Origin: Heterodontus francisci
Lineage: Eukaryota
Length of the DNA: 64,000 nt
NCBI RefSeq assembly: GCF_036365525.1
Contig: NC_090404.1
Coordinates: 13,358,550-13,422,549 of the forward strand
Direction: 5' to 3'
How positions within the stretch are numbered: position 1 is the stretch's first letter; each line of letters begins with the position of its first letter. Below, piece after piece: positions 1 through 64,000 of the stretch. Position numbers and translations under genes: made by a program. Under the pieces are notes generated by a model. It saw only the letters and a program-made list of their open reading frames with translations. It made no database searches and was not told the origin of the DNA.

Positions 1-598
1 CATTGCAAGCTGGAAGTGGCATCAGTGATGGAGTTACAAAAATACCCAGATTATTTCCAGAGTGCAGTCTGAGACTCGGGCCTGGAGTTTCCTCTCGTCA
101 GCACAACCTCACTTCCATCCACGTCTACACAATGTTTTAAGCTTCATAAATTATTTATGCCCGGACTGCACGTCTCTCTGTGTGAAAATGCCGAGGAATC
201 TCCGGGTCTGGATGTGGTGTACAGGGCAATTCAACTACAGCTGGATACAACTGCAAAATTATTGCCTTTAAAGCAACCACATTCTGTACAACTGAGGCCA
301 TTGATCTGTGTCTAACTATTTCTGTCAAATTCCAGTTATACACCTAATGACATCCAGAATGCTGAAACCAGCATTGATAAAAAAACACAAAGATAAAATG
401 ATTGCAGGCTCAGTTGAGTATCAGTAAAAATTTTCAGCATTAAATTTTGATGATTTTCTTGGCCATTTTGGGGTTTATCCAAATACATCAGTTTTTCTAT
501 TCTTTGACAAACACAGGAAAAGCGGTGAATAGTAGAACACCCCAAATATCACCTCGATCTTGTCATTCTCTTAATCACAGGCAAGGCCATCTCTGTTC

Positions 599-691
599 CG
601 AAGAAGGGTCACTGACCCGAAACGTTAACTCTGCTTCTCTTTCCACAGATGCTGCCAGACCTGCTGAGTGATTCCAGCATTTCTTGTTTTT
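599..691 (+). mobile_element. Short Penelope-terminus-derived element with target-site duplication
   Basis: Matches the 3' end of the Penelope copy at 37.6-37.7 kb (gaagaagggtc..cgttaactctgcttctct..ccagcatttcttgttttta); flanked by direct repeat atctctgttc (589-598 / 692-701). Confidence 0.7.
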
Positions 692-2034
692 ATCTCTGTT
701 CACTTCCTTGTATCCCTCACCACTGACATTCCCCTTCCTTCTGTGTCCACCCTGGAAAAAACTCTCCTCAAGTCACTTGCAACTGCTCTTTCAAACTCAC
801 AACTGTCTCACCATTGGCTGTCCATTTGTCACAATACTTTTACAACTGGCGATCTGCTCAATCAATCTCTGATGCCTTTGCCCTCAGCAAGTAAGGAGGT
901 GTGCACTGTTAATTCAGTCCCACTGCTCCACAGGTCACAACATATTCTTTAAAGTTTTCCCACTTGTTGAAGCAGTCAATTGATAGACTGTTTTTCACCC
1001 AGAAGAGAACACACTAACCAGGCTTCTTTACTGAACACCAAAATTAACAGTTCATTATAAAACAAGTCTTAACTATTAATGAAGTAAAACAATAGAACAT
1101 ATCAAATTTTTTAAATATCCAACATCAAATTTTTTAAAAGTCCTCTTTTCTAACATAAACAATTTTTTAAAATCCCTTTTCACTTTAGTCCCTTCACACC
1201 CGCACTCATACACCCATATCTATATATATTCCTATACATAAATCGGTTAACCGACAAAGTAAGAAAGGATTTTTAGATCAGAGCTCTTTTACAAACAAAA
1301 AGAGCTTAGGTAGATGACTTGCTCATTTTTTGAAGTAAATTGCAGATGAGATATCTTGTTCCAAACTGGCATACAGTCATATCTTCGAGCACATGCAGAT
1401 AAGTCACTACTAGAACAGTTCTCTTCAGGCAGCATTGAAAATGATTTAGCAGGCCTTCTTGAAATACAGGAAACAAGATGAATTCACCATGGACTTCACA
1501 GGATCCTTCAGAGATATTGGAAAACGAAGCTGGGTTGTGGTCTTCTGTTCTTTCTTGACTTCTTCCTCAGGCTTGACACACGCACTGACTGACAACCAAA
1601 ACAGTCTGGCAGTATTTTTGCCCACCCAGATGTTCTGTGCCTGCTACTGGGCTTGTCCAATCAAAGGAGAGTTGTCAATTTTTTTCCCCTGTTGCCCTAA
1701 GCCGAGCCCCAACGAGTTGACAAACAATGACACTATTGCCAAACCCGCCCTCACTGTCCCCATGATATTAAAACATTTATTTAACTTAACTATAAATTCC
1801 TTTTTTAAAAGGTTATTTTTAACAAAAGAGTCACTTTCATAACAATGCTGATAACACCCATCTCTACCTCGCCGCCACCTCTCTTGACCCCTCCAGTGCT
1901 TCTGGGTTGTCAGCCTGCTTGTCAATTCTAAAGCTCTTCTGACTGACCTCCATCCTGCTTAAACTTGAGCTCATCCAAACTCTGCTGCCTTTTACCCCAA
2001 CCATCACAAAGTCCCACTCATCCATCACTACTTA

Positions 2035-2335
2035 GGGTGGCACAGTGGTTAGCACCGCAGCCTCACAGCTCCAGGGACCTGGGTACTGCCTGTGCGGAGT
2101 TTGCAAGTTCTCCCTGTGACCGCGTGGGTTTTCACCAGGTGCTCCGGTTTCCTCCCACAGCCAAAGACTTGCAGGTTGATAGGTAAATTGGCTATTGTAA
2201 ATTGCCCCTAGTATAGGTAGGTGGTAGGGAATATGGGATTACTGTAGGGTTAGTATAAATGGGTGGTTGTTGGTCGGCACAGACTATGTGGGCCACAGGG
2301 CCTGTTTCAGTGCTGTATCTCTAAATAAAATAAAT
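2035..2335 (+). mobile_element. tRNA-derived SINE (HE1/V-SINE-like) inside a degraded LINE 3' fragment
   Basis: tRNA-like head (gtggcacagtggttagcacc), body shared with 37945-38235 and 57505-57700, A-rich tail taaataaaataaa. Confidence 0.75.
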
Positions 2336-3175
2336 ACTGTGCTCACTGACCTACAATGGCTCCAGGTCCACTAATGCCTCCATTTTGAAATTCTCATCTC
2401 GGGTTCAAATCCCTTCAAGGCCTCACCCCTCCCTATATCTGTAACCTCCTCCAGCCGTACAACCCTCAGAGAGCTCTGCATTCCTCCAACTCTGGCCTCT
2501 TACACATCTCTCAGTCTCTCTGTCCCAATGGCTGTGCCTTCAGTCATTGGACCTAAGCTCTGGAATTCCCTCTCTATATCTCTCTGACAGTCCACATCTC
2601 TCCTCCTTTAAGACCCTCCTAAAAACCTACGTCTTTGACCAAGTTTTTAGTCAGCTCTCCTAATATGCCCTTCTTTAGCTCAGTGTCAATTTTTGTTTGA
2701 TTTGTGGGTTTAAGCTTCTGAGATGCACCTTGGGACACTTTCCTACCTTAAAGGTGCAATGCAGATGACAGTTGTTTTTAAAATCACATTATAACAGACT
2801 GGAGAAGCTAGTATTAAAATAATATCTGGGTACACGGAGTTAGATTGCAGATCAACCATGATCTCATTGAATGGCAGAACAAGCTCGAGGGGATAAATGG
2901 CCTTTTCCTGTTCCTATGTCCCTGATAAACTTGGACTCAAACACAGCTGATGAATGGAAACTGGGGAACCAGCACTGAGCAGAGTTAGAGAGTGGGGAAT
3001 GTCTGGGAGAAAGTACATTGGAACTGGAGTAGGCCATTCAGCCCATCAAGCATGCTGCACCATATAATTACAACCTGGCTGATCAACAGAAACAAACCCT
3101 AAATATCAAAATGAACATGGTTCAGTCCTGGATGTGATTAACAGCAAAAATAACAGCAGAATCAAATGACTGCAG

Positions 3176-4101
3176 TCACTTGTGAACACGCTGGTGTCTC
3201 AGCAGGTTGGAGGATTGAGTGAATCCCTTCTCACACACAGAGCAGGTGAACGGCCTCTCCCCAGTGTGAACTCGCTGGTGTGCCAGAAGGTAGGATGAAT
3301 TAGTGAATCCCTTCCCGCACACCAAGCAGGTGAACGGCCTCTCCCCGGCGTGAACCCGCTGGTGTGTCAGCAAGTGGGATGCTTCAGTGAATCCATGACC
3401 ACAAGCGGAGCAGGTGAATGGCTCTCCCCACTGTGAATGCGCTGGTGTCTCAGCAGGAGGGATGAATTAATGAATCCCTTCCCACACAAAGAACAAGTGA
3501 ACGGCCTCTCCCCAGTGTGAACAAGTTGGTGTGTCAGAAGGTTGGATGATCGATTAAATCCCTGCCCACAAATGGAGCAGGTGAATGGCCTCTCCCCAGT
3601 GTGAATGCGCTGGTGTCTCATCAGAAGTGATGAGTTAGTGAATCCCTTCTCACATGTGGAACAGGTGAATGGTCTCTCCCCGGTGTGAACTCGCTGGTGT
3701 GCTAGAAGGTGGGATGAATTAGCGAATCCCTTCCCACACACGGAGCAGGTGAACAGCCAGTCCCCGGTGTGAACTCGCTGGTGTGTCAGAAGGTTGGATG
3801 ATTGATTAAATCCCTGCCCACAAATGGAGCAGGTAAATGGCCTCTCCCCAGTGTGAACGCGCTGGTGTCTCAAAAGGTCGGATGATTCAGTGAATCCCTT
3901 CCCACACACAGAGCAGGTGAATGGCCTCTCCCCTGTGTGAACTCGCCGGTGTGCCCGCAGGTGGGATACTACGGTAAATCGCTTCTCACACAGGGGGCAG
4001 GTAAATGGCCTTTCCCCAGTGTGACTGCGCCGATGAATTTCCAGCTGGGATGGGTAATTGAATCCCTTCCCACAGTCCCCACATTTCCACTGTTTCTCCA
4101 T
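3176..4101 (-). CDS. Tandem C2H2 zinc-finger protein: 8 fingers in frame from ATG 4101 (ORF ends 3367); 3 further fingers lie beyond a 1-nt frameshift near 3421
   Basis: ORF 3367..4137 has 8 C-x2-C-x12-H-x3-H fingers with TGERP(F) linkers; ...HSGE-SHSP shows the frameshift; ORF 3176..3373 continues the fingers. Splice acceptor ttttacag at about 4448. No KRAB or SET domain seen. Confidence 0.85.
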
Positions 4102-4729
4102 GGCTCGGATGTCCTTCTGTCCCTCCAGGTTGGACAATTATTCGAAGCCTTGTACACACACAGAACAGTGTACAGTTTCTCCCACCTGTGAATGGGGCGG
4201 TCTTTTTTCAAGCTTTATATCTGTTTAAAGCTCTTTCCACAGTCAGTGCACTGGAACACTCTCACTCGAGTGTGTGTGTCTTGGTACTTTTCCAGTCACA
4301 CTGATGTTTAAAATCTTTTCCCACAGACAGAACAGACAAACATTTCTCCTTCGTCATTCAAAGGCTGATGAATCAAGTGACTCTGTCAGACCTTGACGTG
4401 ATGTTTGGTTTGAGTTTCCTGTCTGCAAATCCTTCTCTTCAAATCCCCTGTAAAAGGAGTTTACAAAATTGATCACTCCAAGTACAGTATAGAAATTCAG
4501 AACAGACAATTCTAGTTTCAATGGAACATTTTTTCCTCTCTTGTTCCCCAAAGTTGTAAATCCCCGTCCCACACACTCTTCCTCCTCCCTGTGTTGAGAT
4601 TTAAAGCCATCGCACCATCTCTTTCCTCCACTACCAGTTTTCTCCCTCCCTCTACTCTGTCTGGGTTCAATTCTCCATCCCCTGTGTGCAGAGTGAGAAT
4701 CAAATCAATGATTTTCTCTCCTGGTCACA

Positions 4730-5640
4730 GGGACCCTGAAGCCCCGCCCATTCAGTGTCATCGCCAAGATGACTGCGCATGCGCTCTGCTCCTCGCTCAG
4801 CCAAGATGGCGGCCATTAAATAGGCCTGTTCCAGGGTAAAAGACCCGGAGCTGCAAACGCGGGACCTGCAGGTTCTTAATCGGGGCTTGCGGTTTACATC
4901 AGGTGTTTCTGAAGCTTCGCCGCCCACCCATCGGTTCAATTCCTCTTCTGCGCCCCGCTGATTCTCACCCGCTGCAAAAACGTCTCCAACCGTTGCAGAG
5001 TTCTGATCAAAGTGACAGTGCGCATGCTCTAGATACAGTCCAACCCCGCGCCTGCGCACTGGACTCCTGTAATGTGAGACGGGCACATTGACTTCCGCCA
5101 TTAAAACCCCAAGGGCAGGCTCAGAAATAAAGACTATCTTTGTTAGGGCGGGACAAAGCAGCAAAAGTAAACTAACATTAAGATTATAATATACCTACAT
5201 AATATTTTGCCCCAGAAGAACTGTAAATGAGGTCCATCCCAGCTTGCGAAAGGCAAATAATTTTTTTTACAAATACTGCAATATAGTCAATTGTCCATAT
5301 AGGGAGTGGCGCTTCATTTCTCCTGGCTTAATGAGCAGGTTTGCCCCTAACAAAGATGGCGACTATGGGGCGGGGCTTGGCGCGCGTGCGTGAATTGCCC
5401 GACGGCGGTTGTCGGGGGCGCGCGGTGGATTTTGCGATGTTTCAACGGGAAACGGTTAACGGTCGCTGGCGTTGCCATGCCTGCGGGGGGCGGGGCTTGG
5501 TAACGGCGCGTGCCGGTACAGGTGGGTCATAGAGCTCGAGCTGAGTAGTAGGAGGTCAGCGGCCAGGAGTAAGGCCGCGGAGAGAGCCTGGGGCTCGAGT
5601 GGGAGCCGGCAGCCGCCGGGCTGGCCTCTCTCCTGGGGAG
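4730..5640. promoter_or_regulatory. CpG-island, probable bidirectional promoter of the two ZNF genes
   Basis: CpG/GC-rich; YY1-type AAGATGGCG at about 4803 and 5353, NRF1-type TGCGCATGCGC at about 4774, GC boxes; lies between divergently oriented paralogous ZNF exons. Confidence 0.7.
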
Positions 5641-5829
5641 GACACTACACTGACTGGGGCCACCCAAAATACTGAAACATGGGGATTTTAATGTCACAGC
5701 CTTTGCGGGGGAGGCAATGGGTGTGAGAAAACCTGGTTGATAATTACTGAGCTTGGATGGGTTTTGGTGTCTCCAGTGGGTGGGCTTCAGATTTTCCACC
5801 AGTCCCTTCGAGGAAAGGACTGGCTGCAA

Positions 5830-6400
5830 GTTTTTACTAATTCATTCTTGGGATGTGGGCATCGCTGGCAAAGCTGGTATTTATTACCCTGTCTGTAGTC
5901 ACCCCTTGAGAAGGTGCTGGTGGTGGGCGGCCGCCTCCTTGAACCGGTTTCATATGACTGAGTGGCTCATTCGGCCACTTCAGGGGCAGTTAATAGTCAC
6001 CCATGTTAGTGTAAGACTTCAGTCACATATACAGTCCCAGACCAGGTAAGGACAGCAGGTTTCCATCCCTCAAGGAGCATTAATGAACCAATTTTATGCT
6101 AATTGTGGAAAAGTGGACTCTCCAGTCCTTTATCCCTTTGCTGTTTGTGGGATCTTGCTGTGCGCAGCTTGGCTGATCACGACCTATATTACAGGAGTCC
6201 GTACGCATTTTAAAGATGCTTAATTGGCTGAAAAGCACTTTGGAGCACCCTGAGGTTGGGAAAGACATTGTATAAATACACATTCTTGGGTCATACAGCA
6301 GCTTCATGGCCACTTCTACTGAAAACCATATTTTTTATTTCCAGATATTATCTTCCAATTCTCAAACTGCCATGGCAGGATTTGAATTCACGGCCTCTGG
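5830..6400 (-). mobile_element. SINE fragments (family also at 17010-17370 and 60800-61200)
   Basis: Reverse complement of the cacatcccatgaa tail and the ccttacc(t)ggtct body seen in the other copies. Confidence 0.55.
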
Positions 6401-7059
6401 ATGAATGGAACAGAACCACAAGCTGTGTGACAGAGTGTTTAATTCAGGAATTTGGTAAGTGTGGGAATTTCAAGGGTTGATCTCTTTCTAAAATCTAGTC
6501 AAGTTTCCATTTAACATGACTTTAACATTAAATTGTAGTTCCTTTCAGTCTTAGTCAGTGGTAAACAAGCTGCCCGCTAGTATCTGCTGCACAGTTAGTT
6601 ACGTAGGTAGCTAGTTAGAACTGGTTCCTCAGTCAGCAGGGCCTGACTCAGGTCTCTGGATTTCTCGTTAATATAAATGCTGGAGGTTTTGCTAATGCAC
6701 AAAGTAAGCAGCACAAAGATCTGCGAGACAGAGAGCTGAACTCAGAATTTGGTGCAATGAGGGAGGAGGTGCTGTTCTGGTCTTTTACAGAACAAGCAGT
6801 GATCCAAGAGAGGGAGCCAGAGACAGTAAAACCTGAGAGCTGAAGCCCAGAGACATCCATTAGGGAGCAGGTAGCTGATTGGTTGGTGAGTATTAATTTT
6901 TTTCCCTTTATAAACTGGGCCAGTAGTTTAAACTGGTACTGACGAGATATAAGTATTGTATTAAATATGTAGGTTAACTAGTTAAATTACTAAATATAAC
7001 TACAAATTATCAGTGATATTTCTAAACCTAAAACCTAATTAGTTAAGTAAAACACAGTA

Positions 7060-8460
7060 GAGGTGGCAGGGCAGGTAATGTGTTGCAGCTGTAGCATGTG
7101 GGAACTGGTGAATACCAGTGTGATCCACCGCAATCGTATCTGCAGTAAGTGTCTGCAGCTCGAGGAATATCAGCTCAGAGATGATGAGCTAGAGTCCGAG
7201 CTTCAGACACTGCGATGCATCAGGGAGGGTGAAATGTCACCTGGACGCTTTGTTCCTTAGGCTAGGTACTTCAGATGTGGTCCGTGGTCTGGGACAGGAG
7301 GGTGTGACTGCGAGTGAGGCAGGTATGGGGACCCAGAAAGTAGCAATGGAGGAGTCTCTGTCCCTGCACTTGTCCAACAGATTTGAGGTTGTTACAGCTT
7401 GTGTGGCCGAGAGCAGGGACTGCAGGGAGGATGAGCAAACTGACCACAGCACCGTGGTGCAGGGGGCCATTCAAGTGGGGGAAATAAAAAGGAATGTTGT
7501 AGTAGGTACAGTATAGTTAGGGAGATAGGTACTGTTCTTTGCAGTTGACAGTGTAAGTCCCGAAGGCTGTGTTGCCTACCCGGTGCCAAGGTTAAGGACG
7601 TCTCCTCGGGGCTGGAGAGGAACTTGGAGTAGGAGGGGAAGGATCCAGTTGTCATGGTCCATGTGGGTACCAACAACCAAAAACTGAACTGTATCCGCTA
7701 CATAAATACTGTGGCTACAAGAGCAGGTCAGAGGTTGGTAATTCTGTGGTGAGCAACTCCCCTCCTGTCTCCCCAGTTCCTGTCCTCCATCTACAAGGCA
7801 CAAGTCAGGAGTGTATTGGAATACTCTCCACTTGACTGGATGGGTGCAGCTCCAACAACACTCAAGAAGCTTGGCACTATCCAGGACAAAGCAGCCCGCT
7901 TGATTAGCACCCCATCTACAAACATTTACTCCCTCCATCATTGACGCACAGTGGCAGCAGTGTGTACCATCTACAAGATGCACTGCAGCAATGCACCAAG
8001 GCTGCTTAGACAGCACCTTCCAAACCCGTGATCTCTACCACCTGGAAGGACAAGGGCAGCAGATGCATGGGAACACCACCACCTGCAAGTTCCCCTTCAA
8101 GCCACACACCATTCTGACCTGGAACGATATCACCGTTCCTTCACTGTCACTGGGTGAGAATTCTGAAACTCCCTTCCTAACAGCACTGTGGGTGTACCTA
8201 CCCCACATGGACTGCAGTGGTTCAAGAAGGCAGCTCATGCCAGCGATGCTCGCATCCCATGAATGGATTTTTTAAAAAGAGAGGATTAAGAAAGAGGTTC
8301 GACTGAGGGAGTTTGAGCAGCAAGGGGCTAAATTAAGAGGTAGAAGCACAAAGGTAATAGTCTGTGGACTGCTACCTGAGCCATGAGTGAATTGGTGTAG
8401 GGTAAATAAAATCAGAGAGTTGAATGTGTGGCTCAAAGATTGGTGTGGGAGAAATGTGTG
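7060..8460 (+). mobile_element. CR1 LINE ORF1 remnant (Zn-finger/zipper + GDSL-esterase type), interrupted at about 7672-8280 by the 3' end of a second LINE
   Basis: CCSCSMWE..ICSKCLQLE..., CLPGAKVKDVSSGLERNL, VHVGTN, resuming as KVIVCGLLPEP after the insert; paralogous to 50187-50711. The insert matches 52300-52980. Confidence 0.8.
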
Positions 8461-8479
8461 ACATCACAGGAAAGCTGCA

Positions 8480-8900
8480 AGGTGATTGATTGGTGAGTAA
8501 CCGCTGTTAGGGAACTATGCAGCGAGTCCCACTCCCCGACTCGATCCCCATAGACCAGCAAGTCTGTTTCTCTTAGGTGGCCATCTAACCTCCTCTTGAA
8601 GTCATTGATCGTCTCCACTTCCCCCACCCTTGGGGGCAGCAAGTTCCAGGTCATTACCACCCACTGTGTTAAAAAAAAAAAAGTTCTTCCCCTGCATCTA
8701 TTGCCCAAAATGTTCAATCTGTGTCCCCTAGCCCTTGTGTCATTTGTTATTGGGAACAGTTTTTCCTTGTCTAACTTAGCTAAGCCTGTAATGATCTTGT
8801 ACACTTCGATTAAATCTCCCCTCAATCTCCTTTGTTCTAAGGAGCACAAACCCAGCTATTCCAACCTAACCTTGTAACTAAAATTCCCCTTCCCAGGAAC
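8480..8900 (-). mobile_element. CR1 LINE 3' fragment
   Basis: [18 protein letters not shown]...RARGHRL...WNLLP is the CR1 ORF2 C-terminus. Confidence 0.85.
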
Positions 8901-9408
8901 CACTTGAGTAAATCTCTGTTCTGTGTGTTCTGAATTTCCATTCTGTACTCACGGTGATAACCTTTGTAAAACTCCTTTTGCAGGGTGTTAGAAGGGAAGG
9001 ATTTGCAGACAGGATACTCAAACTGTCGATCACCTCATGATCTGACAGAGTCACTCGATTCATCAGGACCTGAATATCATCAGCCTTTGAATGTGGAAGG
9101 AGAAATGTTTGTCTGTTCTGTATGTGGGAATACATTTCGGACATCAGTGTGACTGGAAAGGCATCGAGACACACACGCCCGAGTGGGAATGTTCCAGTGC
9201 ACTGACTGTGGAAAGAGCTTTAACCAGTTACACAGGCTGAAAAAATATTACATTGTTCACGGTGTTCTGTGTATGGACGAGACTTCCACTGATCATCCAA
9301 CCTGGAGAGATATAAGGACACTCGCACCATGAAGAAAGCGTGGAAATATGGGGACTGTAGGAAGGGATTCAGTTGCCCGTATGAACTAGAAATTGATTAA
9401 TGCAGTCA

Positions 9409-10987
9409 CACCGGGGAGAGGCCATTCACCTGCTCCGTGTGTGAGTAAGGATTTAATCGATCATCTACCCTGCTGAGACATCAGCGAGTTCACACCGGGG
9501 AGAGGTTGTTCACCTGCTCTGTGTGTGAGCAAGGGTTTAATCGATCATCTACCCTGCTGAGACATCAGCGAGTTCACACTGGGGAGAGGTTGTTCACCTG
9601 CTCCGTGTGTGGGCAGGGATTTAATCGATCATCTACCCTGCTGAGACATCAGCGAGTTCACACCGGGGAGAGGTTGTTCACCTGCTCTGTGTGTGAGCAA
9701 GGGTTTAATCGATCAGCTACCCTGCTGAGACATCAGCGAGTTCACACTGGGGAGAGGCCATTCACCTGCTCTGTGTGTGAGCAAGGGTTTAATCGATCAG
9801 CCAGCCTGCTGAGACATCAGCGAGTTCACACCGGGGAGAGGTTGTTCACCTGCTCTGTGTGTGAGCAAGGGTTTAATCGATCATCTACCCTGCTGAGACA
9901 TCAGCGAGTTCACACTGGGGAGAGGCCATTCACCTGCTCTGTGTGTGAGTAAGGATTTAATCGATCATCTACCCTGCTGAGACATCAGCGAGTTCACACC
10001 GGGGAGAGGTTGTTCACCTGCTCTGTGTGTGAGCAAGGGTTTAATCGATCATCTACCCTGCTGAGACATCAGCGAGTTCACACTGGGGAGAGGCCATTCA
10101 CCTGCTCTGTGTGTGAGCAAGGGTTTAATCGATCAGCCAGCCTGCTGAGACATCAGCGAGTTCACATCGGGGAGAGGTTGTTCACCTGCTCTGTGTGTGA
10201 GCAAGGGTTTAATCGATCAGCCAGCCTGCTGAGACATCAGCGAGTTCACACCGGGGAGAGGTTGTTCACCTGCTCAGTGTGTGAGCAAGGGTTTAATCGA
10301 TCATCTACACTGCTGAGACATCAGCGAGTTCACACCGGGGAGAGGTTGTTCACCTGCTCTGTGTGTGAGCAAGGGTTTAATCGATCATCTACACTGCTGA
10401 GACATCAGCGAGTTCACACCGGGGAGAGGTTGTTCGTCTGCTCTGTGTGTGAGCAAGGGTTTAATCGATCAGCCAGCCTGCTGAGACATCAGCGAGTTCA
10501 CATCGGGGAGAGGTTGTTCACCTGCTCCGTGTGTGGGCAGGGATTTAATCGATCAGCTACCCTGCTGAGACACCAGCGAGTTCACATCGGGGAGAGGTTG
10601 TTCACCTGCTCCGTGTGTGGGCAGGGATTTAATCGATCAGCTACCCTGCTGAGACATCAGCGAGTTCACACCGGGGAGAGGTTGTTCACCTGCTCTGTGT
10701 GTGAGCAAGGGTTTAATCGATCATCTACACTGCTGAGACATCAGCGAGTTCACACTGGGGAGAGGTTGTTCACCTGCTCTGTGTGTGAGCAAGGGTTTAA
10801 TCGATCATCTACCCTGCTGAGACATCAGCGAGTTCACACCGGGGAGAGGTTGTTCACCTGCTCTGTGTGTGAGCAAGGGTTTAATCGATCATCTACACTG
10901 CTGAGACATCAGCGAGTTCACACCGGGGAGAGGTTGTTCACCTGCTCTGTGTGTGAGCAAGGGTTTAATCGATCATCTACACTGCTG
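9409..10987 (+). repeat. 84-bp coding minisatellite: about 19 near-identical zinc-finger units ([28 protein letters not shown])
   Basis: Direct inspection; ORFs 9506..9952 and 10010..11065. Confidence 0.95.
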
Positions 10988-11534
10988 GCATCAGGTGGCA
11001 GGACTATATCTCCAACACAGAAGTCCTTGAAGCGGCCAACATCCCCAGCTTATACACACTACTGAGTCAGCGGCGCTTGAGATGGCTTGGCCATGTGAGC
11101 CGCATGGAAGATGGCAGGATCCCCAAAGACACATTGTACAGTGAGCTCGCCACTGGTATCAGACCCACCGGCCGTCCATGTCTCCGTTATAAAGACGTCT
11201 GCAAACGCGACATGAAATCGTGTGACATTGATCACAAGTCGTGGGAGTCAGTTGCCAGCATTCGCCAGAGCTGGCGGGCAGCCATAAAGACAGGGCTAAA
11301 TTGTGGCGAGTCGAAGAGACTTAGTAGTTGGCAGGAAAAAAGACAGAGGCGCAAGGGGAGAGCCAACTGTGCAACAGCCCCAACAAACAAATTTCTCTGC
11401 AGCACCTGTGGAAGAGCCTGTCACTCCAGAATTGGCCTTTATAGCCACTCCATGCGCTGCTTCACAAACCACTGACCACCTCCAGGCGCGTATCCATTGT
11501 CTCTCGAGATAAGGAGGCCCAAAAGAAAGAAGAA
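10988..11534 (+). mobile_element. 5'-truncated RTE-clade LINE (RTE/BovB-like) with 9-bp TSD
   Basis: [61 protein letters not shown]; (aaag)n tail; TSD acactgctg at 10979-10987 and 11535-11543. Confidence 0.9.
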
Positions 11535-12239
11535 ACACTGCTGAGACATCAGCGAGTTCACACCGGGGAGAGGTTGTTCACCTGCACCATGTGTGGGAAG
11601 GGATTCATGAATTCATCCACCCGGCTGACACACCAGCACATTCATATTATCCAGTTGAGCTGGAATCTCATCTACGCAGCCACACCCTGGAGAGGCTTTT
11701 TACCTGCTCCGTGTGTGGGAAGGGATTCACTGAGTCATCCAACCTCCGGAAGCACCGGAGTCTTCACACTGGGAAGAAACCTCTTAAATGTCCAGACTGA
11801 GGGAATTGCTATAAACATTCAGCTCAATTGAGGTCCCATCAACGTGTTGACACTGATGAGAGACCGTCCAGGTGCTCTCAGTGTGGAAATGGATTCAAAT
11901 TATCAAGCGACCTCACTGTACACCAGCGCATTCACACTGGAGAGAGGCCGTTCACCTGCTCTGAGTGTGGACAGGGATTCACTCGGTCATCCCACCGGCT
12001 GAGACAGCAGCAAGTTCACACTGAGGAAAGGCTGTTCACCTGCTCCACATGTGGGAAGGGATTCATTGATTCATCCAACCTGCTGAAGCACCATTGAGTT
12101 CACACTGGGGAGAAGCTGTTCAACTGCTTCATGTGTGGGATGAGATTTGCTCATTCGTGCCACCTGTTGACACACGAGTGACTTCACAAGTAACTATAGT
12201 GATTGAATTCTGCTGTTAATCACATCCAGGACTGAACCA

Positions 12240-13280
12240 TGTTATGACACTGAAGAGAAGTGCAGCGATGAAAATACAGAACCAAACAGAAGAGTTATAA
12301 AAATTATAACAATCTTAAAAGACTGATACATTTGTTGTCACCAAAATGGAGGATGTGTCACATGACCCAAACCATCTGCATTCAAGTCTACTAGAACTGA
12401 AACCAATTAACTCAGTCTGTGTGGAAATGAGACAGCTTATCACACATGGATGTGAGCTATACACAAAGAGTGCTAAGACAAAGGCATTCCCCAGACTATA
12501 CGTCTCCAGCTACCCTCACCACAATAGAGTGTGAGCAGCCCTCATGTTATCAAAATGGGGCCATCAAAAACTTTCAAGATCTGAAATCTAAAGTCACATT
12601 GGCAAAACTAACACTTGTGAGTTCACCTTTAAAGGTAATCATTTTGAAGAACAAAGAAGTCTTTTCAGTTCAAAACATCAGTCATTGACATCACTGTGGG
12701 CTCTCTAGCTACGCGGCCAACATCAAAAGACGTCTTGAATTCCAGCACAAGGTTGAGAGGGAGAGAGAGATTAGTTCCATGTAACACCGTTGAACCCTGC
12801 TGAGACAAGTTGGAAGCCAACTGTCAGAGAACAGAGAGTGCCTTTTAATCAACTCCTTCACCTGTGAAAACTGAACTAAGAAATCAGCACCATCTTCAAG
12901 CTGAAGTCTTCAGCAACCCAGCAAATACAAGTCAACCAGCAAACGGGCCTGCAACTTTAAAATTCACCTTCCAAGAGGATCCCACAGGTTTTACCTGAAA
13001 CAATAGACTTTTACACCATGAACATATAACACCTCTTGCCCTTTGCCTTCTATCAATCTTCTCGAGTGTGCATGTGAGAGTGAATGCGTGAGTGGGTGGT
13101 GTTGCAAATATTTCCGGTGATGAGTATTGTTCAATAAATATTTAACCTTCTGTTTTTAAACCTATGAGGAAACCTGTCACTCTCTGTTTATTTGGCAAAT
13201 GAAACACAGGGACTGAAACACTAGTAATACAAAAAACACTGGTCAGTGGGAGGTAAAAAATGAAACAAGCCACGCTATTT
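12240..13280 (+). mobile_element. Insertion in the ZNF 3' UTR, LTR-like
   Basis: Begins TGTTATG, contains AATAAA; homology to the 3' UTR of the paralogous ZNF stops at 12240 and resumes at about 13283. No clean TSD or terminal CA confirmed. Confidence 0.4.
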
Positions 13281-13719
13281 CCCATTGGGGTCTGTTTCTG
13301 CTGATGTTAATTCCAATATCTGGGCTGGAGTTTAAGGATCTGGATCAGGGTTATCTACTATATGGCCCGTGGGCCAGAGCCTGGCCGGCTGAAGGTTTTC
13401 CATCTGGCCCACCAATCTGCCTGTGACTTGGCTCTGATTGACAGCTCCCCTGCATGTCAGGTGGAGAGTGCAGGTGGGATCTGCATCTGACACAGAAGGG
13501 ACCCCTGTCTATGATTGCTCACTCCCTGTGGCTGACGGGCTGCCCAAGCGGCATTAGCGCTGATTGGTGGAATGCGGCACAAGCACCCTGGGATTGGCCG
13601 CCCCTGTTGCTTTCGCACAATTCAGTAAATATCCTGTATCCTGCACACTGGACAGGTTCCCGCCTCTGCTTGCTCCAACTTAAATAAAACAGCCATGGTA
13701 AATACATGGTAGTGGGAAT

Positions 13720-14015
13720 GGCTGCTGCGTGGAACATGGAGTGGGGAGTGAGGAGCAGGAAACACGGAGTGAGGAACGGGGAACATGGATCAGGCAGCGG
13801 GAACATAGAGCACAGAGTGGGGAGCATGGATGTGGAACATGGAGTAGGTAGTGGGAATGTGGAGCATGGAGCAGGGAACATGGAGAGGGGAGCACAGAGT
13901 GGAGAACACAGAGAATAGATTGGGGAACATGGATCAGGGAGAGTGGAACACGGAGCACAGAGTGGGAAACACAAAGCAGGGAGTGAACACGGAGCTGGGA
14001 ACACAGAACAGAGTG
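13720..14015. repeat. Degenerate short-period repeat (ggaacatgga / gagcacaga variants)
   Basis: Repeated ggaacatgg/gcacagagt motifs directly adjoining the CR1 3' tail. Confidence 0.6.
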
Positions 14016-15720
14016 GAAACATAGGAGTAGGCCATTCAGCCCATCGAGCCTGCTCAGCCATTCAATATGATCATGGTTGATCATCCACTTCAATGACTTT
14101 TCCCCACACTATCCTCATATTCCCTTATGTCATTTGTATTTAGAAATCTGTAAATCTCTGCTTTAACCAACCTCAATGACTGAGCTTCCACTGCCCTCTG
14201 GGGTAGAGAATTCCAAAGATTCACAACCCTATGAGTAAAGAAATTTCTCCTAATCTCTGTCCTAAGTGGCTTCCCCCTTATTTTGAAATTGTTTTCCCTG
14301 GTTCTAGGCTCCTCAGCCAGGGGAAACATCTTAGCTTCATCTACCCTGTCTATCCCTTTAAGTATTTTGTAAGTTTCAATGAGATCACCTCTCATTCTTT
14401 GAATCTCTTAAGAGAATACAGGCCCAATTTCCCCAATCTCTCTTCATAGGATAGTCCCGCCATCCCGGGAATAAATTTGGTGAATCTTCGTTACGCTCCC
14501 TCTATGGCAATAATATCCTTCCGAAGGTGATGGGACCAAAACTGCTCACGTACTCCAAGTGCGGTCTAACCAAGGTTCCATACAATTGAAGCAAGACTTC
14601 ACTACTCCTATACTCAAATCCTCTTGCGATTAAAGGCTAACATACTATTCGCCTTCTTAATTGTTTGCTGCACCTGCATGTTAGCTTTCAGTGACTTATT
14701 GTCAAGGACACCCAGGTCCCTTTGTACGTCTGAACTTTCTAATCTCTTACCATTTACGAAATACTCTGCACATCTATTCCTCCTACCAAAGTGGATAACC
14801 TCATATTTTTCCACATTATATTCCATTTGCCACATTCTTGTCCACTCACTAAGTCTGTCCAAATCCCCTTGAAGCCGCTTTGAATCTACCTCACAACACA
14901 CATTCCCACCTAGTTTTGTGTCATCTGCGAACTTGGAAATATTACATTTGGTCCTTGTGAACATCTGGGGCTCAAGCACTGATCCCAGCCACACCCCACT
15001 AGTCACAGCCTGCCAACGCAAGAATGACCCATTTATTCCTACTCTGCTTTCTGCCTGTTATCCAATCCTTAATCCATGCTAATATATTACCTCCTATCCC
15101 ATGTACTTTAATTTTGCTAAACAACCACCTGTGGGGGCCTTTATGAAAAGCCTTCTGGAAATCCAAGTATAGCACATCCCCACCAACTCTCCTTTATCAA
15201 TTCTGTCAGTAACATCCTCAAAAAACCTCCAACAGGTTCATCAAACATGATTTCCCATTCATAAATCCATGTTAACTGTGCCCAATCAGATCATTATTAT
15301 CCAAGTGTCCATTTATCACATCCTTTAGAATAGACTCTAGCATTTTCCCAACGACTGATGTAAGGCTAACAGGTCTGTAATTCCCTGTTTTCTCTCTTCC
15401 TCCCTTCTTAAATAGTGGGGTGACATTTGCGACCTTCCAATCTGCAGGAACTGTTCCAGAATCTATAGAATTTTGGAAGATGATCACCAATGCATCCACT
15501 ATCTCCATAACTACCTCTTGCAACACTCTGGGATGTAAAATATCAGGTCCTGGGGACTTATCAACCTTCAGCCCCATTAATTTCTCCAATACAACCTCCT
15601 TAACAATACTAATTTCCTACAAATCCTCATTCTCCTTAATTCCTTGGATCTCTAATTCTGGGAGATTTCTTGTATTTTCCTCAGCGAAGACAGACACAAA
15701 GTAATCATTTAGCTTCTCTG
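14016..15720 (-). mobile_element. 5'-truncated CR1 LINE (ORF2 RT), junction at the RSS of the adjacent V gene
   Basis: KSPGPDILHPRVL, NYRPVSLTSVVGKMLE, KFADDTKLGG, RGDLIETYKIL; 5' end reads EKLNDYFVSVFAEE. Confidence 0.92.
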
Positions 15721-15750
15721 GCAGGGGTGAGACTGCTTTCCATCACTATG

Positions 15751-16202
15751 AGTCTGAAGGCGCAGTAATACACGGCAGCGTCAGTCAGCTGCAGCCCCGA
15801 GATGGTTAAACTGGTGAATTTAGTCGCGGTCTGGAGCTCAGCAGAGAAACGGACTCCAAAACCTTCGCCTCTCTCTTGCTCTGTTTCCCAAGACCGTCTC
15901 CACACAACAAACTGGGGCTCTTTCTCTGTGTGTTGCCGGTACCAATATAAATAATACCAGACTGCAGTGGTATTATAGGTACATCTGATAGCCACCTCTT
16001 CACCTTCTCTCCCGCTCTCTGAAGGCTGGGACTGAGTAACAGAATCGCCAGCACTCTGATCTGTAACATGTGTTCAGGGAGAAGACAAGATCGAGAATTA
16101 AAAGGCGTTACTGAAATAATATTAACACAGTCGTTTGGACGCGACACACCTGAAGTCATCCTTACCAAGAATAAACACAACCCAGGCGCTGAATATCCGC
16201 AT
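15751..16202 (-). pseudogene. TRAV/TRDV: TCR alpha/delta V segment, open reading frame but defective RSS
   Basis: Leader exon 16166-16202 (MRIFSAWVVFIL, gtaag donor); V exon 15751-16060 DQSAGDSVTQSQPS..AIRC..YLYWYRQ..DAAVYYCAFRL; heptamer CATAGTG (15744-15750), 23-nt spacer, nonamer position occupied by CR1 sequence. Confidence 0.9.
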
Positions 16203-17009
16203 GGCCGCTAATGAGACCGAACCTGCCGGTCCCTTTGAAAGGCCAATTCTGGACCGGAACAGACCCCATCAGAGGCTCCTATTGGTACAACGTCACTTCC
16301 TGGTTCAATTGTTCCCCTTGAATGAAGCAATCTCCAGACCACCCGCCATATATTAAAATGAGATTCAAATGAGGGTCAGGGATGATTAAAGCTCCTTTCA
16401 GCCACAGAATGAAATATCTGATGGTGGAGTCAGTCACTCAGTGAGCGCAGTGTATGATGTGAGGGAAGCATCGTCTTCGCTGGGGTTGGGTTTATTTAAC
16501 TGGTCGGAATCAGCTGCACTGAGTGTTTGTTTATGTTTGTGTCAGTGTGTGAAGGCTCATCGAGAGCATTGACGTCATTATCATGCACATTCCCTGTTTT
16601 CCTCTGGTCACTATCCCTAGCAAAACAATGATCGCATTTGAAAAGGATGAGCTTGCGGTTTCGTTTAAACAGTTTTCACAGGAGATTTCCACAGAGCGAC
16701 CAGAGGAAATCTTCTCCTTGTGTGTCCCCAACAGAAGGTTCATCAAACCAGGCCCCGGTCAACCACCTCAGTCTGATGACAAGTAGTGAGTGAAATAAAC
16801 TGAACATCTTCATCTACATTCAAAGCCTGTCTTTATCACTTTGAGATAATATCTTACCGCCATCATCTGACAGTGTTATTAATTTCCCGAAGGGGACTAT
16901 CTGCTGACGCCGTTGGAATATTGTCTGAGTGCAACCAAGGGGAGGCGCCATCCCACTGAAATTAATCAGGATTGGGATTATGGTGGTTATTAACATAGAG
17001 ATTCTTTCA

Positions 17010-17370
17010 TGGGATATGGGTGTTGCCCATCACAAATTGCCCAGGAACTGAGTTCAGAGGGCAGTTTAGTCAACCATATTGCTGTGGGTCTGGAGTCACA
17101 TGTAGGCCAGACCCGGTAAGGACGGCAGATTTCCTTTCCTGAAGGACATCTAGGAAGCAGATGGGTTTTTACCACAATCGATAATAGTTTTTTATGGCGC
17201 CATTACTGAGACTAGCTTTCAATTCCAAATTTTTAAATTCATTTTGTATGAATTAATTGAATTAAACTTCCAGCAGCTGCCTCGGTGGGATTTGAACTCA
17301 GGCCCCTAGGCCATTACCCGGAGCCTCTGGATTGCTAATACAGTGATATTACCACCACGTCACCGCCTCC
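17010..17370 (-). mobile_element. tRNA-derived SINE
   Basis: Reverse complement of 60800-61200 including the B-box-like gttcaaatccc. Confidence 0.65.
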
Positions 17371-18099
17371 CCGTTAAAGTCCTAACCCGGGTTACAGTCC
17401 TATCTCCATGGGTGTGCCCTTCATTCCACATTTTCACATTTAAGGCAGTTTTCGTTCAATTCCTTCGGCGGTTTAAGGTTTTCATTGCATTAGGGATGGA
17501 CAAAAAAATGCTGGTCTTGCCAGCGACGCTTACATCCTAGGAAAGAATAAAAAGAAAATCAGCAACTCATTCACTAGCGTGTGGGGAGGGATTGTGATAG
17601 TGAATATCAGACAATAACTGATGGTTTAATCGGCCTCGCAGCACTGCCGGATGAACCACTGCAAGCTCCTAATGCCGACCCAGATACCTCACTCTCAGCT
17701 GCCTGATCGGAACGACTTTAAATAGCACACGCAAACTGTTTGCTTTATACATAATTTTGGCACACCAACTATTTATCCAATTCCCTTTTGCTTTTGAATA
17801 CTACTATATATTTCTGTTATATATTACTGCTTCTACTGGCCTGTCAGGCAGCGCATTCCAGATCATAACAGCTCATGGCATAAAAATGTTGTTCCTCACG
17901 TCTACAACAACAACTTATATTTATCTAGCGCTGAAAATACAATGGAACGTCCCATCAGCCGGTCGCGTCAGTGATCTTACTGAAACATGATTCCTGCTGA
18001 GGCCGATGCTGTTGAGCACATAGGTCGCCGACTGTTCTGTCAGAACCAGGAATATTACTTTTCACCAATATTAATTACACTCAGATTACGGGACAGCCT

Positions 18100-18640
18100 A
18101 ATTTTAAGACACCATGAATCCTTAGAAATAATCTAATGGTTGAGTTTACTTCAATCCACACTTCAGAGAGGATGTCAAAGCCTTGGAGAGGTTGCAGAGG
18201 AGATTTCATTGAATTGGATTAGGGATGAGAGACTTCAGTTATGCAGAAAGATAAGAGAATCTGGGATTGTTCTCCTTACAGCAGGGAAGCTTATTGGGGG
18301 ATACCTAACAGCGGTGTTCAAAATGTTGCACAGTTTTGATAGTGGTACTAATGAGGTGTTTCCACTGATAGCAATGTCGGTAACCAGAGGACACAGATTA
18401 AATATGAAGCAGGGGAGGGAACGAGGCGATTTAAAAAAATACAGCGCGTTGTTATGAGCTGGAATGAATTCCCTGATTCAGATTCAATAATAATTACTAA
18501 AAGGGGATAGGATAATTACTTGGCGAAGGGAGATTTCCTGGGCTTTGAAGAAAGACCAGGAGAGTGGAACCGATTGGATAGCTGTTTCAAACAGTCGACA
18601 CGATGGGTCGAATGGCCTCCTTCTGTGCTGTCAAACTCTA
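18100..18640 (+). mobile_element. Degraded CR1 3' fragment
   Basis: TRGHRL motif and the CR1 3' hairpin/tail gaatggcctccttctgtgctg. Confidence 0.7.
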
Positions 18641-19174
18641 TTTTTCAATGAATTTCAGTTCCATCAATCAACAGTTTTGCAATTGTGCTCCTGAAATTGC
18701 TATTTGTGACATCAGTGGATGGAAGATGAACAGCAATGACGTTATATAATGTTATTGTAAAATAATAGATATAAAATGCCACCTGAACACATAAAGCATT
18801 GTAATAACAGCTTGGATAAAGTGATTTGACTCTGATTGTGGATTCCACCTCAATTTCAGAACCGGAATATATTAGGTTTCCAATTGGTGCAGTGTTGAAA
18901 GGACACTAACTTATCGGGGACAATCTGAAACAATGATCTCTCCACCGCCCCTTGTCTGTTGAGGTGGGCATTAAGCTCCCATGGTTCCATGCTGTCAATA
19001 TTCCTCCCTTTAACCGAGATCAACAAAATTACATGCACAGGAATTGAAAACTATGCTCTATTGTTGATGTTTATGTGCACAAATCGGCCACATTCATCTG
19101 TAATTAGTTACACTTTAAATAAGTTGGTAATTCCCGCAGAGGGTGATGAGCTGGTGCATCAGTGAATGTTGCAT

Positions 19175-22100
19175 CATTGTACTCAGTCTCACCTTTATCT
19201 GTCTCGCTCTCTTCGTTTCTCTCTGTATCTCTCATTGTACTCAATCTCACCTTTATCTGTCTCGCTCTCTTTGTTTCTCTCTGTATCTCGCATTGTACTC
19301 AGTCTCACCTTTATCTGTCTCGCTCTCTTTGTTTCTCTCTGTGTCTCTCATTGTACTCAGTCTCACCTTTATCTGTCTCGCTCTCTTCGTTTCTCTCTGT
19401 GTCTCTCATTGTACTCAGTCTCACCTTTATCTGTCTCGCTCTCTTCGTTTCTCTCTGTATCTCGCATTGTACTCAGTCTCACCTTTATCTGTCTCGCTCT
19501 CTTCATTTCTCTCTCTATCTCTCATTGTACTCAGTCTCACCTTTATCTGTCTCGCTCTCTTTGTTTCTCTCTGTGTCTCTCATTGTACTCAATCTCACCT
19601 TTATCTGTCTCGCTCTCTTCGTTTCTCTCTGTGTCTCTCATTGTACTCAGTCTCACCTTGATCTGTCTCGCTCTCTTTGTTTCTCTCTGTGTCTCTCATT
19701 GTACTCAATCTCACCTTTATCTGTCTCGCTCTCTTTGTTTCTCGCTGTATCTCTCATTGTACTCAATCTCACCTTTATCTGTCTCGCTCTCTTTGTTTAT
19801 CTCTGTGTCTCGCATTGTACTCAGTCTCACCTTTATCTGTCTCGCTCTCTTCGTTTCTCTCTGTGTCTCTCATTGTACTCAGTCTCACCTTTATCTGTCT
19901 CGCTCTCTTTGTTTCTCTCTGTGTCTCTCATTGTACTCAATCTCACCTTTATCTGTCTCGCTCTCTTCGTTTCTCTCTGTGTCTCTCATTGTACTCAATC
20001 TCACCTTTATCTGTCTCGCTCTCTTCGTTTCTCTCTGTATCTCTCATTGTACTCAGTCTCACCTTTATCTCTCTCGCTCTCTTTGTTTCTCTCTGTGTCT
20101 CTCATTGTACTCAGTCTCACCTTTATCTGTCTCGCTCTCTTTGTTTCTCGCTGTATCTCTCATTGTACTCAATCTCACCTTTATCTGTCTCGCTCTCTTC
20201 GTTTCTCTCTCTATCTCTCATTGTACTCAATCTCACCGTTATCTGTCTCGCTCTCTTCGTTTCTCTGTGTCTCTCATTGGACTCAGTCTCACCTTTATCT
20301 GTCTCGCTCTCTTCGTTTCTCTCTGTGTCTCTCATTGCACTCAGTCTCACCTTTATCTGTCTCGCTCCCTTTGTTTCTCTCTGTGTCTCTCATTGAACTC
20401 AGTCTCACCTTTATCTGTCTCGCTCTCTTTGTTTCTCTGTGTCTCTCATTGTACTCAGTCTCACCTTTATTTGTCTCGCTCTCTTCGTTTCTCTCTCTAT
20501 CTCTCATTGTACTCGATCTCACCTTTATCTGTCTCGCTCTCTTCGTTTCTCTCTGTATCTCTCATTGTACTCAATCTCACCTTTATCTGTCTCGCTCTCT
20601 TCGTTTCTCTCTGTGTCTCTCATTGTACTCAATCTCACCTTTATCTGTCTCGCTCTCTTCGTTTCTCTCTGTGTCTCTCATTGTACTCAGTCTCACCTTT
20701 ATCTGTCTCGCTCTCTTCGTTTCTCTCTGTATCTCTCATTGTACTCAGTCTCACCTTTATCTGTCTCGCTCTCTTTGTTTCTCGCTGTATCTCTCATTGT
20801 ACTCAATCTCACCTTTATCTGTCTTGTTCTCTTTGTTTCTCTCTGTATCTCGCATTGTACTCAGTCTCACCTTTATCTGTCTCGCTCTCTTTGTTTCTCT
20901 CTGTGTCTCTCATTGTACTCAGTCTCACCGTTATCTGTCTCGCTCTCTTCGTTTCTCTCTGTGTCTCTCATTGTACTCAGTCTCACCTTTATCTGTCTCG
21001 CTCTCTTCGTTTCTCTCTGTATCTCGCATTGTACTCAGTCTCACCTTTATCTGTCTCGCTCTCTTCATTTCTCTCTCTATCTCTCATTGTACTCAGTCTC
21101 ACCTTTATCTGTCTCGCTCTCTTTGTTTCTCTCTGTGTCTCTCATTGTACTCAATCTCACCTTTATCTGTCTCGCTCTCTTCGTTTCTCTCTGTGTCTCT
21201 CATTGTACTCAGTCTCACCTTGATCTGTCTCGCTCTCTTTGTTTCTCTCTGTGTCTCTCATTGTACTCAATCTCACCTTTATCTGTCTCGCTCTCTTTGT
21301 TTCTCTCTGTATCTCGCATTGTACTCAGTCTCACCTTTATCTGTCTCGCTCACTTTGTTTCTCTCTGTGTCTCTCATTGTACTCAGTCTCACCTTTATCT
21401 GTCTCGCTCTCTTCGTTTCTCTCTGTGTCTCTCATTGTACTCAGTCTCACCTTTATCTGTCTCGCTCTCTTCATTTCTCTCTGTATCTCGCATTGTACTC
21501 AGTCTCACCTTTATCTGTCTCGCTCTCTTCATTTCTCTCTCTATCTCTCATTGTACTCAGTCTCACCTTTATCTGTCTCGCTCTCTTTGTTTCTCTCTGT
21601 GTCTCTCATTGTACTCAATCTCACCTTTATCTGTCTCGCTCTCTTCGTTTCTCTCTGTGTCTCTCATTGTACTCAGTCTCACCTTGATCTGTCTCGCTCT
21701 CTTTGTTTCTCTCTGTGTCTCTCATTGTACTCAATCTCACCTTTATCTGTCTCGCTCTCTTTGTTTCTCGCTGTATCTCTCATTGTACTCAATCTCACCT
21801 TTATCTGTCTCGCTCTCTTTGTTTATCTCTGTGTCTCGCATTGTACTCAGTCTCACCTTTATCTGTCTCGCTCTCTTCGTTTCTCTCTGTGTCTCTCATT
21901 GTACTCAGTCTCACCTTTATCTGTCTCGCTCTCTTTGTTTCTCTCTGTGTCTCTCATTGTACTCAATCTCACCTTTATCTGTCTCGCTCTCTTCGTTTCT
22001 CTCTGTGTCTCTCATTGTACTCAATCTCACCTTTATCTGTCTCGCTCTCTTCGTTTCTCTCTGTATCTCTCATTGTACTCAGTCTCACCTTTATCTCTCT

Positions 22101-25100
22101 CGCTCTCTTTGTTTCTCTCTGTGTCTCTCATTGTACTCAGTCTCACCTTTATCTGTCTCGCTCTCTTTGTTTCTCGCTGTATCTCTCCTTGTACTCAATC
22201 TCACCGTTATCTGTCTCGCTCTCTTCGTTTCTCTGTGTCTCTCATTGTACTCAATCTCACCTTTATCTGTCTCGCTCTCTTCGTTTCTCTCTGTGTCTCT
22301 CATTGCACTCAGTCTCACCTTTATCTGTCTCGCTCCCTTTGTTTCTCTCTGTGTCTCTCATTGAACTCAGTCTCACCTTTATCTGTCTCGCTCTCTTTGT
22401 TTCTCTCTGTGTCTCTCATTGTACTCAGTCTCACCTTTATTTGTCTCGCTCTCTTCGTTTCTCTCTGTATCTCTCATTGTACTCAATCTCACCTTTATCT
22501 GTCTCGCTCTCTTCGTTTCTCTCTGTGTCTCTCATTGTACTCAGTCTCACCTTTATCTGTCTCGCTCTCTTTGTTTCTCTCTGTGTCTCTCATTGTACTC
22601 AGTCTCACCTTTATCTGTCTCGCTCTCTTCGTTTCTCTCTCTATCTCTCATTGTACTCAATCTCACCTTTATCTGTCTCGCTCTCTTCGTTTCTCTCTGT
22701 ATCTCTCATTGTACTCAATCTCACCTTTATCTGTCTCGCTCTCTTCGTTTCTCTCTGTGTCTCTCATTGTACTCAATCTCACCTTTATCTGTCTCGCTCT
22801 CTTCGTTTCTCTCTGTGTCTCTCATTGTACTCAGTCTCACCTTTATCTGTCTCGCTCTCTTCGTTTCTCTCTGTGTCTCTCATTGTACTCAGTCTCACCT
22901 TTATCTGTCTCGCTCTCTTTGTTTCTCGCTGTATCTCTCATTGTACTCAATCTCACCTTTATCTGTCTCGCTCTCTTTGTTTCTCTCTGTATCTCGCATT
23001 GTACTCAGTCTCACCTTTATCTGTCTCGCTCTCTTTGTTTCTCTCTGTGTCTCTCATTGTACTCAGTCTCACCGTTATCTGTCTCGCTCTCTTCGTTTCT
23101 CTCTGTGTCTCTCATTGTACTCAGTCTCACCTTTATCTGTCTCGCTCTCTTCGTTTCTTTCTGTATCTCGCATTGTACTCAGTCTCACCTTTATCTGTCT
23201 CGCTCTCTTCATTTCTCTCTCTATCTCTCATTGTACTCAGTCTCACCTTTATCTGTCTCGCTCTCTTTGTTTCTCTCTGTGTCTCTCATTGCACTCAATC
23301 TCACCTTTATCTGTCTCGCTCTCTTCGTTTCTCTCTGTGTCTCTCATTGTACTCAGTCTCACCTTGATCTGTCTCGCTCTCTTTGTTTCTCTCTGTGTCT
23401 CTCATTGTACTCAATCTCACCTTTATCTGTCTCGCTCTCTTTGTTTCTCGCTGTATCTCTCATTGTACTCAATCTCACCTTTATCTGTCTCGCTCTCTTT
23501 GTTTCTCTCTGTGTCTCGCATTGTACTCAGTCTCACCTTTATCTGTCTCGCTCTCTTCGTTTCTCTCTGTGTCTCTCATTGTACTCAATCTCACCTTTAT
23601 CTGTCTCGCTCTCTTTGTTTCTCTCTGTGTCTCTCATTGTACTCAGTCTCACCTTTATCTGTCTCGCTCTCTTTGTTTCTCTCTGTGTCTCTCATTGTAC
23701 TCAATCTCACCTTTATCTGTCTCGCTCTCTTCGTTTCTCTCTGTGTCTCTCATTGTACTCAATCTCACCTTTATCTGTCTCGCTCTCTTCGTTTCTCTCT
23801 GTATCTCTCATTGTACTCAGTCTCACCTTTATCTCTCTCGCTCTCTTTGTTTCTCTCTGTGTCTCTCATTGTACTCAGTCTCACCTTTATCTGTCTCGCT
23901 CTCTTTGTTTCTCGCTGTATCTCTCATTGTACTCAATCTCACCTTTATCTGTCTCGCTCTCTTCGTTTCTCTCTCTATCTCTCATTGTACTCAATCTCAC
24001 CGTTATCTGTCTCGCTCTCTTCGTTTCTCTCTGTGTCTCTCATTGTACTCAGTCTCACCTTTATCTGTCTCGCTCTCTTCGTTTCTCTCTGTGTCTCTCA
24101 TTGCACTCAGTCTCACCTTTATCTGTCTCGCTCCCTTTGTTTCTCTCTGTGTCTCTCATTGAACTCAGTCTCACCTTTATCTGTCTCGCTCTCTTTGTTT
24201 CTCTCTGTGTCTGTCATTGTACTCAGTCTCACCTTTATTTGTCTCGCTCTCTTCGTTTCTCTCTGTATCTCTCATTGTACTCAATCTCACCTTTATCTGT
24301 CTCGCTCTCTTCGTTTCTCTCTGTGTCTCTCATTGTACTCAGTCTCACCTTTATCTGTCTCGCTCTCTTCGTTTCTCGCTGTATCTCTCATTGTACTCAG
24401 TCTCACCTTTATCTGTCTTGCTCTCTTTATTTCTCTCTCTATCTCTCATTGTACTCAGTCTCACCTTTATCTGTCTCGCTCTCTTTGTTTCTCTCTGTAT
24501 CTCATTGTACTCAATCTCACCTTTATCTGTCTCGCTCTCTTTGTTTCTCTCTGTGTCTCTCATTGTACTCAGTCTCACCTTTATCTGTCTCACTCTCTTT
24601 GTTTCTCTCTGTATCTCATTGTACTCAATCTCACCTTTATCTGTCTCGCTCTCTTTGTTTCTCTCTGTATCTCATTGTACTCAATCTCACCTTTATCTGT
24701 CTCGCTCTCTTTGTTTCTCTCTCTATCTCTCATTGTACTCAGTCTCACCTTTATCTGTCTCGCTCTCGCCGTTTCTCTCTGTGTCTCTCATTGTACTCAA
24801 TCTCACCTTTATCTGTCTCGCTCTCTTCATTTCTTTCTCTATCTCTCATTGTACTCAGTCTCACCTTTATCTGTCTCGCTCTCTTCGTTTCTCTGTGTCT
24901 CTCATTGTACTCAATCTCACCTTTATCTGTCTCGCTCTCTTTGTTTATCTCTGTGTCTCGCATTGTACTCAGTCTCACCTTTATCTGTCTCGCTCTCGCC
25001 GTTTCTCTCTGTGTCTCTCATTGTACTCAATCTCACCTTTATCTGTCTCGCTCTCTTCATTTCTTTCTCTATCTCTCATTGTACTCAGTCTCACCTTTAT

Positions 25101-25500
25101 CTGTCTCGCTCTCTTCATTTCTCTCTCTATCTCTCATTGTACTCAGTCTCACCTTTATCTGTCTCGCTCTCTTCGTTTCTCTCTGTGTCTCTCATTGTAC
25201 TCAGTCTCACCTTTATCTGTCTCGCTCTCTTCGTTTCTCTCTGTATCTCTCATTGTACTCAATCTCACCTTTATCTGTCTCGCTCTCTTCGTTTCTCTCT
25301 GTATCTCTCATTGTACTCAATCTCACCTTTATCTGTCTCGCTCTCTTTGTTTCTCTCTGTGTCTCTCATTGTACTCAATCTCACCTTTATCTGTCTCGCT
25401 CTCTTTGTTTCTCTCTGTATTTCTCATTGTACTCAGTCTCACCTTTACCTAACACTTTCTGTTGGTGTCTCTCTTTACCACTGTACTCAGTCTCACCTTT
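19175..25500. repeat. 58-bp tandem satellite, about 108 copies, strongly pyrimidine-rich on the + strand
   Basis: Unit cattgtactcagtctcacctttatctgtctcgctctcttcgtttctctctgtgtctct; unit starts at 19175, 19233 etc. Confidence 0.97.
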
Positions 25501-26085
25501 AACTATGCTGCTCAATTGGCAGCTCCGTCAAGGTGTGCAGACAGGCACAGAGTGGATCTATGGAGGGGGCATTCACACTGCAGCACAGCTCTACTAATCA
25601 AACAATTAACCACTGAGAGCAGACAGACACTGAGCTGATGCACCTTGGGGTGCCTCACCCATCCATCTGCACAGGAAGTTGCTCCCGTCTTCATTCATTG
25701 AACCAGACTGGGATAGGCTGATGCACTGGGGGGAGCTTCATTGACCACCATGGGCACAAAAGCTCAGATCACAAACTATTGAGACCAGGCAGGCACTGAA
25801 CTGATCCATCATAAGGTGCCTCACTCATCTACAAAGGTACATTGCTCAGATAGTCAACTGTGGTGTATAGAGAGGGGCTGAGATGATCCACCAAGGGGAG
25901 CTTCACTCATTTGCACAGCAACATTGATGAAAAACTTTAAAAATTGAGAGCAGACATGCGCTGTGTCGATGCACTGAGGGTGCCTCTCAATTGCAGAGGT
26001 ACATTGCTGTAGTGTTCACCATTGAGTATAGAGAGACACTGAACTGATCCCCCGTGGAAGCCTCACCCACTTCCTCTGATAAATT

Positions 26086-26216
26086 AAAGCAAAATACTGC
26101 GGATGCTGGAAATCTGAAACAAAAACAAGAAATGCTGGAATCACTCAGCAGGTCTGGCAGCATCTGTGGAAAGAGAAGCAGAGTTAACGTTTTGGGTCAG
26201 TGACCCTTCTTCGGAA
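26086..26216 (-). mobile_element. Short Penelope-terminus element with 14-bp TSD
   Basis: Matches the Penelope 3' end; TSD tcctctgataaatt at 26072-26085 and 26217-26230. Confidence 0.8.
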
Positions 26217-27029
26217 TCCTCTGATAAATTGTTCAGCTCTTCCTTTCATTGTATTATTTCATAACTCTAACCTGCTGTTTATTTTTCTGCTCCCTGTGCG
26301 AAGTTTTTTAACCTCTGTTTATCCCCATCATTCTGTTTTTCCTTTGACCCCTTTCTCCCCATCTCCCCAGTTCCCTTCACAATCACCACATACCCCCATT
26401 GCCATAAAAGGATGATGAAAATCATTTGAAAGAGAAGTTGAGAAAAACAGACAGGTAACAGAAAAAAACAAAGAACGGGTTAAAATAAAACAATTATTCT
26501 TATGAACTAGGGTAATACAAGTTATTGAATGAAAGGAAGATCTGATCAAAGTCCCTGTGCAGGTGAGTGCGGGTTCTCTTGGTGGATAAGCTGAGTACCA
26601 GTCAGTAAGTAATCGTTAAAAGATGATCCCCAAAGAGCAGCCCGTAGACAGAGACAGAGGCCTCACAGAGGCCGAGGAAGGGTCCATTTGGGAGACTGGA
26701 ACGTGGCAGACGCTACCGCACGCCCCATCACCACCACCATCACCCTGGACACAGGCAACTGTCTTTGGACTCTTCCATATCGGTCGGGGTCTGTGACGCA
26801 GCAAGCTGTTACTTAATAGGTGAGGGGCACTGGACTGGCCAAAGCGGCGTTTGAGTGACAAGCCGCTGCTATATTGGGGGAATGCAGAGTCACTAACCTG
26901 TATTCAGGCTGATAAATATCTCTGTATTTTTAAACTTCCTGACTCACTGCTCAGCTATTGTATTGTATGATAACGGATTATAAAGACAGCCTTGGTCTGG
27001 TGGCATAATAACAGAGATAGGGCCTAATG

Positions 27030-27330
27030 TGTTATAAAGAGAAAGAGTCGAGCGTAATATAAAGAGAGGCAGGGTCTAGTGTACCATTATCGGCGACAGG
27101 GCATAGTGCAACATAAACGGAGACAGGGTCCAGTGTAATACAAACAAAGACATGGTCTAGTGCAATATAAACAGAGACATGGTCGTGTGTAATACAAACA
27201 GCAGCATGGGTTAATGCAGTTATCACTGAGAGAGGGCCTAGTGTAATATAAACGAGGACATATTATAGTGCTGTAATAATTGATGCATGGTCTTGAGTAA
27301 AATAAACAGACATCGTGTCTATTGCATTAA
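27030..27330. repeat. Degenerate tandem repeat of about 32 bp
   Basis: Recurrent ggtctagtg(t/c)aat(a)taaac(a)gagaca. Confidence 0.5.
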
Positions 27331-27419
27331 TAACCCAAGGGTAAAATATAACTGGGCTAAAGATACTTCTTATGGTGCGAATAGATTTCAGACTTCTCAC
27401 CAGATCATTTGAAACATGA

Positions 27420-28960
27420 CTGTGACGGCATTGACAGGGAAGTGAGAGTGGAAATTGCAGAGGCACTGGTCATAATTTCCCAGTCTTCCTTAGATTCAGG
27501 TTTGGTGCTAGAGGACTGAAGAATTGCAAATATTCCACCCTTGTTCCAAAAAGGGTGTAAAGATAAGCCCAGCAAGTATAAGCCACTCAGTTTAATCTCG
27601 GTGGTGGGAAGGTTTCGAGAAACAACAATTCAGGACAAAATTAATAGTCACTTGGGCAAATGCGGGTTAATTGGGGAAAGCCAGCGAGGATCTGAGAAGG
27701 GAAAATCGAGTTTTACTAACTTTCTGAACGTTTTTAATGAGGTAACAGAGAAGGTTGATGAGGGAAATGCTGCTGCTGTGGTGTGCATGGACTTCCAGAA
27801 AGCATTTGATAAAGTGCCGCACAACAGACTTGTGAGCAAAATTATAGCTCATGGAATAAATGGGACAGTAGCAACCTGGATACAGAATTGGCTGGGTGAC
27901 AGAGAGTAGTGGTTAATGGATGTTTTCGGACTGGAGGAAGGTTTGTAGTGGAGTTCCTCAAGGGTCGGTGTGAAGACCCATGTTGTTCCTGATATATTTT
28001 AATGACCTAGATCTTGCTGTTCAGGGCAAAACTTCAAAAAATCTGTGAATGATACAAAACTTGGAAGCATTGTGAATTGTGAGGAGGTTAGTGTAGAACT
28101 TCAAATGGAAATAGACAAGTTGTTGAAATGGGAGGACAAGTGACAGATGAAATTTAATACAGTGAAGTGTGAAGTGATTCATTTTGGTAGGAAGAACAGG
28201 GAGAGACAATATAAAATAAAGAGTGCAATTCTAAAGGGGCTGCAGGAGCAGAGGGACCTGTGTTTATATGTATATGAGTCATTGAGGTGGCAGGACAGGT
28301 TGAGAGTGCGGTTAATAGAAGCTATAGTATCCTAGGCTTTGTTAATATGGGCAGAGAGTACAAAAGCCATGAAGTTTTGTTAAGCTTATATAGAACACTG
28401 GTTCGGCCTTAACTGGAGTATTGTGCCAGTTGTGGGAGCGACACTTTAGGAAAGATTTGAAGGCATTGGAGAGAGTCCAGGAAAGGTTCACGAGAATGAT
28501 TCCAGGGATGCGGAACTTCAGTTACGCGGATAGATTGGAGAATTTGGGACTGTTTTCTTTGCAGAAGAGTAGGTTGAAAGCAGATTTGATAGAGGTATTC
28601 AAAATCATGATGAGTCTGGACGGAGTAGATAGAGAGAAACTGCTCCCATTGGGGGAAGGATCGAGAACAATTGGGCACAGATTTAGCGTAATTGGCAAAA
28701 GAAGTAATGGCGGCATGAGGAAAAACTTTTTCACGCAGTGAGTGGTTGTCTGGAATGCACTGCCTGAGAGTGTGGCGGAGGTAGGTGCGATTGAGGCATT
28801 CAAAAGGGAAGTAGACAGTTATATGAAAAGGAAGAATGTGCAGGAAGCAGGGGAGAAGGTGGGCAGTGGCACTAGGTAAATTGCTATTTTGGAGAGCTGG
28901 CGCAGACACGACAGGGCGAGTGGCCTCCTTCTGTGCTGTAACAATTTTGTGATTCTGTGA
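27420..28960 (+). mobile_element. 5'-truncated degraded CR1 LINE (ORF2 RT)
   Basis: DFQKAFDKVPHNRL, MKFNTVKCEVIHFGRKN, LERVQERFTRMIPG; CR1 3' tail. Confidence 0.9.
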
Positions 28961-30397
28961 TTGTCTGACAGAACGGATGTTAGAATTTGCAGAAGTGACC
29001 AGAATCTGTATTTTTTTTTAATCTACGGACTATCGAGTGTTACAGAGACAGCCTGGAGACTCGGCTCCACAGGTGAACTCACCAAATTAACCCGAATGGC
29101 TCTAGGAGCGCAATAAGGCTTGAAACCACCGAGTTTCTGATAGGCATGTCCCAGAGCTGCCAGTGGGTGAAGCTATCTCCACGAATCTGGGCTCAGCAGT
29201 TAATGGGCGACTCTGTGTGTGACCTGTATAATCGTAGCAGAGATCATCTTTCCCAGATAGATGCTGCAGGGTCATTACTGCGCGTTGTCTGCCACCTGGT
29301 GGAATAAATCAGAATGTCCACCCCCAGCAATCTTTCCTTCACTCAGAGAACTTTTGTTTAGAAGTTCATTTTGTAAGACATTGAGAAGGAGACTACACCA
29401 AAACCAAATCGATTGTGATAATTAAACAATTAGTACAGGACAATGCCCAGTTAAGAGACGGCTCGTTAAGAATCTTAAACGCAAATAAGAAGTGCTGGAA
29501 ATTCTCAGCAGGTCTGGCAGCATCTGTGGAGAGAGAAGCAGAGTTAACGTTTCAGGTCAGTGACCCTTCAGAACTCAAACTCGTACCTTTCACGGTTTTC
29601 GAACTTCTTTGTGTTGTATATTTTAAACTCTTAGTCACACCTTGCTAACGTGATAACATTTCAATGTATTCAATTTATTATTAATTCATACAAAACCCTT
29701 TAGTTAAATTATACCAATCTCTTTAGTGAGTCTGCACACCCTTTTATGGTCTTTACACAGTGTCCTTTCCTGGGTTCTGGCCTCGCTATTGCAACCTTTC
29801 TGATACCCTTTCTATCTGCATTTTGGATTCAGACCATCTGGACTGGTACCTAGAACACACCACGCCTGTCCTTACAGATTATTAGTCCATTAATCATTGC
29901 TCATCACCTTCTAATGCTCTCCTGAAAACGACCTGATTATATTGCAGATTCTTAATCTTACTATGTGTAAGCGGCGTTGACATTGAGAAATGTTTAAGCA
30001 GGTTACTTTAGTTATTACGATCTTTCCCACCTGGCGTGTCTGTCTAGACTGTAGACTGATATTTTAAACCAATCATTAGTGGGTCATTTGCATCGAGTTA
30101 TATCGGAAGTAGCGGCGCACGAATATAACTATTTGCGGGCCAACTGCTGGAGTTTGTATTCTCAATGTGATTGCCGAGTTCCCAGGGACACACAAATAAA
30201 CAGCAGCCAATTCTGCCCTCACACAGTTAATGTGATAATCAGACTGAATCAGTGATCGATGTGAATGATTTTAGATGGTGTTTATGTGGATTGTGCTCGG
30301 GTTCTGCCCGCACAGGAATGTATTCACGTGTCAGTGTGTGATCCGCTGTTATAAACAGCCCTCAGCAGACAGCAGCTGTGACCCAGTAACCTGCGGC

Positions 30398-30436
30398 AGT
30401 TATTGTACGAGGCTTTAGCTCGTTCCCATCGCTGTG
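30398..30436 (-). other. 23-RSS (CACAGCG-23-ACAATAACT)
   Basis: Directly after YYCALSL. Confidence 0.9.
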
Positions 30437-31502
30437 AGACTCAGTGCACAGTAATAGACCGCGGTGTCAGACAGCCGCAGCTCCGAGATGGTCACTCGGT
30501 ACAACTTGTCTGAATGCTGGACTGTACCAGAAAACCGGTTCTGAGCGAAATCCGCCTTCATTTCAGCACTACCGCTTGTGTGCCTCCGGACTGCAAACTC
30601 GGGCTGTCTGCCTGGGTATTGGCGGTACCAGAATAAGTAATAAGCACGGTCGGGATAGGTGCAGGTTAAAGTGGCATCTTCTCCCTCTGTCAGTATGAGA
30701 GAGGACTCCCGCTGAGTAACAGAATCTCCATCGCTCAGATCTGGAACACACGGTTAAAGAAAGGGGAAATCACCGAATAAGACTTCAACTGAACCGAACT
30801 GACGGTCAAAATTCGCAGTCATTTTTTTTATAAATTTAAATAGGATTTAGAAAACATTCTGCTCAACTGGTCCATACCAGGGTTCCCACTCCCCACGAGC
30901 ATCCCCCACTCCTCTTCATCTCACTCTACCAGCATATCTTTCCATCCCTTTCTCCCTCATCTGTTTTTCAGTTTCCCTTTAAATGCATCTATGCTATTCA
31001 CCTCAACCCCTCCTTGTGGTAGCGAGTTCCACATTCTCACCACTCCCTGGTCAAAGATGTTTCTCCTGAATTCCCTATTGGATATTTGGTGACTTTTATG
31101 TTTGTGGCCCATAGACTTGGAATTCTCCAAGTGGAAACATTTTCTCTACGTCTACCCTCTCCAACTCCTTCACAATTTTAAAGATATCTATCAGGTTACC
31201 CTTCAGTTTTCTCTTTATTAGAGAAACGAACCAGTCTGTACAATAGTTTCTGCTAAATTATCTCTCAATTCTTGCAAATCGTTCTTGTACTTTCTCCTGT
31301 GTCTCTATACCTTGTCGCAATTTGGAGACCAGAACTGCTCACAAAAACCCAACTGTGGTCTAACCAAGTTCGATGCGAGTTTAACATGAACTCGCTGTTC
31401 TTCAAATTTATTCCTCTTAGAAATGAATCCCTTTCATAAAATTTGAAATTTCTTACCGACAATGAATGCCGCCCAGAGCACGGCGAGAAGGGAGAGCCGC
31501 AT
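30437..31502 (-). CDS. TRAV/TRDV: TCR alpha/delta V segment, apparently functional (not recovered by the ORF track)
   Basis: Leader 31457-31502 MRLSLLAVLWAAFIV (gtaag); V exon 30437-30740 DLSDGDSVTQRESSLILTEGEDATLTCTYPDRAYYLFWYRQYPGRQPEFAVRRHTSGSAEMKADFAQNRFSGTVQHSDKLYRVTISELRLSDTAVYYCALS; no stops. The 716-bp intron carries a CR1 fragment. Confidence 0.93.
30870..31400 (-). mobile_element. Degraded CR1 3' fragment within the V intron
   Basis: Same 3' ORF2/tail features as the other CR1 fragments. Confidence 0.7.
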
Positions 31503-31588
31503 TGCTGCTGCTCGGGAATGCGAGGGACTTTTTTGTGTGTCTCGGGAACCTGCAGAACATCGAACAGGAAGGACCTGTTGCTGGTCTT

Positions 31589-31675
31589 ACGTCACTTCCT
31601 GCAGGACATCAAATAGAAAAAGCTGAGAGGATTGGCTCCGCCTGGTCTGATGTCACTTCCTTAACCACAAGGAAG
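31589..31675 (-). promoter_or_regulatory. V-gene promoter: two ETS-CRE composites, CCAAT box, RUNX-ETS pair
   Basis: ACGTCACTTCCTG 31589-31601, ATTGG 31631-31635, TGATGTCACTTCCT 31648-31661, AACCACA-AGGAAG 31663-31675, upstream of the leader ATG. Confidence 0.65.
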
Positions 31676-32589
31676 TGTTTTTTTCTGGAGAACTGAGATA
31701 TTAACATCGAATTCTGCTAATCGGAGAGAAAGGTGAATAAAAATAGTCATCTGAATCTCAAATTGATCTGATGGAAAGTTTGCACTCTAATTACCCTGAG
31801 AGGCAGTTTGACCTGCAACTGCTCCGTGCAACAGTTTGATTTTTACTTGGCCTGAGGGAAATCGTCTCAAAGAGACAAGGACAGGGTGTTGAATGTAGAT
31901 GAAGATGTTCAGTTTATTTCACTCGCTGTCACTGGTTGACGGGGGTGGGTGGGAGAGGTAGGGGTTGTGGGCTGAGGGTTTCGTTCATATTCCGCTAGGG
32001 TCACACAAAAGAAGACTTGCTCTGGTCTCTGTAAATTAGTGACATCCCAATCTGAATGGGAAATGTCACCTGCTGGCTGCTTTCGTGGAATAGTTGCTTA
32101 TTATTTGAGAATGTGTTCACTATGTCTCCAGCTATAGCGACCAGATGAAATCTACCCGACCGAGTGGATTGTTCAGTGTAAACTCCCCAATGTTGCAGGA
32201 GAATGAAATTAATGCTGTCGGTGAGCCGTCACACAGCCAGAGTAGAATTCCAACCCTCAGTAAAGCTGGTCATTTCTGTGCTGGTTTAAGTAGCGTGAAA
32301 CAGAAAAATAATACATCGGCATTGAAGGGGAACCTGAACTGGAACACACACTATACACAGTCAGTTGGCCTATTAAACCTGCGCGGGTTTTTCCTGTTCA
32401 TCCCTCATTATAAAATGAGTGAAATCTAAAATCTGTATTCAGTGCTGTTGGGACCTGTCCTGCGGGAATATTCTATCCGAGTAGTATTTGTCCTATTCAG
32501 ACATTCACAGGGCGGGTAATCCGGACGCACATTGTTCTATTTACAGAGTTGGCTGCAGTTTTATTTTCTCTTGGACACAGAACTGTGCA

Positions 32590-32800
32590 GCTGTTGGTTT
32601 CAGAACACAGTAATACACGGCGCTGTCTGACTGATCCGCCCCACAAACTCTCAATTGAAACGTGCTCTCCTCTGTGTTCAGCTCGGCTGTAAAACGGTGC
32701 TTGGCGAAGTCGGCTGAGAACGTGCCTTATTTGGTGAGACTATTCCCCGATCCGGATGTGGAACCTGCCGGCAACAGAATAGATCAGCGACAGCTTCCTG
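32590..32800 (-). pseudogene. TRAV/TRDV: TCR V pseudogene (3' half)
   Basis: LFCCRQ (for WYRQ), frameshift, then SADFAKHRFTAELNTEESTFQLRVCGADQSDSAVYYCVLK; degenerate RSS. Confidence 0.8.
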
Positions 32801-33702
32801 CACAATCTCTTCTTTTCTCTCCTACTCTATTTGTTGCAATCACTTGATCAGTGAGCAGTAGCAGTTTATACAGAGACATCTAGAGATGGAACCATCGCCA
32901 TTTCCGCTCCATCAGCTCCCAGTGCAGCTGAGCGGCGCCGCGCACTTTCCGCCCTTACACAGAGTTTTCAATTCACTCCATTTGTTTCTGCGGTGTCCCC
33001 GCCCACAGTTTCCGTTTGCTCTCACTCTGACCCGCCTTGCCTGCCCTGTGTTACTGGAGAGATTGCTGCTGCTGTTCCCTGTTTGGAATTGGTCGGATCA
33101 GTAGTGCAGTGGGGCAGGGATCTGTATTTCTGCTCGGACAGAGCTCCCACACTGCGGAGTTACAGACTCAGGGAGCATCATGCGGAACCGTCTCACACCG
33201 CTCCTCATCATTATATCACTTCTCAGGAAATATTCTCAACTGGTACAGTCAGCAACCCCGGACTTCCGCCACAGTTTAGGACTTGAGTCTCACGGCGTCA
33301 TAGTTTAGAGGAGATTTCACTGTTCTGGAGGTTTTTCCTCTATGCTCTATTAAGTAGTTACTGAATGTAACCCCAACTTTCAGTTCATTTCCAGCCAACT
33401 GGAGCGCCAGGTTGAGACTCTCACACAGAATGAGAACTAGTTTTATATTTGTTTCACTAAGGTTGAAATTTAAGATGCCCGCGAAATGAACTGAGATTGG
33501 AAGAACAGTTCAATCAAACATCGTATTATGAAATCAACCTCAAGATTATTATATAAATAATAAACATTATTCCTGTGCTGGACTGTTAGTACAGCTGTTG
33601 ATTTGGCTGTTTTTTCACTAACACTCTCCTGTAATAAATACTGACACTTCTCTTTCCTCCCCATCTGCCCGCTGCTCCGTTCACCTTGTTACATTGAGGC
33701 AG

Positions 33703-33741
33703 TGTTTTTGTACGCGGCTCCCTCTGGTTCCTGTCACTGTG
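33703..33741 (-). other. 23-RSS (CACAGTG-23-ACAAAAACA)
   Basis: Consensus heptamer, near-consensus nonamer. Confidence 0.95.
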
Positions 33742-34244
33742 TCTCTCAGCCCGCAGTAATACATCGCGCTGTCAGACAGCCGCAGGTCGTGGATGGTGAA
33801 ATTCCCCTCACTTTTCGAAGTGTCGAGAGATGCAGAAAACCGATCCTCCACGCCCTTTGCTCTGAAAACATCTCCGTATTTAGGAATGTAGATGAGGAAT
33901 GTGGGGGCTTTACCCCGGTCCTGACGGTACAGTTGCAGGTAATAGGAAAGCTCAGCGGTCGAATAGCTGAAATTAATGGTCACCGAGTCTCCTTCAAACT
34001 GCATCGCTGCAACCGGCTCCTGTGAGACCGAGTCTGCACCACTGACACCTGCAGAAATTTAGAAATACAGAACTTCAAAGTTTTATTGTCACTTTATTAT
34101 AACTAATATCATCAGGTGACGGAACACATTGTAAATAGAGAGAAAGCCAATGATCCATGTAAGAGGAAGATTATGTGACTTGTAAACTTTACCCGTTAAG
34201 AGAGCTGCAGCTGTGAGGAACGAATACAAAGTAACAAGCGACAT
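33742..34244 (-). CDS. TRAV/TRDV: TCR alpha/delta V segment, open frame, lacking the first canonical Cys and the core Trp
   Basis: Leader 34193-34244 MSLVTLYSFLTAAALLT; V exon 33742-34048 GVSGADSVSQEPVAAMQFEGDSVTINFSYSTAELSYYLQLYRQ...DSAMYYCGLR. Confidence 0.88.
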
Positions 34245-34767
34245 ATTTGCAGAGAGTTGATGGCGGGTTTGAACAGAACGGGTTGAATCTGAAATTGTTT
34301 CAGTCAAGAATTGGGAGGATGTTCATTCACTTCCGGTCTCTCTACCGATTGGTTCGTTCCTGAATGGGCGTCACCTGACGACTCAATCAGCTCACAGGTC
34401 CTTTGTTCTCGATATCATGACGTCAGAGCGGGGAAGCAGGAAATGAGTGAAATCGACAACAGGGAACTGGACGAGGATTAAACCCAATACTGGCCCTTAA
34501 CAGGGTCTGTCTGTGAGGTGGAGCAGTGAAGGGAAATAGTTAATGTGGTTCTGCTGTCAATGCCGGAGGCTCGTATTAAAAGAGCTGCTCACTGACCATG
34601 GGAACCACACACAGCCGATATTAAGAGGGATATTACACAGAATGACATTGCGTCTGCAACACAGAAATGTAGCATTCGGCCAAACGGGTCTTCAGTTTGC
34701 TTGCCGTTCTGTTAACCATCCAGGTCCCAGGTCTGATTCCAGTGCGAGGAGGTGAGAGTCCTTTACT

Positions 34768-35245
34768 GATTTTTGTACGGACGGACTGCGGCTCTGTAAC
34801 AGTGTGGGGATCAGCGCACAGTGATACATGGCAGAGTCAGAGACAAGAGCCCCGGCAATTGTTAAAGGAACCGTTTCCTTGTCTTTGTCCAAATCGGCAG
34901 AGAATCGATCTGGGAAATCTGGAGACTTATCCCCCTTCCCCGTCATGTATTTCCTCAGTAAATATCTCGGAGCTTCCCCGGGATACTGGATGTATTAGTA
35001 GAGGTATGCAAAGTCACTGGACGTGGAGTAGCTGCAGTTCAGTATTACAGTCTGTCCTTCTTGAAACGTTAATTCAGGCGAATCCTGGGACACAGAGTCT
35101 TTGCCTTTCGTTCCTGTAGCATAAACACAGAAGGTGTCAAGATGTTGGCAGTAAATATAACCCATGGAACACACACTGACTATTTAATCGCAGACTCACC
35201 AATCAGCAAGACCATTATTATCAGTAAGGAACATGGGGAGCACAT
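34768..35245 (-). pseudogene. TRAV/TRDV: TCR V pseudogene (paralog of the 59 kb V) with intact 23-RSS
   Basis: Leader 35200-35245 MCSPCSLLIIMVLLI; V exon 34807-35113 with TAA at the core Trp codon (34995-34997) and YHC; RSS CACACTG-23-ACAAAAATC (34768-34806). Confidence 0.92.
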
Positions 35246-35469
35246 AGTGCGTGTTTTAGAGTTCCACAGAAAAATAACAGTATGTTTTAAATGTGTTGAC
35301 CCTTCCAGGCTGACAGTTAACAGTAAACTCAGATAATGGGGCAGATTTCACATACTGTGAGAATGCGGGGCTTTCCCCATTGACAGGATTGGTTGGTCTC
35401 TCAGAACTGACAACAGATATGCGCCAATCAATTACTCATGTCTCATAACTAACCCTTTCCATGCCTAGC

Positions 35470-35840
35470 TGTGTGAGTGAGTCTCTCTCTTTCTCTCTGT
35501 CTCGATTTAATTAATCTGCTTAACTCGGCCTCGGTGTGTCTTTGCCTCTCTCTGTGCGTGTTCCTCTGACTCTATCTCTCTCTCCACCCACCCCCCCCCC
35601 CCCCCCCCCACTCTGTGTCTCGGTCTCACTCACTTTGTTTAACTCGGCGTCTTTCTCTCTCCATCTCTCTCTCCGTCTCTCACTTTCTGTGTCATTCCTT
35701 TTAACTTGGCCTCACTCTGTCTCTTTAACGCGCTGTCTTTCTCACTCCCTCTCTCTCTCACGCTCCATATCCCGCCCCCACCCCCGATCTCTGCAAGAGG
35801 AAGATTATGTGACCCCTCCACCACCTCTCTCTCTCCCTCA
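35470..35840. repeat. CT-rich low-complexity tract with poly-C
   Basis: Direct inspection. Confidence 0.7.
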
Positions 35841-36229
35841 GTAACATGTGAAGCGGGAAACTAATAGAAATCAGTCTCAAAACTTGTCATCACTGCACAA
35901 CCATTACCATTGACAGCCTAGGGACCACGGGGGACATGATTAAGTGGACGTAACTCTGCATTGAGGTGCTTTGAAAAACGTGACCTGACGGATCTACACC
36001 GCAACCAGAAATCGATTCTATTCATTATCCCAGAAATTTGAAATTCGTGCTGACACTGGGGGTAGAAATGCCTGAATTTGATCCTAACTTAAATGATTGA
36101 GGAATTTCGCTGATCCTAGGACTGACAGCAATGAGAAACCCGACTGATCAGGCTGTATTTTACCATTCATTTTCTGGCAAGTCTCTCCGGGAGTTAAACC
36201 CTGGTAATTTCCTGGGGTGCAGCTGTGCC

Positions 36230-36510
36230 CTTTTTTTTATTAAGCCCAGAAGACCCTCATTCACTGCGCGTCTCAGGACACAATAATACACGGCGCAGTC
36301 TGTGATCTTCAAGTCTTTCAAGGACAAATTAAAAGTGCCGTGTGTTCGATTGAATTGCCCACTGAGGTGCTCAAAACTGGGAGCCGTATCGTGTCACCCG
36401 TAACTTTCGGCTCTCTGCAGATACTGAGGGGCTTGTTATGGATATTGGTGATACTGGAAGAGGTAATAGCTTCTGACTGAATCTGATACAGAGTCCCTGC
36501 ATGTTCCACT
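36230..36510 (-). pseudogene. TRAV/TRDV: TCR V pseudogene
   Basis: DSVS joined to SYYLFQYHQYP*QAPQYLQ..G*..GTFNLSLKDLKITDCAVYYCVLR; FR1 deletion, two stops; heptamer CGCAGTG (36262-36268). Confidence 0.82.
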
Positions 36511-36975
36511 CTGAGATCATTGAGACTGAGTTCACTCCATTTACCGGACCTGGAATAGGAAAAACTCGAACAGTACCGAGATCTCATCAAATCGGGTGCA
36601 ATTTCTCCGCCCCGCCCGCTTGTTTCTCTCTCAGCCGCCACTTCCGGGAGCTGGGGGATCATGATTTTCATCAAGTGATCAGAGAGCGCCATCCCGTGGA
36701 CGGTAGAAGCCTCACCCAGGAGCGCCATCCCGTGGACAGGAGAAGCCTCACCCAGAGCATGGGAAATGCGCACAGACACAGACAGGCACGGATAAACACA
36801 CAGGGACACACGCACGTATACAGACATATAAGCATAGTACATAAACATACAAGGCGGCGTTGAATTCTTTGAGATGAACTGCAAAAACTGTGAGAACGCA
36901 ATTTACCTCACATTGCCACTCGAGCCAGGGCACTCACGGTGTTTGTGTTTTCACATCAGCAGATTAATCACAAGG

Positions 36976-37735
36976 CTGCTTACAATGTGGTCTCCTCTAC
37001 ATTGGGGAGACCAAACGCAGACTGGGTGACCGCTTTGCGGTACACCTCCGCTCAGTCCGCAAGCAGGACCCCGAGCTTCCGGTTGCTTGCTATTTCAACA
37101 CCCTCCCCCCCCCCCCCCCCCACCCCCGCCCCCACCCTGCTCTCATGCCCACATCTCTGTCCTGGGATTGCTGCAGTGTTCCAGTGAACATCAACGCAAG
37201 CTCGAGGAACAGCATCTCATCTACCGATTAGGCACACTACAGCCTGCCGGACTGAACACTGAGTTCAATAATTTCAGAGCATGACGGGCCCCCCATTTTA
37301 CTTTTAGTTATTTTTTTCTTTTCCTTTTTAAAAAAAATTGTGTTTATTTTATTTCATCTTAGTTTGTTCAGTTTGCCTACCCACTGTTTTTTTCATGTTT
37401 GTTCAATATTCAGTCCATTAACACCCTATCTGTACTAATGCTTTGTCTTTCATCACAGTATTAACATATTGTTTGCTTTTGCTCCACTGCCTTCTGGTCA
37501 GCTATTCTGTGACCTTGTCCTATTTACACCTTCCCCTTTGTTATCTCTTGCCCCAGCCCCGCTTTACTTGCTTATAACCTTTTCCTTTTCTAATATTTAC
37601 TAGTTCTGAAGAAGGGTCGCTGACCTGAAACGTTAACTCTGCTTCTCTCTGCACAGATGCAGCCAAACCTGCTGAGTGGTTCCAGCATTTCTTGTTTTTA
37701 TTTCAGATTTCCAGCATCCGCAGTATTTTGCTTTT
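36976..37735 (+). mobile_element. Penelope-like element, 3' part (GIY-YIG endonuclease C-terminus), 13-bp TSD
   Basis: CGLLYIGETKRRLGDRF..H..; RKLEEQHLIYRLGTLQPAGLN; TSD attaatcacaagg at 36963-36975 and 37736-37748. Confidence 0.88.
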
Positions 37736-37944
37736 ATTAATCACAAGGTACTTGCAAATGAGGAAGGCCGTTCGTTCCATCTTAATTTTCCCTCCAACAA
37801 ACCGCACGCTGCTTTCATTTTGCTCTAGTTGTTACAAAGATAATTCCATGGTTTTGGACTCTGTCAGTTTGTGCGGAGACTGTTCCAACTTTTGAGCACT
37901 CTCTTTCTGACCAACAATCAGTTGATATCAGTTGTAAAAAACTG

Positions 37945-38235
37945 TGGGAGGTACAGTGCCGCAGTGGTTAGCACCACAGCCTCATAACTTCAGCAACTCG
38001 GGTTCGGTTCTGGGTCCTGTCTGTGTGGAATTTAAAAGTTTCCGCGGGTGCTCTGGTTTCCTCCCACAGTCAAAGACTTGCAGGTTGATAGGTAAATTGG
38101 CCATTGTAAATTGCCCATAGTGTAGGTAGGAGAATGGTGGGGATGTGTCAGGGAATATGGGATTAAAGTAGGGTGGTTGTTGGTTGGTACAGACTCGGTG
38201 GGCCGACGGGCCTGTTTCAGTGCTGCATGACTACT
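37945..38235 (+). mobile_element. tRNA-derived SINE (same family as 2035-2335)
   Basis: Shared head and body sequence. Confidence 0.75.
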
Positions 38236-38242
38236 TTAGTGG

Positions 38243-41200
38243 TGTTAGCGGGAATGAATCTAGAAGACTCACTCAACTCTCAGGACTGCTCCAATGTCAA
38301 ACAGTTTATTGAGTTACGCCAGCGGGGAGCAGGTCACTGGGCTGTCCAGATGCCTCTCCACCGAGCAAAGGAAAATCATCCATACTTATGCATTTTTCAA
38401 ACAGTTACTCAGCCCATCCTGGCTGGACATGATCCAATCATAACGGTTATTGATTACATACATTACACATATTACCAATTAGATTACTCAGTAGGCATCA
38501 TGTGGCTTCGTGATCAGCTCATAGCAAGCCCCCTGATCATCTTGTGATGTTTCCCAGACCCCATTATCAACTATCCTTGAGTCTTCACAATGAATCCTTC
38601 TACCTCTATCAAGCTTGCATTCCTGATTGCTTTGTGCAGTCTGCAGTTACACAAAGCAGCTGCCTTATACACTGATATGAGGGGCCCTGCTTGGTCAGGC
38701 TAATTGCCTGTGCTAAGCAGTACCATGCTCAAGGCTGCAAGCTAACTAACTTGTCCCACAATGCCTTGGGTAAATACCCCATTTTGTAACAATATGTGGC
38801 TACACTTTCATCTTATATATATATATATATATATGTATTTATTTAGCTGCATCGGCCACAATTTTTTCCCTCTACAATCCCCCCTTTCGGTAAAGGACGA
38901 CCCCTAGTCCTGTTAACCGACATACCTACTTTATTATCCCCGTTTTACCCCTGTCCGGTATTTCCTGCCTCTACGTGCTGGCCAGTCACGTGATTTCAGG
39001 AATCCCGGTCACTTAAATCAAATCAATATGACCCACATTATCGTATCCCTTTGAGGTTAACCTCCTGTGTTGTTCCTTTACCAAAGCCTTTGCTTTCTTT
39101 CGCTTAGTATATTGTCCGCATGATCTACAAGCCAATATTACCCCGGTGGGAGCCAGTACCAATTGCACTCCCACCAACACGTGTGATATTATCCTGATCC
39201 AAGGGTGAATATTGACGTTCATCCCCCAATACCAAACTCTTCCCCGCCAGCTTGTACTTTGAAGTCCCTGTTCAGTATTTTCCTTGAGAACCTTTAACTT
39301 TCTTTTTAACTGATGGTAAAGCTTCACTGAGTGACCTACTTTGTCCCGTAATCCGCTCAATTTCTCATCTAGGTGTGGGATTGGGGCTTGCTCTGACTCT
39401 TTATAATGCTGGAGGTGATCGTGGAGCTGATCAGTTGCATTAACGGTTTCCAGTCCCCGCTGTTGGATATAAACTATCCAGGCTAGTCCTATAGTGACTG
39501 GTTGTTGAGGGGTAAAACAGAAGTCTGGGTATGGTATGGGGCAGCGTCAACTTCCATAGCAGTATGATGTTTCGATGGTGGAAACGCAGTACTTTCCATT
39601 TCCCTGGTACCCCGACCTTGCAAAATCTCTGTCAGATAATATCAGAGGGAGGTATTGGCCTGTCGATCCAATCTGGTACCTCCCCCCTTTGGAACTGATC
39701 GAGGTTGTGTCTCATTTGTTCCACCATCCACAGCCCATAAGTGTGGCACAATTGCCCCTGCCGGGTACGGCATCCAAAGTGATTAATAGTCTTGGCATGG
39801 GCCTCCAGCACTGCTATTCCATCTAATTGTATTTCCATTGTTCTCTGCCCCAGACCTGTTTGATTGGGCCCCCTCAGCTTGAATTATGAGCTCCCTTATA
39901 ACCCTCCAGAGTCGTTCCGCATTCTCGTTTACCGCTTGTGTATGTAAAGAATTGATTAAAGAAGTCCCAATATTGATCTCTGTTACTTCATCATTTAATA
40001 CTTTTTCCTCTTGTATCTATGAAATGGGTTACGCCCCCTTATCCTTGTGGCCCCTGTGGCGTCAGCAGCTTGTCACAATATTACAGTGGCTAACATACTA
40101 TACATATTCTTAGCCTGTTCTGAACAATACTCTGGCATCCGGATACCTGAGACATTGATCAACACAGGCACAATTTCATGTTTTACATTATCATACGCTT
40201 CCCCTGGGCTCGATGTACCCACACACATCCATGTTCCTTTCAACTTTCCTTATCATTTGTTGCCCAATTGGAGGGGCACAAACAATTCAAAAGACACAGC
40301 TCTCAGTTACCCATTCCCCTTTCTGTCTGGTCACGCAGTTAGCACGGTCATCTGTGGAGCACCGTACACATACTGCATCTTTGCCCGGATTCACCATAAG
40401 CCATGCATTCAAGTAGGTTCAGTCCCTATTTTGATCTTTACTCGCCCTTATACACTTCCCATCCAACATGTTGTGCAATGCCCCATAGTTCATATAGTCC
40501 ATATTACTACTCCTTTCATTGATCTGTTGTGCATCCATTACCGGCTCTTTGTTCTTTCTCTCCGGATATTAGCACCAGGCCCCACAGCCACTGCAGTCCG
40601 GATCCTTCCCATTCTCCACTAGTGGTTATATCTGTAATTTAAACACACTGCCCTGGTGGTCACCAGGTGTCCATGTTGTGAGTATCCCCTGATGAGGGAT
40701 ACATGTCTACCTGTGGGGACCGAACATGTCCTGGGGAATCCAGGAGTTAATTTATATTCTTATCATCTCTACTCTTTCGAAATTATCTATATGGTCCCGA
40801 CGTGCTCGGGCTACACTCTCCACAATCCTTGCCCAGTTAGTAGCCCATCTAATAATAATCCAAATGCCTATCAATACTACCATTATTCCCAGCCCCCCGA
40901 GTAGTCCATTCTCAAGTGTATTCTTCCATTCCCGGTATCTCTTTGTGTACCAGGTGGTCTTTATTTCGGAGTCTATCATTTGCTGTTGTCTTTATAAACC
41001 TTCAGTTGGGACCAATGTTTCCATCGGCCCTTCCCTTTACCATTATTTTGTCTCCCACAACAGGCACATTTGTCTGTTCCTCTTTCATGTTTCTATAGAA
41101 CCTTCTGCCTCACCTTGTGCAGTTGTCTGCACAACTCCTTCAAAAATCTTTTAACCCTTTCTTTTGCGGGTCCTATTTCCTCACTACCTGCTACGACATC

Positions 41201-41913
41201 CCCTGGCAACCTCATTGCCCTTCCTGTCATTATTAAGGTGTTTAATTTATCCTGATTATTATAAAGTCATGTTCTCTATGTGAGTTGTTTCACTGCACTG
41301 GCTGCATTAACCATTTCATGCCATGCTGTTTCTCAAGTCAGTAAACATGTTTGAGACCCGTTCGTCAGGTGATCTTATCAGAAGATAGAAAATGGCCAGA
41401 CTTTCAAATGTAGCTCTCTTAAAAATTCATATCTCCAAGAGAAAACTATCAATTGCCAGTCTTATCTACACTTTCCTGACTTTCACTGGAAAATTCTAGA
41501 CTTCTTGGAAATTTCACACTATATTAATTTAGCTGTTTGAATTCTAATTTCACCATTTGTTTATCCCCAGAATTCCTTTATTAGCTCTTGCATCAGCCAG
41601 ATCTGATTGCCAATTCCTATTAATTATAATTCTATTTCATTTTGAGCCCTGGAGAACCTTTACAATCAATATTCGTAATTCCTTAAAACAGAAACCAAAC
41701 ATTTCCATTTGATTCCTGACATTACTATATATTGTTTTTTTTTTTACCTTAGATGACATTTTAGTTCCTTAAATAACTTGCCAAATTAAACCTGGATTTT
41801 CGACATCTCAGATTGTTCCAAATTCAAATAACAGTAAATTTCCCTGCGAATGCTTTAAATAACCACTCACATCAATTTAATTTTGTTTATCGATTCCAAT
41901 TTTTCCCTCTACA
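38243..41913 (-). mobile_element. Internally deleted LTR retroelement/ERV: stub of the 5' LTR, decayed env-like gene, PPT and complete 3' LTR (38243-38876)
   Basis: LTR bounded TG..CA with AATAAA on the minus strand (38305-38310); PPT aaagggggga at 38878-38887; the LTR terminus ttttccctctaca recurs at 41901-41913; 4-bp TSD gtgg (38239-38242 / 41914-41917); env fragments with heptad and TM segments (ORFs 39013..39360, 39632..39838). Confidence 0.8.
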
Positions 41914-42329
41914 GTGGTTATTCTCAACTCAAAGCACACAAGCTGAAGAATCCGCCTCCAGGATCACCTCTGCAATGCTTGAATGTTTCCATTGTTACTT
42001 TGTGGCTGGAATTAAATTCTGTGCTCACGGTGTGTTCTGACCAGAGCTGTGTATGTTTCCACCAGGTCTGCCTGTGACTTGTGTCTTTGTTAGTTCGATG
42101 TTAAACATCGGATTGGTTTTGTTCACTTCCTCACTGCATTCCCTGACCACGTGGGACCTAATTTCAATCTCTTTATCATCGCTCTCTCTGTCTCTGAGTA
42201 TCTCTCGCTCTCTGTCTCTCACTGCCATCTTCCATAGTGTAGAAAATCCAATTTCTCCCGGTCTCTCGGTTCAATGAGTTTCTCATATGAAGTACTCCAT
42301 TAATAATGGCAGTCATTATGGATGTTACC

Positions 42330-42780
42330 TGGGCTGGAGCATTTCAGCTATGAAGAGAGACTGAAAAGGCTGGGGTTGTTTTCCTTAGAGCAGAGGAGGC
42401 TGAGGGGGGACATGATTGAGGTATACAAAATTATGAGGGGCGTTGATAGGTGAGAAAGGAAAAAACTTTTTCCCTTAGCGGAGGGTTCAATACCCAGGGG
42501 GCATAGATTTAAGGGAAGGGGCAGGAGGTTTAGAAGGGATTTGGGGGAAACTGTTGTCACTCAGAGTGTGGTTGGAATCTGGAACGCACTGCCTGAAGAG
42601 GTGGTAGAGGCAGGAACCCTCACAACATTTAAGAAGTATTTAGATGAGCACTTGAAACGTCATAGCATACAAGGCTATAGGCCAAGTGCTGGAAAATGGG
42701 ATTAGAATAGTTAGGTGCATAATGGCTAGCACAGACACAATGGGCCAAAGGGCCTGTTTCTGTGCTGTATAACTGTATGA
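42330..42780 (+). mobile_element. CR1 3' fragment
   Basis: [29 protein letters not shown]; 3' tail. Confidence 0.85.
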
Positions 42781-43732
42781 CTCGTAAAGATAATAACCAC
42801 AGCACAGAGACAAATTTAAAGTAGTTGCATTAAATTCTCACATTATATAGGATAGGCGTGAACCATGAGTCACGTTTACATCCGCTGTATGTGGCACGGT
42901 GATTAATGTTCTCTGTGGTTTCATCTTTAAAGCAAACAATATTACACTGTTATGCCTGGATATTAAAAATAAAGAAAGGCAATCATCAGGATTTAAGACA
43001 GCATTAACGCCACGTATATGTTGAACTGCATTAAATTGTATTAACATATTAATGATAAGAACATGGATAATGCGACATAATCATGCAACATCCTCCTGTA
43101 ATTTGAGAATCCGGGGATTTCCCAGGCTGAGGGCCATTTACTTCACCTCGCCACCAGAGGGCGTACTCTCATAGCGCGTTTGCGTGTTCATTGCAGTAGA
43201 TCACAAGGCACTGGGGAATGAGCAAGGGCGTTCCTTCCCACCTTTGAGTGACTTCGGTAAGACCAGCATTTATTGCTCATCCCTAATTACCCTGCGACAG
43301 GTGGTGGTGAATCGCCTTCTTGAACCGCTGCAGTCCATGTGGTGTAGGTGCACCCACAGTGCTATGAGAGAGGGAGTGTCTGCATCAGTTCACAGAGCGT
43401 GTTACAGTTCCGATTCAAGAAATGACAAATATAGCCACCAGAGGGCGCAATAGTGAGACTAACTCGTCAGTATTGGATTGTTCCCGCGCCCTCAAGTGAG
43501 TATGAGGTTGACCTTCAGAAAATAATACCATCAATTGCACATCAGAATCATCCGAAGTTAAATCGGTTTCCAGTAATATTCCCGATGCACCGAGAGCAGA
43601 AACCAGGAAAACACAACTAATGAAATTGCAACTTTCTTTTTTATATTTTAGACGAGTGTTTTGTGCAGAAAAGTGTTCACCGTTAAAGCATTTTGTTAAT
43701 TTCTCAATTCCCTGTCTCTTTTGCATCGACAG

Positions 43733-44021
43733 TTATCAGCGGAGAGGCTATGATCCACCAATCACAGCAGATGTTTATACAAGAGGGACAATTGATTGAA
43801 ATCCAGTGCAGTGCGACAACCAGCAACACCGAAAGTATCCACGGGTACAGAGAACGACAGAACCATGGCTCCAAATTCATCCCATCTGCTATCAACGGCA
43901 ACACCATTGACAGGCGGTTCAGACTTTTTATTGACTCAATAAGAAGTTATAACATTCTCGGTGTTGACAGCACCGCGATATCAGACACTGGAGTGTATTA
44001 CTGTGCAGTGAGACAAAAACT
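43733..44021 (+). pseudogene. TRAV/TRDV: TCR V pseudogene; RSS heptamer and spacer deleted
   Basis: ISGEAMIHQ..IEIQCS..SIHGYRE (Trp to Gly)..DTGVYYCAVR, followed immediately by the nonamer ACAAAAACT (44013-44021); no clear leader. Confidence 0.85.
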
Positions 44022-44581
44022 GAGCCCTCCAATATAATATCTGCTGCAGGTACCTATCAGACGATCTCCAGGTATCTACTTTTCCCTCCTGTGTTGATTC
44101 CTTTACGGGGTGGAGTTCCACAGGCTCCATCCATCCTTTAAGGAAAGGGTTGTTCAGACTTTCCTGAATGTGTTGATTCCTTTATAAGGCACAGTTCCAC
44201 AGGCTCCATTCATTCGGGAAGGAAAGGATTTTCCTGGATTCGAACCCAGCGCCAGGTCTGTCCCTTTAGAGTGTCACTATCACAAAGTGATGGGATTCCC
44301 CTCAATTCCCTTCACAGGAGAAGAATAAACTGATCATGAGACAACCGACATGTGCAGATGTGAACCACCGGCGCAGGGAGCAGCGGATCCACAAACATCC
44401 TCCTTACATCAGGTGAACAGTATCCAGTTCCAGCCAATAGAAGAGCAGCACACCCACGTGACTGAGACCTTAATTGGGCGTTGCAGCCTTTAATATGCCG
44501 ACTGTTCAATGTGTTCACTCAGTTCGTGTTATTCTGGTGTGAACTCTGTGCCATTTTCTTATTGACATTTTAATTGTGAGG

Positions 44582-45015
44582 ATGTATTACTCGGTTCCAG
44601 TGAATCTATTGCCTGTGATTCTGTCTCTGCTAACATGTAGGTACAGGATCTGAACTGAATAATCCACTGTGTTTTTTTTTTATTCACGTTGCTTCGGAAT
44701 TTCATGATCTGAGTGTTGTTTTCAGGTCGATGTCTCTCGGACCGAGTGTTCCAGTCTCCAACTGCAAGAACAGTCCAGAGTGGGGATTCGGTGACGATAA
44801 ACTGCAGCTATGACATGTCCAGCATTTACGCCATGCATTGGTACAAACAGAAATCCGGTCACGGACTGGACTGGGTAATAAAGCGACTATCGAGTGGAAA
44901 AGAGAAAAAGGATCGATTTGAACTGGATCTTTCCACTGCGGACAAACGCGGCCAATTTGTCATTGAAAGCACGGAGAGCGCGGATACGGCGGTGTATTAC
45001 TGTGCGATAGAGCCG
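44582..45015 (+). CDS. TRAV/TRDV: TCR alpha/delta V segment, apparently functional
   Basis: Leader 44582-44636 MYYSVPVNLLPVILSLLT; V exon 44726-45015 ..DRVFQSPTARTVQSGDSVTINCSY..AMHWYKQ..DTAVYYCAIEP. Confidence 0.93.
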
Positions 45016-45054
45016 CACACTGAGAGGAAACGCGGCATTCACTGTACAAAAACC
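45016..45054 (+). other. 23-RSS (CACACTG-23-ACAAAAACC)
   Basis: Consensus nonamer, exact 23-nt spacer. Confidence 0.95.
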
Positions 45055-46670
45055 TCCCGCCTGTTTACAGTTCCGGGACGGCGGCAGCAATCGCTCCAGT
45101 AACACAGGGCATGCAAGGCGGGTCAGGGTGAGAGCAGCAAACGGAGACTGTGAGCGGGGCTGCCTCAGGCAGTGTTACTGCAGGATCTGTCTCTGTAATT
45201 CCCATTGGATAGCGGGTTTGAGCAGAGATACTGACGGTCACAGCATTAGTATCGGACTGAGCAACCAGTCACTCAGTGAGTGCAGTGTATGGCGTGAGAA
45301 ATACTTCAATATTGTTTAACTGTGGGATTATATTCAGCGTTGCCGAATCGGTTACTTCACTGAATGTTTATTTTGTGCTTCCCTGTGACGTCTCTTCGAG
45401 AGTATTAACATAAATCTCCTGTAACACCCGTGTTTACACTGAAGTGTCCACACTGTGGCCTAATAATAAATGCTTTCTCAATGAATGCCTTTGTGATGAC
45501 GCTAAAGCAACTTTACGGGTCGATATCCACACAGACAGCACAGATGATCCCCTTGTGTATCCCCAGCAGAAGGTTCATCAAACCCGAGCCCTCACGCTCC
45601 CGCTCCCCACCAACATTTCAGTCCGATCAGTGACAGTAAGTACAATGAAAAAAAAACATTTTCATCCATATTCAAACCGATATTTTGTCACTGTGAGATA
45701 ATGCCTTAACGTCATTTACCGATTCAGTTGGGCATTTCTCGGAGGGAAATATCAGCTCTTTCCACAAATATCTGCTGAAACCTGTCCGAATAATGCCTGT
45801 GTGAAACTAACAGGAGACCTCACCCTACTGTGTTCAAATTAATCACATGGAGAGGAAAGTGATGGTTAATGATACTGCAGGAACTCCTCACTCGGGTTGC
45901 AGTCCTGTCTCTGTGACTCTGTCTTCCATTGCACATTTTAATATACAATTGTTTTTTTCGAACGGTAGCTTTACACCCGCAGTTGCTTTAAGATATTCGG
46001 TATCTGTAAAAAAGAAATTCTACGTGTGGTAGGAAGGGATTTTGACGATGAATCGTAGACAGAACAAGGGGCAGGACGACGGTGGAAGCATTTTACTGAA
46101 ACTCACAAACATAAACACCGTATAAATAAGTTTCAAATGTCAAAATGGTTTCCCACAAATCAGGCAGAACACGGGACGTACGGTCCGACACCTTTGTGTG
46201 GCCTACGGTCGGCCATGTTTCAGTGAAGGCACACAGTGCTCATGTTTGTAGTTTATTGAAAATAACAACTCGATTGAAAGGAAACCTACTTCGATTTCCA
46301 TCAAACCTGCTGTCCCATCTTCATCTATAAAAGTGAAGGAATATAAAAAACTGTGGTTGAAGCAGTTGTGGATGAGCGCATGTGCCGTCCGGTCTCCCAG
46401 AGTGCAGCGCGACACTTGACACAGATAGGGGCCGTTCACAGCAGCTGTGAATTATGGGAGCTGCAGCCCTCCATGGCCCAGTCATTACCTGAGTGAATCC
46501 AAACCCAACCACCTTCCAGCCGGGTACTGCCCGGGTTGTTGTCCCGGACAGACTTAAAAATGAGGTGTTAACCTGGTGAATTTACAACAAAGAACTACAT
46601 TCACGCTAAAGAGTGAAAGCGGCATGCGAGAGAAAGAGTTAAGTGATCCCACAACCAATGGATCAGATCA

Positions 46671-49600
46671 TAGAAACAAAGAAAATAAGAGCAGGAATAG
46701 GCCATTCGGCCCCTCGGGCCTGCTCCGCCATTTATAAAAGATCATGGCTGATCGTCTAATTTAGTATCCTGTACCCACTGTCTCCCCATATCCCTTGATC
46801 CCTTTGGCATTAAGAAATATTCATTAAGAAACATCCTTCTTGAATATATTTAATGATTTGGCCTCCACTGCCTTCTGCGGTAGAGAATTCCATAGGTTCA
46901 CCACCCTCTGAGTGACGAAATTTCTCCTCATCTTGATTCTAAATGGCATACCCCATATCCTGAGACTGTGACCCCCGATTCTGGACTCCCCAGCCATCGG
47001 GAACATCCTCTATGCATCTAGCGTGTCTAGTCCGGTTAGAATTTTATAGATTTCTATGAGGTCTCCTGTCATTCTTCTAAGCTCTAGTCAATATAGACCT
47101 AGTCGACCCAATCTCTCCTCATACGTCAATCCTGCCATCCCAGGAATCAGCCTAGTAAATCTTCTTTGCACTCCCTCCGTGGCGAGAACATCCTCCCACA
47201 GATAAGGAGTCCAAAACTGAACACAATACTCCAGATGCGGTCTCACCAAGGCCCTGTATAACTGCAGTAAGACATCCTTGCTCCTGTACTCAAATCCTCT
47301 TGCAATGAAGGCCAACATACCATTCGCCTTCCTAATTGCTTGCTGCACCTGAATGCTTGCTTTCAGCGACTGGTGTACAAGGACACCCATGTCACGCTGC
47401 ACCTCCCCCTTTCCTAATCTATCACCATTCAGATCATAATCCGCCTTTCTGTTTCTACAACCAAAGTGGATAACCTCACATTTATCCACGTTATACTGCA
47501 TCTGCCATACATTTTCCACTCACCCAACTGTACAAATCACTTTGGAACCTCTTTGCATCCTCCTCATAACTCACTCGCCACCCTCCCCCCCACCCCCACC
47601 CCCCACCCCCAGCTTTGTGTCGTCTGCAAACTTGGAAATGTTACATTTAGTTCCTTAACTCAAGTCATTAATATATATTGTGAGTAGCTGGTGCCCAAGC
47701 ACTGATCCCTGTGGTACCCCACTAGTCGCTGCTTGCCACTCGGAAAAAGACTTGTTTATTTCTACTCTCTGTTTCCTGTCTGTCAACCAGTTCTCAATCC
47801 ATGCCAGTATATTACCCCCAATCCCATGAGCTTTAATTTTGCACACTAACCTCTTATGTGGGACCTTATCAAAAGCTTTCTGAAAATCCAAATACACCAC
47901 ATCCACTGGTTCTCACTTATCTATTCTACTAGTTACATCCTCAAAAAACTCCAGTAGATTTGTTAATCATGATTTCCCTTTCGTAAAGCCATGCTGACTT
48001 TGTCCAATCCCGTTTATGCTTTCCAGGTGTTCTGCTATCACATCCTTTATAATAGACTCTAGCATTTTCCCCACTACTGATGTAAGGCTCACTGGTCTGT
48101 AGTTCCCTGTTTTCTCTCTCCCTCCTTTTTTAAATAGTGAGGTTACATTTGCCACCCACCAATCTGTAGGAGCTGCTCCAGAGTCCATAGAATTTTGGAA
48201 GATGACCACCAATGCATCCACCATTTCCAGGGACACATCCTTTCGTACTCTGGGATGTAGATTATCAGGCCTTGGGGATTTGTCAGCCTTTAACCCCATT
48301 AATTTCCCTAGCACCATTTTTTTTTACTAATACTGATTTCCTTCAGATCCTCCCTCTCGTTAGACCCTTGGTTCCCTAACATTTCTGGGAGGTTATTTGT
48401 GTCCTCCTTTGTGAAGACAGAACCAAAGGATGTGTTTAGTTCTTCTGCCATTTCTTTGTTCCCCATTATAGTTTCCACCGTTTCTGATTGTAAGTGACCT
48501 ATATTTGTCTTCACTAATCGTTTTAGCTTCACATATTTATAGAAGCTTTTACAGTTAGTTTTTATGTTCCCAGCAAGTTTACTCTCATACTCTATTTCCC
48601 CCTGCTTAATCGACCTCTTTCCCCTCCTTTGCTGAATTCTAAACTGCTCCCAATCCTCAGACTTGCTGCTTTATCTGGCATTTTTATATGTCTCATCTTT
48701 GGATCTAATATTATCCCTAATTTCTTTTGTAAGCCACGGTTGAGTCACCTTTCCAGTTTTATTTTTGCGCCAAACAGGAATGAATAATTATTGTAATTCA
48801 TACACACGCTCTTTAAATATTATCCATTGCCTATCCACCGTCAACCCTTTCAGTAAAGTTCCCCAATCTACCATAGCCAACTCGCGCCTCATACCTTCCT
48901 AGTTTCCTTTATTTAGATTCAGGACCCTAGTTTCGGTTTCAACTACTTCACTGTCCATCGTAATGAAGAATTCTATCATGTTATGGTCGCTCCTCCCCAA
49001 GGGACCCCACACAACAACATTGCTAATTATTCCATTCTCATTGCACAATACCCAGTCTAGGATAACCTGTGCTCTAGTTGGTTCCTTAACATATTGGTCT
49101 AAAACAACGTCACGTACACACTCCAGGAAATCCTCTTCAACAGTATTATTGCTAATTTGGTTTGACCAATCTATATGTAGATTAAAATCACCCATGATTA
49201 CAGTTGTACCCTTATTGCATGCGTCTCTAATTTCTTGTTTAATGCCATCCTTTACATCTCCACTACTGTTTGGGGGCCTATAGAAAACACCCACCAACAT
49301 TTTCTGCCCCTTGGCGTTTCTTAGCTTCACCCATATTGATTCCACATCATGATTTTCCGAGCCAATATCCTTCCTCACTATTGCATTGATTTCCTCCTTT
49401 ACTAACAATGCTACCCCCGCCCCCTTTCCCTTTTTGTTTGTCCTTCCTAAATATTGAATACCCCTGGAAGTTCAGTTCCCATCCTTGGTCACCTTGCAGC
49501 CATGTCTCCGTAATCGCAACTATATCATAACTGTTTATATCTATTTGCGCAGTTAATTTATCTACCTTATTGTGAATGCTCCACGCATTAAGAGACAATA

Positions 49601-51165
49601 CCTTTAGTCTTGGCCTTTTAACATTGTTGGTCATCTTAGCTTTATTTTGCACTTCAGCCCCATTTGTTTCTCGGCCTTGTTTCCTCTGCCTTCCACTTTT
49701 GCTTCTTACCTTTCTGTCTTTCATTTCTATCCTTGTTTCCCTCTCTGCTGTCTTCCTGCTCAGATTCCCATCCCCCTAGTTTAAACCCTCCCTGACAGCA
49801 CTAGCAAACACCCCCCTCCTGAAGAAATTGGTCCCGGTCCTGCTCAAAAGTAACCCGTCCAGCTTGTACTAGTCCCACCTTCCCAAGAACCAGTTCCAAT
49901 GTCCCAGGAATCTGAATCCCTCCCCCCTACACCATTTCTCCAGCCACTTATACATCTGATATATCCTGCTATTTCTGCTGTCGCCAGCACTGGTAGTAAT
50001 CCTGAGATTACTATCTTTGAGATCCTACTTTTTAATTTTCGTCCTAACTCCCTATATTCAGCTTGTAGGACCTCATACCCCCTTTTTTGTTAACCTATGT
50101 CATTGGTACCGATATGTACCACAACAAGCGGCCACTCGCCCTCTCCCCTCAGAATGCCCTGCAGCTGCTCAGAGACATCCTTGACCCTAGCACCAGGGAG
50201 GCAACATACCATCCTGGAGTCTGTTTTGCTGCCTGGCTGTTCCCCTTACGATTGAATCCCCTATCACTATAGCCCTGCCACTCTTCTTCCTCCCCTCCTG
50301 TGCAGTAGAGCCAACCATGGTGCCATGAACCTGGCTCTTACTGTTTTCCCCTGAGCCATCTCTCCCAACAATATCAAAGGTGGAATATCTGTTAGAGAGG
50401 GAGATGGCCACGGGGAACTCCAGCACTACCTGCCTTCCTCTACTCTGCCTAGTGGTCACCCATTCCCTTTCTGCCTTTGCAGCATTTTCCTGCGGTGTGA
50501 ACACCTCACTAAACGTGCTATCCACAACAATCTCAGCATTGCGGATGTTCCACAGTGAATCCACCCGCAGCTCCAGCTCGGTAATGTAGGTAGCCAGTAG
50601 CTGCAGCTGGAGACACTTCCTGCACACGTGGTCGTCAGGGGCACTGGAAGCGTCCCTGGTTTCCCACATAGTGCAGGAGGAGCATATCATGGGTGTGAGC
50701 TCTTCTTGCATGACTTACATTTAGATTACTTAGATACTCCATTTAATTAAAAATACTAATTATGCTCGGGGCCTTGTTCTACTCCAAACATTATACATTT
50801 CAATCTAAAGTACTTAATGAGTTACACTAATAAAAAAAAAACACACTTCAGTAGTCCTAACCTTGTCACTTATATGGTAGGTTTTGAGGTGTTTTTTTTT
50901 AAAAGAACGTTCTCCTTATTTTTTAAAGCTATTTACAGGCACTAACAGCTGCTACGCCCCAACCAATCACCTTGCAGCTTTCCTGTGATGCCACTGTTGT
51001 CTTTTTAAACTTCTTTTTTCAAAACTCCAGCGAGCCTGGACTGCTCTCACACAGGTCCGCTCCTCCGCTCCGCTCCCGGAAGGTAAATGTTTAGGCCGCG
51101 ATCCTCGGGCTCTATTTATTGGCTCTTCTCTCGCTGTTCTCCCCTGAGGCCCGCTCCCCTCCCGG
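46671..51165 (-). mobile_element. Near full-length, degraded CR1 LINE (5' UTR, ORF1, ORF2 APE-RT)
   Basis: ORF1 CSSC..HVCRKC and IVIGDSIVRG; endonuclease AITETWL, GVFYRPPNS, MGDFN, SDHN; RT DFQKAFDKVPH, SGVPQGSVLG; multiple frameshifts. Confidence 0.95.
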
Positions 51166-52985
51166 AAGCTCTGCAGTCCTGCCACATCCAGTCATGAAAA
51201 GTGGCGAAAATGAAACAAATAACCAGACGAGTAGGCTGCAAAAACATCGTCATCCTCAATGGTGGGGAAATCAGTGCAAAAGACAAGACTATTTAGAGCC
51301 GTCTTCAGCCAGAAATGCTGAGTGAATGATTGATCTCAGTCTCCTCCTGAGGTCCCCAGCATCACAGATGCCAGTCTTCAGCTAATTCAATTCACTCCAC
51401 GTGATATTAACGAAACGGCTGAAGGCACTGACATCCCAGCTGCAGTGTGGAAGAACTTTGTCCCAGAACTGGACTTACCTCCAGCCAAGCTGTTCCAGTA
51501 CAGCTACAACACCAACAGCAACTACCCGGCAATGTGGAAAATTGTCCAGGTATCTCCTCTCCACAAAAAGCGAGACAAATCCAGTCCAGCCAATTACTGC
51601 CTCATCAGTCCATTTTCAAACATCAGCAAAGTACTCGAAGGTGTCATTGGCCGTGCTATCAAGTGGCACTTACTGAGTAACAACCTGCACACCGATGCTC
51701 AGTTTGGGTTCAGGCAGGGCTACTCGGCTCCAGACATCATGATAGCCTGGGGAATAAACCTGGACAAAGGAGTTGATTTCCAGAGGTGAGGCGGGAGTGA
51801 CTGCCTTTAACATCAAGGCAGCATTTGATCGAGTGTGGCATCAAAGAACTCTAGCCAAATTGAAGTCAATGGGAATCAGGGGCAAATTACTGCACTGGTT
51901 TTAGTCATACTTAGCACACATGGCTGTGGTTGTTAGAGGTCAATCATATCAGTCCTAGGAAATCATTGCAGGAGCTCCTGAGAGTGGTGTCCTAGGCCCG
52001 ACCATCTTCAGTTGCTTCATCAATTATTTTCTGCCCATCATATGGTCTGAAGTGCGTATGTTCACTGATGATTACAGTGTTCAGCACCATTCATGTCTCC
52101 TCAGATACTGAAGCAGTCTGTGCCCGCATGCAGCAAGATCTGGACAAACATTCAGGCTTGAGCTGATAAGTGACAAGTAACAGGGCGTCACACAAGTGCC
52201 AGGCAATGACCATACCCAGCAAGAGAGAATCTAACCATCTCCCCTTGACATTGAACAACATTACCATCTCTGAATCCCCCACCATCAACATCCTAGGAGT
52301 CAACACCAACAAGAAACCTAACTGGATCAGACATATAAACATCGTGAATAAAAGAGCAGGTCAGAGGCAGGGAATTCTATGGCGAGTAACTCACCTCCTG
52401 ACTTCCCAAAGCCTTTCTACCATCTACAAGACACATGTCAGGAGTTTGATGTAATGCTCTTTACTTTCCTGAATGCTGCAGCTCCAACAAAAAACAAAAA
52501 CCTCAAGAAGCTCGACACCATCCAGGACAAAGCAGCCTCCTTGATCAGCACTCCGTCCAGCACATTAAGCATTCATTCCCTCCACCACCGGCGCAAACTG
52601 GCATCTACAAGATGCACTGCGTCTTGTGTGTAGCATCTACAAAATGCACTGCAGTAACTCACCTCGCCTCCTTCACCAAGACCCTCCAAACCCGCGACCT
52701 CTACCACCTAGAAGTACAAGGGCAGCAGACGCATGGGAACACCACCGGCTCCAAGTTCCCCCCTTCATACCATACACCATCCCGAATGCGAGCTACAATT
52801 CCGTTCCTTCACTGTCGCTGGGCCAATATCCTGGAGCTCCTTTCCTAACAGCACGGCGGGTGTACCTCCACCCAATGGATTTTAGCGGTTCAAGAAGGCA
52901 GCTCACTACCACCACCAATTAGGGCTGGGCAGCCAATGTTGACCTTGTCAGAGACTCTCACATCCCATGAAAATAAAAAAAAGAA
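51166..52985 (+). mobile_element. Second LINE family (CR1/L2 group), RT and 3' end; its 5' part lies at about 46550-46670, split by the CR1 insertion
   Basis: PANYCLIS.FSNISKVLE, QFGFRQG, AFDRVWH; A-rich tail; ..SHNQWIRS (46670) joins KLCSPATSS (51166) in frame. Confidence 0.88.
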
Positions 52986-54584
52986 AGACCGCGGGTGTCC
53001 TTTTGAGAGAGAGAATCCCTGAGCAGATTGGAGACGGAATCCAGAAAAGCACAGGAGGTGGAGACCGCTCATTAACCAAAGACGGAGTGAACCAAAGAAA
53101 TGGAAAGAAGAAACTCGACCCCGTGGAAACGGGCGGACAATAAGTTTAACCCCCTGAGTGATAAATCACGATGAAGAAAATAAATTTTTATAATAGAAAG
53201 GGGGAGACTTTTATTCTGCAGCGTCTTTCAAGGCCTCGGGACGTCCAAAAGCGTCTTATAGGCAAGGAAATACTTTTCCGGTGTAGTCGCTGTTGCAATG
53301 CAGGAAATATTATTTGCAAGGAGGGAGGTGAGAATATTTAATTCTCTGACAGAAGTTTTTGTCAATCTGACTCTTGTGGATGTGAAGGGATTTGGAAGTC
53401 CAAATAATTCCAATTTGTCATCAATAGTAAAACAATATCCGGTCACAAACAATCGATACAATTGTCTGTCTATGACAAAACAATGACGTTGGATGAAAAA
53501 ACATTGATTACAACGCTTCACTGTCTCAGTCAACCGTGCCGTGACACCTGTAATTTACTCTCGCTGTAAATACACCGCCATGTGCGGTGTTACCACACAG
53601 AAGTATTTCCTGTAATCTCCAGCTGTCACCTGTGAAACCACGAAACTGACGACTCTGCAACTTTTAGCCAATGAGGAGGGGCTGGAGCGCCATCCAGTGG
53701 CGTCAGGCGGTAATGGAATCCTGTCTGACGCATTTGGATTCTCAATTTATCAGCGAAACTGCTGCCTGATCATATTGAACTATTATTATATTAGAGTACT
53801 GCAATTGTCATTGTTTTATTTTTATTATTATTGTAACTGCTGTCATTTTGTTGTTTTGCTCTTCCTGCCGTTGCTATTTTATATTAATTCTGAGGTTTCT
53901 TGTCTCAGTTTTCTGGTATGCCCAAGTCACTAACCTATTACATGCTCATTTGCATAGAGTAGAAGGACTTCACGGTATTAATTCTTCACTTCATCTGACT
54001 GGATTTATAATTTGGTAAGAATAGAAGCCTTTTGACCTCCCGAATTATCAAATGCGGAGATCAAGCAATATTCAGTAACTGCATGACGTGAAGATGATTA
54101 ATGTTTTGCTATTGAGGTTTAATCTGTATGTTGAATCAAACACTATATATATATATGTATATATATAATGTAAATCAATTTCATTGCATATCAAACAATG
54201 CCAGTCGGGAACATCAGGGTTAGGGCTAGGACTCGAGAAGACGGTAAAGCTCCCTGTGCACTGCCCAATGTCACACTCCCAGAGCAGGTACAGCACGGGG
54301 TTAGATACAGAGCAAAGCTCTCTCTGCACAGTCCCAACAAGCACTCCCAGGGCAGGTACAGCAGGTGATAATACACAGAGAGGTTCTGCCTGGATCGGGC
54401 CCGATGAGGCATGAAATGGTGAAAACAATAAAGGTAATTCCAAGTACACAGTAAGTATTATTTCATTATGTTAAAATAATGCCTCTGATAATGTCGTTAC
54501 GCATTTTAATTACCTGCTTTTACTTGTATCACACACGCCCTGGAACCCGTAAACCGGTCCTCTCCTCAGTTCCCGTGCCGACTG

Positions 54585-54623
54585 AGTTATTGTACAGCTT
54601 CCTCATCACTCTGCTTCACCGTG
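54585..54623 (-). other. 23-RSS (CACGGTG-23-ACAATAACT)
   Basis: Directly after YYSAVR. Confidence 0.88.
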
Positions 54624-54932
54624 TCTCACTGCACTGTAATACACCGCAGCGTCTGACAGCCCAGCCGTGTTAATGGTGAGCGTGGTGGAGCCTTTCTCAC
54701 TGTCCACAGATATTTTAAACCTTCCCTCAACTCTCTCATCTCTGTATGTGGAGAGGAGATACTGGGGAGCTTGATCGGAGAACTGCCGGTACCAGAATAT
54801 AGAATCAGCTGTAGTGAAAGTAGCGTTGTGATGAAGTGAAATATTTTCTCCTTCGGTCCCTTGATGCACCGATATTTTGAATGTCTCCGAGTGACAAGGA
54901 ACAGCTGTCAAAGCAAGAACAATAATTAACAT
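54624..54932 (-). CDS. TRAV/TRDV: TCR V segment, open frame but both canonical Cys replaced; no separate leader exon found (ORF or pseudogene)
   Basis: ENISLHHNATFTTADSIFWYRQFSDQAPQYLL..GRFKISVD..LSDAAVYYSAVR; acceptor tgacag at 54905; in-frame ATG at 54932 gives MLIIVLALTAVPCHS. Confidence 0.75.
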
Positions 54933-54999
54933 AATGATCTGTACAAGGGAAACTAAATACTCTGTGATTGATCCGGACAAAATAGACGAATCTACGCAT

Positions 55000-55130
55000 T
55001 GTCTATCTATCTGTCGATCTTTCTATCGATATATATTTTTATCTATCTATTCACCTATCTATACCTATCTCTCTATCTACATATATTAATCTACCTCCCT
55101 CTCTCTTTTGCGCTATTTATCTATCTATAT
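55000..55130. repeat. Imperfect (TCTA)n microsatellite
   Basis: Direct inspection. Confidence 0.7.
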
Positions 55131-55376
55131 CGGTATGTGTGATGCAGTTCCATGTCTTTCCATCTATTTACTCTGTATGTTGTCTAACTAAACACAGAAT
55201 ATCTTAGTTAACATATTTCGATGCACTGTAGCTGTAGTAACAGCTATAGGATGCTGTAATTTTATCCAGATGGAAGTTTAAACACGGGCAATTAACATTT
55301 CTGAATATCACCTGTACTTATAAATGACTTGGTTTGGGGAAAGGTGAACGGTGCAGCGGAGACACGGCAGCAAACA

Positions 55377-55415
55377 AGATATTGTGCAGCTGGATCCGCT
55401 CTTTGCCTCACTGTG
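55377..55415 (-). other. 23-RSS (CACAGTG-23-ACAATATCT)
   Basis: Directly after YYCASG. Confidence 0.9.
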
Positions 55416-55843
55416 TCCCACTGGCACAGTAATACAGTCCGGCGTCCAGGGCCGTGGTGTCATCTATAGAGATGGTGTTGGACTTCTTTACTCGGTCCAA
55501 GGACAGTGTGTAGCGTCCAGTAGTCTCAGTCCCCTGGTATATGGAGCCGATAAATGTCGGGGCCCCGGTCAGTGTTTGTCTGTACCAGGCTACGGTATCC
55601 CCAGTAGCAATGGAGAGCCGGCAGTCCAGTTCAGCCCGTTCACCTTCCCGAGACACCACCTGCTCAGGGTCTGAGCTCTGATCCTCACACCGAACGGCTG
55701 TGAACAAAACAAAATCACTCAACAACCGCGAGATATTAAGAGTTTGATGAAACAAGGTGTCTGATCAGATAAATAAACTCACACAACATCAAAAGCACCA
55801 GAACTCCAACTGGAAGCAGGTTTTTGTGGAGGTTTCTGTTCAT
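55416..55843 (-). CDS. TRAV/TRDV: TCR V segment, apparently functional
   Basis: Leader 55783-55843 MNRNLHKNLLPVGVLVLLML (gtgagt); V exon 55416-55697 ..REGERAELDC..VAWYRQ..DAGLYYCASG. Confidence 0.92.
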
Positions 55844-57504
55844 GATGGTGAAGATGGACAAAAGGTGGATCAATCAGGGTCTGATTTCCAGACTAGGACT
55901 TGCTGCCGAGTCCCAGGCTCTCAATGGTGAGGAGGGGGAGGCGAGGGGAGAGCTTTACATTCTCCTCGTACAGTGTGAGACTGATGGGCGACATTCACCA
56001 ATCGGACAATAGGGGATGTCGTCACCTGACGTTATTCACTGTGACTCTCAGTGATTGGCTGTTTCTCAAACCTTAGACCTCTTGAACCGTCGCTGGGAGG
56101 GAATTTATCTTGTCGCTGTATAAAGCAACAGGGAAATTTGATTTCTGTCGTCTTTCTACTTCAAAAAGTCATTCTTAGCCTTGGAATCATAAACACTGAC
56201 ATCACAGAGGCCATTCGGCCACCACTCTGTTGCTGCCTCTGTGAAAGAGCTGTCCACATAAACCCAATTCATCTGCCTGTTCCCTACATCTTATACATTT
56301 CAAAAAAAAAAATCACTTTTCAAACTGTTATTCACTTGGCTGTTAAACGTGCCCACCAGTGTTTCCATCCTATTTCTCGTTGGTTCATCTCATTCCTTAA
56401 CAATGCCGCGCTGAAAAATGCAACAATTTACTAAACTCTCCCTCCGTTTAATTCGTGGTGATCTGAAATGTCGCCCTCAAGTGATCCACTGAACAAGCAG
56501 TCATCCAGTTTGTTTTTCACCTTTTCCTCAACTTTCCTAATTATGAGCCCTGTCTGTCACAGCATTTCCGCTCTGGTGAAAACATCCTCAGTTCCTCAAG
56601 TCTCCGCTCAGAAATCTCGACTCTCACCACCCCCCCCCCCCCCCCCCCCCCCCGCTTCATATTTTGTCCATGAATTGTAACATCTTTCTAAAGAAGGGAC
56701 CAGAACCTGGATTAAATATTCCAACTGCAGCCTCACCAATGATGTGCAGATTTACCATCGTTTCTGTGCGTTTTAAAATCTGTGCTCCTCTATCAATTTT
56801 AGATTATTTAACCCCGTCACAGCAGCCCCACGTTCCCCACGTTTTGTCTCTGAACCCCGAATTCTCTGCTCCTCCTTTCCTCATTTAAATTAATATTTTC
56901 TTATTCGTTATTTGCCTGCTTTACATTTACTATAATGTCGGTATGGTTTATATGGTTTCATTGCGTGAGACAATCAGAAACCACAAGTTTTGATTATAAT
57001 TTTCGAACCACTACCTCTGTTCTACTTTTGACATTGATTGTCCTTTTTGGCCCTGTGTCTTAGATGAATCTTCCTAATGGGGCAGGCGCGCCACCTGGTG
57101 GCGATTTGAGGTAAATTTTGCCTGTCGAATTTGTCAAACTTGGCATTCAGTCCTGACTTATTTGTAGTGATTTGTTTATTAATTTTACTATGAAGAGAAT
57201 GTTTACCACCGAAAAAAATCAGCCTAACACGCATGTAAATATTGTGGCAACTTACACTATAATTTATTTGATTTGACGTGATACAAATTAAAAATGAATA
57301 AAATGTTTTCAAATTAGTTCCAGGAATATCGGAATCAATGTCAAGACCGGTGCTTATTAAACATCCCTATTTTTTTTCTCACGACGCTCTGGAACTGTAT
57401 AGTGAGTTTTTAATGGTACCATCAGATTGGACGTGTCCCAGGCAACTCACGGCTGCCGGGTAGCCTCAGCCCCACTGGGATTCGTACAAGTGCGTCCTGT
57501 TTGA

Positions 57505-57700
57505 TTTGATTTTGATTTAGAGATACAGCACTGAAACAGGCCCTTCGGCCCACCGAGTCTGTGCCGACCATTAACCACCCATTTATACTAATCCTACACT
57601 AATCCCATATTCCTACCACATCCTCACCTGTCCCTGTCCCTATATTCCCCTACCACCTACCTATACTAGGGGCAATTTATAATGGCCAATTTACCTACCT
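57505..57700 (-). mobile_element. tRNA-SINE 3' half
   Basis: Reverse complement of 2180-2335. Confidence 0.75.
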
Positions 57701-58324
57701 GTTAAGCTGGCGACACCAGCAACCTTTCCTTAATTCTTTAGATTTTTGATGAAATGGTCCAAAATGACAATATTTCAATTTTGCAGTTTGTTTTCACGGT
57801 CGCTCCTGAAAACAGTTGGGTGACAATTTGAGCAGAGTTTAATTTAGTTTCTAATCGGTGTGTGTTTGAGCGCTTGATGCCTCAAATTGCTGAAGGATGT
57901 TGTGACATGATTAATGTCGCATTCTTCTCGTTCCTGTTTTTACAAATATAATATACTTTAATGCAGTTGAACATATGCAGAGTCAATACCAACTTCAGTT
58001 TAAATCTTGGTGATTCCCTTTCATTATTTTTAACATTCCAGACACATTGGTTAAATTATATTTGTTTTAAACAATATAAAACCACAGAGATCCCGATTAG
58101 ATGCTGATTCTTCAAAACTCGCACATACAAAGGATACAAATATGACTCCTGATTCACACCTATACTATATACTGTGGGATTTTAATGTAACTGCTTCGAT
58201 TTGGAACTTGCCTGTGAGTTTGTGTTATTACATTCTATCTATTATATCTGCTCCTATTAGTACAACACTTTGGGGAACTCGTTGAAACGGGGAATATGCA
58301 AATTGGATTTCCTATACTCTGCAT

Positions 58325-58600
58325 AGAGTTATACAGCACAGGAACAGGCCCTTCGCCCCATCGTGTCTGTGCCGACTATCAAGCACCATTCTAATCCCAT
58401 TTTCCAGCACTTGGCCCCGTAGCCTTGTATGCTATGGCGTTTCAAGTGCTCATCTAAATAATTCTTAAATGTTGTGAAGGTTCCTGCCTCTACCACCCCT
58501 TCAGGCAGTGCGTTCCAGATTCCAACCACCCTCTGGGTGATTTTCCCCCCTCAAATCCCCGCTAAACCGCCTGCCCCTTAACTTAAATCTATGCCTATGC
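58325..58600 (-). mobile_element. CR1 3' fragment
   Basis: VGIWNALPEGVVEAGT..FKNYLDEHL; very similar to 42500-42780. Confidence 0.85.
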
Positions 58601-58725
58601 ACTGTCAAGAAACACGGTAGAAGGTGATAGGGACAGAAAAAGTAAGAGAGAGGTTCAGAGACGAAGAGATGGGTGATAGAGATACAGAGAAACCGAATGA
58701 CAGATAGATAGACAGATACCGAGAC

Positions 58726-58760
<35 letters not shown>

Positions 58761-59012
58761 TGAAGACACAGAGGAAGACAGCAGGAGAAAGAGAAACTGT
58801 CTGAGGCAGTAATTGGGCTGTAAGTTACGCTGATTGGAGCCCAACTGTCATCAGTTCTGAGCGACCAGCCAATCCTGCCCCTGGGAAACGCCCCTGAGTT
58901 TCTCAATACGTCAAATCTCTCCCTGATCTGAGTTTCCCCTTTCATATCAGACTTGAACTGTTAACATATTTGAAACATTCTGTTGTTTCTGCGGAACTCT
59001 GAAGCAGACACC

Positions 59013-59447
59013 ATGTGCTCGCTATGTTCCTTACTGATAATATTTGTCGTGCTGCTTGGTGAGTCTATGTTTAAATGGTCAGTGTCTGATCCATGGGTTA
59101 TATCCACTCAGAGATATTTGATACATTATGTATTTTGTTACAGGAACCAGTGGAGAAGATTCAGTATCCCAGGATCCGCCTGAACTAACGGTTTTGGAAG
59201 GACAGACCATAATACTGAACTGTGGTTACTCTACAGCTGGTATTCCAACACTGTTCTGGTACATCCAGTATCCCGGGGAATCTCTGAGATATTTGATGAA
59301 GATATATAGCTCGGGGAAGGGAAATCCGTCTCCAGATTTCCCAGGCAGATTCTCTGCTGTTTTGCAGAAAGGAAACAACACGGTTCCTTTAAATATCGCC
59401 GGGGTTCTTCTCTCCGACACGGCAGTATATTTCTGTGCCATGAACCC
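59013..59447 (+). CDS. TRAV/TRDV: TCR alpha/delta V segment, apparently functional
   Basis: Leader 59013-59058 MCSLCSLLIIFVVLL (gtgagt); V exon 59144-59447 GTSGEDSVSQDPPELTVLEGQTIILNC..LFWYIQYPG..DTAVYFCAMN. Confidence 0.94.
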
Positions 59448-59487
59448 CACACTGCTGCAGAGATATAGCAGGTCCCGGACAAAAACC
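59448..59487 (+). other. RSS with 24-nt spacer (CACACTG-24-ACAAAAACC)
   Basis: Counted spacer 59455-59478. Confidence 0.85.
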
Positions 59488-60148
59488 CACACTGAGATTT
59501 CCAGTTAGAGCTCAGCAGAGGGCGCTCTCACACCGATAAACAGTAGCAATAAGTCAGCCTCCACCGTGAGAGTCACAGGGATCGACTTAAAATATAACGA
59601 AACTCACAACGCTCAACAGGAATAGGCGAGGACCACTTGCGAATTCACAATAATTGATTTCATCTGAACCATAACTAAACTTCACAAATTCTTTTGCGGC
59701 GTGTTAACTCACTTTTTGTCTTTCGATGTCCTTTCCTCCCCGGTCTGAATTATTGTGCAACCCTTTCCCCATCTCCGCTGTCAGTTTCTCTATCCCTTTG
59801 ATCAGAGCATGTTGTTAGTTCACAGACAGTTAGTGCAAAATTAACACATTTCACAAGGTAGTGAATTCACTCTTTAGAACAAGGAACCGGGCGCATATTT
59901 CCATCGATGACCATCGTCCTTTCGAATACCATTTGAATGTTTTAATGTTTTCTGACACCATTCCGCCTGACAATAACCAGGCCAAGTTTTGAATCCCAAA
60001 CACTCTCCAAATGTGTAACAATTTCTCCTACAAGGACACTGCCTGCAGCCCAGTTCCATTCACTGGCATCCAGCTTACCACATGGCGATCTTACAGCACC
60101 ACTGGGGACACAAGGAAGTGAGGTGAGAGAATCCTATGTTTTTGACAG

Positions 60149-60372
60149 GAACGAGTGGCGCAGATTCAGTGTCTCAGGTGACAGTCTGAGGGAACGGTTC
60201 CACAAGAACAGACCATAATAAAAGCTGAGTATTTCCAGCACTTCCTGTTTTTAGAACAGGCCGCAATGTCCAGCTAAAGTTACCCCACATCTGATAGTTT
60301 ACTCCGCCCACCTTTATTTGTTCGCCACTATTTCGGGTAATCCCCGAGATATTTACTGAGGCAATACAACTC
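60149..60372 (+). pseudogene. TRAV/TRDV: TCR V remnant (5' half), same family as the 35 and 59 kb V genes
   Basis: Acceptor tttgacag then GTSGADSVSQ; later YFG*SPRYLLRQY; small repeat insertion at about 60220-60252; no 3' half or RSS. Confidence 0.7.
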
Positions 60373-60799
60373 CTTGATACAGAAACCTGACAGTCTTTGT
60401 TCTCCGTGAGCCTTGGTATTCGAGCCTTCTCGATTAGTATTGACTTGTGAGGAAGTATCCATTCTCCAACTGTTTACTGGTTACCAAATGTTATTGCTTC
60501 TGTTTATCGGTTTGAAAGCGCCCTATGCCGAGCACGAACTGGACTCTTAGTGTTAGGACAGGAGTATCAGGATTATTATATTATTCAATAATAAACGAAA
60601 TCTTCCTCAGTGAAGTCGGTTTAAACCAGGGTTGAATCTATGGGTTGCAGGAGCTCTGAATTATGGTACAGAGAAGTTGCAAAAGTTCATATCTGTAAAC
60701 TAAAGACTGGATGAAGGAAATGTATACAATTATGGGTGAAAAGTGGAAACAAGTTGGCAGGGAAAGGCATCAAAAGGCAAAAGGGGAGTTAAAAGGGAA

Positions 60800-61200
60800 A
60801 CGGTGGCCTTGTGCAGTGTCACAGGGCTGGTAATTCAGCAGTCCACTCAGTCTAATGTCCTGGGGGCATGCGTTCAAATCCCGCCATGGTAGCTGGTGAA
60901 ATTTAAAATCAATGAATTAATAAAATAGGGCATTGAAAGCTAGTCTCAATAATGGCGCCATGGAACTATGATTGATTGTTGTAACAGCTCATCTGGTTCG
61001 TTAATGTCCTTTAAGGAAGGACATCTGCTGCCCTTACCTGGTCTGCCCTACGTCTGAGTCCAGAACCACAGCAATGTGGTTGACTCTTGACTGCCCTGTG
61101 AAATGGCTTAACAAGCCACTTAGTTGTCAAAGGCAATTAGGGATGGGCCGCAAATGCTGGCCTTGTCAGTGACGCCCACATCCCATGAAACAATATAAAA
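60800..61200 (+). mobile_element. tRNA-derived SINE whose 3' tail is shared with the LINE at 51.2-53.0 kb
   Basis: gttcaaatccc B-box-like motif; tail caattaggg.tggg...ccttgtcag.gac.c.cacatcccatgaaa matches 52916-52972. Confidence 0.75.
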
Positions 61201-61419
61201 GGCATCATAGATCGATTTGTAAAGGTCATTTTATTTTCATTGTAAGTTGCAAACACAAACTGATATAAGTGTGCAAGTAGACGTCGCCTGTTGCTTCGGA
61301 GTGCTTTTTCTTCCCTATGTAAGAATCCCTGTGACTCTCACAGGGTGAGGCTGAATTATCTCTTCTGTTGATCGGTGTTTGAGCGCCCTCTGGTGAGCAC
61401 TAACTGGAATTCTCATGTT

Positions 61420-61748
61420 TTTTTTGGGTCCAGGATCCACTTTCTCTCTGGTGGGCTAGATAGCACAGAAATGCACGGCGCTGTCGGACATCAGGCTGTT
61501 CCCGATCATTAGCTCGTTAATCTTGGTTGTTTTATTAAATGCAGAAGTAAACCTATCAGTGATGTCGGTGTTCTTTACCACATTCCCTCCAATAAGACAA
61601 AGAATGTAGTGTGGAATCTGCCCGGGGTTCTGACTGTACCAGTACACATAGGATTAGAAGCGCTTGTTTTCAAGCTGCAGGTCAGTGTGACGTCACTTTC
61701 CTCTTCAGCAGTTATTTCAGCAACCGACTCTGTCCTGGTGGCTCCATT
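61420..61748 (-). pseudogene. TRAV/TRDV: TCR V pseudogene
   Basis: ITAEEESDVTLTCSL, frameshift in CDR1, YWYSQNPGQIPHYIL..DRFTSAF..SDSAVHFCAI*; degenerate, shortened RSS. Confidence 0.85.
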
Positions 61749-62299
61749 CTAACATAAAAAAGTAACGGCACCAATCAGCATCAGCATCATCTTGATCAAC
61801 ACAACCGTCATCACCACCATCACTATTGTTTTACCAGTAATAACATCCGGGTTACAGCAGTCTGGGGGAGAATGGATTTTTACTGGGGAGGAATTTACTG
61901 ACTGAGAAGTGATAGAATGATGAGAAGCGCTGAGAGGCGGTTCCCCATGATACTTCCTGAATCCGTAACTCTGCGGTGCAGGAAATTCTCTGTCAGATCA
62001 GAAATGCAGATCCCAGTCCCACTGCACTGCTGATCCAACCAATGACAAGAATTGACCAGCGGCAGCTATCTCTCCAATAACACAATCGGGTCAGAGCGAG
62101 AGCAGCAAACGGAAGCTGTGGGCGGAGATACCGCAAGGCTCAAAACTGAGCGAAGGGTGCGGCGACACTCAGCTGCACTCGGAACTGATGGAGCGGAAAT
62201 AGCGACAGTTGAACCTCCGGAAGTCTGTGTTCATCCCTGCACCTGCTCACTGTGGAAGGGACGTTAAGGAACTCGAACGGAACGGAATGAGGCCATGCG

Positions 62300-62830
62300 G
62301 CCTATCTTACATGTACTACTTTGAAAGAGTTCTCCAATTCATCGTTCACTCTGCTCATTTTCCACAAAGCCCGGCATTATATTTCCTTTTCAAGTTATAT
62401 TCAATTCCCTTTTGAAAGTTACTGTTCTTCTGCCACCCTTTTAGACAGTTTTCCAGATTTTAACAATTCGCAGTGCAATAAACACATCTAATCTTTCCTT
62501 GCCTTTCGTTAATCAATTCTCTTAAATCCGGATGCCTGGGTTATCGAATTTTCTGCTAGTGGAAACAGTTACATGTGATCTACTCTATCAAATCCACTTA
62601 TATATTTGAAAATATCAATTAAGTCTCTCCTTAAACTTCTTTGACACAAGGAGAACAATCCCAGTTTCTCCAATCTGTTCGCCTAAAAGTCCCTCATCCC
62701 TGCTACCAATCTGGTGTATCTGTGCCGCACTTTCTCCAATGTCTTGACATTCTTTCTCATTAGCAGTGTCGACAATTGGATACAGAGCTCTAACTGATGT
62801 TTAAACAATGTTTTATAAAGGTTTTGTATC
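62300..62830 (-). mobile_element. Degraded CR1 3' fragment
   Basis: aaggagaacaatcccag..ccctcatccctg.. pattern as in the other CR1 copies. Confidence 0.6.
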
Positions 62831-62875
62831 ACATTCTGGCATAAACATCAGCAAAAGCAAAGTCTGGGTATACTA

Positions 62876-63815
62876 TAAATAAAAGCAAAATACTGCAGAT
62901 GCTGGAAATCCGAAATAAAACCAAAAAAAAGAATACTCAGCAGGTCCGGCAGCCTCCGTGGAGAGAGAAGCAAAGCTAACGTTTCAGGTCAGTGACCTTT
63001 CATCAGAACTGGCAAAGGTTAGAAATGTAACAGGTTTTAAGCAAATAAAGTGGGGGTGGGGCAAAAGAGAACAAATGGGAAGGTATTGATAGGACAGAGG
63101 GTGACAGAGAATAACTAACAAGGAGGTCGTGGGGCGAAGACATTGAGTGTGTTAATGGTGTTTTGAAAGACAAAGTGTTAGTGCAGAGAGGGTGTTAAAT
63201 GACAGAATAATGAAAGCCCTAGCCACAAGCAAAAACAGGAAAAAAATGAAAAAAAAAACAGTGGGTAGGCACATGGTAAAAAAAAGTGTAATGATGAAAC
63301 AAACTAAAATAAAATGAAATGCAAATAAATAATACAAAGTAAAACTAAAAAAAGGGAGCGTCAGTAATGCTCTGAAATTATTGAACTCAATGTTCAGTCC
63401 AGCAGACTGTAGTGTGCCTAATCGGTAAATGAGATTCTATTCCTCGAGCTTGCGTTGATGTTCACTGGAACACTGCAGCAATCCCAGGACAGAGATGTGA
63501 GCATGACAGCAGGGAGGGAGCGGGGTGTGGGGGCGGGGGTGGGCGGGGGGGGGGGGGGGGGGTGGTTGTGGTGGGTGGGGGGGGGGGGGGTGTTGAAATG
63601 GTAAGCGACAGGAATCTCGGGGTCATGTTTTCAGACTGAGCGGAGGTGTTCGGCAAAGCGGAAACCCAATCTGCATTTGATCCCTCCAGTGTCGAGGAGA
63701 CCACATTGTGAGCAGCGAATACAGTATACAAAATTGAAAGAAGTACGAGTAAATCGCAGCTTCACATGAAAGGAGTGTTTGGGGCCTTGGATAGTGGGCA
63801 GGTATTACACCTCCT
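62876..63815 (-). mobile_element. Penelope-like element, 3' part
   Basis: Reverse complement of 36976-37735 (GIY-YIG C-terminus and terminal region). Confidence 0.85.
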
Positions 63816-64000
63816 GCTGGGTTAAATTAGCTCCAATTTGCTAATTAGCTCTTGGAGACACAGCCTGACATTCTTGTATTCATATGTAAATCAGGATACC
63901 CGAAATCCACTCAATGGCCCCAATCTAAACTAGATGAAACAGGAAGCGCCGGCAGAGGGCGCCAAGTTCAAACATGGTAATTACAAACTCACGTGATGCC

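What the first reader, a model, noticed from the sequence alone, without database searches (positions are those of the whole stretch)
29289..63962. CTCF motifs across the V array whose strand tracks the strand of the neighbouring V gene
Seen: perfect matches to the CTCF core CCASYAGRKGGCRS at 29289-29302(-), 43435-43448(+) and 57088-57101(-); 13/14 matches at 43151(+), 53687(-), 59512(+), 61383(-), 63949(+); weaker ones at 32063(-), 36686(-) and 36722(-). With uniform base composition only about 0.03 perfect hits are expected in 64 kb on both strands. Minus motifs flank minus-strand V genes (30.4, 32.6, 36.3, 54.6, 55.4, 61.5 kb) and plus motifs flank plus-strand V genes (43.7/44.6, 59.0 kb); the partner of 63949 is outside the window. 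Known: oriented CTCF sites steer cohesin loop extrusion and RAG access in mammalian Igh and Tcra/d loci. Inference: V+CTCF is the unit of duplication here, and a loop-extrusion architecture may date to the earliest jawed vertebrates, operating on an array of mixed orientation.
Basis: partly seen in the sequence, partly recalled or inferred. Interest (0 to 1): 0.8.

Follow-up and report, generated by a model that had tools for sequence, protein, structure and literature searches.

The report
CTCF sites riding shark TCR genes
In this shark's very large T-cell receptor gene array, DNA-folding (CTCF) motifs sit at fixed spots beside particular V gene families and flip with them, so they point both ways, which resembles mammalian antibody loci in parts but argues against one-way scanning of the locus.

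Summary
All eight motifs with at most one mismatch are at the stated coordinates (shuffles give 0.61). The window lies near the distal end of an elasmobranch TCR alpha/delta V array of about 10.5 Mb. Around 218 sampled V ends, perfect motifs reach 64 per Mb against 1.42 per Mb genome-wide. They reduce to 21 homology classes at family-specific positions, and carry an excess of the published CTCF upstream module. One class lies 24 bases past the RSS nonamer on the V strand (window 59512, 61383), like mouse RSS-associated VH sites. Strand tracking is mostly inheritance: 93 of 116 sites, but 14 against 4 classes; one family is consistently opposite, and 118 of 218 V ends have no site. V genes (103 +, 115 -) and sites (44 of 122 face J) are mixed, and an inverted V appears spliced and rearranged. 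This rules out the Igh layout and fits Igk-like multi-loop folding with diffusion. An RSS-plus-motif module was swapped between V families, and a locus-unique motif-bearing tandem repeat 3' of C-alpha faces the array. Binding, function and ancient origin are untested.

The parts
29289..29302 (-). Perfect CTCF core, class 3, 1134 bases 3' of the heptamer of the V at 30.4 kb, same strand
   Evidence: 9 of 15 V of this subfamily have a same-strand site 500-1450 bases downstream
30398..30726 (-). Intact TCR V exon with 23-RSS (heptamer starts 30436)
32063..32076 (-). Two-mismatch motif 511 bases 3' of a V pseudogene; weak, seen at a like position in 2 of 10 family members
36686..36735 (-). Two two-mismatch motifs in a local 36-base duplication upstream of a V pseudogene; probably chance
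43151..43164 (+). One-mismatch CTCF core, class 6, upstream of the plus-strand V pair
   Evidence: lies outside the dispersed repeat between it and 43435
43435..43448 (+). Perfect CTCF core, class 7, upstream of the plus-strand V pair
43740..44015 (+). V exon with open frame but no recognisable RSS
44740..45054 (+). Intact inverted V exon with 23-RSS (45016-45054)
53687..53700 (-). One-mismatch CTCF core, class 14, 923 bases 3' of the V pseudogene at 54.6 kb
54585..54900 (-). V pseudogene (second Cys lost) with 23-RSS
55377..55689 (-). Divergent intact V exon with 23-RSS
57088..57101 (-). Perfect, near-palindromic CTCF core, 1.7 kb upstream of the heptamer of the V at 55.4 kb
59013..59447 (+). 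Intact inverted TCR V gene: leader exon 59013-59058, V exon 59144-59447 (subfamily 1a, chimeric 3' end)
59448..59487 (+). RSS with a 24-base spacer, typical of the clade that carries the adjacent motif
59493..59502 (+). Partial CTCF upstream module (5 of 10 to the published consensus) at the 6-base-linker position
59512..59525 (+). RSS-adjacent CTCF core (class 0), 24 bases past the nonamer, same strand as the V
61383..61396 (-). RSS-adjacent CTCF core (class 0), homologue of 59512, behind a decayed RSS
61454..61720 (-). V pseudogene of family 2
63949..63962 (+). One-mismatch CTCF core (class 1), about 690 bases upstream of the heptamer of a plus-strand family-5 V pseudogene just outside the window
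   Evidence: 16 of 16 family-5 V ends have it

Best explanation
These are CTCF binding elements tied to particular V families of a 10.5-Mb elasmobranch TCR alpha/delta V array (shown as sequence; binding inferred, about 0.85). About 21 ancestral sites, RSS-adjacent, upstream of the leader, or 0.5-1.5 kb downstream, were multiplied and inverted with their V cassettes, so site strand follows cassette strand (shown). Because V genes and sites face both ways relative to the single D-J-C end (shown), the likeliest working is Igk-like: the sites stall cohesin from both directions, fold the array into many internal loops, hold V RSSs at loop bases and let RAG capture them by short-range diffusion, by deletion or inversion (inferred). 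The tandem motif array 3' of C-alpha may be the anchor at the J end (inferred, weak).
For: 64 perfect sites per Mb near V ends against 1.42 genome-wide, reversed pattern 0; 0 perfect in 40 kb of V-free array and 0 perfect in 20 stretches around other V loci; upstream module 4.58 of 10 against 3.22 +/- 0.23, maximum 4.0 at 185 other offsets, over 20 classes; RSS-adjacent sites 34 same strand against 1 opposite; V ends 103 + and 115 -; sites facing J 44 of 122, 8 of 17, 20 of 70; one C-alpha on the contig; a unique inverted V 8 Mb from J is spliced and leaves the germline 6 bases before its heptamer. Igk mechanism: PMC10121685 passages, PMC11153149 and PMC12820099 abstracts. CTCF orientation code in skate: PMC10115646 passages.
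Against: No occupancy or contact data. 118 of 218 V ends, including a 21-member intact family with near-perfect RSSs, have no site. Conservation of the core is not a sharp peak: the RSS-to-core linker is as conserved as the core, and in families 5 and 8 the core sits within generally conserved promoter DNA. No Cer/Sis-like or INT-like site facing V was found in the fetched 3.343-3.39 Mb; most of 3.39-3.54 Mb was not fetched. Unlike Igk, site and V strands are correlated here. The tandem array's commonest unit has 2 mismatches and no upstream module. The RNA evidence is one sample, flagged as a guess, with junction letters not shown.
Confidence: 0.5

Rival explanations
1. The sites bind CTCF but act locally: they position nucleosomes or open the RSS, and insulate neighbouring head-to-head V promoters, with little part in long-range folding.
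For: Fixed family-specific distances; sites between divergent family-2 and family-5 promoters; the upstream module is linked to insulation (PMC12885311, passages); PMC6746451 (passages) suggests looping-independent roles for RSS-associated and upstream VH sites; no orientation bias towards J.
Against: Bound, cohesin-stalling sites at this density would be expected to shape folding anyway (inference); some V genes sit between convergent site pairs (class 2); a 10-Mb array needs some contraction mechanism (inference).
Confidence: 0.25
2. Neutral hitchhiking: a few ordinary CTCF motifs happened to lie in ancestral V cassettes and were amplified; they have no role in V(D)J recombination.
For: 122 sites collapse to 21 classes; one class accounts for 36; sites persist beside pseudogenes; footprints are not sharp; class-level strand bias is modest (p = 0.03).
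Against: 21 unrelated classes in about 0.67 Mb still far exceed background; the upstream module is enriched outside the searched pattern; the RSS class keeps the core at 0.88 identity while DNA beyond +106 falls to 0.41-0.65, and toggles C/G at the degenerate fourth position (20 and 13).
Confidence: 0.15
3. Igh-like linear RAG scanning: oriented sites steer extrusion from the J end and only J-facing V genes are used, at least until an inversion flips the array.
For: RSS-adjacent sites on the V strand as in mouse proximal VH; a reverse-facing motif array 3' of the C gene as for the Igh 3'CBE; any deletional V with a same-strand site has a J-facing site.
Against: Half of the intact V genes with good RSS are inverted (70 of 148) with similar RSS quality; 26 of 34 RSS-adjacent sites face away from J (22 of 30 without four tandem copies); an inverted V looks rearranged; in mouse Igh inverted VH genes are not used (PMC7930373, passages).
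Confidence: 0.1

Closest known systems
RSS-associated CTCF sites of mouse and human proximal VH genes (PMC6746451; VH81X-CBE)
   Same: Core at a fixed short distance 3' of the nonamer, on the V strand, confined to particular V clades; upstream and intergenic classes also present.
   Different: On TCR V families, not on the IgHV-like segments; 24 bases to the CCA-equivalent (22 in the paper's counting, against 17-19); follows a 24-base RSS spacer; spread over 3.84-13.89 Mb rather than D-proximal; faces both ways; the linker sequence is conserved here.
Mouse Tcra/Tcrd locus CBEs (PMC5859386, PMC4995090)
   Same: Same locus type; many sites upstream of V promoters.
   Different: 129 of 144 mouse sites face J-C against 44 of 122 here; mouse locus 1.8 Mb against about 10.5 Mb; no convincing V-facing TEA-type or INT-type site found in what was fetched.
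Mouse Igk locus (PMC10121685, PMC11153149, PMC12820099)
   Same: About half of V genes and sites are inverted; inversional joining is used; best mechanistic analogue.
   Different: In Igk site and V orientation are uncorrelated and sites mostly intergenic (PMC5859386); here they are V-linked; no Cer/Sis equivalent identified.
Mouse Igh 3'CBE super-anchor (10 sites)
   Same: Cluster of same-strand motifs 3' of the last C gene, facing the V region.
   Different: Here a 17.2-kb, 42-base minisatellite of about 409 units, 38 with one mismatch, most with two or more, no upstream module; binding unknown.
Teleost TRA/TRD loci with inverted V genes (PMC8559430)
   Same: Inversional V-alpha joining outside mammals is known; orientation did not affect usage in salmon.
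   Different: There V genes lie in large uniform blocks beyond C; CTCF is not mentioned in that paper (0 occurrences).

Membership tests
CTCF binding element | Core consensus match above background | tested here: met
   consensus as printed in PMC6746451
CTCF binding element | Upstream ZF9-11 module at the right spacing (optional feature) | tested here: met
   4.58 against 3.22 +/- 0.23 over 20 classes, mirror position 3.24; consensus and spacing from PMC12885311; some classes score at background
CTCF binding element | Core conserved above flanks among paralogues | tested here: inconclusive
   clear against distal flank for the RSS class, not a distinct peak in three other families
CTCF binding element | CTCF and cohesin occupancy in thymocytes | not testable with these tools
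   no ChIP run among the 4 listed
RSS-associated VH-type CBE | Fixed short distance 3' of nonamer, V strand | tested here: met
   34 same strand, 1 opposite, of 218 V ends; offsets mostly +62 to +64 from the heptamer
RSS-associated VH-type CBE | Attached to IgH VH genes | tested here: not met
   0 of 18 IgHV-like and TAILV-like ends have a site within 1.5 kb; true IgH clusters were not sampled
RSS-associated VH-type CBE | Confined to the D-proximal domain (mouse) | tested here: not met
   3.84 to 13.89 Mb
RSS-associated VH-type CBE | Needed for use of its V | not testable with these tools
   needs editing or repertoire data
Igh-type scanning locus | All V genes in deletional orientation | tested here: not met
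   103 + and 115 -; J and C on minus
Igh-type scanning locus | All V-region CBEs face the 3' end | tested here: not met
   44 of 122; 8 of 17; 20 of 70
Igh-type scanning locus | Reverse CBE cluster 3' of C | tested here: inconclusive
   unique tandem array, 38 one-mismatch units on the plus strand; 163 of 20000 shuffled units reach <=2 mismatches
Igk-type diffusion locus | V genes and CBEs in both orientations | tested here: met
Igk-type diffusion locus | Inverted V genes are rearranged | tested here: inconclusive
   one clear case, 2 runs of one sample, junction letters not shown
Igk-type diffusion locus | Cer/Sis-like V-facing CBE platform between V and J | tested here: inconclusive
   none in 3.343-3.39 Mb; 3.39-3.54 Mb mostly unfetched
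Igk-type diffusion locus | No correlation of CBE and V orientation | tested here: not met
   93 of 116 sites, 14 against 4 classes
Igk-type diffusion locus | Strong RSSs | tested here: inconclusive
   103 of 162 intact V ends within 1 mismatch of consensus; not a functional measure
Mouse Tcra/d CBE layout | CBEs upstream of V promoters | tested here: met
   family 5: 16 of 16; family 8: 7 of 7, opposite strand
Mouse Tcra/d CBE layout | V-facing CBE just upstream of the J-alpha array (TEA) | tested here: not met
   two one-mismatch sites 1.1 and 4.2 kb upstream face J and score under 13 bits; only a 13.3-bit V-facing hit 15 kb upstream

The most novel reading that the evidence does not exclude
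The shark TCR alpha/delta array is flip-proof: because most sites share the strand of their V, every inversional V-J join that turns over megabases of the array converts away-facing V-plus-site units into J-facing ones, so successive rounds over 93 J-alpha segments draw on both halves of a 10-Mb array, anchored by a minisatellite of hundreds of CTCF-like units 3' of C-alpha. The RSS-plus-site module is a portable unit that V families exchange, and RSS-adjacent CTCF control is either ancestral to jawed vertebrates or arose twice.
Probability: 0.2. Interest if true: 0.85.

Novelty: new variant of a known kind. Interest (0 to 1): 0.62.

Why it matters
CTCF control of V(D)J recombination has been worked out in mouse and human. 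If these sites are bound, a cartilaginous fish uses the same site classes, including the RSS-adjacent one, in a locus several times larger and with V genes facing both ways. That gives a natural test of whether scanning or diffusion is the older way to reach distant V genes, and it gives internal controls: sister subfamilies with and without the site, and the same V-plus-site unit in both orientations.

Tried and rejected
Pfam PF09291 did not find C-alpha; J 12-RSS patterns did. A search for longer homologues gave one shark protein, P0001, no V-J-C chain. Transposon origin was tested only for 43151/43435: the dispersed repeat lies between the motifs, not on them; class 0 is array-confined (70 of 93 genome hits). 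The other window sites were not searched genome-wide. A common satellite as source of the 3' array was rejected (34 of 34 and 115 of 115 hits in the one array). The two motifs upstream of J-alpha were considered as TEA-type sites and set aside (wrong direction, low score). The run search listed no holder on record as RNA; the RSS-site V in the laid stretch had only low-depth cover, which says nothing on its use. No JASPAR matrix was on hand; I used the IUPAC consensus and a matrix built from the sites themselves, which is circular for the core. An ad hoc upstream pattern was chosen after seeing the data and was replaced by the published consensus. Three look-ups of earlier findings returned nothing.
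Full report
Observation. Every motif listed is at its coordinate and strand. Eight matches with at most one mismatch stand against 0.61 in shuffles. The genome holds 8552 perfect matches in 6013 Mb, 1.42 per Mb, so the fair expectation for the window is 0.09, not 0.03; three is still about 33-fold.

Setting. The window is G000:C34:13358550-13422549. V-domain hits run from about 3.37 to 13.9 Mb on this contig. At the low end, all on the minus strand, lie a D, 19 J-delta, C-delta, 93 J-alpha and C-alpha. There is one C-alpha on the contig and an identical copy on contig C1869. The array mixes TCR V families with IgHV-like and TAILV-like segments (labels from recall of shark sequences; PMC12227049, passages, describes VH genes and TAILV at the shark locus), and the one outside relative found is a shark protein. 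It is an elasmobranch TCR alpha/delta locus. Minus-strand V genes join by deletion, plus-strand ones by inversion, and the window is about 10.1 Mb from J-alpha.

Sample. I planned 141 V-centred array regions from two capped searches, fetched 121 of them as 120 stretches and dropped 20 that looked like near-duplicates. Seven stretches were widened to take in hits, so density was computed only within 1.5 kb of V ends; strand counts over all 122 sites include the widened parts. In all about 0.67 of 10.5 Mb was read, giving 218 V 3' ends, 162 intact.

Enrichment. In 513,734 V-anchored bases there are 33 perfect and 100 near-perfect sites, 64 perfect per Mb, with 0 for the reversed pattern. Ten V-free array stretches (40 kb) gave 0 perfect and 2 one-mismatch hits; 20 stretches around other V genes (Ig-cluster-like and orphan V) gave 0 perfect and 5 one-mismatch hits in 3 stretches, all 1 kb or more from the V end. 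Unbiased genome scans agree: 17 of the 100 listed (111 total) hits of one tight pattern fall in the array, 0.19 expected, and 70 of 93 hits of another.

Independence and identity. Flank homology collapses 122 sites to 21 classes. Over the 20 classes with full flanks, the published upstream consensus of CTCF fingers 9-11 (PMC12885311, passages) matches 4.58 of 10 at its expected place, against 3.22 +/- 0.23 at 185 other offsets (maximum 4.0) and 3.24 at the mirror position. This lies outside the searched pattern and is the best sequence evidence for real CTCF sites. Footprints are mixed: the RSS-class core keeps 0.88 identity against 0.41-0.65 beyond +106, but the linker is as conserved, and three other families show no distinct peak.

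Position is family-specific. Thirty-four V ends have a same-strand site 50-90 bases from the heptamer (up to 2 mismatches), one has an opposite one; window sites 59512 and 61383 belong here, 24 bases past the nonamer. Mouse RSS-associated VH sites lie 17-19 bases past the nonamer, 22 here in that counting (PMC6746451, passages). Family 5 has a same-strand site about 700 bases upstream in 16 of 16, family 8 an opposite-strand one at about -800 in 7 of 7 with enough flank (of 9), and one subfamily a downstream site in 9 of 15. Family 3 (0 of 21) and the IgHV-like and TAILV-like group (0 of 18) have none; 100 of 218 V ends have any site within 1.5 kb.

Strand. Of 116 sites with a V within 2 kb, 93 share its strand; by class 14 same, 4 opposite, 2 tied (p = 0.03). 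Some opposite calls stem from unannotated broken V genes or shared head-to-head promoters. The bias is real but modest, and most of the raw count is inheritance through tandem single-V units (16 copies, 2.56-kb period), large units (10 copies, 70-80 kb) and multi-V cassettes.

A swapped module. The window's 59.1-kb V (subfamily 1a) is 73% identical in coding DNA to subfamily 1b, which lacks the site, and 52% to family 2; past the coding end it is 80-84% identical to family 2 and 37-51% to 1b. The switch lies 30-50 bases before the heptamer; the coding tree joins 1a with 1b and the module tree joins 1a with 2, each at 100/100 (26 rows, five near-identical family-2 copies left out). The RSS-plus-site module thus moved between families; the direction is not shown. 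It carries a 24-base spacer in 26 of 34, against 2 of 153 other RSSs.

Orientation to J. Taking the motif to point towards its 3' end (convention recalled from Rao 2014), 44 of 122 sites face J, 8 of 17 and 20 of 70 in the unbiased scans. V ends are 103 plus and 115 minus, with like RSS quality. In mouse, all VH sites and 129 of 144 Tcra/d sites face J, while Igk is mixed with no site-to-V correlation (PMC5859386, section 20 and passages). Inverted VH genes are not used in Igh (PMC7930373, passages). In four runs of one sample, flagged RNA by guess, a plus-strand V at C34:11.24 Mb shows a leader-to-V splice and a contig with 0 differences over 252 bases that leaves the germline 6 bases before the heptamer with 76 letters unlaid; a second run leaves at the same place. 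The copy is unique, next 91%. The junction letters were not shown, so J is inferred.

The 3' end. Sixteen kb past the C-alpha stop lies a 17.2-kb array of about 409 units of 42 bases; 38 units hold a one-mismatch motif, all facing J and V, 7 hold one on the other strand, and the commonest unit has two mismatches. It occurs nowhere else in the genome. It recalls the Igh 3'CBE, but 0.8% of shuffled units do as well, the region has a dozen or so other minisatellites, and the upstream module is absent. It is a lead. No convincing TEA-, INT- or Cer-type site was found in the fetched 300 kb.

Mechanism. Shown: enrichment, family-specific placement, co-duplication, mixed orientation, module swap. Inferred: binding, cohesin stalling, and Igk-like folding into internal loops with diffusional capture (PMC10121685, passages; PMC11153149 and PMC12820099, abstracts). 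Skate TAD borders show the CTCF orientation code (PMC10115646, passages), so the machinery exists in this lineage. Local accessibility or insulation, neutral carriage and Igh-like scanning are the rivals.

Novelty. Searches for CTCF with shark TCR and RSS, with cartilaginous fish and loop extrusion, with elasmobranch, RSS and inversional, and for shark CTCF ChIP-seq listed no title on CTCF sites in a shark antigen receptor locus; PMC12227049 and PMC8559430 have 0 occurrences of CTCF. The library lacks most subscription papers, among them the nurse shark locus descriptions (one search found one paper), and no supplements were read. Also seen: PMC4995090, PMC10484683 and 10.1101/2020.01.01.891473 as passages; PMC13190342 as listing only. 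The site classes are known; their arrangement here is a new variant. Ancient origin is untested.

Noticed in passing
G000:C34:3150441-3167655 (L150-L151): Locus-unique 42-base tandem repeat, about 409 units, 16 kb 3' of C-alpha, with CTCF-like cores facing the J and V arrays; possible super-anchor.
   Followed up: partly
window 59448-59487 and relatives: A whole V clade uses a 24-base RSS spacer (26 of 34 against 2 of 153 elsewhere), with a CACACTG heptamer and a second heptamer-like word right after the nonamer.
   Followed up: partly
window 59144-59580: Chimeric V: family-1 coding DNA joined 30-50 bases before the heptamer to the family-2 RSS-plus-site module.
   Followed up: yes
G000:C34:3.19-13.9 Mb: TCR alpha/delta locus of about 10.7 Mb with 93 J-alpha and 19 J-delta segments, several times the size of mammalian antigen receptor loci.
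   Followed up: partly
window 44740-45054 and G000:C34:13677985: Two V copies 99.7% identical in opposite orientations 275 kb apart: a recent inverted duplication.
   Followed up: no
L059, L064, L068, L101: Homologous class-2 sites flank some minus-strand V genes as convergent pairs, as if left by inversion with duplication.
   Followed up: no
window 3176-4137 and 9449-12097: C2H2 zinc-finger arrays inside the V array, the second with tandemly repeated fingers and in-frame stops.
   Followed up: partly
window 19131-25597: 6.4-kb pyrimidine-rich tandem satellite with extreme strand skew.
   Followed up: no
window 39013-41255: Open frames that look retroelement-like by eye; the one scanned had no Pfam match. 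Observed only.
   Followed up: partly
   Followed up: no
   Followed up: partly
L172-L175 (C34:27.3, 28.4, 32.2, 33.25 Mb): TCR-type V exons far outside the array, with odd or absent heptamers.
   Followed up: no
G000:C1869:26757-27041: Identical C-alpha exon on a separate contig, probably an assembly duplicate; the tandem repeat patterns did not hit that contig.
   Followed up: no
G000:C1 listing: The genome-wide perfect matches are dominated by one word (CCACTAGGTGGCGC type), suggesting a repeat-borne CTCF motif family.
   Followed up: no
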